Source: Minisyncoccia bacterium | GTDB lineage: Bacteria; Patescibacteriota; Minisyncoccia; Phycocordibacterales; Zambryskibacteraceae | Direction of reading: 5' to 3' | DNA: 64,000 nt | NCBI GenBank assembly: GCA_041742965.1 | Contig: JBGTNQ010000004.1 | Location: 716-64,715, forward strand | Shown here: piece after piece, positions 1-64,000 of the stretch | Layout of the letters: each line of letters starts with the position of its first letter | Position numbering within the stretch: the first letter of the stretch is position 1 | The notes under the pieces: generated by a model | What the model was told of the DNA's origin: nothing | Databases searched by the model: none | The model's input: only the letters and a program-made list of their open reading frames with translations | Translations under genes and position numbers: made by a program

Positions 1-75
1 GAGTGGTTTAAATCAACGGTTTACTAAACCGTCGTTCCTTAACTGGGACCGTGAGTTCGAATCTCACCGCCTCCG
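1..75 (+). tRNA. Partial tRNA (3' two-thirds), class II-like with long variable arm, cut by the window start. Anticodon loop reads UUACUAA, formally anticodon ACU, which is unusual. Amino-acid identity uncertain.
   Basis: T-arm gtgag/TTCGAAT/ctcac at 51-67. Acceptor 3' strand cgcctcc at 68-74. Anticodon stem acggt/accgt at 16-20 and 28-32. 18-nt variable region. CCA not encoded. Confidence 0.45.
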
Positions 76-237
76 CAACGACCGGCAAAGATAGCCGGGG
101 GCTATCTGAGTCGGGTGTCGTTTCGAGAGTAAGGTGAGATTCGAAAGACGGAGTCCGCCTCAGGCGGACGAGTCCGGGCAGGAGCCACACAATATTTTAA
201 GAGCAAAGCGAATTAAAATATTGATGTGAGCTGACGC

Positions 238-260
238 CGAATCTCACCACCTCCGCAAAA
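238..260 (+). repeat. Direct repeat of the tRNA 3' end (T-loop to acceptor). 21 of 23 nt identical to positions 58-80.
   Basis: ccgaatctcaccacctccgcaaa versus tcgaatctcaccgcctccgcaac. The intervening 88-237 is GC-rich and includes an inverted partial T-arm-like motif gtgagattcgaaag at 134-147. Confidence 0.5.
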
Positions 261-443
261 TAAAGAGCTTGCGACTATATTTTGCGAGAGTGCTGAGCCT
301 TTGGCGAAGTGCTCCGCAAGCCCTCCCTAGTGAGATACCTAGTGATTTCACTAGGAAGAACATCCCCCCATAACAGCTTGTCATAAAGGTTCAGTGTACT
401 CGTCTATATAAGAGGCAAGGTTATTATTAGGTATTTTAAAAAC

Positions 444-704
444 ATGAGTAATAATATAAAGGTTTATCAGTGGGCGACAGCAATACTGGCAGTAATTGTT
501 ATTTTTCCAGCAATATCACTAATGCAAGCAAATAAAGAAGCCGAGTCATCAGACAGCTTGGATAGTGTGGCAAGTCGCCTTGAAGCTTGTAACGACAGCA
601 TAACAGCATGGAGACAAGCTAATCCAGACGGCCAGCCTCGTTCAGCAGACGCTCAGGAAGAACTCGCAAAAATCCTCTCGGAATGTGCGGAATTAACTCA
701 ATAA
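444..704 (+). CDS. Small hypothetical protein with N-terminal hydrophobic segment (signal or anchor)
   Basis: 86-aa ORF followed by an intrinsic terminator. No recognisable family. Confidence 0.4.
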   Translation: MSNNIKVYQWATAILAVIVIFPAISLMQANKEAESSDSLDSVASRLEACNDSITAWRQANPDGQPRSADAQEELAKILSECAELTQ

Positions 705-718
705 AAAACAAATAAAAA

Positions 719-745
719 CACGCCCCTAAAAAGGGGCGTGTTTTT
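719..745 (+). terminator. Rho-independent terminator
   Basis: cacgcccc/ggggcgtg stem followed by TTTTT. Confidence 0.6.
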
Positions 746-774
746 GGTAGCACTCTCTCTGTTACTATAGAGCT

Positions 775-2961
775 ATGGATTTAGAGACCCCCATCAAAAA
801 TATTGCCCGCCTACTTCCTGCGCAGGAAAAAGCATTAAAAAAACTTCGCATAGAAAAAGTTGGCGACATACTATATCACTTCCCTACTCGCTATGGAGAT
901 GTGGCGAGTAAAATGAACATAGGAGAACTAAGCGCCGGAGACAGTGCGGTCGTATTTGGCACGATAAGCAACCTCAAAACCAAAAAAGCTTTTCACAAAG
1001 GGACCCCGATGGCAGAAGGAGAACTCCAAGACGAAACAGGGAAAATAAAAATTATTTGGTTCCATCAGGCATACCTAGCCAAAATGATCACCGAAGGATC
1101 TCTGGTTCGAGTAGAAGGTAAAGTTTCAGAAAGAAAAGGCCTTCTCTCTATAATGAATCCTAAAATTGAAAGTGTATCAAAAGCACCGTTGGCCGTCGGA
1201 GGATCTCTCTTTGGCGAAGAAGGAGTGCCTGAGCATGCTCTATATCCTGTTTATCCAGAAAGTAGGGGTGTTACATCAAACTGGATGTATCACTGTCTGC
1301 AAAAAATATTCAAATCTGGAATTCTAGAAAATGTAGTTGACCCAGTTCCAGAAGATATATTAAAAAAATACAAACTTCCAAGTCTCAAAACGGCATTGAT
1401 TTGGGTACATACCCCCAGAAAACAAGATGACGCTATGTCTGCGAGAAAAAGATTCGCATTTGAGGAAATATTTTTCATACAACTAAGAAGACAAAAGGAC
1501 AAAAGCACGTGGCGAAACCACCAAGCATTTTTAATATCTGCAGACAGAAAAAAAATAGAGCCCTTAATTTCTAGATTTCCATTTCCCCTTACCAAAGCCC
1601 AAGAGAGATCAATTGATTCTATACTTGAGGATTTTAAGAAGCCGTATCCCATGTCACGGCTCCTAGAAGGAGATGTGGGCAGTGGCAAAACAGCTGTGGC
1701 TGCAGCGATAGCATATGCTGTCATCACCACAAGGCCAAACAAGGACCCCTTGGACAGCGCTCAGGGCAAGCAAGACTTCGGGGCTCTTCAGGTTGCATAT
1801 ATGGCACCGACAGAAATATTAGCAAGCCAACACTTTGAATCATTTATAGAATACTTCAAAGATTCTGATATCTCTGTCGGATTAATCACTGGAAGTGGAT
1901 GTAGGAAATTCCCATCTAAAGTTAATCCTTCTGGATGGACTGACATATCCAGAGCCCAGCTACTAAAATGGGTAGCTAATGGAGAAATACCAATACTCGT
2001 CGGCACACATGCACTTATACAGAAAACTGTAAAATTCAAACACCTCGGATTAGTTGTAATAGACGAACAACATAGATTTGGAACTGCCCAAAGACAAAAA
2101 TTGAGAGAAAAAGAAGGTATTCTTCCCCACCTTCTTTCAATGACCGCGACTCCAATACCCAGAACTCTGGCTCTTACCATATATGGCGATCTTGATTTAA
2201 GCCTACTGGACGAGCTACCCTCCGGACGAAGAAATATAGAAACAGAAATCGTCTTACCTCAAAACAGAGAAAGAACTTATGAACATATCCGCAAAGAAAT
2301 AGGGGCAGGAAGACAGGCTTATGTTATTTGCCCACGCATTAATGAGCCAGATCCGGATAAAGAAAAAGCCATCCTCGCTAAATCCGTCACCGAAGAGGCC
2401 AAGAGGCTCAAAAAAGAAGTGTTCAAGGAATTTGAAATCGGAGTTCTACACGGGAAGATGACACCGAAGAAAAAAGATGAAGTAATGGGTGACTTTGCTT
2501 CTGGTAAAATTCAAATTCTTATAGCGACTTCAGTAGTAGAGGTGGGTGTAAATGTGCCAAATGCTACAGTAATAATCATTGAGGGTGGAGAGCGTTTTGG
2601 TCTAGCGCAACTACACCAACTTCGCGGACGAGTAATGAGAAGCAGTCACCAACCATATTGTTTTATATTCGCAGAAACAAAAAGCCAAAAATCTATTGAA
2701 AGACTGCGGGCCATAATGAAAGCCAAAAATGGTTTTGAACTTGCTGAGTATGACTTGGCCCAGCGTGGAGCCGGAGACTTAACTGGCAAAAAACAGTGGG
2801 GGCTCACTGACCTTGGGATGGAAGCGATAAAAAACATAAGGATGGTAGAGGCTGCCCGCACTGAAGCAGAAAAATTAATCAGTGCTGACCCAGAACTCAA
2901 AACATATCCGACCCTACAGAAAGAATTGACCGGGTCAAGAGAGTCTATTCATTTTGAGTAG
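775..2961 (+). CDS. recG: ATP-dependent DNA helicase RecG
   Basis: 728 aa. Walker A GDVGSGKT. DEQHRFG motif (RecG-type, not Mfd). Motif MTATPIPRTLALTIYGDLDLS. N-terminal wedge-like domain. Confidence 0.85.
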   Translation: MDLETPIKNIARLLPAQEKALKKLRIEKVGDILYHFPTRYGDVASKMNIGELSAGDSAVVFGTISNLKTKKAFHKGTPMAEGELQDETGKIKIIWFHQAYLAKMITEGSLVRVEGKVSERKGLLSIMNPKIESVSKAPLAVGGSLFGEEGVPEHALYPVYPESRGVTSNWMYHCLQKIFKSGILENVVDPVPEDILKKYKLPSLKTALIWVHTPRKQDDAMSARKRFAFEEIFFIQLRRQKDKSTWRNHQAFLISADRKKIEPLISRFPFPLTKAQERSIDSILEDFKKPYPMSRLLEGDVGSGKTAVAAAIAYAVITTRPNKDPLDSAQGKQDFGALQVAYMAPTEILASQHFESFIEYFKDSDISVGLITGSGCRKFPSKVNPSGWTDISRAQLLKWVANGEIPILVGTHALIQKTVKFKHLGLVVIDEQHRFGTAQRQKLREKEGILPHLLSMTATPIPRTLALTIYGDLDLSLLDELPSGRRNIETEIVLPQNRERTYEHIRKEIGAGRQAYVICPRINEPDPDKEKAILAKSVTEEAKRLKKEVFKEFEIGVLHGKMTPKKKDEVMGDFASGKIQILIATSVVEVGVNVPNATVIIIEGGERFGLAQLHQLRGRVMRSSHQPYCFIFAETKSQKSIERLRAIMKAKNGFELAEYDLAQRGAGDLTGKKQWGLTDLGMEAIKNIRMVEAARTEAEKLISADPELKTYPTLQKELTGSRESIHFE

Positions 2962-3005
2962 CTTTTCCTTAACAAAATCATGTAGTATGGTATTGAAATC
3001 ACAAA

Positions 3006-3079
3006 CCGCCCTTAGCTCAGTTGGTTAGAGCACAGAGCTTATACCTCTGGGGTCCCAGGTTCAAATCCTGGAGGGCGGA
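3006..3079 (+). tRNA. tRNA-Ile with anticodon UAU (reads AUA)
   Basis: Cloverleaf: acceptor ccgccct/agggcgg, D-arm gctc-agttggtta-gagc, anticodon stem cagag/ctctg with loop CTTATAC, T-arm ccagg/TTCAAAT/cctgg, discriminator A. CCA not encoded. Confidence 0.75.
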
Positions 3080-3204
3080 CTACTGTAATGCCCTAGCGCA
3101 TCCTTTTGCTCAAGCAAAAGGGAGCAGGGATTTGAAGCCTTTCTTCAGATTTTTTAGAGTAAGAGCGAATAAAAAATCGAAAAAGGGAACTGAGTCTGTA
3201 AGAC

Positions 3205-3223
3205 TCAAATCCTGGAGGGCGGA
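3205..3223 (+). repeat. Exact 19-nt direct repeat of the tRNA-Ile 3' end (T-loop to acceptor end)
   Basis: caaatcctggagggcggac is identical to 3062-3080. Confidence 0.6.
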
Positions 3224-3238
3224 CTTTGAAATCATTCA

Positions 3239-3279
3239 TATACCTCTGGGGTCCTTGGTTCAAATCCAAGAGGGCGGAC
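3239..3279 (+). repeat. 41-nt copy of the tRNA-Ile 3' half (anticodon loop to 3' end) with compensatory T-stem substitutions
   Basis: atacctctggggtcc-cttgg-ttcaaatcc-aag-agggcggac versus native ccagg/cctgg. Both T-stem strands changed so that pairing is kept. Confidence 0.6.
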
Positions 3280-3408
3280 CAGACAAAACCCAACACGCCA
3301 ATGGGTTGGCGTGTTGGAGGCAATACACATCCCCAGTAGCACGGGCGGTTGTATGGGTTTTTCTTTGGTATAATAAAAACAGCTTTATTAATAGGTAATA
3401 TAGATAAT

Positions 3409-3627
3409 ATGAAATTACACAAAATAGCTTGGGTCCTTCTCATAATTGGAGGTATCAACTGGCTTTTGATTGGCGTTATTGGTTGGGGGGTTGAAGATCT
3501 AGTAGGAATGCAAATCGCTAGAATCATATATGTACTTGTTGGAGTATCCGCCGTATATGAGCTTTTCACTCACAAGAATAACTGCAAGGATTGTGTAGCG
3601 AAGGCGCCTTCTCAGCCACAAATGTAA
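3409..3627 (+). CDS. DUF378-family small membrane protein
   Basis: MKLHKIAWVLLIIGGINWLLIGVIGW matches the DUF378 N-terminal signature. Start moved to the internal ATG at 3409; the upstream part of the tracked ORF overlaps tRNA repeats. Confidence 0.55.
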   Translation: MKLHKIAWVLLIIGGINWLLIGVIGWGVEDLVGMQIARIIYVLVGVSAVYELFTHKNNCKDCVAKAPSQPQM

Positions 3628-3640
3628 TTTAGGTTTATTC

Positions 3641-3689
3641 AAAACCCCCACCGCCTAGGCGGTGGGGGTTTTGTTTTATTTTTTTTTAA
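3641..3689. terminator. Bidirectional intrinsic terminator
   Basis: aaaacccccaccgcc-tagg-cggtgggggtttt, flanked by A-run and T-run. Lies between convergent genes. Confidence 0.6.
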
Positions 3690-3693
3690 ATAT

Positions 3694-4191
3694 CTATCTA
3701 ACAAACTCAAAAGAAGAAATAAAGTCTTCTATTACAGCATTAGAAAAGATCCGATTGTCCCAATCTGGTGGAACATCGTTAGGATACGAATAAGTAAATA
3801 CATGTGTTTGATTTCTCGTAATCTCTATTCCGGCACCGGGACCACCAAATTCCATTGACATTCTTTCTATTTCTTCCCATTTTGCAATGGTGCTCGCCGA
3901 CACAGCCACTAATGGAGATGTTTTAAACCAACCCTCACTTTCTGTTGGAAAAATAAAATACACAATAAATACATCGTCCTTAATCTCCTCATCTACACCA
4001 TAACCCTGCCAAGAAGACGGTGGGGTCAATCTAAAACCAAATGTTGAATTTGTGTAAACAGCAGGCGTAACATCTTGTTGTGTATTAAGGGATTTATCTG
4101 AGACTCGTTCATCAGATCGAGTCAAAAATACAAAACCAATCACAACCAACAAAACAATCAGCGAAAGTAACCAAAACCACTTTTTATTCAT
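3694..4191 (-). CDS. Hypothetical membrane-anchored protein
   Basis: 165 aa with N-terminal TM segment. No family recognised. Confidence 0.4.
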   Translation of the reverse strand: MNKKWFWLLSLIVLLVVIGFVFLTRSDERVSDKSLNTQQDVTPAVYTNSTFGFRLTPPSSWQGYGVDEEIKDDVFIVYFIFPTESEGWFKTSPLVAVSASTIAKWEEIERMSMEFGGPGAGIEITRNQTHVFTYSYPNDVPPDWDNRIFSNAVIEDFISSFEFVR

Positions 4192-4273
4192 AAACTTTTA
4201 TTTAATTTATAAGCACCCCAGAAAATATGGTAGTTTTATTGAAAATAATGTCAAATATTCGTTGATAGTACTT

Positions 4274-6205
4274 TTATGCTTGATGCTCTATGTCTTTCTT
4301 TTTCTTCACGGTCACACCATGCGCGACTAGAATCTTTTCGAACTCATCTCTCTCTATGGTCTCAACTTCAATGAGTCTCTTTGAAATAGCGTCGAGTAGA
4401 CTACGGTTTTCAGTTAAAACCTTTTCCGCCCGAGCGAGAGCCTCATTCATTATCTTGGAAACTTCAGCATCAATATGAGCACTCACTTTCTCTGAATAAT
4501 CTTTGTCATCAACCCCTCTTCCAAAAAGTGCTTTGCCACCTTGGCCTTCCAGTGCAATAGGGCCAATGTCGTCTGACATTCCATATTTTGTGACCATGTC
4601 TCTAGCTAAAGCAGTAGAAACCTGTAAATCATTTGATGGACCAGTGGTAATATCACCGAAAATCATTTTTTCCGCTACATATCCGCCCAGTGACATAGCA
4701 ATATCGTCTAAGAATTCTTTTTTAGATTGAAGCTTCCTGTCTTCAAGGGGAAGGTTCAAAGTATAACCAGCAGCACGACCTCGAGAAATTATAGAAATTT
4801 TATGTACCGGATCAGAGTATTCCAAGACAGAACCGACGAGGGCATGACCGGCTTCATGATAAGCAGTAATCTCCTTCTCTTTCAAAGAAAGTAGGTGGCT
4901 CTTCCTCTCTGGGCCCAACATCACTTTTTCAATAGAACGAATCAGGTCAAATTGAGAAACTTTGGTGCGATCTTCACGGGCAGCAAGAATTGCGCCCTCG
5001 TTCATTAGGGAGTATAAATCTGCACCAGAAAACCCCGGGGTTCTCTCTGCGATAATTTTTAAATTTACATCTTCGGCTAGAGGTTTTTTGCGAGCGTGTA
5101 TTTCTAAAATCTCTTCTCTATCACCCCTATCTGGCAAATCTATAGTCACTCTCCTATCAAACCTACCTGGACGAAGCAGGGCGGGGTCTAAAACATCAGG
5201 TCGATTGGTCGCCGCCATCACTACAACCTTTTCATTTGGTTCAAAGCCATCCATTTCCACCAAAATTTGGTTTAGTGTCTGCTCTCTTTCATCATTTCCT
5301 CCGCCGGCACCAACCCCCCTGACTCGGCCGACTGCATCAATTTCATCTACGAAAATGATTGCTGGGGCAGCCTTTTTGGCAAGTTGAAAAAGATCGCGAA
5401 CCCTAGATGCTCCGACACCCACAAACATTTCCACAAACTCTGAGCCAGAAATAGAGAAGAAAGAAACTCCCGCCTCCCCTGCCACTGCACGAGCAAGAAG
5501 AGTTTTTCCGGTTCCCGGCGCACCCATCAAAATCACACCTTTTGGAATTTGAGCACCTATTTCTAAAAATTTCTTTGGATTCTTCAAGAAATCCACAATC
5601 TCTGCCAGTTCTTGTTTCGCTTCCTTTGCCCCAGCAACATCCTTAAATGTCACTCTCTGCTTTTTATCGTCTGGTGATATTATTCGCGCTTTTGATTGAC
5701 CGAAAGTAAAAGCTTGTGCCCCAGCCCCTTTAACCTGACGGGAAAGAAACCATATGAAGAAAATAATAAAACCTATTGGTATAAGTATCGGCAAAAGATT
5801 CAATACCCAAAAACCAACGCCTCGATTGTCCTGAACATCTATAGAAACATTGGCCAACTGTTCTGGAGTTACTCCGTAGTTTACTAATGTCTGAGAAATA
5901 GCTACGCCAGATTCTTTTTGAGAATTTTTCTCTTCTCCTTCTTTATAAAATATTGAAAGATTGTCTCCTTTCACTTCTACCTTTTCTACAGAGCCAGCCG
6001 TGATATCTCTAGCCAATTCTGAAATTGGAATAACTATTTCCTCCTTTTTATTTTCAGTCAAAAAAGAATATAGGGTCGAGAGGACAAGAAATATCAAAAG
6101 AGTGGATAACAAATTCTTACCAAATGAGCCGGCTGGCCCGCCTTTGCCCCAACCTACATTAAGTGGGTTTTTGGGTGAATTTTTTTGATTTGGTTTTTTT
6201 GTCAT
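4274..6205 (-). CDS. ftsH: ATP-dependent zinc metalloprotease FtsH
   Basis: Two N-terminal TM segments. AAA Walker [12 protein letters not shown] region. Zinc site HEAGHALV. Confidence 0.92.
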
Positions 6206-6287
6206 ACGAAAAGTATTGCAAGTATAAGATAAAGGAGAAAATATTCAAACCTCACCACTTTATTCGCCCTTTTGGTATGATAGCCAT

Positions 6288-6731
6288 ATGTCACTTATAG
6301 ATAACCGAAAAGCTAGGTTTGACTATGAGATCGGAGAGGCCTTTGAAGCTGGTATAGAGCTTTTGGGTCTTGAGGTCAAAAGTCTACGCAAAGGACAGGG
6401 GTCCCTTGAAGGAAGCCACGTTATTGTGCGTGGTGGAGAGGCTTTTCTTATTGGCGCCCAAATTCCCCCATACCAGCCGTCTAATACAGCGAAGGATTAC
6501 GACCCAAAGAGAAATAGGCGACTTCTACTAACCAAGAAGGAAATAAGCCAAATTTCTAAAAATGAAGGCCAAAGTGGCTTGACAATTGTGCCTATTTCGG
6601 TGTATAATAAGGGGAAGAACCTCAAAATACAGATCGGGATTGCTCGTGGAAAAAAGAAATTTGATAAACGAGAAACAATTAAAAAACGAGAGACTGAGAG
6701 AGAAACTAGAAGAGATTGGAAAAATAACTAG
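6288..6731 (+). CDS. smpB: SsrA-binding protein SmpB
   Basis: NRKARFDYEI N-terminus. Basic C-terminal tail. Size 147 aa. Confidence 0.85.
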   Translation: MSLIDNRKARFDYEIGEAFEAGIELLGLEVKSLRKGQGSLEGSHVIVRGGEAFLIGAQIPPYQPSNTAKDYDPKRNRRLLLTKKEISQISKNEGQSGLTIVPISVYNKGKNLKIQIGIARGKKKFDKRETIKKRETERETRRDWKNN

Positions 6732-6790
6732 GAACAAAGCACCCCTTGTTCTTGCTCCCCTAAAATATTGTACTCTGTAAAATATTTTAG

Positions 6791-7193
6791 GGGGGTGAAT
6801 TGCTTAGACAAAGAAGTCCCCTTGAAATACGCGAGAGAGAGCTGTGGTGACTCTTAAATCCGCCACAAATGACTAAATGCAAACAGCATCGTCGCACGAG
6901 CAAAGTCGGTAGTTTCTCCATATTTTGGAGCTAAGGATTTCGCTTTCGCTTACGCTTCGGCCTAAGTGACATCAACCCTTGTGAAGTCTGTTAGCGAGGT
7001 GTTGGTGTAATATTTTCGGACTCTAGGAAATACCCGCTCCAGTATTTTCTGAACTGTAGGAGCTCGATAATGTGGGGTTTTGTTTACTTTCAACCCACAT
7101 TATTTAAATCGCTTCGGCGAATGAGGTAAACTACCTCTCGTAGAAGTATTTCAAGGGTTTCTTTGCACGGGAGCTCAATACTCCCCACCTCCA
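6791..7193 (+). ncRNA. ssrA: tmRNA (SsrA), one-piece
   Basis: Immediately downstream of smpB. 5' GGGGGUG pairs with 3' CACCUCC, giving a 7-bp acceptor stem with a G3:U70 wobble (alanine identity), then discriminator A. T-arm-like gggag/CUCAAUA/ctccc at 7169-7185. Ala-rich tag-like frame ending AKDFAFAYASA then stop at 6963-6965, with a candidate GCA resume codon at 6879. Terminator follows. Confidence 0.65.
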
Positions 7194-7275
7194 CAAAAAT
7201 AAGGAACGAAGTGACTATATTTTTGTAGGACTCCGCTTCGCAGCGCGAAGCGGAGTAACACAATTTTAAAAAAAC

Positions 7276-7300
7276 AAAAGCCCCATATGGGGCTTTTGTT
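7276..7300 (+). terminator. Rho-independent terminator after tmRNA
   Basis: aaaagcccc-atat-ggggctttt then gttt. Confidence 0.55.
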
Positions 7301-7346
7301 TAGTTTCCCATTTTCTCTTTTACCAACCACGCGATATAGTTATCAA

Positions 7347-8828
7347 ATGAAAAAATACGTACTTGAGATTATCGTCTTTATTACAGGCGCAGGAATTATG
7401 GCTTTTGAAATCATAGGTTCTAGAATCCTCTCTCCATACTTAGGGAGCTCTATAGTAGTCTGGACAAGCGTTATCGGAGTTGTGCTGGCTGGGCTCTCCC
7501 TAGGGTACTGGCTCGGAGGAAGACTGGCTGACAAAGACCCTCATCCTAAAAAACTTGGCTACCTCATACTTTCATCAGGAATATCGATACTTATAGTTTT
7601 GGCAATATCTGACTTTGTAATGCTGTCTCTCTTGGTTTTCTCTAGCGCTCAGTTGGCATCGTTTCTCGGCTCAATGGTAATCTTTTTTGTTCCGAGCGTC
7701 TTTCTGGGCTCTGTTTCTCCTTATGCTACTCGCCTACAAATTCAAACCGTTGAAACATCTGGAAAAACTCTAGGTAAGCTAGGGGCAATAGGCACCATAG
7801 GAAGTCTTGTAGGTACATTCCTCACCGGCTTTGTTCTAATAGCACATTTTGGAACAACAAAACTTATTATTTTAATTGCCTGCACACTAATACTTCTGTC
7901 TTTCTTGGCCTTCTCCGGAAAAATAAGAGTGATTTCAGCCATTGTAATTTTAATTAGCGCAGTATCTTGGGGGTGGCTGAATATTGAAAGTTCGATGCAG
8001 AAAATTGCTGGATTTATTGATTTTGATACCCAATATGGAAGGTATTCAATACAAACACTTGAGAAGGCAGACGGAGAAGCCGTTAGAGTGCTAAGTGGTG
8101 GGGGTAGTCTCTGGCACTCTTCAATGATAGTGGAGCGTCCAAATGAAGTTAATACTCCCTATGTGCTTTATTATCGTCTTGCAGAATTTTTCGCACCTGA
8201 AATGGAAAATGTTTTACTCATAGGTGGTGGTGGATATTCGGCGGCAAAAGACTTCCTTGTGAGAAACGGTAAAGCCAATATGGATGTTGTTGAAATAGAT
8301 GCCAAACTCACGGAAATGGCAAAAGAATATTTTTTTGTGCCTGAAGATGACAGGCTCCGTATGTTTGACGAAGACGGTAGGAGATTTGTCAGAAAAACAA
8401 ACACTATATATGACGCAGTAATGATAGACGCTTTTGCAAACTCATTTGCTATACCACATCACCTCACTACAAAAGAGTTTCTCGAAGAAATAAAAAATAA
8501 ATTGTCCCCTGAGGGAGTGGTCATAAGTAACATAATCTCACCGCTAGATGGAGGTGCTGGCGGAGATTATCTTCGTGCACAATACAAAACATTTTCTTCG
8601 GTTTTTGATCGAGTCATAGTGCTTCAAGTTATACCTGGGGCAAATCCTAGTATTGTGCAAAATGTAGCATTCATTGCCACTAATAGCGCCACTCCCGAAA
8701 TAGAAACCGCGCGTGGTGAATACGAATTTTTTCTAAAAAACATTGTCTCAACAGAAATTTTAGCTGATGGAATATTATTTACTGATGACTTCGCACCATC
8801 AGACCAGTTTGTATTACGAATGATATAA
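7347..8828 (+). CDS. Fused polytopic membrane domain plus spermidine synthase-like (SpeE family) aminopropyltransferase
   Basis: N-terminal half has about 7 TM segments. C-terminal half has VLLIGGGGYSAAKDF, VVEIDAKLTEMAKEYF and YDAVMIDAF, the SpeE fold. Start moved to ATG 7347 (MKKYVLEI); the tracked start overlaps the upstream terminator. Confidence 0.6.
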   Translation: MKKYVLEIIVFITGAGIMAFEIIGSRILSPYLGSSIVVWTSVIGVVLAGLSLGYWLGGRLADKDPHPKKLGYLILSSGISILIVLAISDFVMLSLLVFSSAQLASFLGSMVIFFVPSVFLGSVSPYATRLQIQTVETSGKTLGKLGAIGTIGSLVGTFLTGFVLIAHFGTTKLIILIACTLILLSFLAFSGKIRVISAIVILISAVSWGWLNIESSMQKIAGFIDFDTQYGRYSIQTLEKADGEAVRVLSGGGSLWHSSMIVERPNEVNTPYVLYYRLAEFFAPEMENVLLIGGGGYSAAKDFLVRNGKANMDVVEIDAKLTEMAKEYFFVPEDDRLRMFDEDGRRFVRKTNTIYDAVMIDAFANSFAIPHHLTTKEFLEEIKNKLSPEGVVISNIISPLDGGAGGDYLRAQYKTFSSVFDRVIVLQVIPGANPSIVQNVAFIATNSATPEIETARGEYEFFLKNIVSTEILADGILFTDDFAPSDQFVLRMI

Positions 8829-8938
8829 ATTAAAAAACAGAAAATTAATATTTGACATTTCTCTTCGATGGGGGCAACATTAAAAATAGCAGTACCGTAG
8901 CATGTTCACATTTCCTAACACCAATCAAGGGAGCGGAA

Positions 8939-9259
8939 ATGCTCAAAGAAACCCGGGTCCAGGAAGCAGTAAGCATCTTCAACACCATCAACGAGATGCT
9001 TGGTTTGACCAGTTGTTGCAAGGAGAAGTTCATTGGCTTCTGGACCAATGGGCGCCAATCTGTCGAAATCTGCATCGGAGTATTCTTCTACAAAGGAGAG
9101 GGTCTCAGGGTGCCCAAGAACGTACCTACTGATGATCCAGACCTGGCGTGGCGGGTAGGACAAATCAATCAAGCAATCAGTGAAATTTGCCCGAGTTTCC
9201 AACCACAAGGTCTGGTTGAAGTGGAAGATACAGGTAAGCCGGTGGTGGCGAGTCGCTGA
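8939..9259 (+). CDS. Hypothetical protein, GC-rich cassette B
   Basis: 106 aa. SD GGGAG 5 nt before ATG. Local GC about 50% versus about 38% in flanks. Terminator follows. No family recognised. Confidence 0.4.
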   Translation: MLKETRVQEAVSIFNTINEMLGLTSCCKEKFIGFWTNGRQSVEICIGVFFYKGEGLRVPKNVPTDDPDLAWRVGQINQAISEICPSFQPQGLVEVEDTGKPVVASR

Positions 9260-9285
9260 CTGACAGGAAAGACGCGCAGTGCGTC

Positions 9286-9315
9286 GGGGGGGACACGGAG
9301 TGTCTCCCCTTTTTC
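9286..9315 (+). terminator. Rho-independent terminator
   Basis: ggggggacac-ggag-tgtctcccc then TTTTT. Confidence 0.55.
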
Positions 9316-9385
9316 AATCCTCAAGATTATAACTATACAGGCGTGATGTTATAATAATTAAACATTAACCTAAAATAAACTCTTT

Positions 9386-9787
9386 ATGGTACTTTCAGTA
9401 ATAATCGCATCAGTAGCAAGTATGGTATTTGGTTTTATTTGGTTTTCACCAATACTGTTTGGAAAAAAGTGGATGGAGCTTTCTGGTCTTATCACAGAAA
9501 GTATGTCTCTGATGAAAGGACATGGTATGGCAAAGATCTATATTGGAAACTTTGCAATGGAAATTATTACCGCTTTTGTACTTTTTAATTTTCTGAGAAT
9601 ACTTGATGTATCATCTAGTGCCGGTGGTGTAGAAATAGCTCTTTGGCTGTGGTTTGGTTTTGTGTTACCAATAGAAGTGGGCCAGACATTGTGGATGAAG
9701 AAACCTATAATGTTACTTTTGATTAACTCTCTTCACAGGCTTGGCTCAATAACCATAATCGCCCTAATACTAACTTCTTTCTTTTAA
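9386..9787 (+). CDS. DUF1761-family membrane protein
   Basis: N-terminus SMVFGFIWFSPILFGKKWMEL matches the DUF1761 signature. 4 TM segments. Confidence 0.5.
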   Translation: MVLSVIIASVASMVFGFIWFSPILFGKKWMELSGLITESMSLMKGHGMAKIYIGNFAMEIITAFVLFNFLRILDVSSSAGGVEIALWLWFGFVLPIEVGQTLWMKKPIMLLLINSLHRLGSITIIALILTSFF

Positions 9788-9789
9788 AA

Positions 9790-10917
9790 ATGTTTAGAAA
9801 AACCATTTGCCTTTTCTTATTTGTCTTTTTTTTAATTCCGACTATTTCCTATGGCCAAAATGAACTGCATGAGGACATTCAGGGAGTGTGGAGGTCTGAA
9901 GTTATTGAGATCTTGGACCAAGATACGCGCCTAGTCCCCGGCACAGATACAGAAACAATATTTCAAACAATTCGTGTCGAGATACTTGAAGGAGATAGGA
10001 AGGGAGATATAGTTACCGTAGAAAACGACTATCTAGCTCTTGAAAAGGGAGATGTCTTTTTTATGAACTACCTCATAACAATAAACGGGGATGAGATATA
10101 TTCTGTGGGAGATGTAGACAGGAGAGGGGTCCTTGTTTTCTGGGTAGCAATCTTCTGCTTGGTAGTTTTAGCTTTGAGTGGTAAACAGGGTGTCAGATCA
10201 CTTTTGAGCTTGGCTGGAAGTCTCTTTGTAATAGTTTACTTTCTCCTTCCTGGTCTTTTATCTGGCATGTCTCCTGTAATACTGAGCACACTTATTGCTG
10301 GTGCAATATTGTTTTTTGGTATATATGTAACCCACGGATTTAACAGAGAATCTTCAGTGGCTTTTGTGGGCACGGTCTCTGCTGTTGTAATGACCAGTTT
10401 TCTGGCTCATATAGCAGTAACAACGAGCAAATTGTCCGGTTTTGCTTCAGACGAATCAGTGTTTTTAAATGTGGTTACGCGTGGGTCTTTAAATTTTGAA
10501 GGTTTGCTTCTCGGTGGAATCATAATCGGTATCTTGGGCGTACTAGACGACATTGCTGTAACTCAAGTGGCTATAGTGAGGGAACTTTTCAAAACAAACC
10601 CAAATCTTACAAAGAGAGAGGTCTATGTAAAAGCAATACGCATCGGAAAAGAGCATGTCGGGGCCCTAGTAAACACACTGGCCCTTGCTTACACTGGTGC
10701 CTCCCTTCCCCTTCTTCTTCTGTTTTCAAACTCTACATCAAACCCAGGAATGATATTGAACGGAGAAATAATTGCTACAGAAATAATACGAACGATTATC
10801 GGAAGCATCGGCCTTGTTATGACGGTTCCTATTACCACTCTACTTGCTGTCCATTTCTTGAAAGACTACGACGGAGAAACTCATATGCACCATTCACATC
10901 ACGGGCATACACATTAG
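9790..10917 (+). CDS. YibE/F-like polytopic membrane protein with His-rich C-terminus
   Basis: Signal/TM, then about 110-aa extracytoplasmic domain, then 6-7 TM segments. C-terminal HMHHSHHGHTH. Family call is tentative. Confidence 0.4.
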   Translation: MFRKTICLFLFVFFLIPTISYGQNELHEDIQGVWRSEVIEILDQDTRLVPGTDTETIFQTIRVEILEGDRKGDIVTVENDYLALEKGDVFFMNYLITINGDEIYSVGDVDRRGVLVFWVAIFCLVVLALSGKQGVRSLLSLAGSLFVIVYFLLPGLLSGMSPVILSTLIAGAILFFGIYVTHGFNRESSVAFVGTVSAVVMTSFLAHIAVTTSKLSGFASDESVFLNVVTRGSLNFEGLLLGGIIIGILGVLDDIAVTQVAIVRELFKTNPNLTKREVYVKAIRIGKEHVGALVNTLALAYTGASLPLLLLFSNSTSNPGMILNGEIIATEIIRTIIGSIGLVMTVPITTLLAVHFLKDYDGETHMHHSHHGHTH

Positions 10918-10935
10918 TTTGTTATAATATAGGCT

Positions 10936-12015
10936 TTGAATAATCATACATCTTGGCATTTATATAATAAGACTGAAGACGCTTGGCTCTCAATGAAAGA
11001 AGCGTGTATAAATGCACAAAAAACAATAGACATAGAACAATATATCATTGAGAAAGACGATATCGGGCAAGAGCTTTTTGAACTTCTGGCCAGCAAACAG
11101 AAAGAAGGTGTGCATGTACGAATACTCTGTGACATGGTCGGGAGCTACTCTTTTTTTGCATCTGATTTACCCAATGCGCTGAGAGATGTGGGGGTTAATG
11201 TTCGCTTCTTCAACATAATAAAACCTTGGCGAATTCATTCATTTTTTTCTTGGTTCTTTAGGGACCATAGAAAAATTATGGTTGTCGATAATAATGTAGG
11301 CTTTATAGGTGGAGTAGGGTTTAGAGACGATATGAGGGATTGGCGTGATACGCATGTCAAAGTTATAGGGCCGGTAGTTAAAGAAATGCGTTTGGCCTTT
11401 GAAGAGATGTGGGAAACCGCGGGCAAGGAAAATTTCTTCAGAAGGATGGAGCGGACAAGGAAATTTATCCCTGGATTCAACTTCCTTACAAATTCACCAT
11501 TCGTTAGAAAAAGGTTCATCTATAGAAATATAATTTCTACATTAAAAAACGCCCGTAAATACGTATTCATCACAACACCGTATTTTGTACCAGATCGAAG
11601 ATTAAGAAAGGCCTTTATCCAAGCATCAAAAAGAGGGGTGTCTGTACAAATACTTATACCAAAAACATCAAATTATTTGGTTATCGACCGCGCCTCTAGA
11701 ACATGTTTTGATCAACTCTTATCGGCAGGAGTGAGAATATTTCTATACCAAGGAGAAATGCTTCACGCCAAAACCGCGGTCTCCGACGACACGTGGGCAA
11801 GTATTGGCAGTTTCAACCTAGATTCTTTGAGTTGTTTCTATAACTACGAAGCAAATATAATATCTACAAAACCTGAGTTTATCCTTGAGTTAAGAGATTT
11901 TTTTGAACATGATTTAAAACTAGCCGAAGAGGTGTCTCTAGATGGTTGGAGGGAAAGATCCAAAATACAGAAGTTTTATGAACTACTCATATACCCATTT
12001 CGTAGATTCTTATAA
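10936..12015 (+). CDS. Phospholipase D family protein (cardiolipin synthase-like), two HKD motifs
   Basis: First HKD motif: HRKIMVVDNNVGFIGGVG. Second HKD motif: LHAKTAVSDDTWASIGSFNLD. Confidence 0.65.
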   Translation: MNNHTSWHLYNKTEDAWLSMKEACINAQKTIDIEQYIIEKDDIGQELFELLASKQKEGVHVRILCDMVGSYSFFASDLPNALRDVGVNVRFFNIIKPWRIHSFFSWFFRDHRKIMVVDNNVGFIGGVGFRDDMRDWRDTHVKVIGPVVKEMRLAFEEMWETAGKENFFRRMERTRKFIPGFNFLTNSPFVRKRFIYRNIISTLKNARKYVFITTPYFVPDRRLRKAFIQASKRGVSVQILIPKTSNYLVIDRASRTCFDQLLSAGVRIFLYQGEMLHAKTAVSDDTWASIGSFNLDSLSCFYNYEANIISTKPEFILELRDFFEHDLKLAEEVSLDGWRERSKIQKFYELLIYPFRRFL

Positions 12016-12087
12016 ATAAACGCCGTATTGTTCAAAAAGCTTTAAAATGCTATACATAATGGGATATTATCGATTAACATATATTCA

Positions 12088-12603
12088 TTGAGCTACACAA
12101 AAATCAATCACCAAATTAAAGCACCTGAGCTGCGCATTATAGGGCCAGAGGGAGAGAACTTCGGAGTAATGAAGTTATCGGATGCTTTAAATAAAGCGCA
12201 AGAGCTAGACTTTGACTTGATAGAGATATCTCCAAACGCAAACCCTCCAATCGGAAAGATAATGGATTATGGCAAGTATCAATATGCTGAAAACAAAAAG
12301 CAAAAAGTTGCAAAATCAAAAACCCACTCTGTAGAAGTCAAAAATGTGCAAGTCAAAGTCGGCACCGGCGAACATGATCTAAGCCTTAAAGCGAGAAAGG
12401 CCTCAGAGTGGTTAAAAGAAGGTCATCGTATAAAAGTAGATTTATTCCTGCCAGGAAGGACGAAATATATGAATGAAAGCTTTCTAAAAGAGCGCCTTGA
12501 TAGAATTTTAAAGCTAATTACAGAAGACTTTAAAGTTGCGGATAGTCCTAAAAGAAGTCCGAAGGGGCTGTCAGTAATAATAGAAAGAGGAAACTCTAAG
12601 TAG
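12088..12603 (+). CDS. infC: Translation initiation factor IF-3
   Basis: IKAPELRIIGPEGENFGVMKLSDALNKAQELDFDLIEISPNANPPIGKIMDYGKYQY aligns with IF-3. Apparent non-AUG (TTG) start, as is common for infC. Confidence 0.85.
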   Translation: MSYTKINHQIKAPELRIIGPEGENFGVMKLSDALNKAQELDFDLIEISPNANPPIGKIMDYGKYQYAENKKQKVAKSKTHSVEVKNVQVKVGTGEHDLSLKARKASEWLKEGHRIKVDLFLPGRTKYMNESFLKERLDRILKLITEDFKVADSPKRSPKGLSVIIERGNSK

Positions 12604-12709
12604 TTTCGTGGGCGTATAATCAAAATCTAACAGCCTGATTAATAAATACTGTTGGACTAGACAAAACCCTAAAAACAAGTAATATAGAGTGCCGTGGCTT
12701 AAAAATTAT

Positions 12710-12904
12710 ATGGCAATAAAGACAAACAAATCATACTCAAAAAGGCTGAAAGTAACAAAAAACGGCAAGATTCTAAGTAGAAAAGCTGGACAAAACCACT
12801 TCAACGCTAAAGAGTCTCGTAGACGAAATCAGCTTCGTAAAAAAAGGACTGATGGTCTTGTCATTTCTAATAAATCAAAAAGTAAGTTTTTGGTAAATAT
12901 ATAA
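12710..12904 (+). CDS. rpmI: 50S ribosomal protein L35
   Basis: Basic 64-aa protein MAIKTNKSYSKRLKVTKNGKILSRKAG. Conserved infC-rpmI-rplT order. Start moved to ATG 12710. Confidence 0.75.
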   Translation: MAIKTNKSYSKRLKVTKNGKILSRKAGQNHFNAKESRRRNQLRKKRTDGLVISNKSKSKFLVNI

Positions 12905-12908
12905 AAAT

Positions 12909-13253
12909 ATGACTAGAGTAAAGAAGGGAGTAAATGCACTAAAAAATAGGAGAAATGTCCTAAAACAAGTAAAAGGATACCGTTTTGGTCGTGGCACCAA
13001 AGAACGACAAGCAAATGAGGCAATATTCCATGCCGGTACATATGCATTTGCTCATAGGAGAGACAAAAAAGGAGACTTCAGGAGACTTTGGAATGTACGC
13101 ATCAATGCAGCTCTCAGACCTTTGGGACATACATATAGTAAGTTTATTGATGCTTTAAAAAAGAAAAATATCGAACTAGACAGAAAAATTCTCTCGGAAC
13201 TGGCAGAAAATAACCCAGAAACATTTAAGAAAATTGTTGAGAAAGCTTTCTAA
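12909..13253 (+). CDS. rplT: 50S ribosomal protein L20
   Basis: MTRVKKGVNALKNRRNVLKQVKGYRFGRG ... AFAHRRDKKGDFRRLWNVRINAA. Confidence 0.9.
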   Translation: MTRVKKGVNALKNRRNVLKQVKGYRFGRGTKERQANEAIFHAGTYAFAHRRDKKGDFRRLWNVRINAALRPLGHTYSKFIDALKKKNIELDRKILSELAENNPETFKKIVEKAF

Positions 13254-13256
13254 ATC

Positions 13257-13290
13257 AAAAGTCCCACTTAAAAAGTGGGACTTTTGATTT
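13257..13290. terminator. Bidirectional intrinsic terminator
   Basis: aaaagtcccactt-aaa-aagtgggactttt. Lies between convergent rplT and the minus-strand MBL gene. Confidence 0.55.
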
Positions 13291-13303
13291 ATTGCTGAAA
13301 TAA

Positions 13304-14674
13304 CTAAAGAATACCTTTGTTACCCTTTTCTGGAACAACAACTTCAATATTGAAATTATCTCGCAATCTCTGAGCTAAAAATAAAGATGACTTTGGCTCA
13401 CCCATAACTACAAAAACTTTTTTCAACCTTCCTAAAGCTTTTTCTATAAAATCTACTAAAGCATCTGAATCTTTGTGAGCCGAGTAACCAGATATATTTT
13501 CTATCCTTGCTCTAACTTGAACCTTCTCTTCGTGAATAACAACCTCTTTCATCCCTTCTTCAAGCTTTCTTCCCAAAGTTCCTATGGCCTGATAACCCAT
13601 CAAAAGTATAGTGTTATTTGGATTTGGTAGATACCTTGCCTCATGATCAACGACCCTTCCGGCTGTAGACATTCCGGAACCAGCAATAATAATCTTAGGA
13701 GATGGGACGGATTCTATGTGCTGTGACTCTGCCACTCGAGCAGTTTCCTTAAATTTAGGAAAGTGAAAAATCTTATCTCCCCCCTGAATATCCCTCTTTA
13801 CCTCATCGTTATAGTGCCCAATCATTCTTTCATATATATCGGTTAGTCTAATAGCCAATGGAGAATCTAAGAAAACTGGAAGTGGGGAAATAGCTCCTGA
13901 TTCAACTAGATTATTAATCTGATAAACAATAATCTGAGCTCTCTCCAAAGAAAAAGCCGGTATTACTAGTGTGCCCTTGCGGGAGATAGTCTCTTTTATT
14001 ATCTCAACAAATCTTTTTTCCCTTACATCTTTAGGTTCATGGTTTCTGTCACCATATACACTGTCTATGACAATATAATCAGCATCATTAACAAACTCCG
14101 TGTCTTTGACCAAGGTTGACGGAGAGTTTCCGAGGTCACCAGTAAACAAAATTGTTTTTTTATTACCATCTTTTTCAGTTATAGAAAATAAAAACATTGA
14201 AGAACCTAGTATATGTCCGGCATCTTTAAGTGTGACACTGAGATTTTTACTAACAGTGTGGGGGGCATGATAAGAAAGAGTCTTCCATAGAGAAAACGCG
14301 CGAGTAACATCAGCCGTTGTGTATGGAGGCAAGGTCCCGTTGGCACGAGCCTCAGAATCAGCAATACGGGCTGCGTCAGCAAGCATAAGTTCTGCTAGCT
14401 CTTTTGTTGGTGCGGTGGAAAAAATAGTTCCCCTAAATCCATCCTTAACAAGTTTTGGTATTCGTCCTATATGATCAATATGTGCGTGAGTAACAAAAAG
14501 AAAATCTATACTATCTGGATTATATGGGAAATCTGCTTTATTAAAACTCTCAGCCTCCTTGAGGCCCTGAAGCATGCCGCAATCAATAAGAGCCCTGAAC
14601 CCTTCTCCTTCTAAGAGAAAATTCGCACCTGTTACTGTCCCAACGCCACTAAAAAAAGTTACTGATGATGACAT
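13304..14674 (-). CDS. MBL-fold beta-CASP family ribonuclease (RNase J / CPSF-like)
   Basis: HxHxDH motif as FVTHAHIDHIG. beta-CASP region and C-terminal RNA-metabolising domain. 456 aa. Confidence 0.6.
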   Translation of the reverse strand: MSSSVTFFSGVGTVTGANFLLEGEGFRALIDCGMLQGLKEAESFNKADFPYNPDSIDFLFVTHAHIDHIGRIPKLVKDGFRGTIFSTAPTKELAELMLADAARIADSEARANGTLPPYTTADVTRAFSLWKTLSYHAPHTVSKNLSVTLKDAGHILGSSMFLFSITEKDGNKKTILFTGDLGNSPSTLVKDTEFVNDADYIVIDSVYGDRNHEPKDVREKRFVEIIKETISRKGTLVIPAFSLERAQIIVYQINNLVESGAISPLPVFLDSPLAIRLTDIYERMIGHYNDEVKRDIQGGDKIFHFPKFKETARVAESQHIESVPSPKIIIAGSGMSTAGRVVDHEARYLPNPNNTILLMGYQAIGTLGRKLEEGMKEVVIHEEKVQVRARIENISGYSAHKDSDALVDFIEKALGRLKKVFVVMGEPKSSLFLAQRLRDNFNIEVVVPEKGNKGIL

Positions 14675-14675
14675 A

Positions 14676-15062
14676 TTACTTGTCCTTAAATTTCGAGGAG
14701 TATTTTATAGCAATATAAGCCCCAATTAATCCGAATAAAATATCACCTATGGTATCTAAAATATAACTTCCATGAGTCAAGGCGAAACCATTTACATACT
14801 CAAAAATTTCCCAAACTATGGCCACAATCAAAACCCCAGCGATAGTCAAGAAAAGCACTGACCTAGAAGAGATGCTATGAAAAAGGCGGTAAAGGATAAA
14901 AACGATGAGAAGTCCTAGAACAAAACCAGTAAGTGTGTGCAAAAGTATATCAAACCACCAGTAAATCCAATAGAAATAATTCTCAAGAGCTATTGTATGT
15001 AAAAAATACACAAGAATGGATAGGAGTAGAGTGGGAACAAGTATGGCTCTAAATTGATTCAT
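14676..15062 (-). CDS. Hypothetical 4-TM membrane protein (possibly VanZ-like)
   Basis: 128 aa, very hydrophobic. WEIFEYVNG...DTIGDILFGLIG is loosely VanZ-like. Confidence 0.35.
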   Translation of the reverse strand: MNQFRAILVPTLLLSILVYFLHTIALENYFYWIYWWFDILLHTLTGFVLGLLIVFILYRLFHSISSRSVLFLTIAGVLIVAIVWEIFEYVNGFALTHGSYILDTIGDILFGLIGAYIAIKYSSKFKDK

Positions 15063-15421
15063 ATACAGATATTAAGTATACCAAACGAGCGCCCCACCGC
15101 CTTTAGGGCGGTGGGGGTATCGATGGGGGTTATAAGCATTATTCCCTAGTACGAATACTTAGGTGGGTGTCCGCAATCTTGAACTTCGGATCCCGAGGGT
15201 TCAACCAGATCAAGATAATGTTAGACTCCCTGAATATAGCTTTGATCTAGAAAATATAACTAATAACCCTTATCACAATTATAGAACTACAAACACACAA
15301 TGCAAACTTTTTGGAGCATTAAGAAACATAACAGTAAAAAAGTAAAAATAAATATTAAAAAAATGAGTTAAAAAGGGAGTTTTTAAAAATAGAATAAATT
15401 AAAAAGGTAATTTTAATATTA

Positions 15422-15460
15422 AAAACAATTCCAGAGCTTTTATGCTCTGGAATTGTTTTT
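15422..15460. terminator. Intrinsic terminator (functional on either strand)
   Basis: aattccagagc-ttttat-gctctggaatt, flanked by AAAAA and GTTTTT. Confidence 0.5.
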
Positions 15461-15477
15461 AAACCTTATATTATTAA

Positions 15478-15636
15478 TTACTTCTTTGAAGGAAGAATTT
15501 TATACATACCCGTTCCGCAGACTGTGCAGGTCCCCTTTGCAGCTGGACGACCTGGCTTTATTTCAACTTGCTGAACATCCTTCATTTCTCGCTTTTCCTT
15601 ACATTTCACACAGTACCCAATTATTTGTTCTGTCAT
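15478..15636 (-). CDS. DUF5679-family small zinc-ribbon protein (52 aa; below the ORF-track size cutoff)
   Basis: Minus-strand translation MTEQIIGYCVKCKEKREMKDVQQVEIKPGRPAAKGTCTVCGTGMYKILPSKK. CxxC...CxxC. Terminator hairpin immediately 3'. Confidence 0.55.
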   Translation of the reverse strand: MTEQIIGYCVKCKEKREMKDVQQVEIKPGRPAAKGTCTVCGTGMYKILPSKK

Positions 15637-15856
15637 GTGTGTAGTATACCACACTTGAAAAACAATTCAACCGAAATATACCCATATTTTTAGACCCTTT
15701 CACTCAACCCGTTATAAATATGCTATAGCATATTTATAACGGGACTTGATATTTTCCTATTTTGAGCCATTTTCCCCAGTACTTATACATAGGGTAGTCC
15801 TATGTATGGGCATTTGCTCCATATTCAATATTCCTCATTCCATATTCTTCACCACA

Positions 15857-16453
15857 CTACTCCTTTATTCCATCAACATTTACGTCGTAAAGCATGGTCT
15901 CCTGTATCAAACGGTAGTTAGTGACCTCATCCTTTCCAAACCAAATATCAATCTCTCTAATTGCTTCGGAAACCTGGTCAGAGCAATGTATAAGATTCCT
16001 AACGGCCCTTCCGTTCACATTAGCAGCATCATAAGAATCTAGGGTGAAATCGCCTCGGATAGTTCCGACATCTGAGGTTAAGGGCTCCGTGCCTCCAACA
16101 AGCTTTTTAACAATACCAACCGCCTGATTACCTTCTACAACCATTGCGACAACCGGACCCAGGGTCATGTAATGAAAAAGTGCCTCTAAAACATCGCGAC
16201 CGTATTCAAGGGCGGTCTTTTCTGCCTTATCTCCATTTTTTTCTATATTCTCAATAGTACGAGTACCAACTTTTTCACACCACGCATCGTCTTTTCCATA
16301 ATGCTCTACAGCCTGTTCTTTTGTTGGAACAAACATCTTTAAAGCTGTTATTTTAAGTCCGGTTCTTTCAATACGACGAATAATCTCACCAATCAAAGTT
16401 CTCTGAATTCCATCGTGCTTAATAATTACAAATGTTTTTTCTTTCTGTGGCAT
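15857..16453 (-). CDS. ndk: Nucleoside diphosphate kinase, with an internal insertion
   Basis: ERTFVIIKHDGIQRTLIGEII. NxxHxSD as LIHCSDQVSEAIREIDIWF. Longer than canonical Ndk (198 aa). Confidence 0.8.
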   Translation of the reverse strand: MPQKEKTFVIIKHDGIQRTLIGEIIRRIERTGLKITALKMFVPTKEQAVEHYGKDDAWCEKVGTRTIENIEKNGDKAEKTALEYGRDVLEALFHYMTLGPVVAMVVEGNQAVGIVKKLVGGTEPLTSDVGTIRGDFTLDSYDAANVNGRAVRNLIHCSDQVSEAIREIDIWFGKDEVTNYRLIQETMLYDVNVDGIKE

Positions 16454-16507
16454 AAAAAATTATTAATTTAAAATTAGAGCTAGAGCATAACAAAGCTCTA
16501 CTAAAAA

Positions 16508-17281
16508 TCAAAGTCCTTCTGTGAGAATGATGGGGTCACCATCTGTAATAGCTATGGTGTGCTCAAAATGGGCGCTGTTGCTTCCATCTCTGGTCTTAAA
16601 GGTATATCCATCACCTTTCGCCACTATGGCCCCAGAGCCCAAAACGAGCATGGGCTCAATGGCAATGACCATACCTGACCGAAGCCTCTCTCCTCTCCCC
16701 TTTATACCCACATTTGGGATATATGGGTCTTCATGGACAGCATAACCAACACCATGACCTGCAAGATCTTCGGCAAGGTTAAGTTTCAATTTTTTAGAGA
16801 CCTTCTTTATAGCGGAGCCGATGTCCCCAACTCGTCTACCCCCCTTGGCCGCGTCTATGCCGGCATACAGTGCTTCTCGAGTCCCCTTTATAAGAATCTC
16901 GTTCTCTTTTGATATTTTTCCAACACCCACCGTAATGGCCGAATCAGTAATAAGGCCCTTATGTGAGAGGCCCAAATCCAGGGCGACAACATCACCGTCT
17001 TTTAAGATTTTTGGTTTCTCATTTGGTATACCGTGAACAATCTCATCATTCACAGAAACACAAAGCACGGCTGGGTAAGGTCTCTTGGCACCTTCTGGCG
17101 TATAGTTTAAAAAAGCAGATTCGTCTCCACCCTCTTTTACAAGACGGTAGGCGAGTTCGTTTAGTGTGGCAGTACTTACTCCAGGTAAGGTTTGTTTCGC
17201 TATCTCAGAAAGTATGTGTGCATGTCTAGCACCGCCAACTTTTAAAATCTCTATTTCTTCAGGAGTCTTTATGGTAATCAT
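16508..17281 (-). CDS. map: Methionine aminopeptidase type I
   Basis: Pita-bread fold motifs: DGDVVALDLG, HGVGYAVHEDP, metal-ligand pattern D/D/H/E/E. Confidence 0.9.
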   Translation of the reverse strand: MITIKTPEEIEILKVGGARHAHILSEIAKQTLPGVSTATLNELAYRLVKEGGDESAFLNYTPEGAKRPYPAVLCVSVNDEIVHGIPNEKPKILKDGDVVALDLGLSHKGLITDSAITVGVGKISKENEILIKGTREALYAGIDAAKGGRRVGDIGSAIKKVSKKLKLNLAEDLAGHGVGYAVHEDPYIPNVGIKGRGERLRSGMVIAIEPMLVLGSGAIVAKGDGYTFKTRDGSNSAHFEHTIAITDGDPIILTEGL

Positions 17282-17874
17282 TTAGATATGAATGGAAGGA
17301 CAGAAAGAATATCAGAATGCACTTTTTCTATGGATTGTTCGCCATTAATTTCATAAAAATGATTTTCCGAATTTTTGAAATATTCAATAGCAGGAAGAAC
17401 ATCTGCGTCAAACCAATCCAACCTCTTATTTACAGCATCTTCGGTCACATCATCAAACCTACCCCTCTCTTTTAAACGATCTTTTGACCAGTCTCGAGTA
17501 ACATTTAGGTGAAAGATATAGACTTTCTCCATATTCAAAAAAGAAAGCGCTGATTCAAGAATTTTTGCTTCATTTACAGAACGAGCTACACCATCAAGGA
17601 TTAAGTGTGATGGCCCTTTTAACTCATTGATAATCATATCTGACCACATATGAGCTCCCAAAAAATCTGGTTGACGGTCATTATTTTCGTATACAGATTT
17701 AGAAAGACCAGCCACAAATCCATCTGATTTTATAAAAGAGCGGAACCTGTCTCCTGTCTCTACATAAAAAATAGGCAGAGATGAATCTTTTGCCAAAAGG
17801 CCCTTTAGTAAGTGCGCTTGAGTGCCTTTTCCGCACCCAGAGCGACCAATGAATATGAAAGCGTTAGGATTCAT
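17278..17874 (-). CDS. adk: Adenylate kinase (divergent)
   Basis: P-loop GRSGCGKGTQA. Position between secY and map in the spc/alpha operon. Confidence 0.7.
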   Translation of the reverse strand: MNPNAFIFIGRSGCGKGTQAHLLKGLLAKDSSLPIFYVETGDRFRSFIKSDGFVAGLSKSVYENNDRQPDFLGAHMWSDMIINELKGPSHLILDGVARSVNEAKILESALSFLNMEKVYIFHLNVTRDWSKDRLKERGRFDDVTEDAVNKRLDWFDADVLPAIEYFKNSENHFYEINGEQSIEKVHSDILSVLPFISK

Positions 17875-17877
17875 AAA

Positions 17878-17909
17878 TAGCTTATAGCTTATAGCTTATA
17901 GCTTATAGG
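17878..17909. repeat. Short tandem repeat (AGCTTAT)x4 in the secY-adk intergenic region
   Basis: tagcttatagcttatagcttatagcttatagg. Degenerate relatives of the same motif continue to 17951. Confidence 0.6.
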
Positions 17910-17951
17910 GCTCAAAAGCTAGCAACTATAAGCTAAGAACTAAAAGCTGTC

Positions 17952-19223
17952 TTAGTATTCTCTAGCAGTAATCTGCGCTTCAACTTTCTTAATTAAATCA
18001 ATCACCACAGAAACAACAATGAGAAGAGCTGTGCCACCAATAGCAAGAGATTGAATACCGGTAATACTTCTCATAATAAGGGGTAGAACCGCTATAAGCC
18101 CCAAGAAGAGCGCTCCGACGAGGGTCAGGCGTGTAAGAATTTTCGCAATGTATTCGGACGTAGAAACACCTGGCCTAACCCCGGGAATAAACGCCCCATT
18201 CTTTTGCAAATTGGTAGATATCATATCTGGGTCAAATGTGACAGCGGTGTAAAAATATGTGAAAGCAAATACCAAAATGAAATATGAAATAGCGTAAACC
18301 CATTGATTGGCTATAGCATTCAAAACAAAACCGGACACGGAAGCCAAAGTAACATTGGTTGAACCAGCAAGGAAACTAAATATCATCTGCGGAAAGAGGA
18401 GGATTGAAAGTGCAAAAATGATAGGAATAACGCCGGCCTGATTAACGCGTAAGGGAAGATACGTGGAGACACCACCAAAAACTTTTGACCCCCTAACTCT
18501 CTTGGCATAAGTAACAGGAATGGGTCGCTCTGCTTCTGTAATAACCACAACACCAAATATGATGGCGACGGCAGCCACAAGAAAAGCTAAGTAAAGAGGA
18601 ATTTGAGATGGATCAAATCCGAAGTAGGTCTGGGCCAGAATCTGAGGCAGACTGGCAACAATACCAGCAAAGATAATTATGGATGTCCCGTTTCCTACTC
18701 CAAACTCAGTAATGAGCTCGCCAATCCACATTATAAGAACTGAACCAGCAGTGATAATTATCAGGTTTGTAATCATATCAAAACCACTCATCGGAGAGAT
18801 AACCCCCTGCCTAGTAAGAAGAGTTAGGAAACTGAAACCCTGAATAACTGCCAACGGAACAGTGAGCATTCTACTGTATTGAGAAAACTTCTTACGACCA
18901 ATTTCCCCTTCTTCCTGATGCATTGCTTTAAGCCTCGGAAATATGATCGTGGAAAGTTGCATTATGATTGAAGCGGTAATAAACGGGCCCATACCAAGCA
19001 TAATGATGGAGAGATTAGAAAAACCACCACCAGAAAAAAGATTAAGTAGCCCTAAGAACTCATTTCCAGAAAAGAAACTCTGCAACCTAGAAGCATCAAC
19101 ACCCGGTACGGGTATGGTTGCCAAGAGACGAAACAATACAAGTGCCCCTAAAACAAAAAGTATTCTATTCCGAAGAGTAGTATCTGATATTATGAGACGT
19201 ATCTTTTGGAAAAAAGTATTCAT
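17952..19223 (-). CDS. secY: Preprotein translocase subunit SecY
   Basis: 423 aa, 10 TM segments, typical SecY conserved blocks. Confidence 0.9.
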   Translation of the reverse strand: MNTFFQKIRLIISDTTLRNRILFVLGALVLFRLLATIPVPGVDASRLQSFFSGNEFLGLLNLFSGGGFSNLSIIMLGMGPFITASIIMQLSTIIFPRLKAMHQEEGEIGRKKFSQYSRMLTVPLAVIQGFSFLTLLTRQGVISPMSGFDMITNLIIITAGSVLIMWIGELITEFGVGNGTSIIIFAGIVASLPQILAQTYFGFDPSQIPLYLAFLVAAVAIIFGVVVITEAERPIPVTYAKRVRGSKVFGGVSTYLPLRVNQAGVIPIIFALSILLFPQMIFSFLAGSTNVTLASVSGFVLNAIANQWVYAISYFILVFAFTYFYTAVTFDPDMISTNLQKNGAFIPGVRPGVSTSEYIAKILTRLTLVGALFLGLIAVLPLIMRSITGIQSLAIGGTALLIVVSVVIDLIKKVEAQITAREY

Positions 19224-19226
19224 TGT

Positions 19227-19664
19227 TTAAGCTATAGACCCTCCAACAGCTTCAATTTTAGCGCGGGCGCTCTTAGATACTAAGCATAGTTCAAACGAGA
19301 GTTTTTCAGTAATATTTCCGTCTCCAAGAACTTTAACCTTGGGAATACGGCCACCCCTTATTTTAATAACACCTTTTTCAACCAAAGTCTTTGGTGATAC
19401 ATTTTCTCCTGCCTTAAAACTAGAAAGCATCGATAGATTAACAATAGAAATCTCGCCTTGAATACTTTTATTGCTATTAACACCGCGTCCTCTTAGCTTT
19501 GGTAAACGTTTTATAGTATCTCGTATCTCTGGTCTTTTCTTTCTTCCAGAACGAGCATTTTGACCCTTAGTACCCTTACCGGCGGTCTTACCACGAGTGC
19601 CACCACGACCCACTTGTCTGGAGGCCTTATTTTTGGTTTTTCTTTTTAATGTGTTTATTTGCAT
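19227..19664 (-). CDS. rplO: 50S ribosomal protein L15
   Basis: Gly/Arg-rich N-terminus RGGTRGKTAGKGTKGQNARSG. Operon position. Confidence 0.85.
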   Translation of the reverse strand: MQINTLKRKTKNKASRQVGRGGTRGKTAGKGTKGQNARSGRKKRPEIRDTIKRLPKLRGRGVNSNKSIQGEISIVNLSMLSSFKAGENVSPKTLVEKGVIKIRGGRIPKVKVLGDGNITEKLSFELCLVSKSARAKIEAVGGSIA

Positions 19665-19666
19665 AT

Positions 19667-20284
19667 TTATGAATTCTTTTTCTCTCTTAGAGATATATTG
19701 CTCAATGCCTTAATAGCAACCTTAGCATTATTTGCTCTATTTTTGGTCTTTGAAAGAATCTTTGCGTTTATGCCGTTTAAACCAGCGAGTTCTATCACTG
19801 TTCTCACGGAGCTACCTGCAAGTATTCCCCTTCCAGGTGCTGGCATAATTTTTACACGAGAACCCCCATATTTTGCAGAAACTTCGTGAGGGATAGACAT
19901 ATCTTTTGTAGTACGAACGGCAATCATATTCTTTTTCGCATCACGAAGAGCTTTATCTATAGCTATTGGAGTATCCCCTGCTTTTCCTTGTCCAACACCA
20001 ACCATCCCTTTTCGATTTCCAGCTACCAAAGTAACAGAAAAGCTAAAACGACGACCGCCCGAAGTAACACGAGTAACCCGCCTGATACTAACTGTCTTGT
20101 GGTCAAATTCCGGTCTGACTCTAGCGTCCTTTTTGTTCATGCGACGAGGATTCTTTCTGTGCTCCCTCATCTGTGGGGCACGTGGAGCTCTAGGTGCAGT
20201 TGCCGGGGCTTCGTCTTTAACAGGAGTCTCGGCAGGTGCCTCAACTGGAGTATCTTGTTTTTTTGTTGTTTCAGTAGTGTTCAT
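19667..20284 (-). CDS. rpsE: 30S ribosomal protein S5, with Pro/Ala/Thr-rich N-terminal extension
   Basis: VTRVTSGGRRFSFSVTLVAGNRKGMVGVGQGKA. Directly adjacent to rplO, so no rpmD. Confidence 0.9.
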   Translation of the reverse strand: MNTTETTKKQDTPVEAPAETPVKDEAPATAPRAPRAPQMREHRKNPRRMNKKDARVRPEFDHKTVSIRRVTRVTSGGRRFSFSVTLVAGNRKGMVGVGQGKAGDTPIAIDKALRDAKKNMIAVRTTKDMSIPHEVSAKYGGSRVKIMPAPGRGILAGSSVRTVIELAGLNGINAKILSKTKNRANNAKVAIKALSNISLREKKNS

Positions 20285-20290
20285 AAATAA

Positions 20291-20638
20291 TTAAAATACT
20301 AGACCTCCCTCTCTTGCTCCTTCTGCTAAATTTTTTACCTTACCTGTATAAATAAAACCCCCTCTATCAAAAACTATTTTCTTTATTGAAAGACCAGATG
20401 CTTTTTTTGCAATATCTAATCCGACTTCCTTTGCATTAAGAAGAGGAGTTCCCTTCATTCCGATTGACGAAGACGAAGCTACGGTCTTACCGGAAACATC
20501 ATCAATCAACTGTGCATAAACAGCGGTGTTTGACTTAAAAATGGCCAAACGAGGTTTTTCGGATGTCCCAGAAACCTTAGCGCGAATGCGTTTATGACGA
20601 CGATTTCTCTTTATTATTTTTAGATCAGAAGTTTTCAT
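20291..20638 (-). CDS. rplR: 50S ribosomal protein L18
   Basis: Sequence and operon position. Confidence 0.85.
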   Translation of the reverse strand: MKTSDLKIIKRNRRHKRIRAKVSGTSEKPRLAIFKSNTAVYAQLIDDVSGKTVASSSSIGMKGTPLLNAKEVGLDIAKKASGLSIKKIVFDRGGFIYTGKVKNLAEGAREGGLVF

Positions 20639-20640
20639 AT

Positions 20641-21174
20641 TTATACTGATTTCTTACCTTGCTTCATCTTTATAACCTCCCCTTCGTATCTAAGGCCTTT
20701 TCCTTTGTATGGTTCTGGCTTTTTAAGAGATCTGATGTAAGCTGCGAAACCCCCAACTTTCTCTTTGTTTATACCGGAGATAATTATTGCATTTTTCTCT
20801 GTTGAAACGCTTAACCCCTCTGGAATAAGTATCTCTACTGGATGAGAAAAGCCCAAAGCAAAAACAATAGTATTTCCTTTTACCTCCACTTTGTAGCCGA
20901 TTCCCTCCAAAATAAGTTTCTTTTCAAATAGTTTATTCACTCCAGATACCATATTTACTATGTGAGAGGTGTAAGTCCCCCAGAGAGCTTGAGATTCAAT
21001 ATCCTTATTCTTTGGAGTAACGGAAACAGAGCCCTCTTTAACTTCAATAGAAAAATCTTCACGAATATCTCGAGAAATTTCTCCTAAGGGACCCCTAACC
21101 AAAACGGTCTTACCAGAGACAGTGACTTCTGTTTTTGGTGGGAGTTCTATTCCTTTTTTACCAATGCGTGACAT
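20641..21174 (-). CDS. rplF: 50S ribosomal protein L6
   Basis: Sequence and operon position. Confidence 0.85.
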   Translation of the reverse strand: MSRIGKKGIELPPKTEVTVSGKTVLVRGPLGEISRDIREDFSIEVKEGSVSVTPKNKDIESQALWGTYTSHIVNMVSGVNKLFEKKLILEGIGYKVEVKGNTIVFALGFSHPVEILIPEGLSVSTEKNAIIISGINKEKVGGFAAYIRSLKKPEPYKGKGLRYEGEVIKMKQGKKSV

Positions 21175-21216
21175 ATTAAAAGTTTAAATTTTATATCTCA
21201 AATTCTATTTTTTAAA

Positions 21217-21606
21217 CTACCAAACTTCAAACAAGACTTCTCCACCCACTTTTTCTTTCCTAGCAACCTTGCCAGAAAGTATACCCTTTGGAGTAGATAC
21301 TACTGATATACCGAAACCGTTCTTGACCGGCCTTAGTTCACCTGACTTTTTATACACCCTTCGAGAAGGTTTTGACACCCTTCTTACTCCAGTCACCTTT
21401 GATTCATTGCCCTCATAGATAAGGCCCAGTTCAAGAAACTTGGCTATCTTTTTTCCTTTCTTTGATACAGAAGATATATAACCTTCTTTCTCAAGTACAG
21501 ACGCAATCTCGAATTTTAATTTAGAAAAAGGAACAAGGACCGACTCTTTTCGTGAGATGGTCGCGTTCTTAATTCTGATTATCATGTCTGCTATTGGATC
21601 TGTCAT
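21217..21606 (-). CDS. rpsH: 30S ribosomal protein S8
   Basis: MTDPIADMIIRIKNA. Confidence 0.9.
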   Translation of the reverse strand: MTDPIADMIIRIKNATISRKESVLVPFSKLKFEIASVLEKEGYISSVSKKGKKIAKFLELGLIYEGNESKVTGVRRVSKPSRRVYKKSGELRPVKNGFGISVVSTPKGILSGKVARKEKVGGEVLFEVW

Positions 21607-21611
21607 ATTTG

Positions 21612-21797
21612 TTACCAGCTTGATTTCTTAATTCCAGGAACTTTGCCTTCGTTAGCTGCCTCTCTGAAGCAGATTCGGCAAAGGTCAAAATCTCTCATAT
21701 ACCCACGCTTACGACCACATCTAAAGCAACGATTTACAACCCGAGTAGAAAACTTGGGGGTTTTTAGTGATCTTGCTATTACTGATTTCTTTGCCAT
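21612..21797 (-). CDS. rpsZ: 30S ribosomal protein S14, type Z (zinc-binding)
   Basis: 61 aa. CxxC...CxxC as [24 protein letters not shown]. Confidence 0.9.
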
Positions 21798-21897
21798 GTA
21801 TAAATAAAATGAAAAAGCTTCATGGAAGCCGTTGGCTTACCATCCTATCACAGGAACCTGTCTTGTCAATAAAAAGCCTTAGTTTTAGGCTCAACTT

Positions 21898-22443
21898 CTA
21901 TTTTTTGTCCTCTTTTTTGAAGGGAAAACCTAGGTAGTCAAAGAAAGCCCTAGCTTCAGCCTTAGATTTGGCTGTAGTTACAACGGTGACAGCCAAACCA
22001 AAGACATCCTTAAGCTCTTCATCAGTAGTCTCTGGGAAAATTGTATGTTCCTTAATACCTAGAGTATAGTTACCCATTTCATCAATAGCATTTGTTGAAA
22101 TTCCCCTAAAATCCTTGGTTCTTGGAAGAGCCACATTTATGAGCTTGTCTAGGAAATCATACATTCGATTCCCCCTCAGGGTTACCTGAATCCCTACTGG
22201 GTCACCTTGACGAACTTTAAAAGCGGCGATAGACAACTTAGCTCCCTTTTCGGCAGGTTTCTGACCTGTAATCTTGGCAATTCGGTCTAATGCCAATTCA
22301 CCCTTTTTCTTATCCTTGAAAGAGCCGGTGCCAGCATTTATTACCACCTTGGTTATACGAGGTGTCTCATTGGTATTTTTATAGCCCTGAGATTCTTTCA
22401 GCTCCTTATAGGCGTTCTTTATTTTTTCTTTTAAAGGTTTCAT
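21898..22443 (-). CDS. rplE: 50S ribosomal protein L5
   Basis: Start moved to MKPLKEK (cat at 22441-22443), abutting the rplX stop. L5 core motifs present. Confidence 0.85.
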   Translation of the reverse strand: MKPLKEKIKNAYKELKESQGYKNTNETPRITKVVINAGTGSFKDKKKGELALDRIAKITGQKPAEKGAKLSIAAFKVRQGDPVGIQVTLRGNRMYDFLDKLINVALPRTKDFRGISTNAIDEMGNYTLGIKEHTIFPETTDEELKDVFGLAVTVVTTAKSKAEARAFFDYLGFPFKKEDKK

Positions 22444-22444
22444 A

Positions 22445-22753
22445 TTATGAAATAGATGAGCCACTCTTTTTTGCAATACGCACTTTTTCCTTCCCGACTC
22501 CTTTGTATCCAATCCTTGTTCTCTTAGAGGTCTTCGGGTCTACAACCATAACATTAGAAACATCGAAAGGAAAAGCTTGTTCCACCACCTCTCCCTTCTT
22601 TCTGTTCTTGCTCGCCTTCTTGTGAATTTTGCGAACATTAACACCTGTGATTATCACCTTGTTCTCTCTAGGAAGTGCTCGAAGAACCTTTCCAGTCTTC
22701 CCTCGATCCTTACCCGCTATCACTATTACATTGTCATTTTTCTTTATCTTCAT
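22445..22753 (-). CDS. rplX: 50S ribosomal protein L24
   Basis: MKIKKNDNVIVIAGKDRGKTGKV, KOW motif. Confidence 0.85.
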   Translation of the reverse strand: MKIKKNDNVIVIAGKDRGKTGKVLRALPRENKVIITGVNVRKIHKKASKNRKKGEVVEQAFPFDVSNVMVVDPKTSKRTRIGYKGVGKEKVRIAKKSGSSIS

Positions 22754-22757
22754 ATTT

Positions 22758-23129
22758 TTATACCACCTCTGGTGCAAGAGAAATAATCTGCTGAAAACCC
22801 TTTTCCGCGAGTTCTCTAGGAATGGGGCCGAATACGCGTCCAGCTATGGGCTCGTGCTTTGTCTTGTCTACTATGACCACGGCGTTCTCATCAAAACGAA
22901 TGTATGACCCATCAGCTCGACGAAAAGCCTTTTTCTGCCTAGCCACTACTCCATAAAGAACATCTTTCTTTTTTATAGATTTTCTAGGTTCGGCTTTTTG
23001 AACGGAGAGAACTACAATATCGCCTAGTTGTGCATATCGTTTTTTGGAGCCACCAAGAACCTTGAAAATGCGTCCGATTTTTGCTCCGGAATTGTCAGCT
23101 ATTTTTACTATTGATCTTGGTTGTATCAT
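22758..23129 (-). CDS. rplN: 50S ribosomal protein L14
   Basis: MIQPRSIVKIADNSGAK. Confidence 0.92.
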   Translation of the reverse strand: MIQPRSIVKIADNSGAKIGRIFKVLGGSKKRYAQLGDIVVLSVQKAEPRKSIKKKDVLYGVVARQKKAFRRADGSYIRFDENAVVIVDKTKHEPIAGRVFGPIPRELAEKGFQQIISLAPEVV

Positions 23130-23149
23130 GGTGGCTTTTTAAATTGAAA

Positions 23150-23401
23150 CTATACAATCCTAAACCTCTTCATTTTTGAAATAGGTTTGGTTTCTTTTAT
23201 TTCTACAGTATCCCCAATTTGTTTTGTATTACCTTGGTCGTGAGCTTGATACCTCTTTCGTGATTTAACAAACTTTTTATATCTAGGGTGCATAACAAAT
23301 CTCTCTACAGAAACCACAACTGTGTCTTTCATCTTATTAGAAACCACTGTTCCCTTAAGGATTTTTGGCTGTGTCACCTTTTTTTGAGTATCAGTTGTCA
23401 T
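23150..23401 (-). CDS. rpsQ: 30S ribosomal protein S17
   Basis: Sequence and position. Confidence 0.85.
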   Translation of the reverse strand: MTTDTQKKVTQPKILKGTVVSNKMKDTVVVSVERFVMHPRYKKFVKSRKRYQAHDQGNTKQIGDTVEIKETKPISKMKRFRIV

Positions 23402-23408
23402 ATATTAA

Positions 23409-23600
23409 TTATATTTGTGTGTTTTTTCTTTCAGAGAAAACCGTTTTGATTCTGGCAATATCTTTTCGCAACGCACGACCTTCTCTAACATTTCTAGTCT
23501 TTGAGCCAGAAATACCAAAACGAAAATCCTTCAAAGCGCCCTCTTTTTCGGTAAGAAGCTTTGAAAGGTCTTCGTTCTTTTTTTCACGGATATCTTTCAT
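23409..23600 (-). CDS. rpmC: 50S ribosomal protein L29
   Basis: 63 aa, position between rplP and rpsQ. Confidence 0.8.
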   Translation of the reverse strand: MKDIREKKNEDLSKLLTEKEGALKDFRFGISGSKTRNVREGRALRKDIARIKTVFSERKNTQI

Positions 23601-23602
23601 AT

Positions 23603-24022
23603 TTATATACGAGCTACAACTTTAGTCTTTACTGGAAGTTTGGTTCCGGCTTTTCGAAGGGCTTCCCTTGCCACAACCTCATCTACACCATCAACCTCAA
23701 ACAAAACTCTCCCTGGTAAAACTGGTGCGCAATAACCCTGTGGGTCACCTTTACCCTTTCCAAGCTTTACTTCGGCTGGTTTTGCAGTATACGGCATATC
23801 AGGAAAAATGCGAATCCATATTTTCCCTGTTTTACCTAGGGTCCTTGATATAACTTTTCTGGCTGCCTCAATCTGATTTGAACGAATACGAGCTGAGGTT
23901 GTAGCTTTGAGTCCAAATGAGCCGAAAGATACAGCTACGCCACGAGTAGCCCGACCAATCTTCGTCGGGTTCTTTCGCATTGTATGCCACTTTCTGTATT
24001 TTACTTTTTTTGGAACTAACAT
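23603..24022 (-). CDS. rplP: 50S ribosomal protein L16
   Basis: [13 protein letters not shown]. Confidence 0.9.
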
Positions 24023-24028
24023 GGTGTT

Positions 24029-24709
24029 TTATGTTCTATTCTGATTATCAACTTTGTCGAATATTTCTCCACGATAAATCCAGGTCTTTATACCTAGGTT
24101 TCCATACGGAAGCTTGGCTTCATAATGAGCATAATCTACATCAGCACGAAATGTCTGAAGAGGGATCTGTCCAAGTTTCTTGCTCTCACTTCGAGCAATA
24201 GACGCTCCTGCAAGTCGACCTCCGATAGTTATCTTGACCCCCTTAACATCTCTGTTTGCCATAACCTTCTCCACCATTTGCTTCAAGACACGGCGATACG
24301 GAAGCCGCTTCTCTAAACCTTCTGCAATCATCTGAGAGACGATGGCCGCATTTGATTCCGGAGATTTGATTTCTCTAATATCTAGTTTTACTTCTGCCTT
24401 TCCGTCATACACACCTCTCTTTCTCATCGCCTTTGTTACTTCGTCTTTAAGTTTAACTGCGCCTTCACCGTTTCTGCCGATAATGAGACCAGGACGAGAC
24501 GTTTCAACAATAATACGAAGTGTCTTTTCATCTCTTTCTATTTCAGTGGAACTTACATACATCCCTCGAAGCTTCTTTTCTAGAAAGTTACGGATAACTA
24601 AGTCACCACGAAGATATTCTTTGTATTTATCTTTAGCGCCAAACCATCGAGACTTCCAGTCTCTAATGATGCCTAATCTGTGTGAATATGGGTGTACTGT
24701 ATGTGACAT
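24029..24709 (-). CDS. rpsC: 30S ribosomal protein S3
   Basis: KH domain block. Position. Confidence 0.9.
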   Translation of the reverse strand: MSHTVHPYSHRLGIIRDWKSRWFGAKDKYKEYLRGDLVIRNFLEKKLRGMYVSSTEIERDEKTLRIIVETSRPGLIIGRNGEGAVKLKDEVTKAMRKRGVYDGKAEVKLDIREIKSPESNAAIVSQMIAEGLEKRLPYRRVLKQMVEKVMANRDVKGVKITIGGRLAGASIARSESKKLGQIPLQTFRADVDYAHYEAKLPYGNLGIKTWIYRGEIFDKVDNQNRT

Positions 24710-24724
24710 ATTAAATATTAAAAA

Positions 24725-25141
24725 TTAAACTTCTGCTTTTTTATCCTCCACCTTTTTTTCCTTTATCTCTTTTTTTACTTTTGAGTTTTTGGATTTAATT
24801 TTGCTCTTATCTTGTTCTTCCAAAACAACAGAAATATGACTTGTCCTCTTTCGAATAGGGTGTGCACGTCCTCGAGAAGCTGGCTGTCGGCGATACAAAA
24901 TCTTCCCGCCATCCACTCGAATTTCTTTTATAACTAAAGAGTCTGTATCAATAGATAAGTTTTTAGCATTTGCGAGAGCAGAACGAATGAGCTTAGCTAA
25001 CGGGTCGGCTGAGCGCTTAGCGAGAAAAGGAAGAGTGTCTAAAACGTCATTCACTTTCTTACCTCGCAAAGAGTTCGCCACTAATCGTACCTTGCGCGGA
25101 GACTGTCGATAATCATTTAGTTGTGCTGTGACTTTAGACAT
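24725..25141 (-). CDS. rplV: 50S ribosomal protein L22, with Lys-rich C-terminal extension
   Basis: Sequence and position. Confidence 0.85.
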   Translation of the reverse strand: MSKVTAQLNDYRQSPRKVRLVANSLRGKKVNDVLDTLPFLAKRSADPLAKLIRSALANAKNLSIDTDSLVIKEIRVDGGKILYRRQPASRGRAHPIRKRTSHISVVLEEQDKSKIKSKNSKVKKEIKEKKVEDKKAEV

Positions 25142-25146
25142 AAATA

Positions 25147-25488
25147 TTATTTAGCCCCCACTGTAGAAGCCTTGGCTGATTGAGCTGCTGCAATTTCTGC
25201 TTCTTTTTTCTTTTGCTCGAGCTCTTTCTGCATCTTTCCTCCGTGACGAACAAACTTTCTAGTTGGAGAAAATTCACCAAGTCTATGCCCTACCATGTCT
25301 TCAGTTACAAAAACTTCGACATGTTCTTTTCCATTGTGAACACCAAAGGTGAAACCCACCATTTCTGGAGCAATCTGACTGGCTCTAGCCCAAGTTTTGA
25401 TTATTCCTGTTTCATTGGGCTTTTTCCCCTCAATTTTTTTGAGAAGTCTTTCGTATACATATGGACCTTTTTTGCTTGAACGTGTCAT
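25147..25488 (-). CDS. rpsS: 30S ribosomal protein S19, with Ala/Lys-rich C-terminal tail
   Basis: Start moved to [11 protein letters not shown] (cat at 25486-25488). The tracked N-terminal 21 aa overlaps the promoter. Confidence 0.88.
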
Positions 25489-25522
25489 AGAGAATAGAAA
25501 AAGCTCGGACGAGCTCCAGAAG

Positions 25523-25551
25523 ATACTATACAAAATGGGCCTAAGTGTCAA
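25523..25551 (-). promoter_or_regulatory. Sigma70-like promoter driving rpsS. -35 TTGACA, 17-nt spacer, -10 TAGTAT.
   Basis: Plus-strand tgtcaa at 25546-25551 and atacta at 25523-25528. About 30 nt upstream of the rpsS ATG. Confidence 0.55.
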
Positions 25552-25662
25552 ACCCTGTAGTGAATTTTGGTCTCACAGCAAAGCTGTGGTACAGAGCACA
25601 AGACCAAAATCTACTACTGGGTCAAATCCTTAGCTAGCTTAAAGGCTTATAGGGAGATCCTA

Positions 25663-25704
25663 CAAAAACAGCGCCCCGCTATGGCCGAAGGCCACCGCGG
25701 GGCT
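25663..25704 (-). terminator. Rho-independent terminator (minus strand) at the end of the cassette C ORF
   Basis: gccccgc-ggtggccttcggccat-agcggggc then TTTTT on the minus strand. Confidence 0.55.
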
Positions 25705-25990
25705 TGCTAGCAGTGAATGGATATAGCGTATCGGGCGGATTAAATGGTATGTTCCACTTCACCAGAAACGGGTGCCCCTCCCGAACAAAGCCCTCGCTCA
25801 CAAAGTTGGCCCAATCCAACTCATGGGCCACCAACTCACTAGTCCCGACCTCGTTATCATCCAAAAACATAAAAAAGAAACCGGACTCATGAAGCCAAAA
25901 CTCAACTTCTCGTACTCCATCTTGAGACTTATGACGCCACTTGCCATCACTGTAGAGAATAGGGCCTCGCTCTGCGGGTTTACGCCACAT
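25679..25990 (-). CDS. Hypothetical protein, GC-rich cassette C inserted between rplB and rpsS
   Basis: 103 aa (MWRKPAERGPILYSDGKWRHK...). SD GGGGGG 5 nt before ATG. GC about 50%. No family recognised. The C-terminus runs into the terminator stem, so the exact 3' end is uncertain. Confidence 0.4.
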   Translation of the reverse strand: MWRKPAERGPILYSDGKWRHKSQDGVREVEFWLHESGFFFMFLDDNEVGTSELVAHELDWANFVSEGFVREGHPFLVKWNIPFNPPDTLYPFTASKPRGGLRP

Positions 25991-26131
25991 CGTCACCCCC
26001 CAATAGACGCATTAGAACTTTCTGTATTTGAAATACCACTAAATGAAAATTTTTACAAGTACAAACACAAACCCCGCGCCAGTATTGACGCGGAAAATTT
26101 CTACTTTACTTAACAAAAGAACAGACCTATC

Positions 26132-26160
26132 AAAAAACGGCCTTATCGGGCCATTTTTTG
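26132..26160. terminator. Weak bidirectional terminator-like hairpin
   Basis: AAAAAA-cggcc-ttatc-gggcc-ATTTTTT. Confidence 0.35.
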
Positions 26161-26186
26161 TGTTGTATTTTGCATTTCCAACATCG

Positions 26187-26276
26187 GAAAACCCCTCTGG
26201 AAAACATTGCGCAGGCGGGTAGCCGAGCATAGCAATTCGCAAGCTTGCGAATATGCGTGTTTTCCAGAGGGGTTTT
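26187..26276. repeat. Perfect 19-bp inverted repeat enclosing a 52-nt loop that contains a 16-nt palindrome (ttcgcaagcttgcgaa)
   Basis: aaaacccctctggaaaaca ... tgttttccagaggggtttt. Immediately 3' of the rplB stop. Confidence 0.6.
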
Positions 26277-26331
26277 TATTTAATTTGTATTTATAAACTA
26301 TAAGCTTACAGCTAAAAGCTCTAAGCTACCC

Positions 26332-27171
26332 TTATTTCTTCCCAACCTTCCTCCTACGAACAATGAAAACATTTGAATATTTCTTTGGTCGGCGAGATTT
26401 CTGTCCCTTTCCAGTAGGTCTTCCAGTAGCTGTCTTCTGTCTTCGGCTTCCGCGACCAGAACGCCCCTCTCCTCCTCCGTGTGGGTGGTCAACAGGGTTC
26501 ATGGCAGTACCTCGAACAGTAGGACGAATCCCAAGCCATCTACTTCTTCCAGCTTTACCGAGGTTTACTAGACGATTTTCATCATTTGAAACTTCACCAA
26601 TAGTTGCCCAAGAATTTTCACTTACCTTGCGAACTTCAGAAGAAGGCATCTTAAGATCCACTGCTCCAGCATCCTTTGCTACCACTTCAATGAAGCTCCC
26701 AGCTGAACGGCCGAGCTTAGCACCACCTTTTGGTTTTACTTCAACATTGTATACAAAAGTACCAACAGTTATTTCTTTCAAAGGAAGGCGGTTTCCAGGA
26801 ATTTGTGGGGCAGACTCTGAAACAATGAGTGTGTCACCCACCTTTACACCTTTTGGAAGAAGAACATATCTCTTTTCACCATCTCTGTAAACAGCGAGAC
26901 CTATGAACCCTGTGCGATTTGGATCATACTCAACGGTTTTTATAGTATAAGGAATATCGAACTTGTTATATACAAAATCAACATCTCTAAAAAGCCTTTT
27001 GTGACCTCCGCCCTTGTGTCTTGTAGTAATACGACCATGGTGGTTCCTGCCCATCTTTCTCTTGAAGCCTGAGGTCAATGACTTTTCAGGTTTTTGAGTA
27101 GTCACAATATCTCGATAGTGAATCGAGGTCATGTTGCGTCTTGAGGCTGTTGTTGGTTTAAACTTTTTCAT
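26332..27171 (-). CDS. rplB: 50S ribosomal protein L2
   Basis: GRNHHGRITTRHKGGGHKR ... C-terminal Gly/Arg-rich region. Confidence 0.92.
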   Translation of the reverse strand: MKKFKPTTASRRNMTSIHYRDIVTTQKPEKSLTSGFKRKMGRNHHGRITTRHKGGGHKRLFRDVDFVYNKFDIPYTIKTVEYDPNRTGFIGLAVYRDGEKRYVLLPKGVKVGDTLIVSESAPQIPGNRLPLKEITVGTFVYNVEVKPKGGAKLGRSAGSFIEVVAKDAGAVDLKMPSSEVRKVSENSWATIGEVSNDENRLVNLGKAGRSRWLGIRPTVRGTAMNPVDHPHGGGEGRSGRGSRRQKTATGRPTGKGQKSRRPKKYSNVFIVRRRKVGKK

Positions 27172-27178
27172 ATTTTTG

Positions 27179-27520
27179 TTATACCATCTCGATCTTATCT
27201 CCTTTCTTCAGATATACATAGGCCTTCTTTCCTCCCCCACTCCTACCATATTTTCCACGCACATAAACACTCTTTGTGGGAATTGGTGTTACAGAAATCT
27301 TAAGGGGACTAACTTTATAAAAATGTTTTATAGCTCTCTTTATATCTTTCTTTGTGGCATTTCGAGCCACTTCAAAAACATATGCTTCATCGGCCATGGC
27401 CTTAGCAGAAGCTTTCTCTGTAATCCTGGGTCGAAGGATTATATTTGATAAAGAAGCAGGTACAACTACGTCTGGTAGTACTTTTTCTTTATCTTCTGTT
27501 TTTTTCTTTATAAGGGCCAT
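27179..27520 (-). CDS. rplW: 50S ribosomal protein L23
   Basis: Sequence and position. Confidence 0.85.
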   Translation of the reverse strand: MALIKKKTEDKEKVLPDVVVPASLSNIILRPRITEKASAKAMADEAYVFEVARNATKKDIKRAIKHFYKVSPLKISVTPIPTKSVYVRGKYGRSGGGKKAYVYLKKGDKIEMV

Positions 27521-27526
27521 GGTTTT

Positions 27527-28294
27527 TTATTTTGAAGTAGCTTTTGCCTTCTTCGGTGAAGCTTTTTTTGTTACCTTTGATACTTTTTTAGAAACTTTCT
27601 CCTTTGAGACAGTTTTATTCTCAGCGGGAACATTCTTTTCTTTTAAACCAAAAATCTTCAAAGATTCTTCCGGATTTACAAAAGCAACGGTCTTATACTG
27701 AAGAAGAACCAAAGGATTTATATTCCTGGCCTCTTGTGCTGATACATTTCCTATATTCGACATACCTCTTATTACAGATTTGTCATGAGTAGGAAGAGCT
27801 AGGTAGAGAGCATTCTTCTTCTTTTTTTCTATTGAAGGAAAACCTGAGACTTTTGCCAAATTTTTAAGAACAAGCACCGCTTCTTTGGTCTTGCCATCTT
27901 TGAGGTTTACGCTATCAATAAAAAAGATTTCATTGTCTCGAAACTTTTGTGACAAAACAGTAAAGAGAGCCTTTGCCTTCATTTTTTTGTTTATCTTTCT
28001 AGAAAAATCCCTATCGTTTCTAGGTCCATGAGCTACTCCACCACCAACCCATATTGGAGAACGAGTTGAACCATGACGCGCCCTACCAGTACCCTTTTGT
28101 TTCCAAGGTTTTTTACCTCCACCACGAACCTCAGCACGAGTTTTCGCATGAGCAATAGGATTACGAGCATTACCCGCCATAGAGACGGCTACCTGATGAA
28201 CCAAGTCAGCATTCCAAGGAAGACCAAAAATATTCTCCGGAAGAGTGAAACTTCCTGCTTCTTTTCCTTCTTGATTGTAGATTTTTGCTTCCAT
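27527..28294 (-). CDS. rplD: 50S ribosomal protein L4, with Lys-rich C-terminal extension
   Basis: Sequence and position. Confidence 0.88.
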   Translation of the reverse strand: MEAKIYNQEGKEAGSFTLPENIFGLPWNADLVHQVAVSMAGNARNPIAHAKTRAEVRGGGKKPWKQKGTGRARHGSTRSPIWVGGGVAHGPRNDRDFSRKINKKMKAKALFTVLSQKFRDNEIFFIDSVNLKDGKTKEAVLVLKNLAKVSGFPSIEKKKKNALYLALPTHDKSVIRGMSNIGNVSAQEARNINPLVLLQYKTVAFVNPEESLKIFGLKEKNVPAENKTVSKEKVSKKVSKVTKKASPKKAKATSK

Positions 28295-28302
28295 AAAAAT
28301 AA

Positions 28303-28914
28303 TTATCCTCTTATCTCAACGAGAGTTCCTTTTCTCCCAGGTATAGCACCTGAAATCAAGATCTGATTCTCAGGAACACTAACTTGAATTACGCGAAGGT
28401 TTTTTACAGTAACACGGTCTCCACCCATCCTTCCGGCCATGCGCATTCCCTTTGGCACACGAGTTCGGAGACCCCCTCCAATAGAACCAGGTTCTCGCTC
28501 GGAGTGTTTCTGACCGTGAGTTCGGCGACCACCCTTGAACCCATGACGCTTCACTACACCTTGAAATCCCTTTCCTTTTGAGGTTGAAGAAACTTCTACA
28601 ACATCTCCAGGAGCAAAAACAGAAACATCAAGTGTTGCACCAAGTTCAGGTAAAGTCTCTTCCCCTTTAACCCTAAGCTCTTTTACATGTGCAAAGACAC
28701 CACGACCAGCGAAGTGTCCTTTCAGAGATTTTGATATATTTTTTTCTTTCTTTTGACCGAAGCCAACTTGTAAAGCTTGATAACCGTCCTTCTGAGTGTC
28801 TTTGACTTGAGTTACCACCATTGGGCCAGCAGAAAGGACAGTTACAGGAGTAACAACGCCTTTTTCATCAAAGACCTGTGTCATGCTATGTTTTTTTGCA
28901 AGTATAAACTTCAT
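28303..28914 (-). CDS. rplC: 50S ribosomal protein L3
   Basis: Sequence and position. Confidence 0.9.
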   Translation of the reverse strand: MKFILAKKHSMTQVFDEKGVVTPVTVLSAGPMVVTQVKDTQKDGYQALQVGFGQKKEKNISKSLKGHFAGRGVFAHVKELRVKGEETLPELGATLDVSVFAPGDVVEVSSTSKGKGFQGVVKRHGFKGGRRTHGQKHSEREPGSIGGGLRTRVPKGMRMAGRMGGDRVTVKNLRVIQVSVPENQILISGAIPGRKGTLVEIRG

Positions 28915-29089
28915 TGATTTGTTAGGAGCGAAGCGAGTTACAAATCAATGAACCCCGCCCTATTTCTCCAAGTAGAGAGTACTCTACACTATTTCTTTTC
29001 TATTTCAAGCCTCTAACAAACACCATTTCACCCACCCCCCAGGTGGTGGGAATGATAAATGGGTCGTCTCTAGACTCCCCATTTATCTA

Positions 29090-29461
29090 TTACATCAGCT
29101 TTACATCAATATTCACCCCTGAAGGCAAGCTCAGGTTCGTCAAAGACTCAATGAGCTTGGGGGTTGGATTCACGATATCTATGAGCCTCTTGTGGATTCT
29201 CATTTCAAACTGCTCTCGTGCATTTTTGTACACAAAAGATGCCCGATTAACTGTATATTTCTTTATCTCAGTAGGTAGAGGTATCGGACCCAAAACTTCT
29301 GCATCATATCGAATAGCAGTATCCATAATCTGCTTAACTGAAACATCTAGAATCTTGTACTCATATGCGCGCACACGAATACGCAAACGAGAAATAGCTC
29401 CCTCTTTGGGTACACGAGCTTTCTTTGGAGCGCTCTTTTTTGTTGCAGTTTCTTTTGCCAT
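29090..29461 (-). CDS. rpsJ: 30S ribosomal protein S10, with about 22-aa basic N-terminal extension
   Basis: RLRIRVRAYEYKILD ... GPIPLPT. Confidence 0.88.
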   Translation of the reverse strand: MAKETATKKSAPKKARVPKEGAISRLRIRVRAYEYKILDVSVKQIMDTAIRYDAEVLGPIPLPTEIKKYTVNRASFVYKNAREQFEMRIHKRLIDIVNPTPKLIESLTNLSLPSGVNIDVKLM

Positions 29462-29514
29462 TTTGGTGATTTGCTAATGCGTGTGAAAGTACTTCTTAGA
29501 AAACAGATTTCCTA

Positions 29515-30711
29515 TTAAGCGGTAATTTTTGTTACCACACCTGCTCCAACAGTTTTTCCACCTTCACGAATAGCGAAACGAGTCTGATCTTCAAGTGCAA
29601 TAGGAGCAACCAACTTTACTTTGAAAGTAACAGTGTCTCCGGGCATAACCATTTCCACACCTTCAGCTAGAGTCACTTCTCCAGTAACATCAGTTGTTCG
29701 GATATAGAACTGAGGCTTATAACCAGAGAAGAATGGAGTGTGACGACCACCTTCTTCTTTTTTCAAGATATAAACTTCTGATTCAAATTCAGTATGAGGA
29801 GTAACAGAGCCTGGTTTTGCAAGCACCTGTCCTCTGGTGATATCTTCTTTCTTAAGACCTCGAACCAAAATACCAGCGTTGTCTCCAGCCATTCCAGAAT
29901 CAAGAGACTTGTTGAACATCTCAATACCAGTAACAACTGTCTTTTGTGTGTCTTTCAAACCAACAACCTCCACTTCTTCTCCTACTTTAACAGTTCCGCG
30001 TTCAATTCTTCCTGTTACAACAGTTCCTCGTCCTTCAATAGAGAAGATGTCTTCTACTGGCATAAGGAAAGGTTTTGTAACATCACGCTCTGGAACAGGA
30101 ATGAAGGTATCTAGAGTGTTAGCAAGTTCAAGTATCTTTTGCGCCCATTCATCACTGTTATCTTTTGCTTCGAGACCCTTAAGTCCTGAGCCTCGAATAA
30201 CTGGAGTGTTTGCACCATCAAAACCTTGTTTTGTAAGAAGTTCTCGAACCTCTTCTTCCACTAGGTCAATAAGTTCCTTATCAGGCACCATGTCACACTT
30301 GTTTAGGAAAATAATCAACTTTCTAACACCAACCTGCCATGCTAGGAGAACGTGTTCACGGGTTTGTGGCATCACACCATCAGTAGCTGCGACCACGAGG
30401 ATAGCGCCGTCCATTTGAGCGGCACCAGTAATCATGTTCTTTATGTAGTCAGCGTGACCAGGGGCGTCAATGTGGGCATAGTGTCTTGCTGGAGTTTCGT
30501 ATTCGTTGTGAGAAAGGGCAATAGTAATACCGCGTGCCTTTTCTTCAGGAGCTTTGTCAATACCATCAACACCAACGAGCTTGGCGCTATAACCTTCACC
30601 TTGTCGTGCCAATACAGCAAGAATAGCCGCTGTAAGAGTGGTCTTACCGTGGTCAACGTGACCAATTGTACCGACATTGACGTGAGGCTTACTTCGATCA
30701 AAAGTTGTCAT
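29515..30711 (-). CDS. tuf: Elongation factor Tu
   Basis: [22 protein letters not shown]. Confidence 0.95.
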
Positions 30712-30872
30712 AATTTTTTAAAGACTTACTAAAAATAATAAATAAAAATAAAAAAACAGAATCGCCCACCAGCCCAAAGCCGGTAAAACGCGTAGGAGAT
30801 ATGATAACAAAACGGAAGAAATAGTCAAATATTTAAACGGAAAGATGGCGTCTCTAGACAAACTTTCAGACA

Positions 30873-30902
30873 ATAACAAAGGGGCGATCTGTCGATCGCC
30901 CC
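30873..30902 (-). terminator. Intrinsic terminator or attenuator between fusA and tuf
   Basis: ggggcgatc-tgtc-gatcgcccc, with T-run on the minus strand. Confidence 0.45.
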
Positions 30903-30929
30903 TCTTCCCAAGGGGAGGGCTTGGGTAAC

Positions 30930-33083
30930 CTACTTTCTGGCTTCTATAATACCCGTAGCAACATTTGGGGGCACGATAGCGTAGTGGTCGAATTCCATAG
31001 TGGAAGAACCCCTGCCTTCAGTCATTGAGCGGAGAGAGGTTACATATCCAAACATTTCAGAAAGAGGCACCTTGGCAGAGATGACCTTGAGCTCTCCGCG
31101 ATCTTCCATTCCTTCTACTTGCCCGCGTTTTCCAGAAAGATTTCCAGTAACATCACCCATGAATTTTTCTGGCACAACCACTTCCACTTTCATTATCGGT
31201 TCAAGTATAACTGGTTTTGCTTTTCTGGCTGCCTCTTGAAAGGCTTGTGAAGCAGCGATCTTGTATGCGATTTCAGATGAGTCAACATCATGATAACTTC
31301 CGAATGTAAGTTCGCAAGATATGTCAGTCATTTTAAATCCGGCCACAACTCCCCTGTCCATAGATTCTCTAACACCTTTTTCAACTGCAGGAATAAATTC
31401 CTGAGGAATCACACCTCCTTTAATAGAGTCGATGAATTCAAATCCCGGTTCTCGGTGAGCGTTCTTTGGTACTTTTTCTTCAGGGTCATATTGAGGAAGA
31501 GGTTTGATGGTGATTTTCACATGTCCATACTGACCCTTTCCTCCGGTTTGTTTAATATATTTGTTTTCTACTTCAGCTTCTGAAGTAATAGTCTCCTTGT
31601 AAGCCACTTGCGGTTTACCGACATTAGCTTCTACAGAAAACTCTCTTTTCATACGATCAACGAGAATTTCAAGGTGAAGTTCACCCATACCCATGATAAC
31701 TGTTTCACCTGTATCAGAATCTGATTTTATTTTAAAAGTTGGATCTTCATCAGAAAGCCTTTTCAATGCGAGGCCCATCTTTTCTTGGTCAGCCTTTGTC
31801 TTTGGTTCAATACGAAGTGAGATAACTGGTTCTGGGAATTTAATCTGATCTAGAACAATAGGATTATTTTCATCAGAAAAGGTGTGTGATGTCTTTGCAT
31901 TTTTGAGTCCCACTGCGGCAGCAATCTCCCCAGCAAAAACCTTTTTCACTTCTTCTCTTTGGTCTGCTTGGAGGCGCACTATGCGTCCAAGCCTCTCTTT
32001 CTCACCGGTATTTGAATTATAAATATAACTTCCAGATTCTATGGTTCCAGAATAAACACGGAAGAAGGTTAGCTGGCCTACAAATGGGTCTGCTTGAAGT
32101 TTGAAAGCCAGAGCAGAAAAAGGCTCTTCGTCAGATGCTCCGCGCTCTACTTCGTCTCCAGTTCGTGGGTCAATGCCTTTAACTGGTGGGATATCTAGTG
32201 GAGATGGTAGGTAATCGACAACACCGTCGAGAATAATTTGAACACCTTTGTTTTTCAAAGCTGAACCAGCATATACGGGGAAAATTTCGTTAGAAATAAC
32301 CGCCTTACGAAGTGTCTTTTTCAAATCTTCAAAAGAAGCCTCTTTACCCTCCAAGTAAGCGTTCATAAGGGTTTCATCATGTTCAACTATTTTCTCAACG
32401 AGTTCTGCATGATATTTTTCTGCATCAGCTTTGAGTTCTTCTGGTATGTCTTTCTCTACAACCTGGCTACCCATGTTGCCTTCAAAGTAATATGCTTTCA
32501 TTTTTAATAGATCTACAACTCCATCATGTTTATCTTCTTCACCAATTGGAATCTGCAAACGAACAGCTTTTTTAGAAAGCCTGTCTAAAATAGATTTATA
32601 TGAGCGTTCAAAAGAGGCACCTGTCCTGTCTAGTTTGTTTATAAAACAAATACGAGGCACCTTTGCTTCCTCTGCATAGCGCCAGTTTGTCTCTGACTGC
32701 GGTTCAACTCCAGCAACTCCATCAAAAACCACAACAGCTCCATCAAGTACACGCAAAGATCTCTTCACTTCAACAGTAAAGTCAATGTGACCAGGGGTAT
32801 CGATAATATTAAAACGATATTTATTCTCCTTTTTATTTCTCTCCTCATCAGAAAGATATGTTGCTCCCCAAAAACAAGTTACGGCCGCCGCGGTGATGGT
32901 GATACCACGCTCTCTTTCTTGTTCCATCCAGTCGGTAGTGGTTTCACCTTCGTGCACCTCTCCAATCTTGTGCTGTGACCCAGTATAAAAAAGTACACGC
33001 TCTGAAGTGGTGGTCTTCCCAGCATCGATGTGGGCGATGATACCAAAATTTCTAACTCTCTCTAATGGATAATCTCTGTTCAT
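30930..33083 (-). CDS. fusA: Elongation factor G
   Basis: [17 protein letters not shown]. 717 aa. Confidence 0.95.
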
Positions 33084-33242
33084 AAATTTTTAATTTTTTA
33101 ATTTCCAATTTTCATTAAATCTTCCTACCTGCCAGCAGGCAGGCAATGATTCATTTTTGCAAACGAAATCCGAATTGTTTGAAAATTGAGAATTGGATAT
33201 TGGACATTGATTGTAAATTGAGAATTGTAAATTTAAAACCCC

Positions 33243-33713
33243 CTACCAAGCAAAGTGGGCGAAAGCCTTATTGGCCTCTGCCATCTTGTGGGTATTCTCT
33301 CTTTTCTTTACAGCCTCTCCTTCATTCTTTGAAGCCAAGACTATTTCTTCAGCAAGCCTATTTGCCATTGGTTTGCCTTTTTTTGAACGGGCAGCATCAA
33401 TAAGCCATTTCATAGAGAGAGCTAGGCGTCTTTCTGGTCGAACCTCACGAGGGATTTGGTAGTTTGCCCCTCCTACTCGACGAGAACGTACTTCCATAGT
33501 AGGTCCAGTGTTCTTGAGAGCTGTTTCAAATGTTTCAAGAAGATTGTCTTCTCCAACTTCTTTCTTTATCACTTCAAAAGCACCGTAGACAATATCTCTG
33601 GCAGTATTTTTCTTACCAGAAAGCATTACATAGTTAATGAGTTTTCCAACCTTAAGTGATTCATATACAGAATCGGCGGCGGCAATATTTCTATTTTTAA
33701 CTTTTCTTCGCAT
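33243..33713 (-). CDS. rpsG: 30S ribosomal protein S7
   Basis: Sequence and position. Confidence 0.9.
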
Positions 33714-33736
33714 TATAAATTAGATTCTATTTTAGA

Positions 33737-34150
33737 TTAGCTTTTCTTAGGTTTCTTCATTCCATATTGACTGCGACCCTTGCGACGAGTTTCTACTCCA
33801 GTAGCATCAAGAACCCCACGAACCACAGAATATCTTAGTCCAACATCTTTTACACGGCCCCCCTTTAGAAGGACCACTGAGTGCTCCTGTAGATTGTGCC
33901 CCATACCAGGGATATAGGCTGTAACCTCATATCCATTTGAAAGGCGGACACGAGCAATCTTTCGAATAGCAGAGTTTGGTTTCTTTGGAGTTTTTGTAGT
34001 CACCTTAGTACAAACACCACGCTTAAAAGGAGAAAAGAATGGAGATGGTCGATTTTTAATGGCATTAAAACCACGAGTAAGAGCTACCGATTTTGATTTT
34101 CGGCGAGTTATCCTTCTCCTTCGTTTAATTAATTGGTTTATTGTTGCCAT
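33737..34150 (-). CDS. rpsL: 30S ribosomal protein S12
   Basis: MATINQL ... TPKKPNSA ... [18 protein letters not shown]. Confidence 0.92.
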
Positions 34151-34230
34151 AAGTAAACAAAAAATGCCCTAAAAGCAGTGGGGATACTTTAATACAGAGT
34201 GCTTATTTTTGCAATAGAGATACCGATTTT

Positions 34231-34842
34231 TTAAGAAAAGCTAGTCTGACCAGTTAAAAGATAGAACAGGACACCAACTATTGGGAAAATGAATCGCCAT
34301 AAGAAGAATATGAAGGCGACAACCAAAATAATACTGTTTCTCTCTAAAAAAACCCTGACATTATTCATATGATAAGGCAAAAGAGAAAAAAGGACTTTAG
34401 AGCCGTCTAGGGGCGGGATGGGAACCATATTGAAAACAGCCAACAAAAGATTGATGAATACAATAACAGCAGAAATGCTCAGGAATGCAGGAGACAGAGC
34501 AGACTGGCCAAAGCGTATTAACAGACCAAATATAATGGCGATTAGAATATTTGAAAGTGGCCCAGCTAGAGCAACAATCGCCTCTCCCCAACGCTGATTC
34601 CTTAGATTATATGGATTATATGGAACAGGCTTGGCCCAACCTATAATGAAACCTCCAACTTGGTAAGTAAAAAATGGAACCAAAAAAGAGCCGATGAAAT
34701 CTAAGTGACTAAGGGGGTTTAATGTCAGACGACCTTGATACTCTGCTGTGCGATCTCCTAAAAGTCTCGCGGCATAACCATGAGAAACCTCGTGGATTAC
34801 CACTGACATAATGAGTATTAATATTTGAAAAGCGAAATCCAT
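34231..34842 (-). CDS. M50-family (site-2 protease-like) membrane zinc metallopeptidase
   Basis: HEVSH zinc motif in a TM segment. LDGS motif (PIPPLDGSKV). Polytopic. Confidence 0.6.
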   Translation of the reverse strand: MDFAFQILILIMSVVIHEVSHGYAARLLGDRTAEYQGRLTLNPLSHLDFIGSFLVPFFTYQVGGFIIGWAKPVPYNPYNLRNQRWGEAIVALAGPLSNILIAIIFGLLIRFGQSALSPAFLSISAVIVFINLLLAVFNMVPIPPLDGSKVLFSLLPYHMNNVRVFLERNSIILVVAFIFFLWRFIFPIVGVLFYLLTGQTSFS

Positions 34843-34912
34843 ATTTATTACCTAGAGTGCGATTATACCAGAGCTTGTATTTTTTTGCCTTTTATTGTAA
34901 CTTATATGTCCT

Positions 34913-35155
34913 ATGGCAAAAGTTTGTGCAGTCACAAAAAAAAGTTCTCTAATGGGTGCTGGATACAGCAACCGGACTCGTGCTACCCAATTTAACCCAA
35001 CCGGAAAGGTGCGTAAATATGCCAACCTCCAAAAAAAGAGGATATATATCCCAGAACTCAAAAAGACCATGGTGCTTACACTCTCCGCTCGTGGCATCAA
35101 GACTATAAATAAGAATGGGGCCTATAAAACCCTCAAAAAAGCTGGTGTAATATAA
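34913..35155 (+). CDS. rpmB: 50S ribosomal protein L28
   Basis: MAKVCAVTKKSSLMGAGYSNRTRATQ. 80 aa. The antisense ORF at 34852-35100 is rejected. Confidence 0.8.
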   Translation: MAKVCAVTKKSSLMGAGYSNRTRATQFNPTGKVRKYANLQKKRIYIPELKKTMVLTLSARGIKTINKNGAYKTLKKAGVI

Positions 35156-35187
35156 AAATCCTCGAGTAAAACTCGAGGATTTTTATA
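35155..35187 (+). terminator. Rho-independent terminator
   Basis: aaaatcctcgagt-aaaa-ctcgaggattttt. Confidence 0.6.
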
Positions 35188-35241
35188 TTCTCTCAATTTT
35201 CTGCTAGAGTTGTATGAGAATGCCCTTTCAAGGAGAATCTC

Positions 35242-35571
35242 GTGGATACTCTAACAGGAACCACAGCAACCACCGACTCGAAATTTCAAGAGTTGGAATT
35301 CCCAGTACCCAAACACCTGTGCCCATCATGCCTGATGACGGTATCACCTGTCGTAAGTAGTGATGAATACAAGAAGGCACTACCCAACATGCTTTGCTAC
35401 AGGCCATGCCCGACAGCGCAAGACTTGTACGGAGCAATAATGAAAGTGCCTGGAATACTTTTGTACAGGTTCCAATGCGGAACCCTCTTCGTGACTTGTG
35501 ACAATACGCACAATCACGAAGAAATTCGTCGGGAAATTCTCCAAATCATAAACCGCCCAGTAGGTGATTAG
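35242..35571 (+). CDS. Hypothetical Cys-rich protein, GC-rich cassette D
   Basis: 109 aa. GTG start 5 nt after SD AAGGAG. GC about 48%. Multiple CxxC/CP motifs. Terminator follows. Confidence 0.45.
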   Translation: MDTLTGTTATTDSKFQELEFPVPKHLCPSCLMTVSPVVSSDEYKKALPNMLCYRPCPTAQDLYGAIMKVPGILLYRFQCGTLFVTCDNTHNHEEIRREILQIINRPVGD

Positions 35572-35592
35572 CCTGCGGGCGGTTTTATGTTT
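35551..35592. terminator. Intrinsic terminator (bidirectional)
   Basis: aaccgccc-18 nt-gggcggtt then TTAT. Confidence 0.5.
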
Positions 35593-35594
35593 CC

Positions 35595-36452
35595 TTATTT
35601 AACTTTGATATTTGTTCCGTCTGAATGAAAAGTAATATTCCCCTCTTTTGCTGTTTCAAAAATCTTTACATCAAAATTTTTTAATCTCTCTACTACATCT
35701 ATATGAGGATGGCCATAAGAATTATCTTTGCCAGCGGATATAACCCCGTACTTTGGAGAAACGGCGGACAAAAAAATATCACTGGTTGAAGTTTTTGAAC
35801 CATGGTGGCCAACCTTTAGAACTTCGCAATTTAAACTGTTCCCCAAAATACTAACGATGTAATTTTCCATCTTTTCTGGAGCATCACCAGTTAACATAAA
35901 ACAAGTATCGCCATATACATAACGAGCGATAATGGAAGCATCGTTTGTATTTAAAGAAGAAACATCTCTATCCGGAAAAAGGATTTCCAGATAAGATCCG
36001 TCCATCAAATCAACTATCATTCCCTTGTGAGCAATCAAAGTTTTGACATCTTTTTCGGTTAAAAGCCTGTCTATCTCATCATCAAAAGAATTTGGAGACT
36101 CTGCCCCCGGTTCAATAAAAACCCCCACCCTATACCTGTTTATCAAGTGTGGGAAACCTGCAATATGGTCTTTGTCCGGATGCGTGGCGACCAGAACATC
36201 TACAAATTTATCGAAAAAAGAAATTTCTTTTGATATTTGCCTCAAAATAGATTTACTTGGACCAGCATCAATGATGATTTGATTCCCAGTTCTGCCAGTT
36301 ATGAGCAAGCTATCTCCCTGACCGACGTCTAGAAAAGACACAGAAACATAGTCCTTTGGCCTCTCATAGAATACCGCCGTCCAAATGGCAACATTGATAA
36401 TAACCAAGAATAAAAGTCCTAAAGACTGATAGTTTTTCTTGATTTGTCCCAT
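35595..36452 (-). CDS. Membrane-anchored MBL-fold protein resembling the ComEC/Rec2 C-terminal metallo-beta-lactamase domain
   Basis: One TM segment. MBL motifs: HPDKDHIAG, LKVGHHGSKTS. Start moved to ATG 36452 (MGQIKKNY). Confidence 0.55.
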   Translation of the reverse strand: MGQIKKNYQSLGLLFLVIINVAIWTAVFYERPKDYVSVSFLDVGQGDSLLITGRTGNQIIIDAGPSKSILRQISKEISFFDKFVDVLVATHPDKDHIAGFPHLINRYRVGVFIEPGAESPNSFDDEIDRLLTEKDVKTLIAHKGMIVDLMDGSYLEILFPDRDVSSLNTNDASIIARYVYGDTCFMLTGDAPEKMENYIVSILGNSLNCEVLKVGHHGSKTSTSDIFLSAVSPKYGVISAGKDNSYGHPHIDVVERLKNFDVKIFETAKEGNITFHSDGTNIKVK

Positions 36453-36518
36453 ATTTTTATTATAACCCCAGCAAATGATATAATTAAAAAGCGACAACTT
36501 ACTATTTAAGCCAATACA

Positions 36519-37109
36519 ATGACCCAATTTCAAGAACAAAAATTTAATATTCCAAAGCTCATTGGAATTTCGGAAAAAAACATTGAAGAACACTTGAAGC
36601 TTTACTCTGGATATGTGAAAAATGCCAACACTATTCTTGAAAAGATAGACGAATACAAAACAGATAGTGAAAAACATGCTTATGCACTAGGAGAACTTGG
36701 CCGAAGATTTGCATTTGAATTTGATGGTATGAGAAATCACGAATACTATTTCCATTCACTTGAAGGTGGGGCGACGCCACTTTCAAATGGAGCTCTAAAA
36801 GAAAAAATTGAAGAAACTTGGGACTCACTTGATAATTTCCTGACAATGTTCAAGGCTCTCGCCCTGACGCGCGGTGTAGGATGGGCATGGCTCTATTATG
36901 ACAAACACACCGACAGACTCTTAACACAGTGGAGTGATGAGCAACATTTAGGCCACCTCGTTGGCTGTACACCAATCCTCGGTATTGATGTTTGGGAACA
37001 TGCATTTGTCTCCGACTATCAACCTTCTGGTAAAAAACAATATGTGGAAGACTTTTTATCCAATCTAAACTGGTCCGTTATAGAGGAAAACTACAATCAA
37101 TCGAAGTAA
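36519..37109 (+). CDS. sod: Fe/Mn superoxide dismutase family protein (divergent N-terminal His pair)
   Basis: C-terminal GIDVWEHAF ... NW signature, GVGWAWL, RNHEYY. The canonical HHxKHH is replaced by EEHLKLY. Confidence 0.6.
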   Translation: MTQFQEQKFNIPKLIGISEKNIEEHLKLYSGYVKNANTILEKIDEYKTDSEKHAYALGELGRRFAFEFDGMRNHEYYFHSLEGGATPLSNGALKEKIEETWDSLDNFLTMFKALALTRGVGWAWLYYDKHTDRLLTQWSDEQHLGHLVGCTPILGIDVWEHAFVSDYQPSGKKQYVEDFLSNLNWSVIEENYNQSK

Positions 37110-37138
37110 AGGAAACCCCATGATACAATCTCTCTTTT

Positions 37139-38944
37139 ATGGGAAAAGTTAGGATCTTCATAAATAATATTTTTCGATCACTGAAACTCACTGTGAGTTT
37201 TTCTCCAAAAGTGAGTGTTGCTTTGTTTTTGGTAACAATGGCGGTCAGTTTGTCCCCCATATTTCAAGCAAAAGTCCTTGGAAACATTGTTGACGGCATA
37301 ATACTTGCCCTTTCTACCAACCAGTCAATCCAAACAGTGATGGCTCTTGTCTTTGGTTACGCCGCTATTTGGGGAGGTACTAGAATAGCCAACTCATTAC
37401 AATTATTACTGAATAAAATATGGAGTCTAGAAAACGGGGACGCGCTAGACCTTCTTTTCTTGAAAAAAAGGGCCGAGATTGATTTAGCTCATTATGAAAA
37501 CCCAAAATTCCAAAACCTTATGTTGCGTGCATTTAACAGGGGAACTTGGCCACTTTTTGAAATGGCAGACATGCAACCTCAAATCTTTGCGAACATATCT
37601 GTTATTTTGGTATCTTCTTTGTTCGCCTCATCTATCAACCCTTATATTTATATAATTATCATCCTATCCTCATTGCCAAGCTTTATCGTACAGTTTGTAT
37701 ACGGATCTAAGGTGTGGGGTATTTGGGGCGAACACAGTGAAAGACAAAGAAAGTACTCTTCACTTCGCTATCACATCATAAACAGAACTGGTGTAACTCA
37801 ATTAAAACTTCTTCAGAATGCAAAAGGTGTCCTAAGTATCATAGAGAAAATTCTTTCAGACTTTAAAAACGACCAACTCAAGACGGATAGAAAACGATTC
37901 TTTGCCACTGCTATATCAAGTCTTATCTCCGCTATAGGATTTGGAATAGCGATGATCATAATAGCTCGGCAGGTTCTAGATAATAACGAAGTTGGAACAC
38001 TGGTATTCATAGTAGGAACATTGGCGGCTTTGGTGGGTGCCATAAACCAACTTTTGGCACAAGTTGCAACCCTTCTTGAAAAAAACCTATATGTTACCGA
38101 TATCTTCCAAGTGCTAGACACAGAACCATTTATCAAGAAAACCCTAAACCCTATTAGGCTTGATCTGACAAAGGCCCCTAGTATTGAATTTAGAAATGTA
38201 AGCTTCAAATATGACGGGCGAGATGATTGGATTCTCCGAAATATAAATATAACCATAAAGTCAGGAGAAAAAATTGCTCTTGTGGGCTCAAACGGAGCTG
38301 GTAAAACCACTTTAATAAAACTTCTCTCTCGTATATACGACCCAACAGAAGGAGATATATTTATAAACGAAATCAATCTCAAAGATATAGATCCCGCTGA
38401 ATGGAGCTCTTATCTTTCAGTGCTTCTCCAGGATTACCTGAACTACGACCTGACTGTCAGGGAATCCATAGGTATGGGAAGAATTGAATCTGAATCAGAT
38501 GAAAAGACAGTAAGAGAGGCTGCTGTTTGGAGTGGGGCAAGTGAGTTCATAGAAACATGGGAGAAAAAATATGACCAACAACTAGGAAAAGAATTTGACA
38601 GCGGTATTGAACCATCAAAAGGCCAGCAACAGAAGATTGCTCTTGCCCGCACACTTTTTCGTAATGGACTCGTTGTTATACTTGACGAACCTACAGCCGC
38701 CATTGACGCACTGTCAGAAATGGAAATATTTGAAGCCATGGAAGACGCGGTCCGTGGCAACACCCTGATACTCATAACTCACAGATTTAATACCACACAG
38801 AGTGTAGACAGAATAGTTGTCATAGAACACGGAGAGATTCAGGAAGCAGGCTCACACAAAGAACTTATGGCCAAAAAAGGTATTTATAAAAACATGTTCG
38901 AAAGCCAAGCTAAAAGTTTTAAAAATACTGAAGAGCAACAATAA
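37139..38944 (+). CDS. ABC transporter, fused permease/ATP-binding (exporter type)
   Basis: 6-TM N-terminal domain. Walker A GSNGAGKTT. Signature-like SKGQQQKIALAR. Walker B ILDEPTAAID. H-loop. Confidence 0.8.
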   Translation: MGKVRIFINNIFRSLKLTVSFSPKVSVALFLVTMAVSLSPIFQAKVLGNIVDGIILALSTNQSIQTVMALVFGYAAIWGGTRIANSLQLLLNKIWSLENGDALDLLFLKKRAEIDLAHYENPKFQNLMLRAFNRGTWPLFEMADMQPQIFANISVILVSSLFASSINPYIYIIIILSSLPSFIVQFVYGSKVWGIWGEHSERQRKYSSLRYHIINRTGVTQLKLLQNAKGVLSIIEKILSDFKNDQLKTDRKRFFATAISSLISAIGFGIAMIIIARQVLDNNEVGTLVFIVGTLAALVGAINQLLAQVATLLEKNLYVTDIFQVLDTEPFIKKTLNPIRLDLTKAPSIEFRNVSFKYDGRDDWILRNINITIKSGEKIALVGSNGAGKTTLIKLLSRIYDPTEGDIFINEINLKDIDPAEWSSYLSVLLQDYLNYDLTVRESIGMGRIESESDEKTVREAAVWSGASEFIETWEKKYDQQLGKEFDSGIEPSKGQQQKIALARTLFRNGLVVILDEPTAAIDALSEMEIFEAMEDAVRGNTLILITHRFNTTQSVDRIVVIEHGEIQEAGSHKELMAKKGIYKNMFESQAKSFKNTEEQQ

Positions 38945-38945
38945 T

Positions 38946-40430
38946 CTAACTAACAGACTTTGTGTTAATTTTTTGATACAAGAAAAATAGAAGACAACTG
39001 AGGTACAGAAACACCAATAATCCGACGGGAACGGCGCCGAAAGACAGAGCGCTTAGTGGTAAATTGGCGAAAAAAGTAGATACAAAAACAATATAAGCGA
39101 GGAACAAATATGATATGAATCCCGGAATTATAGCTAGAGCTCCAGAGATTAAACTTAAAATTCCCGTGACGAACCCCAGAAACATAACTAGAGGAACGAT
39201 GGGCAAAACAATTAAATTTACAATAAACCCCGATATTGAAACTGTTCCTATAGCGTAAAGCAAGAGTGGTAAAACAAAAAGCTGGGTAGACAAGGTGGCA
39301 GAAGCAATATCTCGCAGACCAAACTTCTCTGGTATCAGAGAAAACCTCTTTTCAAAAATGGGAGCTATCCAAATAATAGCGACAGTGGCTAGGAAAGAAA
39401 GTTGGAAACCTAAATCAAAAGCCAGCACAAAAGGGTTCCATAAAACCATCACAAACAGAGCAATCAAAAGTGAGCGAGATACAGCATATGTTCTGTGAGT
39501 AAAACGCGCCACAAGAACCAATAGGGCCATTAGAGATGCTCTCACCACAGAAGGTCCCGCACCAACCATAATTGCAAACAACACTATCCCCAAAGCACTA
39601 AAAACAAGGGCTCTTTTACGAGACAAAAAAGAAAGTGTCTTCATCACCGCTTCTGCTACGAGGGTGATGTTGTAACCAGAAAGAACGATGATATGAATAA
39701 TGCCCACAATCCTGAAAGCATCTAAAAGGTCGTCCCCCAGAGATTCTTCACTACCCAAGAGAATGCCAGCGAGTAAGGATGATTCTGGATCTGGTATTGC
39801 CCTTTCTATCGCCCCAATGAAAACATTTTTGCCAGTGAAAAGCGCCCTGCGTAAAGAAAAAGCGGATTGGCCAGCCTTGTCAGTAGTAGCGAAAGATAGA
39901 ATAAAATGTACACCCTCTTTCCTCAAATATTTTTCATAATCAAAAACTCTGCCACCCTCTGTCTCAAATGGTTCTGGGCGATTGAGTGTTCCGCGAACAA
40001 TAAGCTTGTCACCATAGAAAAACTCTGGAAACATATCCGCCCTCACAAGCATTCTTTCACCGGAATTTGTCTCCACTAAATATTCTCTATAAGACGCCCT
40101 CTCCCTGGGCTCTTTGACAACTTTGCCAACAACAGAGATCTTTTCACCAGAAAGTTCAACCAAAATTTGGTTGATTGGTTTATCTACCGATATGAAACGC
40201 AATACACCAAACCCATAACAAAGTAAAAAAATAGATGCTAAAAAAAATATTTCTCGAAAATATTTATCAGGAATAGAGCGCCAAGAATACAATAGTGTCA
40301 GAACCCCGAGGAAGACTGCGAACACTCCGAAGGGTATTGAAGCAAAGCCAAACGAGGCACACCAAACGCCGACACAAAATCCGATAACAAAAGAAAATAT
40401 CCAAAATCTCTTTAATGGATTTTCTTCCAT
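38946..40430 (-). CDS. ComEC/Rec2-like DNA-uptake channel membrane domain (no MBL domain)
   Basis: 494 aa. N-terminal DUF4131-like region plus a polytopic Competence-domain-like core. Confidence 0.55.
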   Translation of the reverse strand: MEENPLKRFWIFSFVIGFCVGVWCASFGFASIPFGVFAVFLGVLTLLYSWRSIPDKYFREIFFLASIFLLCYGFGVLRFISVDKPINQILVELSGEKISVVGKVVKEPRERASYREYLVETNSGERMLVRADMFPEFFYGDKLIVRGTLNRPEPFETEGGRVFDYEKYLRKEGVHFILSFATTDKAGQSAFSLRRALFTGKNVFIGAIERAIPDPESSLLAGILLGSEESLGDDLLDAFRIVGIIHIIVLSGYNITLVAEAVMKTLSFLSRKRALVFSALGIVLFAIMVGAGPSVVRASLMALLVLVARFTHRTYAVSRSLLIALFVMVLWNPFVLAFDLGFQLSFLATVAIIWIAPIFEKRFSLIPEKFGLRDIASATLSTQLFVLPLLLYAIGTVSISGFIVNLIVLPIVPLVMFLGFVTGILSLISGALAIIPGFISYLFLAYIVFVSTFFANLPLSALSFGAVPVGLLVFLYLSCLLFFLYQKINTKSVS

Positions 40431-41164
40431 ATAGAAATAAGTTGCTTCTCTTCTTCAGGAGAAAAAGATTTTTTAAACTTAGCTCCGGAAACACCTTTGA
40501 CTCTTTTTTCGCATTCCGCCCAAGTTGCGTGGGTCTTGGCTACTCCTTTAACGAAGCTTACATAGGAATATGCTTTGGAAGAGCTCTTAACTTTCGACTT
40601 ACGGCTTATAGCTTTTGTACTAGAAGATACAGAGAGACTAACTTTATAATCCTTTAATGGGCCGGAAAAAAGCTTTGGAGTTTCGCCATCAGCGAAAGCG
40701 GTGGCTATTTCATCACAGCGCTCGTTGGCTGGAATCCCAGAATGGCCTTTGAGCAAATGCCAGTCTATTTTTAGACCGTCACTTACTTTTAGAAATTTTT
40801 CCCACAGATCTTGATTGAGTACTGGCTGTTTTGTTTTTGTCTTCCAATTATTTTTCTGCCAGCCAGTGACCCACTCTTTGGCACCCTTTAGTACATAGGA
40901 GGAGTCGGTGTTGATAACAATTTTCAATTTTCTATTTTCAATTTTCAAAGTTGCCCGCAGGGCTTCTATTACTGCGGCGAGTTCCATTCGGTTGTTTGTC
41001 GTATTTGATTCTCTTCCCCCTAACTCTATTACTTCTCCTTTCGTCTTTCGTCTTTCGTCTTTCAAAATCGTAGTTTTTTCATCAGAAAAAACTACGATTG
41101 CCCCCCACCCCCCTCTCCCCGGATTCCCCCGTGAAGCTCCGTCAGTAAAAATAGTTATATTCAT
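40412..41164 (-). CDS. rnhA: Ribonuclease HI with C-terminal hybrid-binding (Cauli_VI-like) domain
   Basis: MNITIFTDGASRGNPG ... NNRMEL ... TDSSYV ... KGHSG. C-terminal YSYVSFVKGVAKTHATWAECEKRVKGVSGAKFKKSFSPEEEKQ. Start moved to ATG 41164. Internal tandem ctttcgt repeats at 41036-41064. Confidence 0.7.
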   Translation of the reverse strand: MNITIFTDGASRGNPGRGGWGAIVVFSDEKTTILKDERRKTKGEVIELGGRESNTTNNRMELAAVIEALRATLKIENRKLKIVINTDSSYVLKGAKEWVTGWQKNNWKTKTKQPVLNQDLWEKFLKVSDGLKIDWHLLKGHSGIPANERCDEIATAFADGETPKLFSGPLKDYKVSLSVSSSTKAISRKSKVKSSSKAYSYVSFVKGVAKTHATWAECEKRVKGVSGAKFKKSFSPEEEKQLISIWKKIH

Positions 41165-41180
41165 AATGCAAATATTATAA

Positions 41181-41213
41181 ACGAAAACCGCCCCAACATC
41201 ACTGTCGGGGCGG
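41181..41213 (-). terminator. Rho-independent terminator after the cassette E ORF
   Basis: ccgcccc-12 nt-ggggcgg, with T-run on the minus strand. Confidence 0.5.
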
Positions 41214-41265
41214 GGACCTAGGCCCAAAGAATCCAAGTCGGACCCCAGAGACTTAGGGTTAAAGT

Positions 41266-41619
41266 TTACCTTGCGAGAAGTGCGGGGGAGCCCAGGCTGC
41301 AACGGGCACCGAGCCAGCTCCAACGCACGAGGATATCACCATCATGGGCCGTCCAGGAAAGTACCGGGACGTAGTAGATACCGTGGAAGTCCTGAACGCT
41401 TCGCCACAGAACAGGATATACCTTCCTCAGTTCCTCCGGATAGGTACTCGGATGGTTAAACCATCCTTCGACCTGCTCGCTCACAAGCGAGAGAGCCCGA
41501 TCGATGAAGCCCGTTTCCCTCAGATGCGCGCAGAGGTCGAAACCTATGATGTCATCAGTGCCCTGATTCTTGTGACTGTAGAGCTCGTAGCTTACCGCCC
41601 GGCTTTCGATTTTCAACAT
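41266..41619 (-). CDS. Hypothetical protein, GC-rich cassette E
   Basis: 117 aa from MLKIESRAV. SD GGAG 6 nt before ATG. GC about 52%. No family recognised. The longer tracked ORF would begin inside the structured leader. Confidence 0.4.
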   Translation of the reverse strand: MLKIESRAVSYELYSHKNQGTDDIIGFDLCAHLRETGFIDRALSLVSEQVEGWFNHPSTYPEELRKVYPVLWRSVQDFHGIYYVPVLSWTAHDGDILVRWSWLGARCSLGSPALLAR

Positions 41620-41785
41620 AGTGTTCTCCTTGGGCTTCGTTGCCCGTAGAAATTGTCCTCTCACCCGAGGTGGGGAAGACTTTGGTAAGTCATAGCCAGG
41701 AGACACCGTCCACCAACTGTCGGACAGAATCTTTTGGCTATGACTACCTTTTCGCAAGTAATGTTGCAACGTACTATCTGTACCT

Positions 41786-41815
41786 ATTATACCATACTTC
41801 ATACTAAAAAGTCAA
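41786..41815 (-). promoter_or_regulatory. Strong sigma70-like promoter for cassette E. -35 TTGACT, 18-nt spacer, -10 TATAAT.
   Basis: Plus-strand agtcaa at 41810-41815 and attata at 41786-41791. About 160-nt leader containing an 11-bp inverted repeat (41686-41696 and 41735-41744). Confidence 0.5.
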
Positions 41816-41837
41816 GTATTTTATTGCTTTTTATTCA

Positions 41838-41864
41838 GAAAATGGCCCTAACAGGCCATTTTAT
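41838..41864. terminator. Intrinsic terminator after recJ
   Basis: aatggcc-ctaaca-ggccatt, flanked by A and T runs. Confidence 0.45.
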
Positions 41865-41894
41865 TCCTCATTCCTTATTCCCCCTTCCTTCCCT

Positions 41895-43616
41895 TTAGAC
41901 TATATCCACAATCCTCAAGCGTAGTTCTGGATAAGACCGGAATGTGGACTTTTCAAGAGTTGCTAATACATTCACCTTTTTGCCATTTTCTGGAACAGTA
42001 GAATATTTTTCTGGTTTAGTGAAAAAAGATATAGCTTTCAACGGTTTTCCTTTTCTGTCAAAAGAGATCTCCATATGATTCTTCTCCTTACCAAATTGTT
42101 TTACCTCTTTTATCTCTGCATTCGTAATACTAAAAATGGGTTTCGGATTCCCAATACCAAATGGAGCCAAGCGCTCAATGTGTCTATACATATCCCAATC
42201 AATATCATTAACAGAAACTTCGCCATCAACAAACACAGGCTCAAGAGCCGAAGCTTCTGGCAGAGAAGCAAAGGCTTCGTTTAAAACAGCTTCAAGTGTG
42301 TGTATTTTTTCACTAGAGACTTCGAAACCTCCGGCCATTTTGTGCCCACCAAACTGCACGAATGCCTCTTTAACCGTCTCCATAAGTAAAACCATATCCG
42401 TCAAACCTTCGGACCGACAAGAACCCTTGAGCAGAGAATCGCCGTTTCTTCCCCAGAGAAAAATCGGATGAGGAAAATCGTCCAAAACACTGTTGGCGGC
42501 GAGCCCTAGAAGAGAGGGCTTCCATTCTGGATTACCAAGGACCAAAACTTTTGGCAATTCGTCTGAGAGTTCTCTTTCCCGAATATGTTTTTTTATTTCT
42601 TTAACCAGAGAAGCCACCACGCCCTTTCTCTCGTCATTTATTTTATCCAAATGCTCACTTGCCACACCCGCTTCTACCAAATCACTAGTCTTTAAGAGTC
42701 TAAAAGCGTCGTCGGGTTTGCCCATACGCGAAGCGGCGTTTATGCGGGGGGCTAAAGAGAAACCAATATCGTCTTCTGTGATATATCTCTGGTCAACACC
42801 AAGTTTTTTCCAAATCTGCTGAAGTCCAGGACGAGGAGATTTGCGAAGGACTCTGAGCCCATAGTGAGCCAGAGCTCGATTTTCTCCGACAAGTGGCACC
42901 ATATCCGAAAGAGTGGCCATACCCACTAAGTCTAGTAGCCACTTTTCATGCCCTTCTTTCAGGTCAAAACGGTTTTTCTCCAAAATACCTTGAATCAATT
43001 TGAAAGCAACACCAGAACCACAGAGAATTTTTTCTGGGTAGGTGCAATCTTTTTGCTTTGGATTAACGATTGCGTACGCGGGAGGTAAAACTTCTCCTGG
43101 TTCATGATGATCTGTGACAATAACATCAATACCAAGTTCTTGAGCCCTCTTTACTTGCTCAATGTCAGTGATACCGCAATCAATAGTTATTAGAAGTTCA
43201 ATGCCATTTTCTTTAAATGTCTCTACTGCCGAAAGATGGAGACCATACCCTTCATCATGCCTATGAGGAATATAGTTGTCTGCATTTTTGAAACCGATTT
43301 TTTCAAAAAAATCTCGGAGCATTACTCCCCCAGGAATGCCATCTGCATCATAGTCACTGTATATGAGAATCTTTTGATCTTTTTCTATGGCCTCAAGAAT
43401 ACGAGAAACAGCCCGCTCCATCCCCTTTAGTAAAAATGGGTTGTGGAGATCTAATTCATAATCTGGGTTTAAGAACTTTTCCGCCAAAGTAGGCGTGTTG
43501 TGTCCACGATAATACAGAAGTTTTCTCAACAGAGGGTGGTATGAGGAGAGGGTGTCGTCAATTTCTTTTGGAATTGGGGGTTGGGCCTGGTATTCTTTCC
43601 TCGACATAAAAAGCAT
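41895..43616 (-). CDS. recJ: Single-stranded-DNA-specific exonuclease RecJ
   Basis: DHH motifs: DYDADGI, VTDHHEP. DHHA1 domain. 573 aa. Confidence 0.85.
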   Translation of the reverse strand: MLFMSRKEYQAQPPIPKEIDDTLSSYHPLLRKLLYYRGHNTPTLAEKFLNPDYELDLHNPFLLKGMERAVSRILEAIEKDQKILIYSDYDADGIPGGVMLRDFFEKIGFKNADNYIPHRHDEGYGLHLSAVETFKENGIELLITIDCGITDIEQVKRAQELGIDVIVTDHHEPGEVLPPAYAIVNPKQKDCTYPEKILCGSGVAFKLIQGILEKNRFDLKEGHEKWLLDLVGMATLSDMVPLVGENRALAHYGLRVLRKSPRPGLQQIWKKLGVDQRYITEDDIGFSLAPRINAASRMGKPDDAFRLLKTSDLVEAGVASEHLDKINDERKGVVASLVKEIKKHIRERELSDELPKVLVLGNPEWKPSLLGLAANSVLDDFPHPIFLWGRNGDSLLKGSCRSEGLTDMVLLMETVKEAFVQFGGHKMAGGFEVSSEKIHTLEAVLNEAFASLPEASALEPVFVDGEVSVNDIDWDMYRHIERLAPFGIGNPKPIFSITNAEIKEVKQFGKEKNHMEISFDRKGKPLKAISFFTKPEKYSTVPENGKKVNVLATLEKSTFRSYPELRLRIVDIV

Positions 43617-43696
43617 TGTATCACCCCGAAAGAATTTTTTGTAAAAAAATAAGTGGTATAATGCTGTTTAATTAGAGTTTAATTTCTATTAGTCCA

Positions 43697-44146
43697 ATGA
43701 ATAAAGGTAAAAATTCAAACGGGGCAGGTGTTTCAACGGAGGACTGCATATTTTGTAAAATCATTGATAAAAAGATTCCAGCTGAGATCGTTTATGAAAA
43801 CGATACAATATTGGCCTTTCTTGATATAAACCCAGTAAATGAAGGGCATACTCTAATCATACCCAAAGACCACTATCCTCAGATGACAGATGTACCTAGT
43901 GAGACTTTGGGGGAAATATTTGGATATGCCAAGGAAATGATGTCTAAAATAAAAGAAGCTGTGAATGCTGATTTTGTGGCCTTAACGGTGGTTGGCACAG
44001 ATGTCTCCCACTTTCATATTCACCTAGTACCAAGAATGAATAATGACGGACTTGCTGGTTTTTGGCCAACAAAAAAATATGAGAGTGACGAAAAAAAGAA
44101 AGAAGTTGGAGAGAAAATTCGCCGACAACTTGAGAAAAAGGGCTAA
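43697..44146 (+). CDS. HIT-family (histidine triad) hydrolase
   Basis: CIFCKII ... HFHIHLVPR histidine triad. Confidence 0.8.
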   Translation: MNKGKNSNGAGVSTEDCIFCKIIDKKIPAEIVYENDTILAFLDINPVNEGHTLIIPKDHYPQMTDVPSETLGEIFGYAKEMMSKIKEAVNADFVALTVVGTDVSHFHIHLVPRMNNDGLAGFWPTKKYESDEKKKEVGEKIRRQLEKKG

Positions 44147-44205
44147 AAGTGTATACTCTTGGCAGAAATTGAACTTGACTCTGACCCTGTCACGAAAGGA
44201 ATCAT

Positions 44206-44427
44206 ATGCGTTCTTTCTCGGAGCTGGTATTTCTGGCCATCGTCTTTACCGCAGGAGTGGCCATGATTGTAGTACCGCTGTCCCAAAGCATGGATTATTA
44301 CACCGTCGTAACCCTGGGTGTAATATTCGTGGTCGTTTCGACCATTGAATTCACGATTCACCTAGGTAATCTAACAATCAGAGGCCTCCGGTCTCTGATT
44401 CGCCGTCCACCCTCACGAACTTCGTGA
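44206..44427 (+). CDS. Small 2-TM membrane protein, GC-rich cassette F
   Basis: 73 aa. SD AAAGGAA before ATG. GC about 50%. Terminator overlaps the 3' end. Confidence 0.35.
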   Translation: MRSFSELVFLAIVFTAGVAMIVVPLSQSMDYYTVVTLGVIFVVVSTIEFTIHLGNLTIRGLRSLIRRPPSRTS

Positions 44428-44441
44428 GGGTGGTTTACTTT
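44407..44441 (+). terminator. Rho-independent terminator
   Basis: ccaccctcacgaa-c-ttcgtgagggtgg then TTTACTTT. Confidence 0.5.
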
Positions 44442-44446
44442 AAGAA

Positions 44447-45550
44447 CTAACCATTTAGAGCATTAATGCCCGGAACAGTCTCATTTGCTAGAAAATCCAA
44501 CATCGCTCCACCCGCAGTAGATACAAAAGAAAATTTATCTTCTACATGAAGCTCTGCAATAGAAGCCACCGTATCACCACCACCAACTATGGACATAGCG
44601 CTAGAATCAGCAATTATTTTGGCGAGAGACATTGTACTTTCCTTAAATCCTCGCTCATAGTTTCCAAGCGGTCCATTCCAAAGAATAAATTTTGAGGAAG
44701 AAACTCTATCTCTTAACAGAGCTATGGATTCAGGACCAACATCAGATATTGTATCTTCGGGAAGAACATCCTCCACTTTTTTTACAATAGACTTGCCTCC
44801 ATTTTCTACAATCACATCAATCGGTAAAATTAGTTTATCGCCCAAAAAATCTGTCAAATCTGTCTCTATCTCTGAAAGAAGAGAATGTCCTGTATTTAAG
44901 CCCTTAGCCCTAAAAAAATCATTTGCTAGTGCTCCACCTATAAATATATAGTCTGCAAGATTAAAAAATTTCCTAACTAATGGAAGTTTTGTATCAAACT
45001 TTGCTCCGCCAAGAACGAAAAGAAAGGGGTGCTCTGGATTAAAAGCGCGAGCAAGTTCACTGGTTTCTCTTTCAAAAACTGGACCTGCGAAAGAAGAAAT
45101 ATATTTCGGAATACCAACAATAGAAGCGTGCTCTCTATGAGAAACTGGGAAAGCTTCGTTAATATATAAATCTGCAAAACTAGCAAGATGTTTAGAAAAG
45201 TCCTCATCATTTTTAACCTCACCATCATATTGCCTTAAATTTTCAAGGAGGATAATCTTAGATTCGGAAAAATCAAATTCGGGAGTCTCTGGAAAATAAT
45301 TTTCAACGAAAGAAATTTTGTATCTATCTTTTAAATATTTAAATATTGGACGAAGAGTTTTGTCTCCGCCTTCTATATGGCTTGCCAATATTATTTTTGC
45401 CCTAGCATTCAATAGAAAATCTATCAATTCAAAAGATTTTATAAGACGAAAATCGTCTCCAACAGCACCATCTACAATGGGCACATTGAAGTCAGAACGC
45501 ACAAAGACAATCTTGCCTTCCAATTCATTTATATCTTTAATGGTCTTCAT
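44447..45550 (-). CDS. pgk: Phosphoglycerate kinase
   Basis: VRSDFNVPI ... ILASH ... GGGDTVASI. Confidence 0.8.
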   Translation of the reverse strand: MKTIKDINELEGKIVFVRSDFNVPIVDGAVGDDFRLIKSFELIDFLLNARAKIILASHIEGGDKTLRPIFKYLKDRYKISFVENYFPETPEFDFSESKIILLENLRQYDGEVKNDEDFSKHLASFADLYINEAFPVSHREHASIVGIPKYISSFAGPVFERETSELARAFNPEHPFLFVLGGAKFDTKLPLVRKFFNLADYIFIGGALANDFFRAKGLNTGHSLLSEIETDLTDFLGDKLILPIDVIVENGGKSIVKKVEDVLPEDTISDVGPESIALLRDRVSSSKFILWNGPLGNYERGFKESTMSLAKIIADSSAMSIVGGGDTVASIAELHVEDKFSFVSTAGGAMLDFLANETVPGINALNG

Positions 45551-45551
45551 A

Positions 45552-46307
45552 CTACAGACTGTCTACTATTTTCAAAATAGGATTAAATGTCTCTGCTTTC
45601 AAACTTGCGCCACCAATAAGGAAGCCCTTAACCTCACCGTTCAGTATCAAGTCTGATGCATTTTCTTCTTTTACAGAACCGCCATATATTATTTTTACTT
45701 TTAGAGATAACTCCCGACCATACATTTCACCTAAAATCTTTTGGATATAGAGGACTGTCTCATGAAGTTTCGTAGCATTCATAGCATCTTTGGCCTCCTT
45801 GCCTATGGCCCATATGGGCTCATAAGCGATAATAACTTTTTGAAAATCGGAACGAATAACACTCTTAAATGCTGACTTAATTTGATTCGAGAGAAAGGAA
45901 AGATACGCACCAGAAGAATCGTGATCTTTTTCACCTATACAAACAATTGGCACCATCTTCTCTCGTAAAACAGCTTTGACTTTTTTATTCACCATCTCAT
46001 CTGTCTCTCCTAAGGCACGCCTTTCTGAGTGTCCAACTATCACATGGCTTACTCCCAAAGAGCTTACCTGAGCAGGACTTACGAAACCAGTAAAAGCTCC
46101 CTTAGTGTCCCAAAAGACATCTTGGGCCCCGAGAAAAACATTTTTTGGTAAAGAGACTAGAGGTATGTGTGTAAACGATGGTGCAATAACTACATCTGTT
46201 TTTTTAAGCTTGGTAGCAATTTTTGATATCCCCCTTGAGGCAGTCTTGGCTTCTACTACTGAGATGGGATTCATCTTCCAATTTGCAATAATAATTCTCT
46301 TAACCAT
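45552..46307 (-). CDS. tpiA: Triosephosphate isomerase
   Basis: IANWKMN, VGHSERR, catalytic GGS/E region. Confidence 0.88.
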   Translation of the reverse strand: MVKRIIIANWKMNPISVVEAKTASRGISKIATKLKKTDVVIAPSFTHIPLVSLPKNVFLGAQDVFWDTKGAFTGFVSPAQVSSLGVSHVIVGHSERRALGETDEMVNKKVKAVLREKMVPIVCIGEKDHDSSGAYLSFLSNQIKSAFKSVIRSDFQKVIIAYEPIWAIGKEAKDAMNATKLHETVLYIQKILGEMYGRELSLKVKIIYGGSVKEENASDLILNGEVKGFLIGGASLKAETFNPILKIVDSL

Positions 46308-46341
46308 AGATAAACATTATATCATCACAAGGAAAGCACTC

Positions 46342-47757
46342 CTACTCAACCTCTTTCCATCTCTTTATCGCCCATTGGCCACCAGGACCAGAAGTAAACA
46401 AAGGTTGGGCAAGACCAACATTATACCGAACTTGAGTGTTATTTCTCAAAGTCAATTTATAAGCCGTGACTTCACGTAAAAGAACATTGTTAGAAAGCTC
46501 AATTTCTCCATAAGGTGCGTAGAGAAGAAGGTTACCAGTCACATTGTTTCCTGCAGATGCAGCGATTACACTACCTCCGGTAGAATTGCTTGTATTTCTC
46601 GAAATAAGCATTACATATGAGTCCGGATTTGCGACCCCGTTTGTTTCTGAACCATAAAATTCCGGATTATTGTTCAAAATTATCCTTCCACCTCCTGTTG
46701 AGTTAGATACTGAGCGCGTTATGAGCGGAACGCTTTTGTTTCCGACCGAATCTGCCACTTTAAACTTTGGATTATTGTTTACCGTTAAGTTTCCATTTAT
46801 CCAAACTGCTCCGGCCAAAAGAACTGTCGTACTATTTCCACTTACAACAACATCACAATCTATTTTTATAGGACCTATAGTCACTGTTCCACTTGTTATT
46901 TGATAAGGACATGGTGTGTTTATTGTCCCGCCAGAAGATGCTGTAGTTTCCCATTGATCCAATAGTGAATCTGGAATAGGCATTGAAACTTCCGGCCTAT
47001 CAGAACTATTGGGGTATGCCGTTCCTGGGGTTAGAGGAGTTGTGCACGGGCTACTTCCTCCACTTGTTGGGCTGTTGAGAAAGGACAGAGAGGAGCTATC
47101 TATCACTTGGTAATAAGCATCTCCACAAATCTTACTTCCTCCTTTTATTTCGCGAGAATAAACAGTACCAGTAGCATTAACGGCGTCCACAAGACCGCTA
47201 GACCCGGCAGAAACAACATCTCCGCGTATTCTAGTGCCACTACTTGTGGACCTAATCCTTCCGCTTGAGTAAACATTGCCAATAACAGAAGAATTGTTAT
47301 GCATTTCTAGGCCCCCAATACCAACTTGAATTGCAAAATTGAAAGAAAAACCATCCGTTACGGTTATGCCCTTTACCACTGTCCTTATGTGGTCATTGGC
47401 ATTGCCTTGAGAAAGAATCTCCTGTTCATTACTACCGATAGTAGAGACCGAGACTTCAGCAGAAGCACCATCTAGAGTCACACTCAGTGGAAAAGAAATA
47501 GGAAGAATTTTTTTTATCCTATAATAGGCGTCTTCCCCGCCAGCTTCAGCTGTAAAATAGCTCTTTTTTGACATTTCCAAATCATTTACTATTTTGAATT
47601 GTTTAATAATCGGAGATGTTAGGCCGATCACAACAGTCGAAGAGATGGCCATAAAAATGATTGAAAGAATTATCAAAGTTTGACCTCGACTACTGCGCCT
47701 CAAGTTAGGGTTATCTTTTCTTAAAAACGGAAATTTTGTGTATTTTTCTTTTTTCAT
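46342..47757 (-). CDS. Large pilus-associated protein with pilin-like hydrophobic N-terminus (minor-pilin/tip-like)
   Basis: N-terminus RRSSRGQTLIILSIIFMAISS. Thr/Ser/Gly/Asn-rich beta-type body. In the T4P cluster. Start moved to 47757 to avoid overlap. Confidence 0.45.
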   Translation of the reverse strand: MKKEKYTKFPFLRKDNPNLRRSSRGQTLIILSIIFMAISSTVVIGLTSPIIKQFKIVNDLEMSKKSYFTAEAGGEDAYYRIKKILPISFPLSVTLDGASAEVSVSTIGSNEQEILSQGNANDHIRTVVKGITVTDGFSFNFAIQVGIGGLEMHNNSSVIGNVYSSGRIRSTSSGTRIRGDVVSAGSSGLVDAVNATGTVYSREIKGGSKICGDAYYQVIDSSSLSFLNSPTSGGSSPCTTPLTPGTAYPNSSDRPEVSMPIPDSLLDQWETTASSGGTINTPCPYQITSGTVTIGPIKIDCDVVVSGNSTTVLLAGAVWINGNLTVNNNPKFKVADSVGNKSVPLITRSVSNSTGGGRIILNNNPEFYGSETNGVANPDSYVMLISRNTSNSTGGSVIAASAGNNVTGNLLLYAPYGEIELSNNVLLREVTAYKLTLRNNTQVRYNVGLAQPLFTSGPGGQWAIKRWKEVE

Positions 47758-47770
47758 TTTGTTCACTTTT

Positions 47771-48325
47771 TTAAGGAGCGTAAGTTCCTCGTAAAACAGC
47801 TGTGGAATAGAATTTTTTTGTTCTAAAACTCTCACCTTGACCGCTCTCTACCGTCATCTCTATTTTTATAGCATGAGATTCATCTGTAATAATCTTTCTG
47901 AAAACCAAACCTGAGACTCTGGCAGAAGACGCTGAGAGCGGTCCGACCAAAACTGATTCCTCTTCGACAAAAATAGTTTCTGAATCTAAATAAAACTCCA
48001 TTACCATTGGAGAGCCCGTATCATTAGTTGTGATCAAAGATATTTTGCCTGGAGAAGAATTGAAAATACTGTCTGTATCCGAAATTGCGATTGAATTCCT
48101 TATTTCTCTGGCCATCATATCCAGAGCAACTTGTGCCGTCGTATCTATAGAAGCAACGGATCTCAACACCCTATATGACTTTGCTACCGAAAAGAGAGAA
48201 CTTGTAACTACAGCCAACACAAGGGATAAAATGAATACATATACTAATATCTCTACCAGAGAAAATCCTGCCTTGTTTTTTACCAAACTTTTTTTTCTAA
48301 TAATTTTCATCATTTTAATTCTCAA
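47771..48325 (-). CDS. Type IV pilin-like protein (pseudopilin)
   Basis: Prepilin motif KAGFSLVEILV. Confidence 0.6.
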   Translation of the reverse strand: MRIKMMKIIRKKSLVKNKAGFSLVEILVYVFILSLVLAVVTSSLFSVAKSYRVLRSVASIDTTAQVALDMMAREIRNSIAISDTDSIFNSSPGKISLITTNDTGSPMVMEFYLDSETIFVEEESVLVGPLSASSARVSGLVFRKIITDESHAIKIEMTVESGQGESFRTKKFYSTAVLRGTYAP

Positions 48326-48818
48326 AAATATTTGTTAGATAAGTTGAAAAACTCTTTGTTGATGTAGCCCCCCTATTCGACCAAGATACCGAGACTGTTA
48401 CTTTTTTTGTATTTGAATCCAAAGTTCCTCCGTTTAAAACAATGTCATAATTTGAATCTCTATAAACATCGCTTAAGACAACGGATCTTTCAAAAACATC
48501 ATCTACTAATACGTATGATGATGTAGCACTCCAATTTTGGTTTTCAAAAATAATAAAAAACGGTGAGTTGGAAGAATGGATTGCAATGTTATCTTGCCAA
48601 CCAGAATCTCTCAATATCCTAACAACTTCCAAACCTTCTTCTGCTAAAAAATTAGATTGTATTCTACTACTGTTCAAAAGAGACATATTTAGAATCATCG
48701 TAAAAACAGTATTTAAACTTAAAAAAACCATAAGGGCCAGGGCGGTAGCCACCAGTGCCTCGGCTAAAGAATAGCCATCATTTTTTGACTTCTTGTTAAT
48801 TTTTATTAAATATTTCAT
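48315..48818 (-). CDS. Type IV pilin-like protein (minor pilin)
   Basis: Prepilin motif DGYSLAEALVA. Confidence 0.55.
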   Translation of the reverse strand: MKYLIKINKKSKNDGYSLAEALVATALALMVFLSLNTVFTMILNMSLLNSSRIQSNFLAEEGLEVVRILRDSGWQDNIAIHSSNSPFFIIFENQNWSATSSYVLVDDVFERSVVLSDVYRDSNYDIVLNGGTLDSNTKKVTVSVSWSNRGATSTKSFSTYLTNIFEN

Positions 48819-48830
48819 ACCATCTTTAAA

Positions 48831-49307
48831 CTATTCGATCTCTGAAAGTCCGGTTTCAAAAACCCTTATTGTTTTACTTGACGAAGAATCGGAAACTAAT
48901 TCCATAACGACAGTTCCAAATTGTTGAGTCCTTCCATTTAATCTTTCAAAAACAAGTTCTAACCCTCCCCCATCGAGATTAATAGAAGATATGATCACTT
49001 GCGATGACAAATCTGTTATTAAGTTATCTGAATTTAAAGGATTATAGGAATCTCCAGCAAAAAAAGTAACCTTGTCTCCCTCAAAGTATACCCCATATTG
49101 AGAAGAATTTTTTGATGACAATGTTAGAGATCTTGCATCTTGAATTATAGAAAGAACTTTTAGAGACTCTTTGTCCAAAAGTTCTTTTTTGTTTAGATTT
49201 GAAAAAGAAGAGAAAGTAATAATGGAAAGCAGAAAAATTATTCCAATGACAACTAAAATCTCAACAAGAGTAAACCCTAACCTCGTTTTTTTAGAGAAAA
49301 TATACAT
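48831..49307 (-). CDS. Type IV pilin
   Basis: Class III signal RLGFTLVEILVVIGII. Confidence 0.7.
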   Translation of the reverse strand: MYIFSKKTRLGFTLVEILVVIGIIFLLSIITFSSFSNLNKKELLDKESLKVLSIIQDARSLTLSSKNSSQYGVYFEGDKVTFFAGDSYNPLNSDNLITDLSSQVIISSINLDGGGLELVFERLNGRTQQFGTVVMELVSDSSSSKTIRVFETGLSEIE

Positions 49308-50524
49308 TAAATACTATCTACAAGAGAGTAGGTCGGGGCAAGCATTGAAATGGCGAATAAGCCAACACCCGCCCCAATAATAATCATAAGAATTGGCTCT
49401 ATTATGGTAGAAAGATCTTTGGTTTTTTGGTCCACCTCATTCTCATAAAATGCAGCGACATTCAAAAGCATTTCCGAAACCTTGCCGGTTTCTTCACCCA
49501 CCCCCATCATCTCTCCAACAAAAATCGGATACAGATGACTATTTTCTACAAATATCGATGACATCGGCTCGCCCTTCTCAACATTGAGTCTTGCTTTTGC
49601 TAATACTTCTTTATAAAAAACATTTTGAACAACATCTTCAGTGACAGAAAGGGCCACCACAACATCGACGCCGGAAGACATGAGGGATGAGAGGGTCCGT
49701 GCGGTACGAGCAGAATTAACTTCTTTCACAATATTACCTATTACTGGAATCTTGATGGAAAACTTATTAAAAAACCTCTTCCCAGTAGAACTTTTGAAAA
49801 AAGCAAAAAAAGCCAAGGCTATAACTAATACCGAGGAAAAGAAAAGAAGAAAGCTGGTCCTCAAAAAATCACTCACAAAGATAATCACTCTCGTTGAAAG
49901 AGGTAAATCAATACCAAGCCCTTCAAAAGTTGCGGTTAGAGTTGGAACCATATAAATCATCATCAGAATACCAATAACAATCATAAGAGATATGATTACA
50001 ACAGGATAAATCATGGCACCTCTAACTTTTTTTAATATTAAGTAAGATTTTTCCATTTGCATGGATACCATCTTAAGAGAGCTGGCCAAGTTCCCAGACT
50101 CTTCTCCCGCTTTTACCATAGAAATAAAAAGTGGGGAAAAAATGTCTGATTTTTCTTCCATTGACTTACTCAAGGTATTGCCTTTACTGACAGAATCAAC
50201 GAGATAATTTAAAACTTCTTTCAATTTTTTGTTACGAGTCTGTTTTTCCATCACCTCCAAAGCTCTAGTGACCGGAAGGCCGGCCTCAATCATGGAACCA
50301 AGGTTTCTGGCAAAAACTATCTTTTCTGAAGTCTTTATTCGACCAAACATACTCCCAGTTTTCTTAAAAATCCGATTTCTTACTCCTGACTCTTCTTTTA
50401 CATATATGACAAACTGACCATCTGCTTTCATTTTTCTATAGAGAGCGAATCTGTCTGGCATTTCAATTTTCCCAGCACTAACTTCATTATTTTTTCCTAT
50501 TACTTTGTAGTTAAAAATGGGCAT
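49307..50524 (-). CDS. pilC: Type IV pilus platform protein PilC (GspF family)
   Basis: 405 aa. Two GspF-type repeats with 3 TM segments. Confidence 0.8.
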   Translation of the reverse strand: MPIFNYKVIGKNNEVSAGKIEMPDRFALYRKMKADGQFVIYVKEESGVRNRIFKKTGSMFGRIKTSEKIVFARNLGSMIEAGLPVTRALEVMEKQTRNKKLKEVLNYLVDSVSKGNTLSKSMEEKSDIFSPLFISMVKAGEESGNLASSLKMVSMQMEKSYLILKKVRGAMIYPVVIISLMIVIGILMMIYMVPTLTATFEGLGIDLPLSTRVIIFVSDFLRTSFLLFFSSVLVIALAFFAFFKSSTGKRFFNKFSIKIPVIGNIVKEVNSARTARTLSSLMSSGVDVVVALSVTEDVVQNVFYKEVLAKARLNVEKGEPMSSIFVENSHLYPIFVGEMMGVGEETGKVSEMLLNVAAFYENEVDQKTKDLSTIIEPILMIIIGAGVGLFAISMLAPTYSLVDSI

Positions 50525-52284
50525 TAAATTTCAGATGTTACGACCCTCAAGACTTCCTCTATCGTTGTTATACCTTGAACAGCTTTAAATATACCGTCCT
50601 CTGCCATTGTAAGCATTCCCTCTTTCTTGGCTTGATTCTCAAGCTCCTGAGTTGTTACACCCCTCATGACTAAATCTCTAATAGTTGGAGTAACCTTCAA
50701 AACCTCGTGAATACCGATACGACTCTTATATCCATCTTCACTATCAGCACTTGGTTTTGCTTTATACATAGGGATTTTATCCCATGTGGCATTCTTATCG
50801 ATTACTTTTTCTTCTCTTAGAAAAGACAACACCCTTTCTAAATCAATCACCTTATTAAGCTGAGCAATTTCTTCCTTAGTCAAAAAATATTTTTCCTTTG
50901 TGTCAGACAGGCGACGAATCAGCCTCTGTGCAATTATTACCGAAAGTGTGGATGTGAGGAGAAACGGCTCAACCTTCATATCAACCAATCGCGCTATGGC
51001 ACCGGCCGCTGAATTAGTGTGCAAGGTTGAAAGAACCAGGTGACCAGTCAGGGCGGCGTTCACCGCTAGTGCGGCGGTCTCTGTGTCGCGAATCTCCCCC
51101 ACCATTATGACATCGGGGTCCTGACGCACCAAAGTACGCAAACCTGTCGCAAAAGTGAAGCCAATTTCAGACTTCACCTGTGTCTGATTCACTCTCTTCA
51201 TCTGATATTCTATTGGATCTTCAATAGTAGAGATATTTACATCTGGTGTATTTAAAATATCAAGCATTGTATATAGAGTGGTCGTCTTTCCTGAGCCAGT
51301 CGGACCTGTAGTCAAAATCATACCGGTAGAGAGACGCGCTGCTTTGTGAAGTGTCTCCAAGCCCTCACCGTGAAAACCTAGACCTTCAAGAGTAAACCCA
51401 GAAACCCCTTCTCTCAAAAGACGCATAACCGTTTTTTCTCCATAATAAACTGGCAGAGTAGACACACGGAAAGAAACCTTCTCTTGATTCATTTCAATTT
51501 TGAAACGACCATCTTGAGGAATTCTTTTTTCATCCAGCTTCAGATTTGAAAGCACCTTAATACGAGCAGTGATGCCACTAGCAACATTTTTAGGTAGTAC
51601 CATGGCGTCATGAAGTATGCCGTCAATACGATACCTGACCACCACCTGTGTCTCCATTGGTTCTATGTGTATGTCAGAGGCATCTTGAATTATGGCGTGC
51701 TTCAAAAGCGTGTCTACGATACGAACAACTGGCACATCTTCGGCTAATTTTTTCAAATCATCCTCGCTTACTTCGTCCCCTCCCATTTTGTCAGCCACAG
51801 CCTTCAGTGCAGAAGCCTCTTTTTGAATAATATCCCCGAATTCTGCCTTCAGACTCTTTTGATAATTCAAAAGAGCACTCTTCATTGACTCTCCATCAGT
51901 TAGACGGGGAAGTATTTTAAGTCCCGTCTTTTTTCTTACAAAATCAATAGCAGCCAAATCCTCGGTATCAAGCATTGCTACTTCAAGACTCTCATTTACT
52001 TTCCTGAAAGCCACAATATTGTGGTTGCGAGCGATTGGCTCCGGAATCATAGAGAGTATCTCAAAATCCATGTGTTGACCCTTGAGGTCAACAAAAGGAA
52101 TACCCAGAATATATGCTTGCATACGACGGAGGTCGTCTTCGGTAATGCTTCCCTTGTTTACCAAGATTTTACCAACGCTTATTCCAGACTCTTTTGATTC
52201 TTTCTCAGCCTTGGTAATATCAGCCCGGGACACGAGTCCGGAGTCAAGAATAAATTCTTTTAGCTGTGTTTCTTCTATGTGCAT
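50524..52284 (-). CDS. pilB: Type IV pilus assembly ATPase PilB (GspE family)
   Basis: N-terminal GSPII_E_N domain. Walker A GPTGSGKTTTLY. Asp and His boxes. Confidence 0.85.
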   Translation of the reverse strand: MHIEETQLKEFILDSGLVSRADITKAEKESKESGISVGKILVNKGSITEDDLRRMQAYILGIPFVDLKGQHMDFEILSMIPEPIARNHNIVAFRKVNESLEVAMLDTEDLAAIDFVRKKTGLKILPRLTDGESMKSALLNYQKSLKAEFGDIIQKEASALKAVADKMGGDEVSEDDLKKLAEDVPVVRIVDTLLKHAIIQDASDIHIEPMETQVVVRYRIDGILHDAMVLPKNVASGITARIKVLSNLKLDEKRIPQDGRFKIEMNQEKVSFRVSTLPVYYGEKTVMRLLREGVSGFTLEGLGFHGEGLETLHKAARLSTGMILTTGPTGSGKTTTLYTMLDILNTPDVNISTIEDPIEYQMKRVNQTQVKSEIGFTFATGLRTLVRQDPDVIMVGEIRDTETAALAVNAALTGHLVLSTLHTNSAAGAIARLVDMKVEPFLLTSTLSVIIAQRLIRRLSDTKEKYFLTKEEIAQLNKVIDLERVLSFLREEKVIDKNATWDKIPMYKAKPSADSEDGYKSRIGIHEVLKVTPTIRDLVMRGVTTQELENQAKKEGMLTMAEDGIFKAVQGITTIEEVLRVVTSEI

Positions 52285-52369
52285 TATATTAAACCAACAA
52301 GTGACAACTAACGGCAGTATTGTTTTTACTCTCTAATTGTAGCAAATTAAATAAATCCGTTGTGCACAA

Positions 52370-52412
52370 AACAACCCCGTCCTTCGACAAAGCTCAGGGC
52401 GGGGTTGTTTTA
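52370..52412 (-). terminator. Intrinsic terminator after the adhesin gene
   Basis: caaccccg-22 nt-cggggttg, with T-run. Confidence 0.45.
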
Positions 52413-52428
52413 ATTTCACAATTATCTT

Positions 52429-55400
52429 TTAAAACTCTTCGAATATTGGATCGAGTGCAATAATAATTGTACCCTGAGCGAAAGCTGTTCCTTCATTACA
52501 GCTAACATCAACCCTTATTGTTTTTGAACCGGTAGTAGAGTATGCCATGTTGAAAGTGCTACCGGTTGGAGCTGGAGAAGTTGGAACTTCTGTTCCAGAC
52601 CAAGTATAAGTACAATTTGTGCCACCCACTACGGTTGCAGACCAAGGAACATTCTGACCCACGCCAGCCTTTGATGGACCATTTATTGTAATAGTAGGGG
52701 CCGCTGGATTAGAAACAATCAAATTAAAGAACGTTGTCTTATCTAGGGTACCAGGAGATGTTCCAGTAACTGTGATCGGATGAGTCCCAGGAGGAGCCGT
52801 AGATTGAACAGTGAAAGTGGCGGTACTAGGACAGGTTGGATTTGGACTACATGATGTTGGAGCAAAAGAGACACTTACCCCAGAAGGTAGTCCTGACGCG
52901 GACAAACTAACTGCTTGTGTCGTCCCTTGAATATAGTTTCTTGTAATGGTGTTTGAACCATTAACTGCAGACGAGCTCTTTGTAACAGAAATATTTCCTG
53001 AATTTGAAAGACTGTAATCAAAAGCTGGACCAGAAACAGTCACTGTCGCACTAGCGGGCGTAGTTCCACCAGGACCAGTACAAGTCAGGGTGTATGTGGT
53101 GTTGCTTGTTGGAGAAACATTTTCTGAACCACCAGTGGTAAGTTTACTTCCACTCCAACCGCCGGAAGCAGTACACGATGTAGCATTAGTTGATGTCCAA
53201 GTTAAAGTTGAACTCTGCCCACTTGTGATAGTGGTTGGAGAAGCGGATAGGGAAACACTAGGTGCCGTTATTGCCAATGGAAACAACTGAGTTTGAGGAA
53301 TAATCTGTTTGGCAGTTGAAGGGCTCGCCCATGAAAGCTGAGCTGTTGCTCCTCCAGTATTTTCATAGTACTCCATTACAATATTGTATTTCGTACCACC
53401 AGTAAGAGTGACAGGCGCTGAAGATACTTCTGTGGGGGCCTGGTCAACCCACCGACTTATTATCTGACTGCCGTTTACCCACAACCGAGTGCCGTCATCA
53501 GTTCGAGTATAGAAGGTATAGCTTTCAGAACACCTTGCCTCTATCTGACCTTCCCAACGCACAGAGAAAGTATCGGGACCACCAGCGCGATTTGTACCAA
53601 GAAAATCTGCTGGATCAAAGTTTATAGTTGAATCAACATATTGACCCATAAGAGTATTGAATGATATTCCATCATAATATGTACCTCTAAGACCGGTTCC
53701 TGCGCCAGCAGAAACACAAGTAGAAGCTGTATAATTAACTGTAAACTGTTTCGTCTGACCACCAGCAATATTTAATGAATTACCGCCATCACTACTGGTT
53801 ATAGAAGAAACTACATATGAAGCGGGGGATGAATTTGAAGTCAGAGAATATGTTCCAGCGGGAACAGTATTTGAAGTACCAGTATAACCTCCTGGATTAA
53901 TCACCCAAGAACCACCGGAGGCACCATTTTCTACTACATTTATCACCCCAGTTGCTGGTCCAATATTAACCCTGAAGGTATCAACTGCGGTCGTTGTGCC
54001 GTCATTACAGCTTATTCCAAAGTCTGTCGGATTAACGCTAAGTGGCCCTAGCCCCGGTGCTGTATTCAATGTTCCACTACTTCCATAACTTCCAACCCAC
54101 CAACCGCCAGTAGCCGTACATATAGTACCAGCAAGATTTGGCCCAGTACTTGACCACTGTAGATTCACATAGCTTCCGGAAGGAAGTGTTATGGATTGAA
54201 CATAGCTTCCAGTACCATGCTGTCTTCCTGTAAGATCTACAGTCAATGAAGCGCACGCCGAGGAAGATGTCGTCCAAGAAGTATTGGAAGATAAAAGAGA
54301 ACTTCCAGCAGCATTGAATGCCCTGACATTATAGTAATGAGAAGTACCTGGAGTTACAGTGTCTGTATATGATGTGCCAGAACCTGAATATATAGGAGTA
54401 CCTCCGCCGTCTCTGTAAATACTATAGCTCGTAGCTCCTGCTACTGAAGACCAAGTAATATCGATTCGACCACCGCAAGTTGAAGAAGTGGACGCGTTTA
54501 TTGTCGGAGCATTAGGTACTCTCTGTGCAAAAACCGTATCACTTACTGTTCCTCCGCCAGAAAGATTACATGTTATTGGGTAAGTTGTTCCAGAAACGGA
54601 AGGATATTGGGGATGAGAACTTGCAAGAGGGCCGGCAGAACCATTCACTCCAACTCCAGAATTTACAGGGGCACCAATTGAACAAGAGGTTGTGTTTGAA
54701 GATGACCAGTTGTACCAGAAGTTTTGCAGGATTCCAGACACATACCCCAAATAAACAGGTCCGTCAGAGAAAGTGCTTCCATTATTACTTGCCTTTATGT
54801 CAACAGAACCTCCGACAGGACATGCGCTAGGAGCAGTGGCGGGAACAGAACTCGAATAAACAGATGAACCGTATGCATTTGAAGCCAAAACTGTATAACT
54901 GTGACTTGAATTGGCTACTAAACCGGTGTGAGAAAACGAGGTAGATGGACCTGTGTATATGTCTGTTGAACCGTCACGAAGGGTATAACTCGTAGCACCA
55001 GGAGAAGCATCCCAAGACACATTTATAGTTCCTGTTCCACAAGAACCACTTGGTATTGCTGTAAGCCCCGTTGGGGTGGCTGGTACAACATTTACAGTAA
55101 CACTGTCGCTAGGGCCATTGCCACCACTGTTACTACAATAAATACTAAAAGTAGTGGATACAGTTAGAGGTCCCGTGGACTGACTGTTTGATGAAGCAAA
55201 GCCCTTCCCTCCTGTCCAGTTTGAATTGCCCTGATTATTAGAAGCGGTGCAAGATGTTGGCGAATTACTAGTGGTCCAAGTTAAATTAGCGGAAGTATTA
55301 TATGTAATAGATATTGGGCCATCAGAGCTATTGGCTTTTATGTCTACATTTGGTAGCCCAACAGCATCACAGGTATAATTAATAGTAAATTGCTTTGTCT

Positions 55401-56064
55401 GACCATAAGAAACATTTAAAGAATTGCCACCGTCTGTGCTAGAAACAGAGTATCCAGTAGCGCCTCTAGGTGTAGTATTAACAGTCAAATTATATGTACC
55501 CGGTGATACCGTATTGCTTGATCCTGTATAACCACCCGGATTAACTGTCCATGTGCCACCACTAACACAGCCGGCCGTTGAAACAATTATTGTTGCTGGA
55601 GAACAATTCACGTCAACATATGTGAAATCCTCGGCTGTTTCTGCGTAACCAGGGGCTGGCCCACTACCATAATACTGTAATGTATATCCGTGAGGATATC
55701 CGGGAAGACTATCTGGAACACCTGAGTCGACATAGCTATTACTAACTCCTTGGAAAAACCCCAGGTCAACATAGTAACCCTGCCATCTATATAATTTAAA
55801 CCAAGCAGTATCACCATCGGTAATCAATGCGGGATTAAAATTCGGCGAAATACGAAAAGAGTTACAGCTGAGTGGAGTTACCACCGTCTCACCTCCAGCA
55901 AGAGCTATATTTATTGGAAATGCTCCGGTAAGTGAGAGTAATAAAGAAAAAATTATAGATAAAAAAACAATCTGTCGCCTCCAAAGAAGGGTGCGCATTT
56001 CTGTAGGAAAAAAAACGATTCTTGAAATTTTTTTTAACATAATAGTATTTAGAAGTCGTTTCAC
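52429..56064 (-). CDS. Giant secreted surface protein with FN3-like repeats and a PA14 domain (putative adhesin)
   Basis: 1211 aa. Signal/TM. FN3-like repeats: PATPTGLTA...SYTLRDG. PA14-like block: GLRGTYYDGISFNTLMGQYVDSTINFD...ESYTFYTRTDDGTRLWVNG...YNIVMEYYENTGGATAQLSW. Confidence 0.6.
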   Translation of the reverse strand: MKRLLNTIMLKKISRIVFFPTEMRTLLWRRQIVFLSIIFSLLLSLTGAFPINIALAGGETVVTPLSCNSFRISPNFNPALITDGDTAWFKLYRWQGYYVDLGFFQGVSNSYVDSGVPDSLPGYPHGYTLQYYGSGPAPGYAETAEDFTYVDVNCSPATIIVSTAGCVSGGTWTVNPGGYTGSSNTVSPGTYNLTVNTTPRGATGYSVSSTDGGNSLNVSYGQTKQFTINYTCDAVGLPNVDIKANSSDGPISITYNTSANLTWTTSNSPTSCTASNNQGNSNWTGGKGFASSNSQSTGPLTVSTTFSIYCSNSGGNGPSDSVTVNVVPATPTGLTAIPSGSCGTGTINVSWDASPGATSYTLRDGSTDIYTGPSTSFSHTGLVANSSHSYTVLASNAYGSSVYSSSVPATAPSACPVGGSVDIKASNNGSTFSDGPVYLGYVSGILQNFWYNWSSSNTTSCSIGAPVNSGVGVNGSAGPLASSHPQYPSVSGTTYPITCNLSGGGTVSDTVFAQRVPNAPTINASTSSTCGGRIDITWSSVAGATSYSIYRDGGGTPIYSGSGTSYTDTVTPGTSHYYNVRAFNAAGSSLLSSNTSWTTSSSACASLTVDLTGRQHGTGSYVQSITLPSGSYVNLQWSSTGPNLAGTICTATGGWWVGSYGSSGTLNTAPGLGPLSVNPTDFGISCNDGTTTAVDTFRVNIGPATGVINVVENGASGGSWVINPGGYTGTSNTVPAGTYSLTSNSSPASYVVSSITSSDGGNSLNIAGGQTKQFTVNYTASTCVSAGAGTGLRGTYYDGISFNTLMGQYVDSTINFDPADFLGTNRAGGPDTFSVRWEGQIEARCSESYTFYTRTDDGTRLWVNGSQIISRWVDQAPTEVSSAPVTLTGGTKYNIVMEYYENTGGATAQLSWASPSTAKQIIPQTQLFPLAITAPSVSLSASPTTITSGQSSTLTWTSTNATSCTASGGWSGSKLTTGGSENVSPTSNTTYTLTCTGPGGTTPASATVTVSGPAFDYSLSNSGNISVTKSSSAVNGSNTITRNYIQGTTQAVSLSASGLPSGVSVSFAPTSCSPNPTCPSTATFTVQSTAPPGTHPITVTGTSPGTLDKTTFFNLIVSNPAAPTITINGPSKAGVGQNVPWSATVVGGTNCTYTWSGTEVPTSPAPTGSTFNMAYSTTGSKTIRVDVSCNEGTAFAQGTIIIALDPIFEEF

Positions 56065-56090
56065 TTTTAAAAGGAGTTTAATATTTTAAT

Positions 56091-56642
56091 TTAGTTATTT
56101 TCTGTATAACTTATTTGCACCACCGTCTCGCCATTTAGAGAAGAAGCAACAACTAGAAGTGAATCGCCATTTTTTGTTCCGTTAAGGGCGTGATTTCCCT
56201 CATCTCTTCCATTTTCAGCAAATTCAAAACCTGCTCTAGTCATATAATCCAGATATTGATTATATTTTTCTAAAGCAGTGCTTGTTGTGGTGTAATTGAC
56301 AGTATGGACAGTTATTGGGACTGGTCTGTCGGTATAGACTTTTGTATCGCTGACTGTAATGGTCTCCAGCTCAACAGGAATATCTCTAGGGAAACCTTCT
56401 GGTAGTTTTTCTGCGTCTGTTTGAGCATTATTTATATCAACTGCATTAAGAAAAACGCTTTCTTCTGTAACATCACTCCCTTGCCCATCTAGATTATTGC
56501 CAGAGCGTCTGTCCTTACCAACAATGGAAAATAAGACAAAGATAAGTAGAAGGGCAACGAAAGCTACGATTATTGAAACAATACTCTTATCAAATTTGCC
56601 TGAATTAGTTCCATTTTTTGACATTTGTTCTTGTGGTGGCAT
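56091..56642 (-). CDS. Hypothetical membrane-anchored protein
   Basis: 183 aa. Single TM. No family recognised. Confidence 0.4.
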   Translation of the reverse strand: MPPQEQMSKNGTNSGKFDKSIVSIIVAFVALLLIFVLFSIVGKDRRSGNNLDGQGSDVTEESVFLNAVDINNAQTDAEKLPEGFPRDIPVELETITVSDTKVYTDRPVPITVHTVNYTTTSTALEKYNQYLDYMTRAGFEFAENGRDEGNHALNGTKNGDSLLVVASSLNGETVVQISYTENN

Positions 56643-56977
56643 ATTAAAAAATATTAAATTACTAAAATAAAAGAGAATTGTTGATATTCTATCATAAAAT
56701 TGCCCTGCTTAATGAATTAAGTTATACACATAAGGGTTGCACAGAAATCCCAATTAGATAATCAAAAAGATTCAAAACGCAAGATTATAGCCCTGAAAAA
56801 TGTCAGTAATATCTTCCGAGATTAAAAAATCTATTATACCTGAAGTCAATATATTGACTCGTATGCGATAACGCTTGACTATGTAGACAGAGCTAACGAG
56901 GTTACTTTGTTTAGCGCACCTTGACACACCACATATTCCTCTAGGTCTAAAGCCAGAGGATTAACAGAGGAGGTATT

Positions 56978-58384
56978 ATGGAACGCATTGGATTTAACCG
57001 CCTTGGACAAATTTTGTCCATTCGGGTGGTCGTGGTCGCATTGGTATTCGCAACATTGGTTTCCTGCAAGAGTACTGGCTTCGTCGACCCACCCCCAGAA
57101 GAGACCTTGACCGTCTCCATCGTCTCACCGTCATCCTCAAATATCCAACAAAATGGATGGCCAGATAGCCAAGTAGAGTTGCAGGCTGAAGCCAGAAGTT
57201 CTGTTGGCGGTAGAATAACCAGCCCTTCCCTCATCACATGGAAAAAGGCTGGGGCAGTGATCGGTAGTGGTCAGCTGGTCTCTGTATCATTTGAAAACGG
57301 AAACCATGAGGTCTGCGTTGTTGTGAAAAGCGCGATCAACCAAGGTTCTGAAAAAGAGGTCTGCTTGTCATTTGTCGTCACCCCAGCCCCACCGATCACA
57401 GTTGAGCTCGTAACATCAGCGAAGCTTGGCGTCATAAACTGCCAGAACTTCAGGGCCTATGCCCAGAGGGGCTCTGTTGCCGATTCGGCTGACTTCAATG
57501 TCAACTGTCGGGCAGAAGTGTCTCCAAGACTTACCCTTCTCCAAGACACCAACAGGGTCAATGTCTGGTTTGATGCCAAGAACACATCTAACCGTAGCCA
57601 CTACCCTAGTATGGCGTCTGTGGCGAAGGACTCTCTCAAGGTCAACCAAAAGTTTGTAGCCGGACCATTGGAGTACAGAATACACTCCGGTAAATGGTCC
57701 GACCAGACGATTGGTATTGACTTGGAGACAGCCTTCGCCATAAGTGCTGACGGTATTTTCTCTTTTTACCGCAGTTCAACAGTAGGAAGTAACTCAGTCT
57801 ACTACAGCATTGGTGGACGGCTTCCAAATGGGTTTCCCATCCAAATCACAGTGCGCAAAGAGTCTGGGCAAGGAGCATTAACCCCAACTGACACTGTCGG
57901 TTTTGGAAATGCAGTAACTGAGCTGTCAGAAGAACTCGGAATGCCTATGACGATGGTTTCACTTTCGGCCTCAGAAGTAAGTGGCTGGAATGGAATCTTG
58001 GCAATAGTCTCAGACACCATACCAATACCAGTAGGTAATACACAATGGGGCGCGAGCGGTGACATAATTGGGGGACGAATTATCGTCTCGCCAAACACAA
58101 TTCCGCACGCCTTCAAACATACAGTTAAACACGAGCTTGTACACGCCCTTGGTGTCGGCCATGTGTCACTATGGCCACCCGGTCTCATGAGTACAGACCA
58201 GAGTAGTATCAATGTGGGTAGCCCCAACTATGCGGTCCCTCAACCGCTAGAAACAGGCCACCTTTGGTTCATGTACGATATCTGGGAAGCCAAGAGGCAG
58301 TCTGGTGCACAATATGGCATTCCGAATATGCATCAGGCTTGGCGTGTGCTCGTTCTCAACCTCCCGTATCAGCACATCCGCTGA
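56978..58384 (+). CDS. Lipoprotein with C-terminal metzincin-type zinc metalloprotease motif, GC-rich island G
   Basis: Lipobox LVSC. HELVHALGVGH (HExxHxxGxxH) with a Met (GLMS) 10 residues downstream of the third His. SD AGGAGG 5 nt before ATG. GC about 52%. Confidence 0.55.
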   Translation: MERIGFNRLGQILSIRVVVVALVFATLVSCKSTGFVDPPPEETLTVSIVSPSSSNIQQNGWPDSQVELQAEARSSVGGRITSPSLITWKKAGAVIGSGQLVSVSFENGNHEVCVVVKSAINQGSEKEVCLSFVVTPAPPITVELVTSAKLGVINCQNFRAYAQRGSVADSADFNVNCRAEVSPRLTLLQDTNRVNVWFDAKNTSNRSHYPSMASVAKDSLKVNQKFVAGPLEYRIHSGKWSDQTIGIDLETAFAISADGIFSFYRSSTVGSNSVYYSIGGRLPNGFPIQITVRKESGQGALTPTDTVGFGNAVTELSEELGMPMTMVSLSASEVSGWNGILAIVSDTIPIPVGNTQWGASGDIIGGRIIVSPNTIPHAFKHTVKHELVHALGVGHVSLWPPGLMSTDQSSINVGSPNYAVPQPLETGHLWFMYDIWEAKRQSGAQYGIPNMHQAWRVLVLNLPYQHIR

Positions 58385-58410
58385 TCTTTAAATATTGTGG
58401 TGTTCACGAT

Positions 58411-58460
58411 TTGGCCCCTGTGGCCAAACAACCCAGCGACATGTCGTTGGGTTGTTTTAC
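58411..58460 (+). terminator. Tandem hairpin terminator
   Basis: ttggcc-cctgt-ggccaa, then a near-perfect 30-nt palindrome aacaacccagcgacatgtcgttgggttgtt, then TT. Confidence 0.5.
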
Positions 58461-58649
58461 CCCCAAAAAATTGATGTGTTTTACCAAGTCCCCCACTTAG
58501 TGTTATTTAATTTAAGATATACTGGCCATTAACCTCTGCCTGAAAATAACTATAAAAGTGAATTGACAACAACTCTGTTTTCTTCTATACTATAACCACA
58601 TCCAGGGCACTTCCGCCTTAGAGATGAAGATTGATCTTTTGAAAGGAAG

Positions 58650-58868
58650 GTGATTTGTATGGACAACCGCAACCCTCATCACGCTGAAGGTTTCCGCACG
58701 TCAACAGTGACCAGGTACTTGCCAATCAAGACCTGCGTTGCGGTACGTATCGGAGAAACCGTCGATGTCAGGGACTCGAAACATGGTGACAGTCCAACCC
58801 TATCATTCACCCCTGCTGAATGGGATGCTTTCGTCCAGGGGGTCAAGAAGGGTGAGTTTGACATCTAG
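58650..58868 (+). CDS. DUF397 (BldB-like) family small protein, GC-rich island G
   Basis: VRDSKHGDSPTLSFTPAEWDAFVQGVKKGEFD matches the DUF397 C-terminal signature. SD AAGGAAGG before ATG. Confidence 0.6.
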   Translation: MICMDNRNPHHAEGFRTSTVTRYLPIKTCVAVRIGETVDVRDSKHGDSPTLSFTPAEWDAFVQGVKKGEFDI

Positions 58869-58897
58869 GGATGCATCACCTGTGACGATTCACTCAA

Positions 58898-58932
58898 GTG
58901 GTAGACAGAGGACCCTCCTGTCTACCACTTTT
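58898..58932 (+). terminator. Rho-independent terminator
   Basis: gtggtagacag-aggaccctc-ctgtctaccac then TTTTG. Confidence 0.55.
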
Positions 58933-58995
58933 GATAATAAGATAGTTCTAAGTATAAAAATTAACGCAAACCTAATTCTCAGTAACTTATATAAA

Positions 58996-59490
58996 ATGAA
59001 CAAATTTTATATCATCCCCGGATATGGCGAAACAACTCGTCGCAAGGAATATCAACTGCTCAAAAAAATTGCCCAAAGAAAAGGTTATTCTGTAATACCG
59101 AAAAACCCAAACTGGAAACAACCTATTACAGAACAGATATTTCCTGTAGAGAGTGATGCCATACTCTTCGGTTTTTCAATGGGCGCAATCCTCGCCTACG
59201 CGATTGCACTAGAATACCCATGCAAAAAAATAATTCTTGCTTCTATGACACCTTCAGATTTCTTTTCAAGTCCACTTCTTAAACAAGCTCTGGGAAGCAA
59301 AATGGTAAAAGATTTAAAAAAAATTGATTTTAAAAAGAAAAAGTCCAAAACCAAACTTATCCGACTCTATGGAGAAAAAGAGGTAAAAGATTTCCCCATT
59401 GGCATCTCTTTCAAAGTTGATTATCTAATCCCCAACTCACACCACGAATTAACAAAAGAATACCTAAAAGAAGTGGGGAAACAGCTATAA
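58996..59490 (+). CDS. Small alpha/beta-hydrolase-like protein
   Basis: GFSMG nucleophile-elbow (GxSxG). AT-rich native composition. Start moved to MNKFYII; the upstream part of the tracked ORF overlaps DUF397 in another frame. Confidence 0.45.
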   Translation: MNKFYIIPGYGETTRRKEYQLLKKIAQRKGYSVIPKNPNWKQPITEQIFPVESDAILFGFSMGAILAYAIALEYPCKKIILASMTPSDFFSSPLLKQALGSKMVKDLKKIDFKKKKSKTKLIRLYGEKEVKDFPIGISFKVDYLIPNSHHELTKEYLKEVGKQL

Positions 59491-59691
59491 AAACCGCACA
59501 AACTATAATCACCCTACGCCCTATATATAAGAGTGATCGTGTATGGGGTTGACATAAAATCTGTATTTGCTATAATTAAGGAGTGAGTGTATTAGTTCGC
59601 CCAAAAGGCGGACTCGTTTTTTTAGAGAAATGTAAGAAGTAAAACGACTATACATTTCCTAACCCCGTGAAATAACTTTTAAATCTTCCCT

Positions 59692-59958
59692 ATGTTCTAT
59701 ACGTATGTACTTCGATCTAAAAAAGATTCAAAGTTGTACATTGGTTGCACAAAAGATTTAAAAGTTAGATTTGAGGAACATAACGCTGGGTATTCTTCAG
59801 CAACAAGTAAAAGAGGTCCGTTTCAACTTGTTTATTACGAAGCTTGTTGTGACAAGAAAGACGCGTTGCGACGGGAGAGATATCTGAAAACTACCTATGG
59901 TGGAAGATATCTCAAAAATCGCCTCAAATCTTATTTCACAGGGTACTCAATTTTATAA
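59692..59958 (+). CDS. GIY-YIG nuclease family small protein
   Basis: YTYVLRS...LYIGCT (GIY-YIG), R and E catalytic residues. 88 aa. Confidence 0.65.
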   Translation: MFYTYVLRSKKDSKLYIGCTKDLKVRFEEHNAGYSSATSKRGPFQLVYYEACCDKKDALRRERYLKTTYGGRYLKNRLKSYFTGYSIL

Positions 59959-59984
59959 TTCATTATCATTCATTAAAAATTGGT

Positions 59985-61217
59985 ATGTTTGACCTAAAAG
60001 TAATAAATTCCGTTCTTGACCAGATGGAACAAGAGCGAGGAATACCAAAAGAAAAAATTATAGAGGCCATAGAGATGGCCCTAGCAACTGCATATAAGAA
60101 AGAATACGGTAAACGCGGACAAATAGTGCGTGCCAAATTTGATATAAATACCGGAAAAACTGAATTTTATCAGGTGAAGATTGTGGTTGATGATTCACGA
60201 GTTATCATCACAGAAAATGATGATGACTTTGTGCGTGAAGAAGGAGACGAGAGAATTTTCTTCAACTCCGAACATCATATTCTCATAGAAGACGCTCAAA
60301 AAATAAAGCGTGATGCTGAACTGGATGAAGAAGTTGTATTCCCATTAGAAAACAAGAGCGACTTCGGACGCATTGCATCACAAACCGCGAAGCAAGTCAT
60401 AATGCAAAAAATCCGTGAAGCAGAAAAAGATTCAGTGATGGGAGAATTCGGAAGTCGAGAGGGAGACATTGTCACTGGAACAGTACAGAGAGTGGAAAGA
60501 GGAAATATTTTTGTAGATATGGGCAGAGCAACCGGCCTTCTGCCATACGAAGAACAAATACCTGGAGAAAGATTTGCCCAAGGAGAAAGAGTGCGCGCAT
60601 ACTTATATCGCGTAGAAGAAACTCCAAAAGGAATATTCCTCCGTCTCTCTCGTTCTCATCCAAAGTTTTTGGAAAAACTATTTATGCAAGAAGCTCCAGA
60701 AGTTGCTAATGGAATGGTGGAAATAAAAGCTGTCGCCCGTGAAGCGGGAAACAGAAGTAAGGTCGCTGTATTTTCAAAAGACGAGCACATTGACCCAGTG
60801 GGTTCTATGGTAGGACAGCGTGGTGTCAGGGTCTCTACGGTAACGAGTGAGCTCGGCGGAGAAAAGATAGACATAATAGAGTGGTCATCTGACTCAAAAA
60901 AGTTTATTGAAGACGCACTCTCTCCGGCAAAAGTTCTCTCTGTAGAGATTGACGAAGAAAACAAACAAGCACATATAAAAGTGTCTGAAGATCAACAGTC
61001 TCTAGCTATCGGTCGCGGAGGACAAAATGTCCGGCTGGCAGCAAAACTTACCGGTTGGAAAATAGACATTCAGTCTGTTGGCGGAGAAAACCTAGCAGAG
61101 GCCGAGGCTCTACCAGACGAAGTGAAACCTGAAGAAAAACCAATTGAAAAAGTTTCAGAAGAAACTGAAGCCATATCTGACGCGATCTCTACCCCAGACG
61201 AATCATCAGAAAAATAA
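59985..61217 (+). CDS. nusA: Transcription termination/antitermination factor NusA
   Basis: N-terminal domain, S1 domain, tandem KH domains (GRGGQNVRLAAKLTGWKIDI). Confidence 0.88.
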   Translation: MFDLKVINSVLDQMEQERGIPKEKIIEAIEMALATAYKKEYGKRGQIVRAKFDINTGKTEFYQVKIVVDDSRVIITENDDDFVREEGDERIFFNSEHHILIEDAQKIKRDAELDEEVVFPLENKSDFGRIASQTAKQVIMQKIREAEKDSVMGEFGSREGDIVTGTVQRVERGNIFVDMGRATGLLPYEEQIPGERFAQGERVRAYLYRVEETPKGIFLRLSRSHPKFLEKLFMQEAPEVANGMVEIKAVAREAGNRSKVAVFSKDEHIDPVGSMVGQRGVRVSTVTSELGGEKIDIIEWSSDSKKFIEDALSPAKVLSVEIDEENKQAHIKVSEDQQSLAIGRGGQNVRLAAKLTGWKIDIQSVGGENLAEAEALPDEVKPEEKPIEKVSEETEAISDAISTPDESSEK

Positions 61218-61352
61218 AAGCGGTATTAATCCTTATATTAGCTCCTCGGCTCGGAAATGAAAAAATTAGAATTTTCCCATCCCTCTCGCTCTACGTCGCT
61301 AATAAAACTCCAAAGTGCTCGTGCTTAATTAATAATTAACTTCTAAAACAGA

Positions 61353-61877
61353 ATGAATTTGTGGCATGGAATAGAACCCGGAACAATTGATGCGATAAAT
61401 GTTGTCGTAGAAATCAACAAGGGTTCAAAAAATAAATACGAGATTGATAAAAAAACAGGACTCATAGCACTGGATAGGGTTATGCATTCTACCCAAGACT
61501 ATCCGTTTGACTATGGATTCATCCCACAAACACTTTGGAAGGATGAAGATCCAATAGATGTAGTCATACTTTCAACATATCCTTTTGTACCTGGAGTGTT
61601 GGTGAAGGTTCGCCCTGTAGCAATTATGGATATGGTAGACGCAGGAATGCACGATGACAAGGTTATCGCCGTGCCGGTAGAGGACCCTCGCTGGGACCAT
61701 GTGGTGAACTTGGATAATATAAATAAACACACCCTGAAAGAAATAGAACATTTTTTTAGCACATATAAGAAACTGCAAAACAAAGATGTTCTGATTGCCG
61801 GATTTAAAGGGAGAAAAGAGGCGGAAAAGTGTTTCATAGAGGGCCAGAAATTATATAAGGAAAAATACGGGAAGTAG
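61353..61877 (+). CDS. ppa: Inorganic pyrophosphatase (family I)
   Basis: EINKGSKNKYE ... DYGFIPQT ... DPIDVVIL. Confidence 0.85.
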   Translation: MNLWHGIEPGTIDAINVVVEINKGSKNKYEIDKKTGLIALDRVMHSTQDYPFDYGFIPQTLWKDEDPIDVVILSTYPFVPGVLVKVRPVAIMDMVDAGMHDDKVIAVPVEDPRWDHVVNLDNINKHTLKEIEHFFSTYKKLQNKDVLIAGFKGRKEAEKCFIEGQKLYKEKYGK

Positions 61878-61880
61878 AAA

Positions 61881-61917
61881 AACACCCCCTCCGCCTAGGC
61901 GGAGGGGGTGTTTTTTA
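61881..61917 (+). terminator. Rho-independent terminator
   Basis: caccccctccgcc-ta-ggcggagggggtg then TTTTTT. Confidence 0.65.
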
Positions 61918-62010
61918 TAGTAGAATAAATACAGATGTAATAAGAATACACCTTATTCGTCTCAAAAAATGTGCTCGGTTTATAAATTAAATAATCAATA
62001 AAATATAGTT

Positions 62011-62634
62011 ATGAAAATCACTACTGGAATATTGTCACTTTTGTTTGTCTTTGGCCTCGCGCAGAATACTTTTGCTCAAGAAACATCTGTAGATGTTAAT
62101 GCTGAAGTTAGAGCAAATATAGGTCTTGAGGAAAGAAACCCCGAGAGACAGGAACAAATAGAAGAGAGACGAGACCAAATGCAGGAAAATAGAGAAACTA
62201 TGCAGGAAAGACGAAGTGAGAGCGCGTCTGCGCGGATGGAAAATATGAAAATACGAATCAGTGCCCACGCAGAGTGGATGGTGAAACGTCTAAACGCAGC
62301 TGTAGAGCGACTTGAATTACTAACTGCCCGTATTGAATCTAGAATAGATAAAATAGAAGAAGATGGAGGAGACACCACAGAAGCAGCTAGCTTTGTGACA
62401 AAGGCTAAAGTAAGTATTGAATCAGCCAAAGATGGAATAGCTGATATTGGCGGGGCTATAGAGTTGGCGCTCTCAAAAGATGAGCTTCGTGGCGCCTTCA
62501 CAGACCTTCGTACCCTTATTCAATCTATAAGTTCTGACCTCAGAGATGCCCATAGAGCACTAATACAAGCAGTGACAAACCTTAAGGGTCTTAGAATTGG
62601 GGTATCCACAAATACTGAAGTTGAGGTAGAATAA
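62011..62634 (+). CDS. Secreted coiled-coil protein (signal peptide, Glu/Arg-rich helices)
   Basis: 207 aa. Signal peptide ending AQE. No family recognised. Confidence 0.4.
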   Translation: MKITTGILSLLFVFGLAQNTFAQETSVDVNAEVRANIGLEERNPERQEQIEERRDQMQENRETMQERRSESASARMENMKIRISAHAEWMVKRLNAAVERLELLTARIESRIDKIEEDGGDTTEAASFVTKAKVSIESAKDGIADIGGAIELALSKDELRGAFTDLRTLIQSISSDLRDAHRALIQAVTNLKGLRIGVSTNTEVEVE

Positions 62635-62662
62635 GGTAACTAATAATTAATCTAAAGAATAT

Positions 62663-63007
62663 ATGGAACCAACAGGAGAACAAAACGCGGTGTCACCAGC
62701 TCCACAAAATGACAAGTCTGCTGGACCAGCTATAGGAATAATCATTATAATCCTCGTAGTGATGTTGGGTGGCCTGTACTTCTGGAGTCAAAAAACAGAG
62801 GTCAAAAGAATGAATGAAATAGAAAACGCCCAAATACAGGAAGAATCTATGAGAGCGCAAGCTGAATTGGAAATGTTGCAAACACAAGGTTCTGGAGATG
62901 ATCTAGATTCAATTGAGGCAGATCTAAATAATACAGACTTTTCAAACCTCGGTTCTGAAATAGATAACATTGAAGCGGAAAGCTCAGGAGAAGCTCAGCT
63001 GGAATAG
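62663..63007 (+). CDS. Hypothetical single-TM acidic protein
   Basis: 114 aa. No family recognised. Confidence 0.35.
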   Translation: MEPTGEQNAVSPAPQNDKSAGPAIGIIIIILVVMLGGLYFWSQKTEVKRMNEIENAQIQEESMRAQAELEMLQTQGSGDDLDSIEADLNNTDFSNLGSEIDNIEAESSGEAQLE

Positions 63008-63040
63008 AGAAAATATAGAAACGATAAAAGAATTTAATTC

Positions 63041-63086
63041 AAAGGCAACCCCTCCGCTCACGGGCGGAGGGGTTGCCTTTTGTTTC
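63041..63086 (+). terminator. Rho-independent terminator
   Basis: aaggcaacccctccgc-tcac-gggcggaggggttgcctt then TTGTTT. Confidence 0.6.
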
Positions 63087-63128
63087 ACCTTTCTTTAGAC
63101 TGGTGAAATTACACCTAAACTCAAAAAA

Positions 63129-64000
63129 ATGAAAAAATATTTCTCCCTCTCCAAAACAGAGAAGCTTCCCGATTCTCAAATCTTACTTGAAGGAGAGATA
63201 GAATATGAGCTTCTTTCAAAATACAGAAGCGAGGTGATAAAAGAGCTAGGTAAAAATGCTGAACTACCCGGATTTCGCAAGGGCCATGTTCCAGAAAATA
63301 TTCTCGTAGAAAGAATGGGTGAAATGCACATACTAGGAGAGGCTAGTGAAAAAGCCCTAAACGAAGTCTATCCGAAAATTATTGAGGGTGAAAAACTTTT
63401 CGTCATCGGTAACCCAGAAGTTAAAATAACCAAACTTGCACCAAATAATCCAATGGGTTTTTCCATCACAGTATCAGTAATTCCAGAATTAAAACTTCCA
63501 TCATACAAAAAAATTGCAGGTGGAGTAAGCCCCGAAAAAGTCTCCCCTGTTACAGAAAAAGAAATAGATGATGTGATAACAGAAATCAGAAAAAATTATG
63601 CGCACATGGAAATGCATAAAAACAATGATTCAAATAATCACACTCGCGGAGAAATAACGGAAAAAGATTTGCCGGAAGTAAACGATGAATTTGTAAAAAA
63701 GATTGGACCATTCACTGATGTAAAAAACTTTCGTGAAAAGGTAGAAGAAAATCTGACAAAAGAAAAACAAGTCCGCGGAAGAGAGAAAAGACGCACAGAA
63801 ATCCTCGAAGGAATAATGAAAGAGACAGAAGTGGTGGTGCCGAAAATTCTCATAGAAAATGAATTGCAAAAAATGCTTGCTCAATTTCAAGACGATGTAT
63901 CCAGAGCTGGTGCATCATTTGAAGAATATTTAAAACAAGTAAATAAAACTGAAGAAGATATCAAAAAGGACTGGACAGAAACTGCTACCAAAAAAGCAAA
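63129..64000 (+). CDS. tig: Trigger factor, 3' end truncated by the window
   Basis: MKKYFSLSKTEKL...LPGFRKGHVP signature. ORF runs off the window end, so it is absent from the ORF track. Confidence 0.7.
   Translation, partial: MKKYFSLSKTEKLPDSQILLEGEIEYELLSKYRSEVIKELGKNAELPGFRKGHVPENILVERMGEMHILGEASEKALNEVYPKIIEGEKLFVIGNPEVKITKLAPNNPMGFSITVSVIPELKLPSYKKIAGGVSPEKVSPVTEKEIDDVITEIRKNYAHMEMHKNNDSNNHTRGEITEKDLPEVNDEFVKKIGPFTDVKNFREKVEENLTKEKQVRGREKRRTEILEGIMKETEVVVPKILIENELQKMLAQFQDDVSRAGASFEEYLKQVNKTEEDIKKDWTETATKKA

Follow-up and report, generated by a model that had tools for sequence, protein, structure and literature searches.

Displaced tRNA-Ile(UAU) 3′ segments and a tRNA-mimicking folded element in a Paceibacteria chromosome: candidates for small tDNA-targeted insertions

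The window analysed here, 64,000 nucleotides in its whole length, comes from the chromosome of a member of the Paceibacteria (Patescibacteria/CPR). It has a housekeeping gene content, in which recG, a tRNA-Ile(UAU) gene, a DUF378 gene, ftsH, smpB, the tmRNA gene, genes for ribosomal proteins, the EF-Tu gene and secY were found. The Rfam gathering scan of the whole window returned tRNA and tmRNA and nothing else. For comparison, related loci were fetched via RecG, 79 from species-representative genomes and 80 from metagenomes (about 160 in total, given by L numbers below), and tRNA-Ile(UAU) was present in 97 of them. The closest relative, L081 (83% in RecG), shows another synteny and is without a tRNA after recG. 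Exact-protein look-ups with RecG and the DUF378 protein gave the source contig as the sole match, and the sequence was found in no further copy. Since these data hold no pair of empty and occupied sites from near-identical strains, insertion is a process that we infer rather than observe.

The tRNA-Ile gene starts 45 nt past the recG stop codon, and in at least nine relatives a tRNA gene is located 26-59 nt after recG on the same strand. Judged by this spacing, the 5′ part of the window's tRNA gene occupies the ancestral position. Two direct copies of the gene's own 3′ portion follow downstream (Table 1), as had been noticed in an earlier sequence-only reading of this DNA and as was confirmed by ARAGORN, Rfam, repeat finding and shuffles. 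In agreement with that reading, one copy begins in the anticodon loop and the other in the T loop, which are the classic sublocations within tRNA genes. The shorter one, copy A, is exact as had been stated, but it had been given as 19 nt long and in fact comprises 21 nt. The longer one, copy B, has the 41 nt from the anticodon loop to the 3′ end that had been described for it. Its four differences from the tRNA replace ccagg/cctgg by cttgg/ccaag, and by direct reading both T-stem strands still pair, again as had been reported. The spacers measure 124 nt between the tRNA and copy A and 13 nt between copies A and B. When a 23-nt probe was used with up to three mismatches, three sites were found in the 64 kb, which are the tRNA and the two copies, and no others; none of 100 shuffles gave a match, the chance expectation being 0. 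The region 3081-3325 folds with a z-score of -5.9.

Table 1. Positions of the tRNA-Ile(UAU) gene, of its partial copies and of associated features.
Feature	Position	Strand	Basis or remark
recG	775-2961
tRNA-Ile(UAU), intact	3006-3080	+	ARAGORN (anticodon tat); Rfam tRNA model, 70.5 bits over 3006-3079
Trailer 'tactgtaat'	3081-3089	+	direct reading; resembles the trailer of the inner tRNA of L003 ('tatgtaat..')
Structured element behind the tRNA, about 135 nt	3090-3225	+	covariance model R2, RNAalifold, pair counts
Element: acceptor-5′-like GCCCT	3090-3094	+
Element: hairpin	3102-3109/3114-3121	+
Element: 5′ strand of closing helix, inverted T-arm copy	about 3125-3136	+
Element: inner helix	about 3138-3146/3180-3188	+	encloses a hairpin with loop GAG..GCGAA
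Element: conserved GGGAACUGA	after inner helix, before small hairpin	+
Element: small hairpin	3192-3196/3202-3206	+	invariant loop UGUAA
Element: closing 3′ strand and acceptor 3′ strand	3205-3225	+	copy A
Copy A	3205-3225	+	21/21 identical to 3061-3081, T loop to one base past the tRNA 3′ end
Junction spacer 'ttgaaatcattca'	3226-3238	+	ends RTTCA directly before TATA
Copy B	3239-3279	+	41 nt, 37/41 (90%) against 3040-3080, first anticodon base to 3′ end
12-bp perfect hairpin after copy B	3290-3301/3306-3317	+	repeat finding; + strand without U run
tmRNA gene	6791-7196
GIY-YIG ORF, just left of the window, beside tRNA-Ser	L001 97-318
GIY-YIG ORF	59692-59925

From the anticodon TATA (3040-3043) onward, the window's tRNA represents the CCAGG/CCTGG T-stem allele. 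If the present 5′ half is combined with copy B, the resulting sequence is identical in 75 of 75 positions to the working tRNA of L059 and lies 1 nt from the tRNAs of L012, L079 and L113. The T stem of copy B, CTTGG/CCAAG, is the commonest one, occurring in 26 of 55 C1-type tRNAs, and copy B is matched by an nhmmer tRNA-Ile profile over positions 32-74 (E 1e-8). On the strength of the full match to L059 and of the ancestral distance from recG, copy B is the gene's own former 3′ half, shifted downstream. The suggestion that copy B derives from a different tRNA-Ile allele is therefore right in that the segment comes from a functional allele and was displaced; the variant allele is, however, the native one and not that of an element. 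The tRNA gene in use is accordingly composed of a resident 5′ half and a foreign 3′ half, spliced at the anticodon TATA. The nearest alleles of the window's tRNA as a whole are those of L003, L044 and L142 (3 differences each) and L040 (4 differences), and among these loci L003, L044 and L040 carry nested, rearranged genes. The motif RTTCATATACC beside tRNA-Ile pieces was found in the window, L003 and L040 only, among the about 160 loci scanned; the junctions read atcgttca followed by TATACC in L003 and ggtgttca followed by TATACC in L040. The hairpin at 3290-3317 probably served the tRNA gene as its terminator, or formed its 3′ flank, before the rearrangement.

Nested tRNA-Ile genes were identified in L003, L040, L044, L054 and L138, in the order 5′ half, spacer, complete tRNA, spacer, 3′ half. 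The outer 5′ half comprises positions 1-38 (ending ..CTTATA) and the outer 3′ half positions 35-75 (starting TATACC..), and the two overlap on TATA, which is the anticodon UAU together with A37. The outer halves pair with each other, and in L044, where the nesting is 2-3 levels deep, the acceptor strands of each outer pair match. As the inner and outer genes of L054, L044 and L100 are different functional alleles, the donor DNA is foreign. The outer halves are decaying, with hairpin insertions in the D and T loops and damaged loops, and for this reason the outer tRNA was rejected as a split or intron-containing functional gene. The DNA between the junctions in the relatives measures 146, 146, 148 (net), 165, 168 and 169 nt. 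The inserts have modules in common, namely a left AGTGAG box, CCGAACGA-N5-TTATATA, and the right end RTTCA directly before TATA (window, L003, L040). In the first and last 45 nt of the inserts neither conserved half-sites nor terminal inverted repeats were found, inverted repeats flanking the inner tRNA instead; TATA is duplicated at both junctions, yet the shared terminal inverted repeats of a transposon or MITE are absent. The window differs from the nested relatives in being without an outer 5′ half. The arrangement is variable among relatives, about 10% of the roughly 97 loci being affected, which bears out the earlier expectation of such variability. Comparison of these loci marks the anticodon TATA as a recurrent insertion site.

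Copy A belongs to a different structure. It forms the 3′ strand of the closing, T-stem/acceptor-like helix of an element that starts 9 nt after tRNA-Ile, and is not a bare scar; the sequence-only reading, which had regarded it as one, had itself named a conserved structured RNA in relatives as the finding that would speak against this view, and such a structure is present in the case of copy A. A covariance model (R2) was built from 8 relatives with the window left out, and it gave a single match in the 64 kb, at 3123-3223 (60 bits, E 1.2e-14), starting 43 nt after the tRNA. RNAalifold predicted 19 pairs from 6 seed sequences, 11 of them compensatory. The inverted copy at about 3126-3137 bears the window-specific T-loop A variant. 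By covariance-model search, 16 members were obtained at E<=0.01, all of them 26-394 nt downstream of a tRNA or tmRNA gene on the same strand and sometimes in tandem. The host genes are tRNA-Ser, tRNA-Ile and tmRNA, and each member mimics the acceptor and T stems of its host: the element follows tRNA-Ser(GCU) in L005, L008, L010, L014, L038 and L111, tRNA-Ile in L005, L014, L083 and L103 besides the window, and the tmRNA in L050. The order of parts is common to the family. The complement of the tail of the host gene and of its acceptor strand comes first and is followed by a hairpin; the T-stem 5′ strand with ATT(C/T)GAA is next, then the inner helix with the hairpin loop GAG..CGAA, then the conserved GGGUACUGA and a 5-bp hairpin with the invariant loop UGUAA; at the end stand copies of the host gene, taken from the 3′ part of its T loop and from the 3′ strands of its T stem and acceptor.

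The covariation within the family is strong. In the 16-member alignment (A2), which was fitted to the model so that its pair counts are somewhat inflated, 93.2% of the cells are paired against 65.2% in shuffles (0 of 500 shuffles), double changes occur at 16 of the 19 pairs, and the covariation score is 0.664 against 0.200, with at most 0.146 in slid controls. Within the loci compared, the family is exclusive to the 3′ ends of tRNA and tmRNA genes and shows covariation. In E-value mode, Rfam 15 gave nothing credible in 3081-3320 when 2900-3700 was searched, and the same mode assigned no family to the trailing elements of L009 and L019. Scanning IMG/VR for the hairpin motif of the element yielded 3 weak chance matches (15-17 bits) with no tRNA nearby, and literature searches returned no description of nested tRNA-Ile genes or of the trailing elements. 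Two other assignments were tried and rejected: the element lacks the R/L box pattern of an integron attC-like site, and the CUGUAAG hairpin has no D or T arm in canonical order as a tRNA-Tyr would. The stretch at 3090-3225 is an undescribed conserved folded element.

Trailing copies also occur behind other genes. Direct copies of the last 14-16 nt were found within 450 nt downstream for 11 of 180 distinct tRNA/tmRNA genes and upstream for 0 of 180. Inverted T-arm copies were counted 20 times downstream and 17 times upstream, a count that does not discriminate, since the T arm can pair with itself and nearby tRNAs disturb the comparison. A second core type, GAG(C/A)CGGAG, lies behind many tRNA-Ile genes and behind the tRNA-Ser(ACU) at the left edge of the window (about 126-238), where it is flanked by an inverted copy of the T arm (133-145) and by a direct copy that matches in 18 of 19 positions (239-257); the trailing region of this tRNA-Ser(ACU) folds with a z-score of -8.4. 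A third core type, GGGGTCGGGAAAC, follows tRNA-Ile, tRNA-Ser and tmRNA genes in L009, L063, L024, L008 and L025. The GAGCCGGAG element was considered as a group II intron domain V and dismissed, having no Rfam match.

On balance, we lean towards a history in which two small non-coding insertions remodelled the 3′ side of the tRNA-Ile(UAU) gene, each regenerating the gene and displacing an older 3′ segment. In the anticodon event, a foreign tRNA-Ile 3′ half (CCAGG/CCTGG) with a short trailer ending in ..ATCATTCA would have joined the resident gene at TATA, the anticodon UAU plus A37 serving as target, and the native 3′ half would have become copy B, still beside its original downstream hairpin (3290-3317). 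The imported 3′ half may have been joined directly at TATA, or a complete tRNA cassette may have been nested, as in the relatives, followed by a deletion between the identical 5′ halves. In the T-loop event, the structured element of about 135 nt would have been set directly behind the tRNA, bringing a 5′ part complementary to the T-loop/T-stem and acceptor strand of the tRNA and, as its 3′ end, copy A; it could then close on itself via a mimic of the acceptor/T minihelix of the host tRNA. The element may be a miniature non-autonomous selfish element that acts as a folded single strand and whose entry at the T loop goes along with a duplication or identity block of 18-30 nt. Both insertions would regenerate the tRNA and displace the older 3′ piece, as in attB x attP recombination, and as candidate enzymes one may name either a trans-acting recombinase or the small nucleases of GIY-YIG type that flank tRNA/tmRNA genes in these genomes. 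The anticodon event probably preceded the T-loop event, because copy A bears the imported allele, followed by an L003-type trailer ..atcattca.

More tentatively, a wider proposal can be made, which we regard as possible and rather doubtful. The element would represent a new class of miniature selfish element or tRNA-like RNA that parasitises the 3′ ends of tRNA and tmRNA genes, forming its own acceptor/T minihelix out of a copy and a complement of the end of the host gene, and that moves as a folded single strand. In Paceibacteria, this element and the tRNA mini-cassettes of 146-169 nt that nest at the TATA of the anticodon loop would between them cause tRNA-Ile(UAU) alleles to be replaced one after another, with no integrase-bearing island taking part.

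The folded element could instead be a tRNA-like non-coding RNA of benefit to the host, co-transcribed with the tRNA, processed by RNase P and 3′ enzymes and without any mobility, its minihelix mimic being held identical to the tRNA by gene conversion and selection, for instance as a decoy or regulator of a tRNA-binding enzyme. Strong covariation and the invariant loops (UGUAA, GGGUACUGA, ..CGAA) fit this explanation equally well, and it would also account for the constant location immediately behind a tRNA or tmRNA gene of like orientation, for the very stable folding of both trailing regions of the window, and for stems that match the host gene including the lineage-specific A/G variant of the T loop. 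The distribution, however, is patchy even among genomes with identical tRNAs (L010, L128 and L103 differ), the members form tandem arrays, and truncated copies occur (L005 behind tRNA-Ile, L050); for these reasons a selfish element is favoured over a host-beneficial RNA. Moreover, one core is found behind three unrelated genes and in a single copy in the 64-kb window, and copy B and the nested genes would be left unexplained. Such an RNA is a serious rival for the element, though in our view an unlikely one, both in its lack of mobility and in the proposed maintenance by selection together with gene conversion.

Another comparison is with homing endonucleases of the free-standing GIY-YIG type, an example being T4 SegB in a phage tRNA cluster. 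In intronless homing, a free-standing GIY-YIG nuclease linked to a resistant tRNA-Ile would cut the resident allele, and imprecise repair would leave partial duplicates; putative cleavage of the sensitive allele would then provide an enzymatic route for the events of the anticodon class. Small GIY-YIG ORFs do abut tRNA and tmRNA genes here, 9 of 14 lying within 160 nt of one, and two such ORFs occur in the window or just left of it (Table 1). In L100, a G1-type tRNA-Ile whose start is overlapped by an 82-aa GIY-YIG ORF stands immediately upstream of a resident C1-type copy in decay, and in L083 a GIY-YIG ORF likewise overlaps the tRNA-Ile start. Against these cases, no GIY-YIG gene was found within 10 kb of the nested loci L003, L040, L044, L054 and L138 or beside the window's tRNA-Ile, and clean homing results in replacement and not in nested halves with exact TATA junctions and discrete sizes. 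Activity of these ORFs is putative here, and intronless homing, both as the origin of the partial duplicates and as the route for the anticodon-class events, is decidedly unlikely.

The identity blocks of att sites often extend slightly beyond the end of the tRNA, and copy A extends in this way. The copies had been taken as classical att scars: two islands or prophages with integrases, one at the anticodon-loop and one at the T-loop sublocation, would have been deleted near-completely and would have left attL/attR blocks. The geometry of Williams-type sublocations speaks for this, with an intact tRNA and displaced 3′ fragments in direct orientation, as does the derivation of copy B from another allele. 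Islands and prophages with tyrosine integrases use tRNA and tmRNA genes at exactly these anticodon-loop and T-loop sublocations (Islander database, PMC4383910); the locus resembles them in that the tRNA is regenerated and that a displaced direct 3′ fragment reaches from the anticodon or T loop to the 3′ end or just past it, and in that tmRNA genes, in relatives here, are targeted too. It differs from them in that no integrase and no cargo are present, the inserted DNA being only 13-170 nt long, in that relatives carry displaced 5′ halves, and in that copy A sits in a folded, conserved element that has complementarity to the host tRNA in its 5′ part.

The former elements had been supposed to be lost from the locus, a supposition that does not hold. 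Nothing larger than about 170 nt lies between the copies, and neither an integrase nearby nor kilobase DNA between tRNA and fragment was found in the about 160 loci. The insert sizes are discrete (146-148 or 165-169 nt), which argues against an origin by independent decay of large elements, and the DNA from the tRNA to copy A is a conserved structured element and not a random remnant. An attP carrying a 3′ half would not produce the displaced 5′ halves of the relatives. The places in which such elements had been expected were equally without result: Pfam gave no integrase and no transposase among 20 window ORFs, no large insert was seen at the tRNA in about 97 tRNA-Ile loci, and no element carrying the variant 3′ half was found in IMG/VR or by phage and plasmid BLAST. 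Pattern scans of IMG/VR yielded 0 matches for the anticodon arm, for the junction and for the 3′ half of the tRNA, the BLAST searches returned generic tRNA similarity only, and a matching attP was found in none of them. The neighbours of the nested loci are housekeeping genes, as judged by eye from N-terminal sequences. The att-scar interpretation is right in geometry and wrong on the lost elements, and we hold large, deleted islands to be very improbable here; what was inserted is probably DNA that is small by nature and still in place.

Local replication errors alone (slippage or template switching on tRNA hairpins), as the source of the direct and inverted partial duplications, are scarcely credible: the T arm is nearly palindromic, inverted T-arm copies lie downstream (window about 3126-3137; 22 nt in L009) and hairpin insertions accumulate in the D and T loops of dead halves, but different functional alleles, distinguished by compensatory changes, are represented by copy B and by the inner tRNAs of L054, L044 and L100, so that foreign DNA is needed. 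Moreover, homology of the DNA between the copies extends over several genera and over unlike host genes.

Two small insertions, as preferred above, were further compared with three known systems. In the tRNA-dependent lysogeny of actinobacteriophages (Guerrero-Bustamante & Hatfull 2024, PMC10865867), the likeness is to the five nested relatives, in which a very short common core marks the point where the tRNA has been split, the split gene is left unrestored and the insert supplies a complete tRNA of the same isotype. The inserts of the relatives, however, comprise 146-169 nt with a tRNA and short flanks, and neither a phage genome nor an integrase; the window's tRNA has been restored with the help of the resident 5′ half, and a displaced 5′ half is absent, which sets it apart from this type of lysogeny.

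Small palindromic insertion elements are known from reduced genomes, examples being the Rickettsia palindromic elements, Correia elements and MITEs. Like these, the inserts here are 100-170 nt long, non-coding and patchy, with strong hairpins and tandem copies. In contrast to them, the termini are copies of the acceptor and T strands of the host tRNA and not conserved terminal inverted repeats, and in the loci sampled they are found only at the 3′ ends of tRNA and tmRNA genes.

Group I introns have been described in tRNA-Asn and tRNA-Asp genes of Patescibacteria (PMC13011429), that is, in the same phylum and with the anticodon loop as the insertion hot spot. The window's tRNA differs in being contiguous, with no Intron_gpI match in Rfam, and the inserts here hold a tRNA or a mimic of a tRNA end and no ribozyme core. 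When ARAGORN was run in intron mode, the apparent intron tRNAs were tmRNAs (L023, L058) and one N-masked tRNA-Ser; additionally, L129 has a tRNA-Asp gene that holds a group-I-like insert, 234 nt in length. None of these has a bearing on tRNA-Ile.

Displaced tRNA fragments are routinely used as delimiters of genomic islands and are taken as marks of an integrase. In the streamlined genomes studied here, the same island-like signature arises from inserts of only 100-170 nt, which are of two kinds, a replacement tRNA nested in the anticodon loop and a conserved folded element that mimics the end of the host tRNA. The locus is best placed with tDNA-targeted insertion, and the chance is substantial that its element belongs to a new kind of selfish element or non-coding RNA that mimics tRNA. 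Should the inserts be mobile, no smaller elements that target tDNA would be known, and an essential tRNA with a single gene copy could be replaced horizontally by this route; should the folded element be an RNA, it would constitute an undescribed family of tRNA-like non-coding RNAs with clear covariation. In either case, annotation pipelines would take the pieces for island boundaries or tRNA pseudogenes.

Behind the tRNA-Ser(ACU) gene at the left edge of the window, a structured element of a second type was found, bracketed by an inverted copy of the T arm and a direct copy of the tRNA 3′ end, and folding of window positions 77-262 yielded z = -8.4. Its GAG(C/A)CGGAG core was also present behind many tRNA-Ile genes of related loci (handles with L; here L007, L012, L019, L046, L054, L083, L092 and L103), in L019 as two elements in tandem, and its opening 5 nt are the complement of the final bases of the tRNA. 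Rfam gave no match for this second type. A third conserved core, GGGGTCGGGAAAC-GGGA-GTTTCCC.., comprising two hairpins, was identified 3′ of tRNA-Ile, tRNA-Ser and tmRNA genes; like the second type, it is flanked by the T arm copied in inverted orientation on one side and the 3′ end of the host gene copied in direct orientation on the other.

Coordinates of tRNA-associated features in the window and in related loci
Feature	Locus	Position	Remarks
3′ part of tRNA-Ser, anticodon ACU	window	1-77	
Second-type element, core GACGGAG-hairpin-GACGAGTCCGGGC	window	about 126-238	downstream of tRNA-Ser(ACU)
tRNA-Ser(ACU) with second-type element	window; L001 (window's left-edge region)	1-260; 367-640	
Inverted T-arm copy GGTGAGATTCGAA	window	133-145	one bracket of second-type element
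Direct copy of tRNA-Ser T-loop-to-3′ end	window	239-257	18/19; other bracket
Third core	L009	14343-14429	
Third core	L063	14047-14133	
Third core	L024	5498-5582	
Third core	L008	15736-15823	
Third core	L025	18297-18387	
Outer tRNA halves with D-loop/T-loop hairpin insertions	L003, L044, L045/L047/L063, L100		
Further hairpin insertions/mini-hairpins	window; L023, L130, L142, L151	154-168 (window)	
tRNA-Asp(GUC) with 234-nt anticodon-loop insert	L129	1525-1833	minus strand
GIY-YIG ORF	window	59692-59925	
GIY-YIG ORF	L001	97-318	just left of window
Further small GIY-YIG ORFs	L100, L083, L014, L025, L023, L048, L063, L047		
tmRNA	window	6791-7196	Rfam 101 bits; downstream of smpB

The anticodon ACU (A34), which is unusual among bacteria, was seen in tRNA-Ser genes of the window and of many loci (L001, L002, L009, L016, L023, L033, L034, L038, L051), often paired with tRNA-Ser(GCU). 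AUA is decoded by a UAU-anticodon tRNA-Ile in the window (3006-3080) and in most relatives, and in many lineages the first pair of this tRNA is C1-G72, not G1-C72. The tmRNA was missing from the ARAGORN output for the window.

Of 14 small GIY-YIG ORFs (about 75-82 aa), 9 were located within 160 nt of a same-strand tRNA or tmRNA gene; tRNA-Ile shares its opening bases with the stop codon of the ORF in L100 and L083. The tRNA-Asp insert of L129 carries a group-I-like core sequence, ..AAGATATAGTCC.., scoring under the Rfam gathering threshold, and is consistent with the group I introns described in the literature for tRNA-Asp of Patescibacteria (PMC13011429).

Short hairpin insertions were detected in dead tRNA halves, exactly within the D loop or the T loop; in L044 one 19-nt palindrome, CCTG(C/T)CTGCCGCAGGCAGG, is present in both. 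Mini-hairpins of the TCCGCC-NNNN-GGCGGA type recur across many loci, often as two together. Downstream of the tRNA in L040 (tRNA-oriented coordinates 7015-8600), a three-unit tandem array was observed. Each unit combines a TGnTATTAT box resembling a promoter with a piece derived from tRNA-Ile and a small membrane ORF, which begins 6 nt past the tRNA-like 3′ end. Deletion of the D and anticodon arms has reduced this piece to a 'minihelix' of acceptor and T arms only in units 2 and 3.

In L044, L054, L003 and L040, where outer tRNA-Ile halves enclose a complete inner gene, leader and trailer of the inserted tRNA-Ile form inverted repeats of 9-31 nt, which are absent from non-nested tRNAs and would extend the acceptor helix.

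What the first reader, a model, noticed from the sequence alone, without database searches (positions are those of the whole stretch)
3006..3079. tRNA-Ile with a genomically encoded UAU anticodon
- Most bacteria decode AUA with a lysidine-modified CAU tRNA-Ile2.
- A true UAU anticodon is known only from a few lineages, for example some Mollicutes.
- In an AT-rich, AUA-rich genome this suggests TilS-independent AUA decoding.
Basis: partly seen in the sequence, partly recalled or inferred. Interest (0 to 1): 0.5.

Follow-up and report, generated by a model that had tools for sequence, protein, structure and literature searches.

The report
Genome-encoded UAU isoleucine tRNA, CPR bacterium
A working isoleucine tRNA that reads the AUA codon directly, without the usual lysidine trick, is conserved across a large group of ultra-small uncultured (CPR) bacteria, and its gene sits among remnants of older copies that were split and replaced.

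Summary
**Observation:** confirmed. Window 3006-3079 (+) is a perfect 74-nt cloverleaf tRNA with anticodon TAT (ARAGORN; Rfam 70.5 bits).

**Not a pseudogene or one-off.**
- 53 of 79 related loci have the same tRNA near recG; nearly all are Parcubacteria/Paceibacteria-type CPR genomes.
- 16 of 21 stem pairs co-vary.
- The loop CUUAUAC is kept in 50 of 52 genes.

**AUA usage and meaning.**
- AUA makes up 38% of Ile codons in the window.
- AUA codon positions align with Ile/Leu/Val in orthologues, so AUA means Ile.

**IleRS.** In two relatives it is type 2, the class reported for tilS-less Bifidobacterium and Neorickettsia.

**Open point.** Absence of tilS and of tRNA-Ile2(CAU) could not be tested. 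TilS-independent decoding is therefore likely, not shown.

**Unexpected.** Orphan pieces of older tRNA-Ile(UAU) genes lie just downstream (3205-3223 and 3239-3278). In relatives, whole genes are split at TATA in the anticodon loop by an insert of roughly 150-250 nt carrying a complete replacement tRNA. These splits are sometimes nested. tRNA identity is largely uncoupled from host divergence.

**Verdict.** A new lineage for a known decoding solution, plus a possibly new disrupt-and-replace tRNA cassette.

The parts
3006..3079 (+). tRNA-Ile(UAU) gene, 74 nt. Anticodon TAT at 3040-3042, loop CTTATAC, discriminator A at 3079, no encoded CCA.
   Evidence: ARAGORN; Rfam tRNA 70.5 bits; 52 homologues with 99.7% of cells paired and 16/21 pairs compensatory.
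2962..3005 (+). 44-nt recG-tRNA spacer (leader and presumed promoter). It contains ATTGAAATCA, a motif also seen upstream of the tRNA in L001, L039 and L043.
   Evidence: Sequence. No consensus sigma-70 promoter found, so the promoter role is inferred only.
3081..3204 (.). 124-nt spacer of unknown origin between the tRNA and the first orphan fragment. It has no homologue in 1.2 Mb of related loci.
   Evidence: blastn-short; a minus-strand terminator-like hairpin at 3190-3208.
3205..3223 (+). Orphan fragment 1: the last 19 nt of a tRNA-Ile(UAU) gene (T-loop 3' part plus acceptor 3' strand plus A73). It is identical to 3061-3079, and identity runs on to 3225.
   Evidence: the repeat finder family D1; the DNA search gave 3 matches against 0 expected.
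3224..3238 (+). 15-nt 'right arm' (CTTTGAAATCATTCA) that ends at the TATA junction. With the flanking A and TATA (3223-3242) it is 19/20 identical to the right arm of the L082 cassette and, inverted, 19/20 identical to the left arm of the L002 cassette.
   Evidence: blastn-short; sequences.
3239..3278 (+). Orphan 3' half of an older tRNA-Ile(UAU) gene. It starts exactly at the anticodon (TATACC...) and runs to A73. It is 90% identical to the live gene, and the T-stem differences are compensatory (CCTTGG/CCAAGG against CCCAGG/CCTGG).
   Evidence: the repeat finder family D2; nhmmer positions 32-73, E 4.5e-7; the same T-stem occurs in live genes of relatives.
3289..3318 (.). Perfect 12-bp hairpin (CCAACACGCCAA/TTGGCGTGTTGG), terminator-like on the minus strand, that closes the tRNA region before the DUF378 gene (3409-3627).
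   Evidence: the repeat finder I2; terminator scan; Pfam DUF378.

Best explanation
Window 3006-3079 encodes a functional elongator tRNA-Ile whose anticodon is genomically UAU. It is the conserved AUA decoder of a Parcubacteria/Paceibacteria-type CPR (Patescibacteria) lineage. Proposed mechanism: (1) the gene is transcribed and matured, and CCA is added after transcription because none is encoded (shown from sequence). (2) It is charged with isoleucine by a type-2 (archaeal/eukaryote-like) IleRS, which reads A35/U36 and tolerates U34. The IleRS type was shown only in two relatives, and the charging is inferred. (3) U34 pairs directly with the A of AUA, so no lysidine and no TilS are needed (inferred). 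AUA is the most used or second most used Ile codon here and means Ile (shown). How AUG misreading is avoided is unknown. By analogy with Mycoplasma mobile it would rest on the ribosome, on competition with tRNA-Met, or on a U34 modification. The near-invariant C32/C38 loop may contribute. The gene sits in a locus that has undergone serial gene replacement: the orphan pieces at 3205-3223 and 3239-3278 are remains of two earlier copies.
For: The tRNA calls are unambiguous. tRNA-Ile(tat) lies near recG in 51 of 79 related loci, with two more cut by locus ends. Nearly all are Patescibacteria/Parcubacteria records. In the alignment of 37 distinct genes, 99.7% of cells are paired, 16/21 pairs show double changes, and the covariation score is 0.739 against 0.186 in shuffles (0/500). 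A73, the D-stem and CTTATA are invariant, and the loop is CTTATAC in 50/52 genes. AUA is 460 of 1,219 Ile codons. The 31 AUA columns of RecG align with I 53%, L 21% and V 15% in orthologues, like ATT/ATC columns and unlike AGA columns (R 46%). IleRS of relatives L015 and L021 matches TIGR00392 at 907 and 861 bits. Its Pfam architecture is tRNA-synt_1 + Anticodon_1 + DUF5915, without the type-1 zinc finger. It scores 846 bits against P. megaterium IleRS2 and 784 against Thermus IleRS, versus about 350 against type-1 structures. Taniguchi 2013 reports that tilS-less Bifidobacterium and Neorickettsia have this IleRS class. No tilS-like gene was found in the window or beside ftsH in any locus.
Against: Absence of tilS and of a CAU-type tRNA-Ile2 was not tested genome-wide. 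Only about 64 kb of this genome was visible, and the related loci all sample the same neighbourhood. Several bacteria keep tilS alongside a TAT gene, and many IleRS2-bearing bacteria have TilS (own knowledge). The IleRS type was seen in two relatives whose fetched loci do not contain the tRNA, not in this genome. The modification state of U34 is unknown. No consensus promoter was found upstream. In E. coli the closest tRNA body is argU (tRNA-Arg UCU, 83%), not ileX, so Ile identity rests on the anticodon, A73 and codon-usage evidence, not on an isotype-specific model.
Confidence: 0.72

Rival explanations
1. Redundant decoder: the genome also has tilS and a tRNA-Ile2(CAU). The UAU tRNA then only supplements AUA decoding, as proposed for Lactobacillus casei/plantarum, Cyanothece and Ferrimonas.
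For: Such coexistence is documented (PMC3575796). TilS is nearly universal in bacteria (own knowledge). Genome-wide absence was not tested here.
Against: The UAU gene is conserved across more than 50 species with strong purifying selection. AUA is 38% of Ile codons. The clade's IleRS is type 2, as in tilS-less Bifidobacterium and Neorickettsia. No tilS lies beside ftsH, a frequent tilS neighbour in other phyla (own knowledge), in about 50 loci.
Confidence: 0.23
2. The tRNA is a passenger of a mobile element or a decaying duplicate with no role in host translation, i.e. a pseudogene or selfish copy only.
For: Orphan tRNA fragments lie next to it. In relatives the gene is carried on an insert that splits the resident copy. 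tRNA identity is uncoupled from host divergence.
Against: It is the only intact copy at the locus, while the displaced copies are broken. Compensatory substitutions keep all four stems in 37 distinct sequences. AUA codons abound and need a decoder. Mobility and essential function are compatible, as in tRNA-dependent lysogeny.
Confidence: 0.03
3. Codon reassignment or mis-assigned identity: the UAU tRNA has an Arg-like body (closest to E. coli argU) and inserts something other than Ile at AUA.
For: The best E. coli match is tRNA-Arg(UCU), 83% over 71 nt.
Against: AUA columns align with I/L/V like ATT/ATC columns, and Arg is not among the six commonest residues there. A35 replaces the C35 that ArgRS needs, and position 20 is U, not A20 (own knowledge of ArgRS identity). 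A73, C4:G69 and U12:A23, known Ile identity elements in E. coli, are present (identity set from own knowledge).
Confidence: 0.02

Closest known systems
Mycoplasma mobile tRNA-Ile2(UAU) system (Taniguchi et al. 2013, PMC3575796)
   Same: The anticodon is genomically UAU, it decodes AUA, and no lysidine is needed. The host has a small genome that uses AUA heavily.
   Different: M. mobile uses a type-1 IleRS adapted by a single Trp-to-Arg change (R865). The relatives here have a type-2 IleRS. In M. mobile, unmodified U34 and ribosome-based rejection of AUG were shown experimentally; nothing is known here. The lineage here is CPR, not Tenericutes, and loss of tilS is not shown.
Bifidobacterium / Neorickettsia: tilS-less bacteria with a tRNA-Ile(TAT) gene and a eukaryote-type IleRS (PMC3575796 discussion)
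   Same: A UAU gene combined with a type-2 IleRS. This is the best functional analogue.
   Different: Those are isolated species or genera. Here the trait spans dozens of species-level CPR genomes. Absence of tilS was not verified here.
Bacteria with both tilS and a tRNA-Ile(TAT) gene (Lactobacillus casei/plantarum, Cyanothece PCC 7424, Ferrimonas balearica; PMC3575796)
   Same: A TAT gene is present.
   Different: That is redundant decoding. It cannot be told apart from the present case without the whole genome.
tRNA-dependent lysogeny of actinobacteriophages (Guerrero-Bustamante & Hatfull 2024, PMC10865867)
   Same: The logic matches the orphan halves: integration at a short common core splits an essential host tRNA gene without rebuilding it. 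[quoted passage not shown]
   Different: There the element is a complete phage with a tyrosine integrase and a core of about 10 bp. Here the insert between the halves is only about 150-250 nt, encodes no protein, and shares a 2-4 bp (TA/TATA) core in the anticodon loop. It occurs nested, and no donor phage was found.
Classical tDNA-integrating genomic islands/prophages (Islander, PMC4383910; anticodon-loop and T-loop sublocations of Williams 2002, own knowledge)
   Same: Displaced 3' tRNA fragments appear as direct repeats downstream of a regenerated tRNA. The window's fragments start at the anticodon loop and at the T-loop, the classical crossover sublocations.
   Different: There is no integrase and no island; the spacers are 13-124 nt. 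Relatives also carry orphan 5' halves upstream, which classical 3'-restoring integration does not produce.

Membership tests
TilS-independent AUA decoding by tRNA-Ile(UAU) (M. mobile / Bifidobacterium type) | Genomically encoded UAU anticodon in a structurally sound tRNA | tested here: met
   ARAGORN and Rfam, 70.5 bits; covariation in 37 homologues.
TilS-independent AUA decoding by tRNA-Ile(UAU) (M. mobile / Bifidobacterium type) | AUA codons are used and mean isoleucine | tested here: met
   AUA is 29.7 per 1000 codons and 38% of Ile codons. AUA columns align with I/L/V like ATT/ATC columns.
TilS-independent AUA decoding by tRNA-Ile(UAU) (M. mobile / Bifidobacterium type) | No tilS gene in the genome | not testable with these tools
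   No tilS was found in the 64-kb window or in about 1.2 Mb of related loci. The PP-loop motif search found only a QueC-like protein in L037. Whole genomes could not be read.
TilS-independent AUA decoding by tRNA-Ile(UAU) (M. mobile / Bifidobacterium type) | No tRNA-Ile2(CAU) gene in the genome | not testable with these tools
   No CAU tRNA was found in the window or in any clade locus. The sampling is local.
TilS-independent AUA decoding by tRNA-Ile(UAU) (M. mobile / Bifidobacterium type) | An IleRS able to accept a UAU anticodon (type-1 with an Arg/Lys substitution, or type-2) | tested here: inconclusive
   A type-2 IleRS was found in relatives L015 and L021. IleRS is not in the window, and its activity on UAU was not tested.
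tRNA-dependent lysogeny / disrupt-and-replace integration | The host tRNA gene is split at a short core and not reconstructed | tested here: met
   In relatives L082, L039, L002, L043 and L053, 5' halves end at ...CTTATA (L053...CTTA) and 3' halves start at TATACC. Joining them restores a tRNA-Ile(tat). In the window only the 3' side survives (3239-3278).
tRNA-dependent lysogeny / disrupt-and-replace integration | The incoming DNA carries a complete tRNA of the same isotype | tested here: met
   The only intact tRNA-Ile(UAU) lies between the halves. In L053, in L043 generation B and in the window, the inner and outer alleles differ by compensatory changes.
tRNA-dependent lysogeny / disrupt-and-replace integration | An element-encoded integrase and a phage genome lie between the att sites | tested here: not met
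   The inserts are about 150-250 nt and hold no ORF. No integrase or transposase lies next to the tRNA. No matching viral contig was found.
Classical tDNA genomic island (3'-restoring integrase) | An integrase gene and island lie between the regenerated tRNA and the displaced 3' fragment | tested here: not met
   Window 3080-3238 is 159 nt with no ORF of note. The next genes are DUF378, a hypothetical gene and ftsH.
Group I intron in a tRNA anticodon loop (known in Patescibacteria, PMC13011429) | A ribozyme between the tRNA halves | tested here: not met
   Rfam finds only tRNA and tmRNA in the window and in six loci with halves. The insert contains a complete tRNA instead.
MITE-type transposon | Terminal inverted repeats, a target duplication and several dispersed copies | tested here: inconclusive
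   Inverted arms of 12-20 bp abut the tRNA in L002, L039, L043 and L001, and a TA/TATA duplication is present. The arms occur nowhere else in 1.2 Mb.

The most novel reading that the evidence does not exclude
The tRNA-Ile(UAU) gene of these CPR bacteria travels on a tiny protein-less cassette of roughly 150-250 nt. In the clearest cases this is a 55-nt upstream module, inverted arms that extend the acceptor stem, and the tRNA. The cassette inserts at TA/TATA in the anticodon loop of the resident tRNA-Ile(UAU) gene, which is its own target. It destroys that copy and replaces it, so the host becomes dependent on the newcomer: a self-targeting, addictive 'homing' tRNA gene. Repeated rounds give Russian-doll nests (L043) and horizontal allele turnover. 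The window holds the relics of two such rounds (3205-3278). Because the target TATA exists only in UAU-type genes, the element and TilS-free AUA decoding may be linked in evolution.
Probability: 0.35. Interest if true: 0.8.

Novelty: new member of a known kind. Interest (0 to 1): 0.58.

Why it matters
If whole-genome scans confirm that tilS is absent, direct UAU decoding of AUA would extend from a handful of scattered species to a large radiation of uncultured bacteria that use AUA as a major codon. It would also tie that solution to type-2 IleRS. This bears on how the AUN box was decoded before lysidine. Taniguchi et al. proposed a UAU decoder in LUCA. It also bears on annotation: tilS is commonly used as a universal marker, and CAU/UAU tRNAs are easy to mislabel. 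Separately, the split and nested gene relics offer a natural case where an essential tRNA gene is repeatedly destroyed and replaced by incoming DNA. That would be a minimal form of the 'disrupt and complement' strategy so far shown only for whole phages.

Tried and rejected
- **Alternative anticodon or fold:** rejected.
- **AUA reassignment because the body resembles argU:** rejected by codon-column analysis.
- **Leader-trailer 'stalk' as a general processing signal of this tRNA:** rejected. It occurs in only 4 of 52 genes, with a median of 0.5 pairs, the same as the tRNA-Ser controls.
- **Dispersed MITE:** not supported. The arms occur only at this locus.
- **Group I intron or ribozyme between the halves:** none found.
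- **Donor phage:** there were no exact viral matches to the orphan half or to the tRNA core. A looser pattern hit at least 120 viral contigs, but those are unrelated multi-tRNA arrays, best 58 bits against 66-72 for clade members. This also shows that the CUUAUAC loop is not clade-specific.
- **Adjacent integrase or transposase:** none. The only recombinase trace is a truncated large serine recombinase about 5.5 kb away in L083.
- **Promoter inside the cassette or upstream of the window tRNA:** no consensus site on the right strand.
- **TilS search:** the PP-loop motif scan found only a QueC-like protein. I ran no further search on TilS, because their output carries no taxonomy and could not prove absence.
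- **Literature:** nothing in the held library links lysidine or tilS with Patescibacteria, Parcubacteria or Saccharibacteria.

Full report

Yes. ARAGORN reports a single complete tRNA in the 64-kb window, tRNA-Ile(tat) at 3006-3080 (+). Rfam's tRNA model matches 3006-3079 at 70.5 bits against a gathering score of 29, with every stem position paired. The sequence gives a 7-bp acceptor stem (CCGCCCU/AGGGCGG, C1:G72), a 4-bp D stem, a 5-bp anticodon stem (CAGAG/CUCUG) and a 5-bp T stem. The 7-nt loop is CUUAUAC, with U33, U34-A35-U36 at 3040-3042, and A37. The discriminator is A73, and no CCA is encoded. An independent Logan assembly (L085) is identical over window 1-3669, so the locus is not an assembly artefact.

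**2. Whose genome is it?**

The neighbouring genes are:
- recG (775-2961);
- a DUF378 membrane protein (3409-3627);
- ftsH (4274-6205, minus strand);
- smpB (6288-6731);
- tmRNA (6791-7196).

Further along lie the ribosomal-protein/EF-Tu/EF-G cluster, comEC and type IV pilus genes.

RecG relatives in the species-representative genome collection are, with very few exceptions, Patescibacteria of the Parcubacteria group. They include Zambryskibacteria, Nomurabacteria, Paceibacterota, Kaiserbacteria and Vogelbacteria, at 47-68% identity. The window is therefore from an unrepresented species of that CPR lineage. GC content is about 0.40.

**3. Is the tRNA functional?**

tRNA-Ile(tat) lies within a few kb of recG in 51 of the 79 related loci. 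Two more are cut by locus ends. Most loci without it have short flanks.

The 52 genes comprise 45 distinct sequences, and 50 of them keep the loop CTTATAC. On an alignment of 37 distinct sequences:
- 99.7% of cells form standard pairs;
- 16 of 21 pairs show changes on both sides;
- the covariation score is 0.739, against 0.186 in shuffles (0 of 500 reach it) and at most 0.16 for slid partners;
- the D stem, A73 and CTTATA are invariant.

This is the signature of a tRNA under purifying selection for both structure and anticodon, not a pseudogene.

**4. Does it match the coding demand?**

In ORFs of the window (15,510 codons), AUA occurs 460 times. That is 29.7 per 1000 codons and 38% of Ile codons. 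In RecG it is the commonest Ile codon (31 AUA, 16 AUU, 11 AUC).

The tRNA body resembles E. coli argU (83%) more than ileX, so I checked the meaning of AUA directly. In a 72-sequence RecG alignment, columns where the window has AUA carry I 53%, L 21% and V 15% in sequences that use another codon. ATT and ATC columns look the same, and AGA columns are R 46% and K 20%. AUA is therefore isoleucine.

**5. Is it TilS-independent?**

No tilS-like gene is in the window. A PP-loop motif scan of all ORFs of the window and 79 loci found only a QueC-like protein in L037. No tilS lies beside ftsH in about 50 loci. No CAU tRNA was seen. These are local samples, though, and whole genomes cannot be read with the tools at hand.

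Two relatives (L015, L021) carry IleRS next to recG, and it is clearly type 2:
- TIGR00392 scores 907 and 861 bits;
- the Pfam architecture is tRNA-synt_1 + Anticodon_1 + DUF5915, with no type-1 zinc finger;
- it scores 846 bits against P. megaterium IleRS2, 784 against Thermus IleRS, and about 590 against eukaryotic cytoplasmic IleRS;
- it scores about 350 bits against type-1 enzymes.

Taniguchi et al. (PMC3575796) report three relevant points:
- nine species in three clades lack tilS and carry a TAT gene;
- among these, Bifidobacterium and Neorickettsia have the eukaryote-type IleRS;
- other bacteria (L. casei/plantarum, Cyanothece, Ferrimonas) keep tilS together with a TAT gene.

I therefore rate TilS independence as likely (about 0.6-0.7) but unproven. 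Redundancy is the main rival. The held literature has nothing on lysidine or tilS in CPR bacteria.

**6. What else is at the locus?**

Two partial copies of the tRNA's 3' part lie downstream.
- 3205-3223 is identical to the last 19 nt of the gene.
- 3239-3278 is a 40-nt copy that starts exactly at the anticodon (TATACC...). It differs from the live gene by compensatory T-stem changes (CCTTGG/CCAAGG), and that T-stem is found in live genes of many relatives. It therefore derives from a different, once-functional allele.

Relatives explain this pattern.
- In L082/L083/L084 (one species, three metagenomes), L039 (= L081), L002, L043 and L053, the intact gene is flanked in the same orientation by orphan halves. 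An orphan 5' half (positions 1-38, ending ...CTTATA) lies upstream and an orphan 3' half (starting TATACC...) lies downstream.
- Joining each pair at the shared TATA restores a tRNA-Ile(tat) that ARAGORN recognises.
- In L043 the structure is nested: [degenerate 5' half C][5' half A][5' half B][intact gene][3' half B'][3' half A']. B and B' share their own acceptor stem (GCCCA/TGGGC).
- L044, L046 and L062 keep degenerate 5' halves.
- In L082, L039 and L002 the insert has the same layout: a 55-56-nt module, TATA, a 16-22-nt left arm, the tRNA, a 15-nt right arm, TATA.
- The arms are inverted repeats that extend the acceptor stem by 12-20 bp in L002, L043, L039 and L001. They are absent from the other 48 genes and from the tRNA-Ser controls.
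- The window's 3223-3242 is 19/20 identical to the right arm of L082 and, inverted, 19/20 identical to the left arm of L002.
- The arms occur nowhere else in 1.2 Mb of clade DNA.
- No integrase, transposase, intron or ribozyme is present, and no related viral contig was found.
- Across 1,128 species pairs, tRNA identity barely tracks RecG identity (r = 0.23). Identical tRNAs occur at 58-61% RecG identity, while the median tRNA identity at 70-80% RecG identity is only 75%.
- In L053, in L043-B and in the window, the displaced allele differs from the live one by compensatory changes.

**7. Interpretation of the relics**

What is shown: intact tRNA-Ile(UAU) genes have repeatedly been split at TA/TATA in the anticodon loop by DNA that carries a complete replacement gene, and alleles turn over horizontally.

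What is inferred: the agent. The closest known logic is tRNA-dependent lysogeny (PMC10865867). There, a phage integrates at a short core, does not rebuild the host tRNA, and supplies its own. The inserts here could be the minimal survivors of such elements in deletion-prone genomes. Alternatively they could be a small non-autonomous cassette moved in trans, or taken up by natural transformation, since comEC and pilus genes are in the window.

For the window, the simplest history has three generations:
- an old gene, of which only the 3' half remains (3239-3278);
- a replacement whose last 19 nt and right arm remain (3205-3238);
- the present gene (3006-3079).

The matching 5' relics have been lost next to recG. 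The 124 nt at 3081-3204 are unexplained.

**8. Comparison and novelty**

As an AUA decoder, this is a known kind of system (M. mobile, Bifidobacterium/Neorickettsia) in a new and much larger lineage. It appears to be paired with type-2 IleRS. I could not find it described for CPR bacteria in the held literature.

The disrupt-and-replace relics resemble tRNA-dependent lysogeny and classical tDNA islands, but they fail the defining features of both: there is no integrase, no element body, orphan 5' halves are present, and the structures are nested. I treat an autonomous 'homing tRNA cassette' as the most novel reading not excluded (probability about 0.35).

**9. Verdict**

Interest is moderate for the tRNA alone and higher because of the gene-replacement relics. 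The decisive missing piece is a whole-genome check for tilS and tRNA-Ile2(CAU).

Noticed in passing
window 1-75 (cut at the window start); complete in L085 367-454; also L001 9589-9676, L008 8592-8681, L015 8215-8302, L022 2367-2453, L032 4542-4629, L033 7770-7855, L037 8241-8329, L050 6530-6617, L074 6423-6510, L076 868-953: A class-II tRNA-Ser with anticodon ACU (A34; loop UUACUAA). It usually lies beside a tRNA-Ser(GCU) and is conserved in at least 11 genomes, with compensatory changes in the anticodon stem. In bacteria, A34 is normally confined to tRNA-Arg(ACG). AGU is 13.1 and AGC 7.2 per 1000 codons in the window.
   Followed up: partly
L015 12128-15604 (-), L021 12171-15737 (-): The clade's type-2 IleRS carries a complete histidine-phosphatase domain (Pfam His_Phos_1, residues about 505-670) inserted inside the synthetase. 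This makes it 1,159-1,189 aa long.
   Followed up: partly
L039 14040-14080 and 14620-14659 (-), with ORFs 13643-14044 and 14229-14711 (-): Two tandem units, each an internally deleted tRNA-Ile 'minihelix' (acceptor 5' strand plus T arm plus acceptor 3' strand). Each keeps the promoter-side flank of the outer gene and is followed 6 nt later by the start codon of a small paralogous membrane ORF.
   Followed up: partly
L043 12443-12461 and 12794-12812: Nearly the same 19-nt palindrome (CCTG[C/T]CTGCCGCAGGCAGG) is inserted in both the D arm of orphan 5' half A and the T loop of its partner 3' half A'. L002, L044, L046 and L062 have larger hairpin insertions in the D loop of their orphan 5' halves.
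   Followed up: no
window 35595-36677 (-), 37139-38944 (+), 38946-40430 (-): ComEC appears as two separate ORFs: the N-terminal ComEC/Rec2 domain and the C-terminal metallo-beta-lactamase domain. An oppositely oriented ABC-transporter gene lies between them.
   Followed up: no
window 13304-14674 (-): A 456-aa beta-CASP metallo-beta-lactamase ribonuclease. Its best matches are archaeal aCPSF1 (293 bits) and the Cas14 beta-CASP model (377 bits), both far below their cut-offs. This is an archaeal-like RNase in a bacterial genome.
   Followed up: no
window 59692-59958 (+); L085 about 95-340 (+), just upstream of tRNA-Ser(ACU); L062 18183-18449 (-): Small free-standing GIY-YIG nuclease-like ORFs of about 80-88 aa recur in these genomes, one of them next to a tRNA gene. 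No link to the tRNA-Ile rearrangements was established.
   Followed up: no
L083 2-832 (+): The C-terminal part of a large serine recombinase (Zn_ribbon_recom), cut by the contig end. It lies next to tRNA-Ser(GCU) and about 5.5 kb from the split tRNA-Ile locus. It is the only recombinase trace seen near any such locus.
   Followed up: no
viral loci L086-L165: At least 120 IMG/VR contigs, including giant-virus bins, carry tRNA genes with the motif AGAGC-N6-CTTATAC. ARAGORN tRNA-Ile(tat) genes in the 80 fetched loci, mostly inside large tRNA arrays. UAU-type tRNA-Ile with C38 is therefore common in viruses.
   Followed up: partly

Follow-up and report, generated by a model that had tools for sequence, protein, structure and literature searches.

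GC-rich, Shine-Dalgarno-led cassettes inserted between housekeeping genes of a Paceibacteria chromosome

Six short GC-rich islands, carrying seven cassettes (C1 to C5, C6a and C6b), interrupt a 64-kb stretch (the window, i.e. the whole stretch of DNA that was analysed) of a Paceibacteria (CPR/Patescibacteria) chromosome. Do they record repeated import from a foreign donor that uses Shine-Dalgarno (SD) sequences, as a preliminary description proposed, or do they belong to the lineage in which they are found?

The window as a whole has a GC content of 40.5%. The six intervals first delimited as islands contain, in order, 49.1, 49.7, 47.0, 50.7, 47.6 and 46.4% GC and rank from the 94th to the 99.4th percentile among windows of the same size. 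A GC step is present at all six; the last interval (56650-58940), however, begins in AT-rich DNA, and once these 5′ 300 nt are trimmed it reaches 48.5% GC, the 99.9th percentile. GC3 of the seven cassette ORFs (0.49-0.65) does not overlap with that of 65 native genes (0.24-0.42, median 0.32; Mann-Whitney p = 8e-6), so that both the window percentiles and the full separation in GC3 bear out the islands' excess of GC over the genome. They are 300-2000 bp long and are placed exactly between intact genes, their flanks including ribosomal, recJ, rnhA, pgk and nusA genes.

Translation signals divide the two groups as well. SD strength was scored as pairing energy with CACCUCCUUU, an assumed anti-SD that may not be the host's, and by this measure an SD at dG ≤ -5.5 kcal/mol precedes 7/7 cassette ORFs vs 5/65 native genes (Fisher p = 5e-7), in agreement with the contrast that had been described by eye; at dG ≤ -7 the counts are 6/7 and 3/65. 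No rRNA gene was found in the window or in any of the fetched loci. The anti-SD motif is reported to be missing in about half of Parcubacteria (PMC9297842). Among 362 native first-in-operon genes, 78 have a -10 box ending 6-8 nt 5′ of the ATG, against a background of about 5 genes per offset elsewhere; from these upstream regions the host's own genes look SD-less and often leaderless. Downstream, a GC-rich hairpin and T-run follow all seven cassette ORFs, confirming an intrinsic terminator at the end of each. Only C4, C5 and C6b (3/7) score 10/12 or better against the sigma-70 promoter, and these three have leaders of 48-166 nt; the other four have weaker matches. The features are as follows (dG in kcal/mol).

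C1 cassette, 8852..9314, plus strand, TTGACA at 8852
C1 SD GGGAG, 8929-8933, plus strand, dG -7.8
C1 ORF, 8939-9259, plus strand, 106 aa, GC 0.50, GC3 0.56
C1 tandem hairpins, 9271-9285 and 9286-9309, plus strand, T-run after
C2 insertion, 25489..26331, minus strand, 843 bp, in the S10 operon
rplB, 26332-27171, and rpsS, 25147-25488, flanking the C2 insertion
Three terminator-like hairpins after rplB, 26276-26188, 26152-26139 and 26095-26072, minus strand
C2 SD GGGGGGTGA, 26001-25993, minus strand, dG -12.5
C2 ORF, 25990-25679, minus strand, 103 aa, GC3 0.54
C2 terminator, 25690-25668, minus strand
Putative rpsS restart promoter TTGACA-N17-TAGTAT, 25551-25523, minus strand, downstream of C2
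C3 cassette, 35214..35590, plus strand
C3 SD AAGGAG, 35230-35235, plus strand, dG -8.3
C3 ORF, 35242-35571, plus strand, GTG start, 109 aa, Cys-rich, GC3 0.49
C3 terminator, 35552-35590, plus strand, overlapping the stop codon
C4 cassette, 41180..41815, minus strand
C4 promoter TTGACT-N18-TATAAT, 41815-41786, minus strand
C4 5′ leader, untranslated, about 160 nt; hairpin within it, 41745-41688, minus strand
C4 SD AAGGAG, 41631-41626, minus strand
C4 ORF, 41619-41266, minus strand, 117 aa, variable-repeat equivalent at its 3′ end
C4 terminator, about 41216-41180, minus strand
C5 cassette, 44130..44440, plus strand
C5 promoter-like TTGAGA-N16-TATACT, plus strand, -10 box at 44152-44157
C5 SD AAAGGAA, 44195-44201, plus strand, dG -5.9
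C5 ORF, 44206-44427, plus strand, 73 aa, predicted small membrane protein, GC3 0.53
C5 terminator, 44407-44433, plus strand, plus T-run
C6a cassette, 56950..58461, plus strand
C6a SD AGAGGAGG, 56966-56973, plus strand, dG -12.8
C6a ORF, 56978-58384, plus strand, 468 aa, lipobox LVSC, GC3 0.51
C6a conserved zinc motif HELxHxLGVGH; terminator at 58426-58457, plus strand
C6b cassette, 58563..58934, plus strand
C6b promoter TTGACA-N17-TATACT, 58563-58591, plus strand
C6b SD AAGGAAGGTGA, 58643-58653, plus strand, dG -12.4
C6b ORF, 58659-58868, plus strand, 69 aa, DUF397, GC3 0.60
C6b terminator, 58896-58930, plus strand

At the junctions where the islands are inserted, relatives keep the genes close together. 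The rplB-rpsS gap, here expanded by the 843-bp insertion, measures 3 bp in one relative (L109); the recJ-rnhA junction, also expanded here, is at most 42 bp in 23/42 relatives, and the HIT-pgk junction, 300 bp here, is at most 16 bp in 14/31. That such junctions are tight in most relatives implies a gain of DNA by the present chromosome. C1 to C5 were absent from all 113 related loci in which they were sought. The islands are distinct in composition and translation signals, as first described, and comparison with the gene order in relatives marks them as insertions. The search for flanking short direct repeats that had been suggested revealed no target-site duplications beside any cassette, nor were terminal inverted repeats or an integrase found there.

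Comparable cassettes occur in relatives. In 80 related, AT-rich loci, an SD precedes 15 of 43 (35%) ORFs whose GC3 is at least 0.10 above the median, vs 16 of 570 (2.8%) others (p = 5e-11). In L052 and L007 the slot of C3, between the genes for a ComEC-C lactamase and an M50-like protease, is taken by GC-rich SD-led ORFs that are unrelated; others adjoin HIT in L010 and L011, and slots in the str operon of L052 and L037 also carry unrelated cassettes. Nine of ten such slot-sharing cassettes have no Pfam match. The cassette proteins of the window are likewise mutually unrelated, so the term "family" that had been applied to them fits their architecture only. Their cargo comprises a variable protein of the diversity-generating retroelement (DGR) type (C4), a lipoprotein (C6a), a DUF397 protein (C6b) and the products of C1, C2, C3 and C5, which lack a family match. 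C1 and C3 matched nothing in Pfam, PHROGs, NCBIfam or PADLOC, and no family match was found for C5. A search of 5.8 billion proteins with C2 returned only C2 itself. IMG/VR yielded no relative of any cassette searched, including C3 and, for close relatives, C1; among all cassette proteins, only the DUF397 protein matched a PHROG.

C4 is a demonstrably conserved protein by homologue comparison, and its family consists of uncharacterised, hypervariable C-type-lectin-fold variable proteins of DGRs. Three homologues (L115, L117 and L118) carry a template repeat downstream of the C-terminal variable repeat, and 17/38, 15/21 and 26/30 mismatches between the two repeats, respectively, fall at template adenines, the remainder lying in the flanks. 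The predicted fold of the family resembles C-type lectin-like domains and TvpA. The DGR assignment follows from these adenine-specific mismatches together with the lectin fold. A conserved, previously undescribed structured element lies between the variable and template repeats of the three homologues. No copy of the template repeat was found for C4 within the window, nor an RVT or Avd domain among the window's non-housekeeping ORFs; gene tables around the C4 homologues likewise contained neither domain, and no reverse transcriptase was found within 6-8 kb of L115, L117 or L118. Reverse transcriptases that act remotely from their DGR targets exist, and the lack of a nearby one therefore does not exclude C4 as a target in trans. 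The assignment fits the CPR-restricted DGR clade 2, for whose variable regions a C-Lec fold is described (PMC8144416). In all seven genomic contexts examined, the family's gene is GC-rich and SD-led, with AT-rich neighbours where visible. The homologues have a consensus promoter, SD and terminator in common, and in some the untranslated regions are homologous too. Their surroundings are housekeeping genes of CPR-like, mostly AT-rich contigs, one of which is a named MAG, and the genomic context differs in every genome.

C6a and C6b look vertically inherited within their clade. C6a has just two homologues among the 5.8 billion proteins, P0005 (57%) and P0006 (49%), and both lie on related AT-rich contigs at the same nusA-proximal locus. 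At this divergence from C6a (49-57% protein identity) their genes still exceed the neighbouring ones in GC and are preceded by an SD. All three sequences, C6a included, keep HELVHALGVGH, with a conserved LM further downstream, which suggests that the zinc motif of this lipoprotein is of the metzincin type; C6a matched no Pfam or NCBIfam model, and its structure model was unusable (pLDDT 34). C6b is a DUF397 protein (Pfam PF04149, E = 5.6e-13, 49.3 bits, above the cut-off of 24) that also matches PHROG 10815. A full-length copy, 45% identical, adjoins the same alpha/beta-hydrolase gene in the related contig L003. Matches by tblastn, to plasmids of Streptomyces, Nocardia and Nonomuraea and to a phage of Saccharomonospora, are weaker (39.7% identity over 96% of the length) or cover only about half of the protein (48-57% identity). 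The taxonomic affinity of C6b is thus ambiguous: the suggested actinobacterial source agrees with a family dominated by actinobacteria and is at odds with the full-length copy in a relative.

If the cassettes had arrived repeatedly and fairly recently from an SD-using non-CPR donor with a GC content of roughly 50% or higher, such as a host or an actinobacterium, their GC content and SDs would be donor traits not yet ameliorated. The coupling of atypical composition with SDs, the absence of C1 to C5 from related loci and the mostly actinobacterial distribution of DUF397, with its plasmid and phage matches, agree with such an origin, and the competence and pilus genes of the window (ComEC, type IV pilus) would permit DNA uptake. 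We nevertheless consider it unlikely. Where homologues are detectable they point inside the lineage, not outside it as had been expected, an outcome that the preliminary description itself had listed as refuting: those of C6a occur only in relatives at the same locus, all seven C4 contexts look CPR-like and DUF397 is shared with a relative in the same microsynteny. That the GC and SD contrast survives when the proteins have diverged by about 50% speaks against recent import, and no donor can be named for C2, as it has no homologue among the 5.8 billion proteins. Of the acquisition originally proposed, insertion stands; the identity of the donor and recency, where testable, do not. The opposite view, that the cassettes are long-resident vertical genes in which selection maintains the high GC3, the leader and the SD (regulated SD-dependent translation, mRNA structure), their absences reflecting loss or rapid divergence instead of mobility, draws on the C6a orthologues, which in three genomes share one locus, raised GC3 and an SD, on the conserved DUF397-hydrolase pair and on the persistence of the SD amid unalignable untranslated regions. 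It is quite unlikely given the differing contexts of the C4 homologues, the tight ancestral junctions, which imply insertion, the unrelated genes in the same slots and the lack of any trace of C1 to C5 in the related loci.

Two further alternatives concern the reality of the genes. C1, C5 and possibly C2 and C3 might be non-coding, either structured RNAs or decaying remnants with fortuitous ORFs. Dinucleotide shuffles gave ORFs of the observed length in 8% of cases for C1 and C5 (156 and 167 of 2000 shuffles, p about 0.08), 2% for C2 and 1% for C3; no homologue, in the family databases or for C2 among the 5.8 billion proteins, shows protein-level constraint, and further ORFs overlap that of C1 in other frames. 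By ORF length alone the coding status of C1 and C5 is only moderately supported, and their call as probable genes uses the geometry of ORF, SD and terminator alone. That geometry, with the SD 5-9 nt ahead of the start and the terminator straight after the stop in all four, makes a non-coding nature highly unlikely, as do the lack of Rfam matches even at E ≤ 0.5 and the case of C4, a conserved protein with a comparable shuffle result (p = 0.02). To chimeras of assembly or binning, with foreign GC-rich reads spliced in, we give almost no credence: the compositional step is all that speaks for them, while the islands fit exactly between intact genes and their regulatory signals match, an independent Logan assembly has the C2 locus in identical sequence and arrangement, and similar islands occur in many unrelated MAGs and metagenome contigs.

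The account that we favour, by a little over even chances, is that the cassettes are moron-like, autonomous accessory single-gene modules that circulate within Patescibacteria and settle at conserved housekeeping junctions; "circulating" does not extend to C6a and C6b, as these look vertical. Each module would bring its own SD at canonical spacing, which a GC-rich, structure-prone mRNA may need if it is to be expressed in such a host. The strong terminator would insulate the flanking operons, and in the S10 operon the promoter downstream of C2 could restart transcription of rpsS. Cassettes would come and go at permissive junctions that are used repeatedly, with natural transformation and recombination as a plausible route, and their GC-rich, SD-led character would have been kept over time and not freshly imported from a host. 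The persistence of GC-richness without amelioration counts against a shared pool of modules, as do the small number of strong promoters (3/7) and the missing mobility signature.

Several known systems share features with the cassettes. Like the variable proteins of DGRs (Mtd, TvpA and clade 2 of PMC8144416), the C4 family has a lectin fold and, in three homologues, variable and template repeats with adenine mismatches, and it is found in CPR-like genomes; unlike them, C4 is very small (a domain of about 110 aa), and the 64 kb contain neither a template repeat nor a gene for reverse transcriptase or Avd. Integron cassettes are also small, mostly single-gene, unrelated to one another and largely of unknown function. 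The present ones, however, are scattered and not arrayed, and no integrase, attI or attC was found at the islands, nor repeats common to them or a shared 3′ inverted-repeat element beyond ordinary terminators; integron cassettes are normally promoterless, whereas three of ours have a strong promoter match. Acquired islets and orphan genes are likewise compositional outliers, patchy and of no known function. Most acquired orphan genes are AT-richer than their host, whereas the cassettes are GC-richer, and their contrast is kept in homologues at about 50% identity, which belong to the same phylum where found. The concept of phage "morons", reportedly due to Hendrix and colleagues, denotes single genes with their own promoter and terminator, deviant composition and varied cargo, lying between genes that are adjacent in relatives. 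To our knowledge it does not include a contrast between SD-led and leaderless or SD-less genes. The cassettes differ from morons in lying in a cellular chromosome amid housekeeping genes, even within ribosomal protein operons, with no flanking phage genes and with DUF397 as the only cargo that matches a PHROG. They resemble morons in being single genes with their own terminator and, in 3/7, a strong promoter, in a composition unlike that of their neighbours, in junction genes that are adjacent in relatives and in unrelated cargo; judged by these signals, they would qualify as autonomous transcription units of deviant composition.

[quoted passage not shown] The ribosomal operon of the window lacks L30, and the best relatives of its RecJ and M50-like protease (41–68% identity) come from MAGs labelled Zambryskibacteria, Taylorbacteria, Paceibacteria or Patescibacteria and from groundwater metagenomes; on these grounds the sequence is a Paceibacteria (Parcubacteria, CPR) chromosome. 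SD (Shine-Dalgarno)-like motifs are depleted at its native gene starts. In the window and its AT-rich relatives, a TATAAT-like box ending 6–8 nt before the ATG was found in 78 of 362 first-in-operon genes, against a background of about 5 per offset. A −10 box at this distance typifies leaderless transcripts, and its frequency in these sequences indicates that leaderless transcription is widespread in this Paceibacteria clade.

Seven of the 72 called genes of the window lie in GC-rich islands and were compared with the remaining 65 native genes:

8939-9259, + strand, island ORF C1
25990-25679, − strand, island ORF C2
35242-35571, + strand, island ORF C3
41619-41266, − strand, island ORF C4
44206-44427, + strand, island ORF C5
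56978-58384, + strand, island ORF C6a
58659-58868, + strand, island ORF C6b

A preliminary description had proposed at least six GC-rich segments bearing SD-led genes that end in GC-rich intrinsic terminators, among native genes devoid of SD, and these claims were borne out. The six segments have 46.4–50.7% GC, compared with 40.5% for the whole window, which ranks them in the 94th to 99.4th percentile among stretches of equal size; the first 300 nt of the last segment are AT-rich. Third-codon-position GC (GC3) is 0.49–0.65 in the island ORFs and 0.24–0.42 in the native genes (n = 65), without any overlap (Mann-Whitney p = 8e-6). When the 17 nt upstream of each start were scored for pairing energy with CACCUCCUUU, all seven island ORFs reached −5.5 kcal/mol or better, as opposed to 5/65 native genes (Fisher p = 5e-7), whose lack of SD has its mechanistic counterpart in leaderless starts; at −7 kcal/mol the counts are 6/7 and 3/65. 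A GC-rich hairpin followed by a T-run is located 3′ of every island ORF. Sigma-70 promoter matches of 10–11 out of 12 positions were found 48–166 nt upstream of C4, C5 and C6b, and weaker matches only at C1, C2, C3 and C6a. No RNA family was detected in any island by Rfam at gathering or permissive thresholds (to E ≤ 0.5). Dinucleotide shuffles reached the ORF length in 8% of cases for C1 and C5 and in 1–2% for C2 to C4; ORF length alone is weak evidence for the coding status of C1 and C5.

Comparison with the gene order of relatives identifies the islands as insertions. In 23 of 42 relatives the recJ|rnhA junction does not exceed 42 bp, compared with 727 bp (50% GC) in the window, where it holds C4; in 14 of 31 relatives hit|pgk is no longer than 16 bp, compared with 300 bp in the window, where it holds C5; and rplB|rpsS, the site of C2, is 3 bp long in the sole relative that covers it and 843 bp long here. 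The C2 insertion lies within the S10 operon, in the order rplB, three terminator-like hairpins, the C2 SD, the ORF, its terminator, a promoter and rpsS. This promoter (TTGACA-N17-TAGTAT, 25551-25523) is located 34 nt before rpsS; evidently the operon was split at C2 and its distal part given a new promoter. The first of the three stacked hairpins, directly after rplB, is a perfect 19-bp inverted repeat (26188-26276) whose 51-nt loop holds a palindrome.

Assembly chimerism was ruled out by recurrence of the pattern in many MAGs and by an independent Logan assembly. In the latter, made from SRR28170462, the C2 locus is identical, which excludes an assembler artefact as the source of the islands. 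Neither terminal inverted repeats nor target-site duplications were found at the island borders or elsewhere in the window, and no integrase or repeat common to several islands was found. Integron, MITE and transposon readings were rejected on the lack of terminal inverted repeats, target duplications and shared repeats.

Several other features of the window were recorded. A tRNA-Ile gene with the unusual anticodon TAT (3006-3080) is followed 200 nt downstream by a 41-nt copy of its 3′ half (3239-3279, 90% identical), possibly left over from an attachment site or produced by duplication of a tRNA fragment. ComEC is apparently split between two genes on the same strand, 2.3 kb apart (35595-36677 and 38946-40430), one encoding the Competence and DUF4131 domains and the other the metallo-beta-lactamase domain, with an ABC transporter gene between them. 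An ORF of 1211 aa (52429-56064; GC2 0.60, GC3 0.27) adjoins pilB, pilC and pilin genes and includes a PA14 domain; it probably encodes a large surface or adhesin protein.

The same pattern recurs in related loci. Among 80 of these, outlier ORFs were defined as those of at least 90 aa whose GC3 is at least 0.10 above the locus median; an SD (dG ≤ −7) precedes 15 of 43 such ORFs and 16 of 570 others (p = 5e-11), and among the outliers without an SD, many are evidently not genes but spurious ORFs on the antisense strand. GC-rich, SD-led ORFs occupy the slot of C5 between pgk and hit in two loci (L010 and L011), and the slot of C3, flanked by the ComEC lactamase-domain gene and the M50 protease gene, in two more (L052 and L007). 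In relatives, GC-rich, SD-led orphans also interrupt the str operon, lying either between rpsG and fusA or behind fusA (L052:12681-14159, L037:12821-13687), which parallels the S10-operon insertion in the window. The pattern shows that even ribosomal operons such as S10 and str can accommodate an insulated module. Of ten such proteins scanned, nine lack a Pfam domain and the tenth belongs to NUDIX; none resembles another or any window cassette. As to conservation of the cassettes themselves, C1–C5 are absent from all 113 related loci searched, and C6a and the DUF397 gene are kept in relatives. A GC-rich serine-recombinase-like ORF (L021:11702-13363; GC3 0.49, median 0.30) lies directly after recJ in a relative, and is the sole mobility-type gene seen among the GC-rich outliers.

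The cassettes had been called a family, which holds for their architecture and not for their products, as the seven proteins are mutually unrelated. C6b is the only one that matched a library family (DUF397, E = 5.6e-13; PHROG 10815), and searches of PHROGs, NCBIfam and PADLOC with the cassette proteins returned nothing further. Scans of IMG/VR with C1, C3 and the C4 alignment detected no relatives, and C2 matched only itself among 5.8 billion proteins. C6a includes a lipobox and a conserved HELxHxLGVGH motif; its AF2 model, built from three sequences, was unusable (pLDDT 34). Just two homologues of C6a were found (57% and 49% identity), both in related AT-rich contigs, where they share one position immediately 5′ of GIY-YIG and nusA. 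Their GC3 exceeds that of their neighbours (0.39 vs about 0.25; 0.52 vs 0.36–0.41), and both are preceded by AAGGAG, while the neighbours have no SD. One of these contigs also encodes an SD-led DUF397 gene with a GC3 of 0.75.

For C4, an exhaustive HMMER search yielded 104 homologous cluster representatives sharing a domain of about 110 aa, and the family profile matched neither Pfam nor PDB sequences. In six further genomic contexts, each of them different, the homologue is GC-rich (GC3 0.59–0.72) and SD-led in all six, and lies among AT-rich housekeeping genes where neighbours are visible; one host has 50% GC, and even there the C4 homologue is richer. The loci carry near-consensus promoters, leaders and terminators, and parts of their untranslated regions (UTRs) align with the UTRs of the window copy. 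In three of them (L115, L117 and L118) the last ~140 nt of the gene are repeated about 500 nt downstream. Mismatches between gene and repeat fall at adenines of the downstream copy in 15/21, 26/30 and 17/38 cases, the rest being in the flanks, so that in the core the differences are almost exclusively at these adenines; the variable positions of the downstream copy are in AAC codons. Adenine-specific mismatches of this kind are diagnostic of the template/variable repeat relationship in diversity-generating retroelements (DGRs). Within the 64 kb of the window, neither a template repeat nor a reverse transcriptase nor Avd accompanies its C4 copy, a C4 template-repeat copy is also absent from L120, another C4-family contig, and short Logan contigs reached via the end genes of the window include neither a reverse transcriptase nor a template repeat. 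Judged by its surroundings, the window C4 would be either a remote or an orphaned DGR target.

The same three loci share a conserved element of ~250 nt, which separates the terminator of the variable repeat from the template repeat (L115:8585-8840, L117:8585-8865, L118:6660-6950). From the three sequences RNAalifold predicts 54 pairs, of which 13 show compensatory changes. The element matches no Rfam family, the surrounding 6–8 kb hold no reverse transcriptase gene, and it is a candidate DGR-associated structured RNA. The leader of C4 in the window (41688-41745) forms a hairpin with 24-nt arms (GTCATAGCC...GGCTATGAC), whose counterparts in L115 (GGTCATAGCGA...TCGCTATGACC) and L118 (GTCGCCATAGC...GCTATGGCGAC) keep the pairing despite base changes, and CCTTGG-like repeats are common to the 3′ UTRs; this may be a cis-regulatory or DGR-homing element. 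L120 holds a C4 homologue and two more GC-rich ORFs with a GC3 of 0.62–0.65, one of them SD-led (231-740, 945-1442 and 3632-4123). The N-terminus of the third is like that of other C4-family members, which suggests multi-copy paralogues.

These observations fit a lineage-wide class of autonomous accessory modules with unrelated cargo. Each would combine an SD-bearing leader and a GC-rich ORF with a terminator, some would add a strong promoter, and modules would be gained and lost at recurrent permissive junctions. Native initiation would proceed via leaderless or unstructured AT-rich starts, unusable for a GC-rich leadered mRNA, and the need of the modules for an SD would plausibly follow from their composition. 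That the SD is retained in homologues of C4, C6a and DUF397 while the surrounding UTRs diverge beyond alignment speaks for a function of the motif. Genes for ComEC domains and for components of type IV pili lie in the window, so uptake and recombination would be a plausible route of transfer. The preliminary description had instead favoured repeated import from a GC-rich, SD-using donor, possibly an actinobacterial host or co-resident; taken as recent import, this reading is only partly supported. Distinct insertions stand, but the homologues found lie in the same phylum, and a GC and SD contrast preserved at about 50% identity speaks against recency. DUF397 does have an actinobacterial flavour, yet the family is shared with a related contig, whose protein is 45% identical to C6b and whose gene adjoins the same alpha/beta-hydrolase.

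A more general reading, to which we give little credence, would divide Paceibacteria expression into two regimes, an AT-rich, leaderless, SD-less core and stable, GC-rich, SD-dependent modules exchanged phylum-wide; the GC-rich class may include DGR variable proteins and land at recurrent junctions, even in ribosomal operons. Spread of the cassettes might depend on the structured RNA beside the C4-family template repeats. An anti-SD motif was detected in only 48% of Parcubacteria 16S rRNAs (PMC9297842), and 16S rRNA 3′ ends, sought in the window and in all 124 loci, are absent from them. If this lineage has no anti-SD, the conserved SD-like motifs would need another explanation, and they could be a non-canonical recognition element or mark genes for expression in another cell.

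If the pattern holds, composition and SD together would be a simple sequence rule marking a flexible gene pool, whose products would be proteins of the surface, of host interaction or diversified by DGRs. A gene caller that relies on SD motifs, or on the statistics of AT-rich coding sequence, would mis-handle one gene class or the other, and leaderless and SD-led initiation side by side in one cell would make a natural system. The C4 family adds a widespread and uncharacterised group of small DGR targets, accompanied by a candidate RNA associated with DGRs. The cassettes are best read as accessory modules of a moron-like kind, one encoding a DGR variable protein, within a CPR lineage otherwise without SD. 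They would work like the morons of phages, but are chromosomal.
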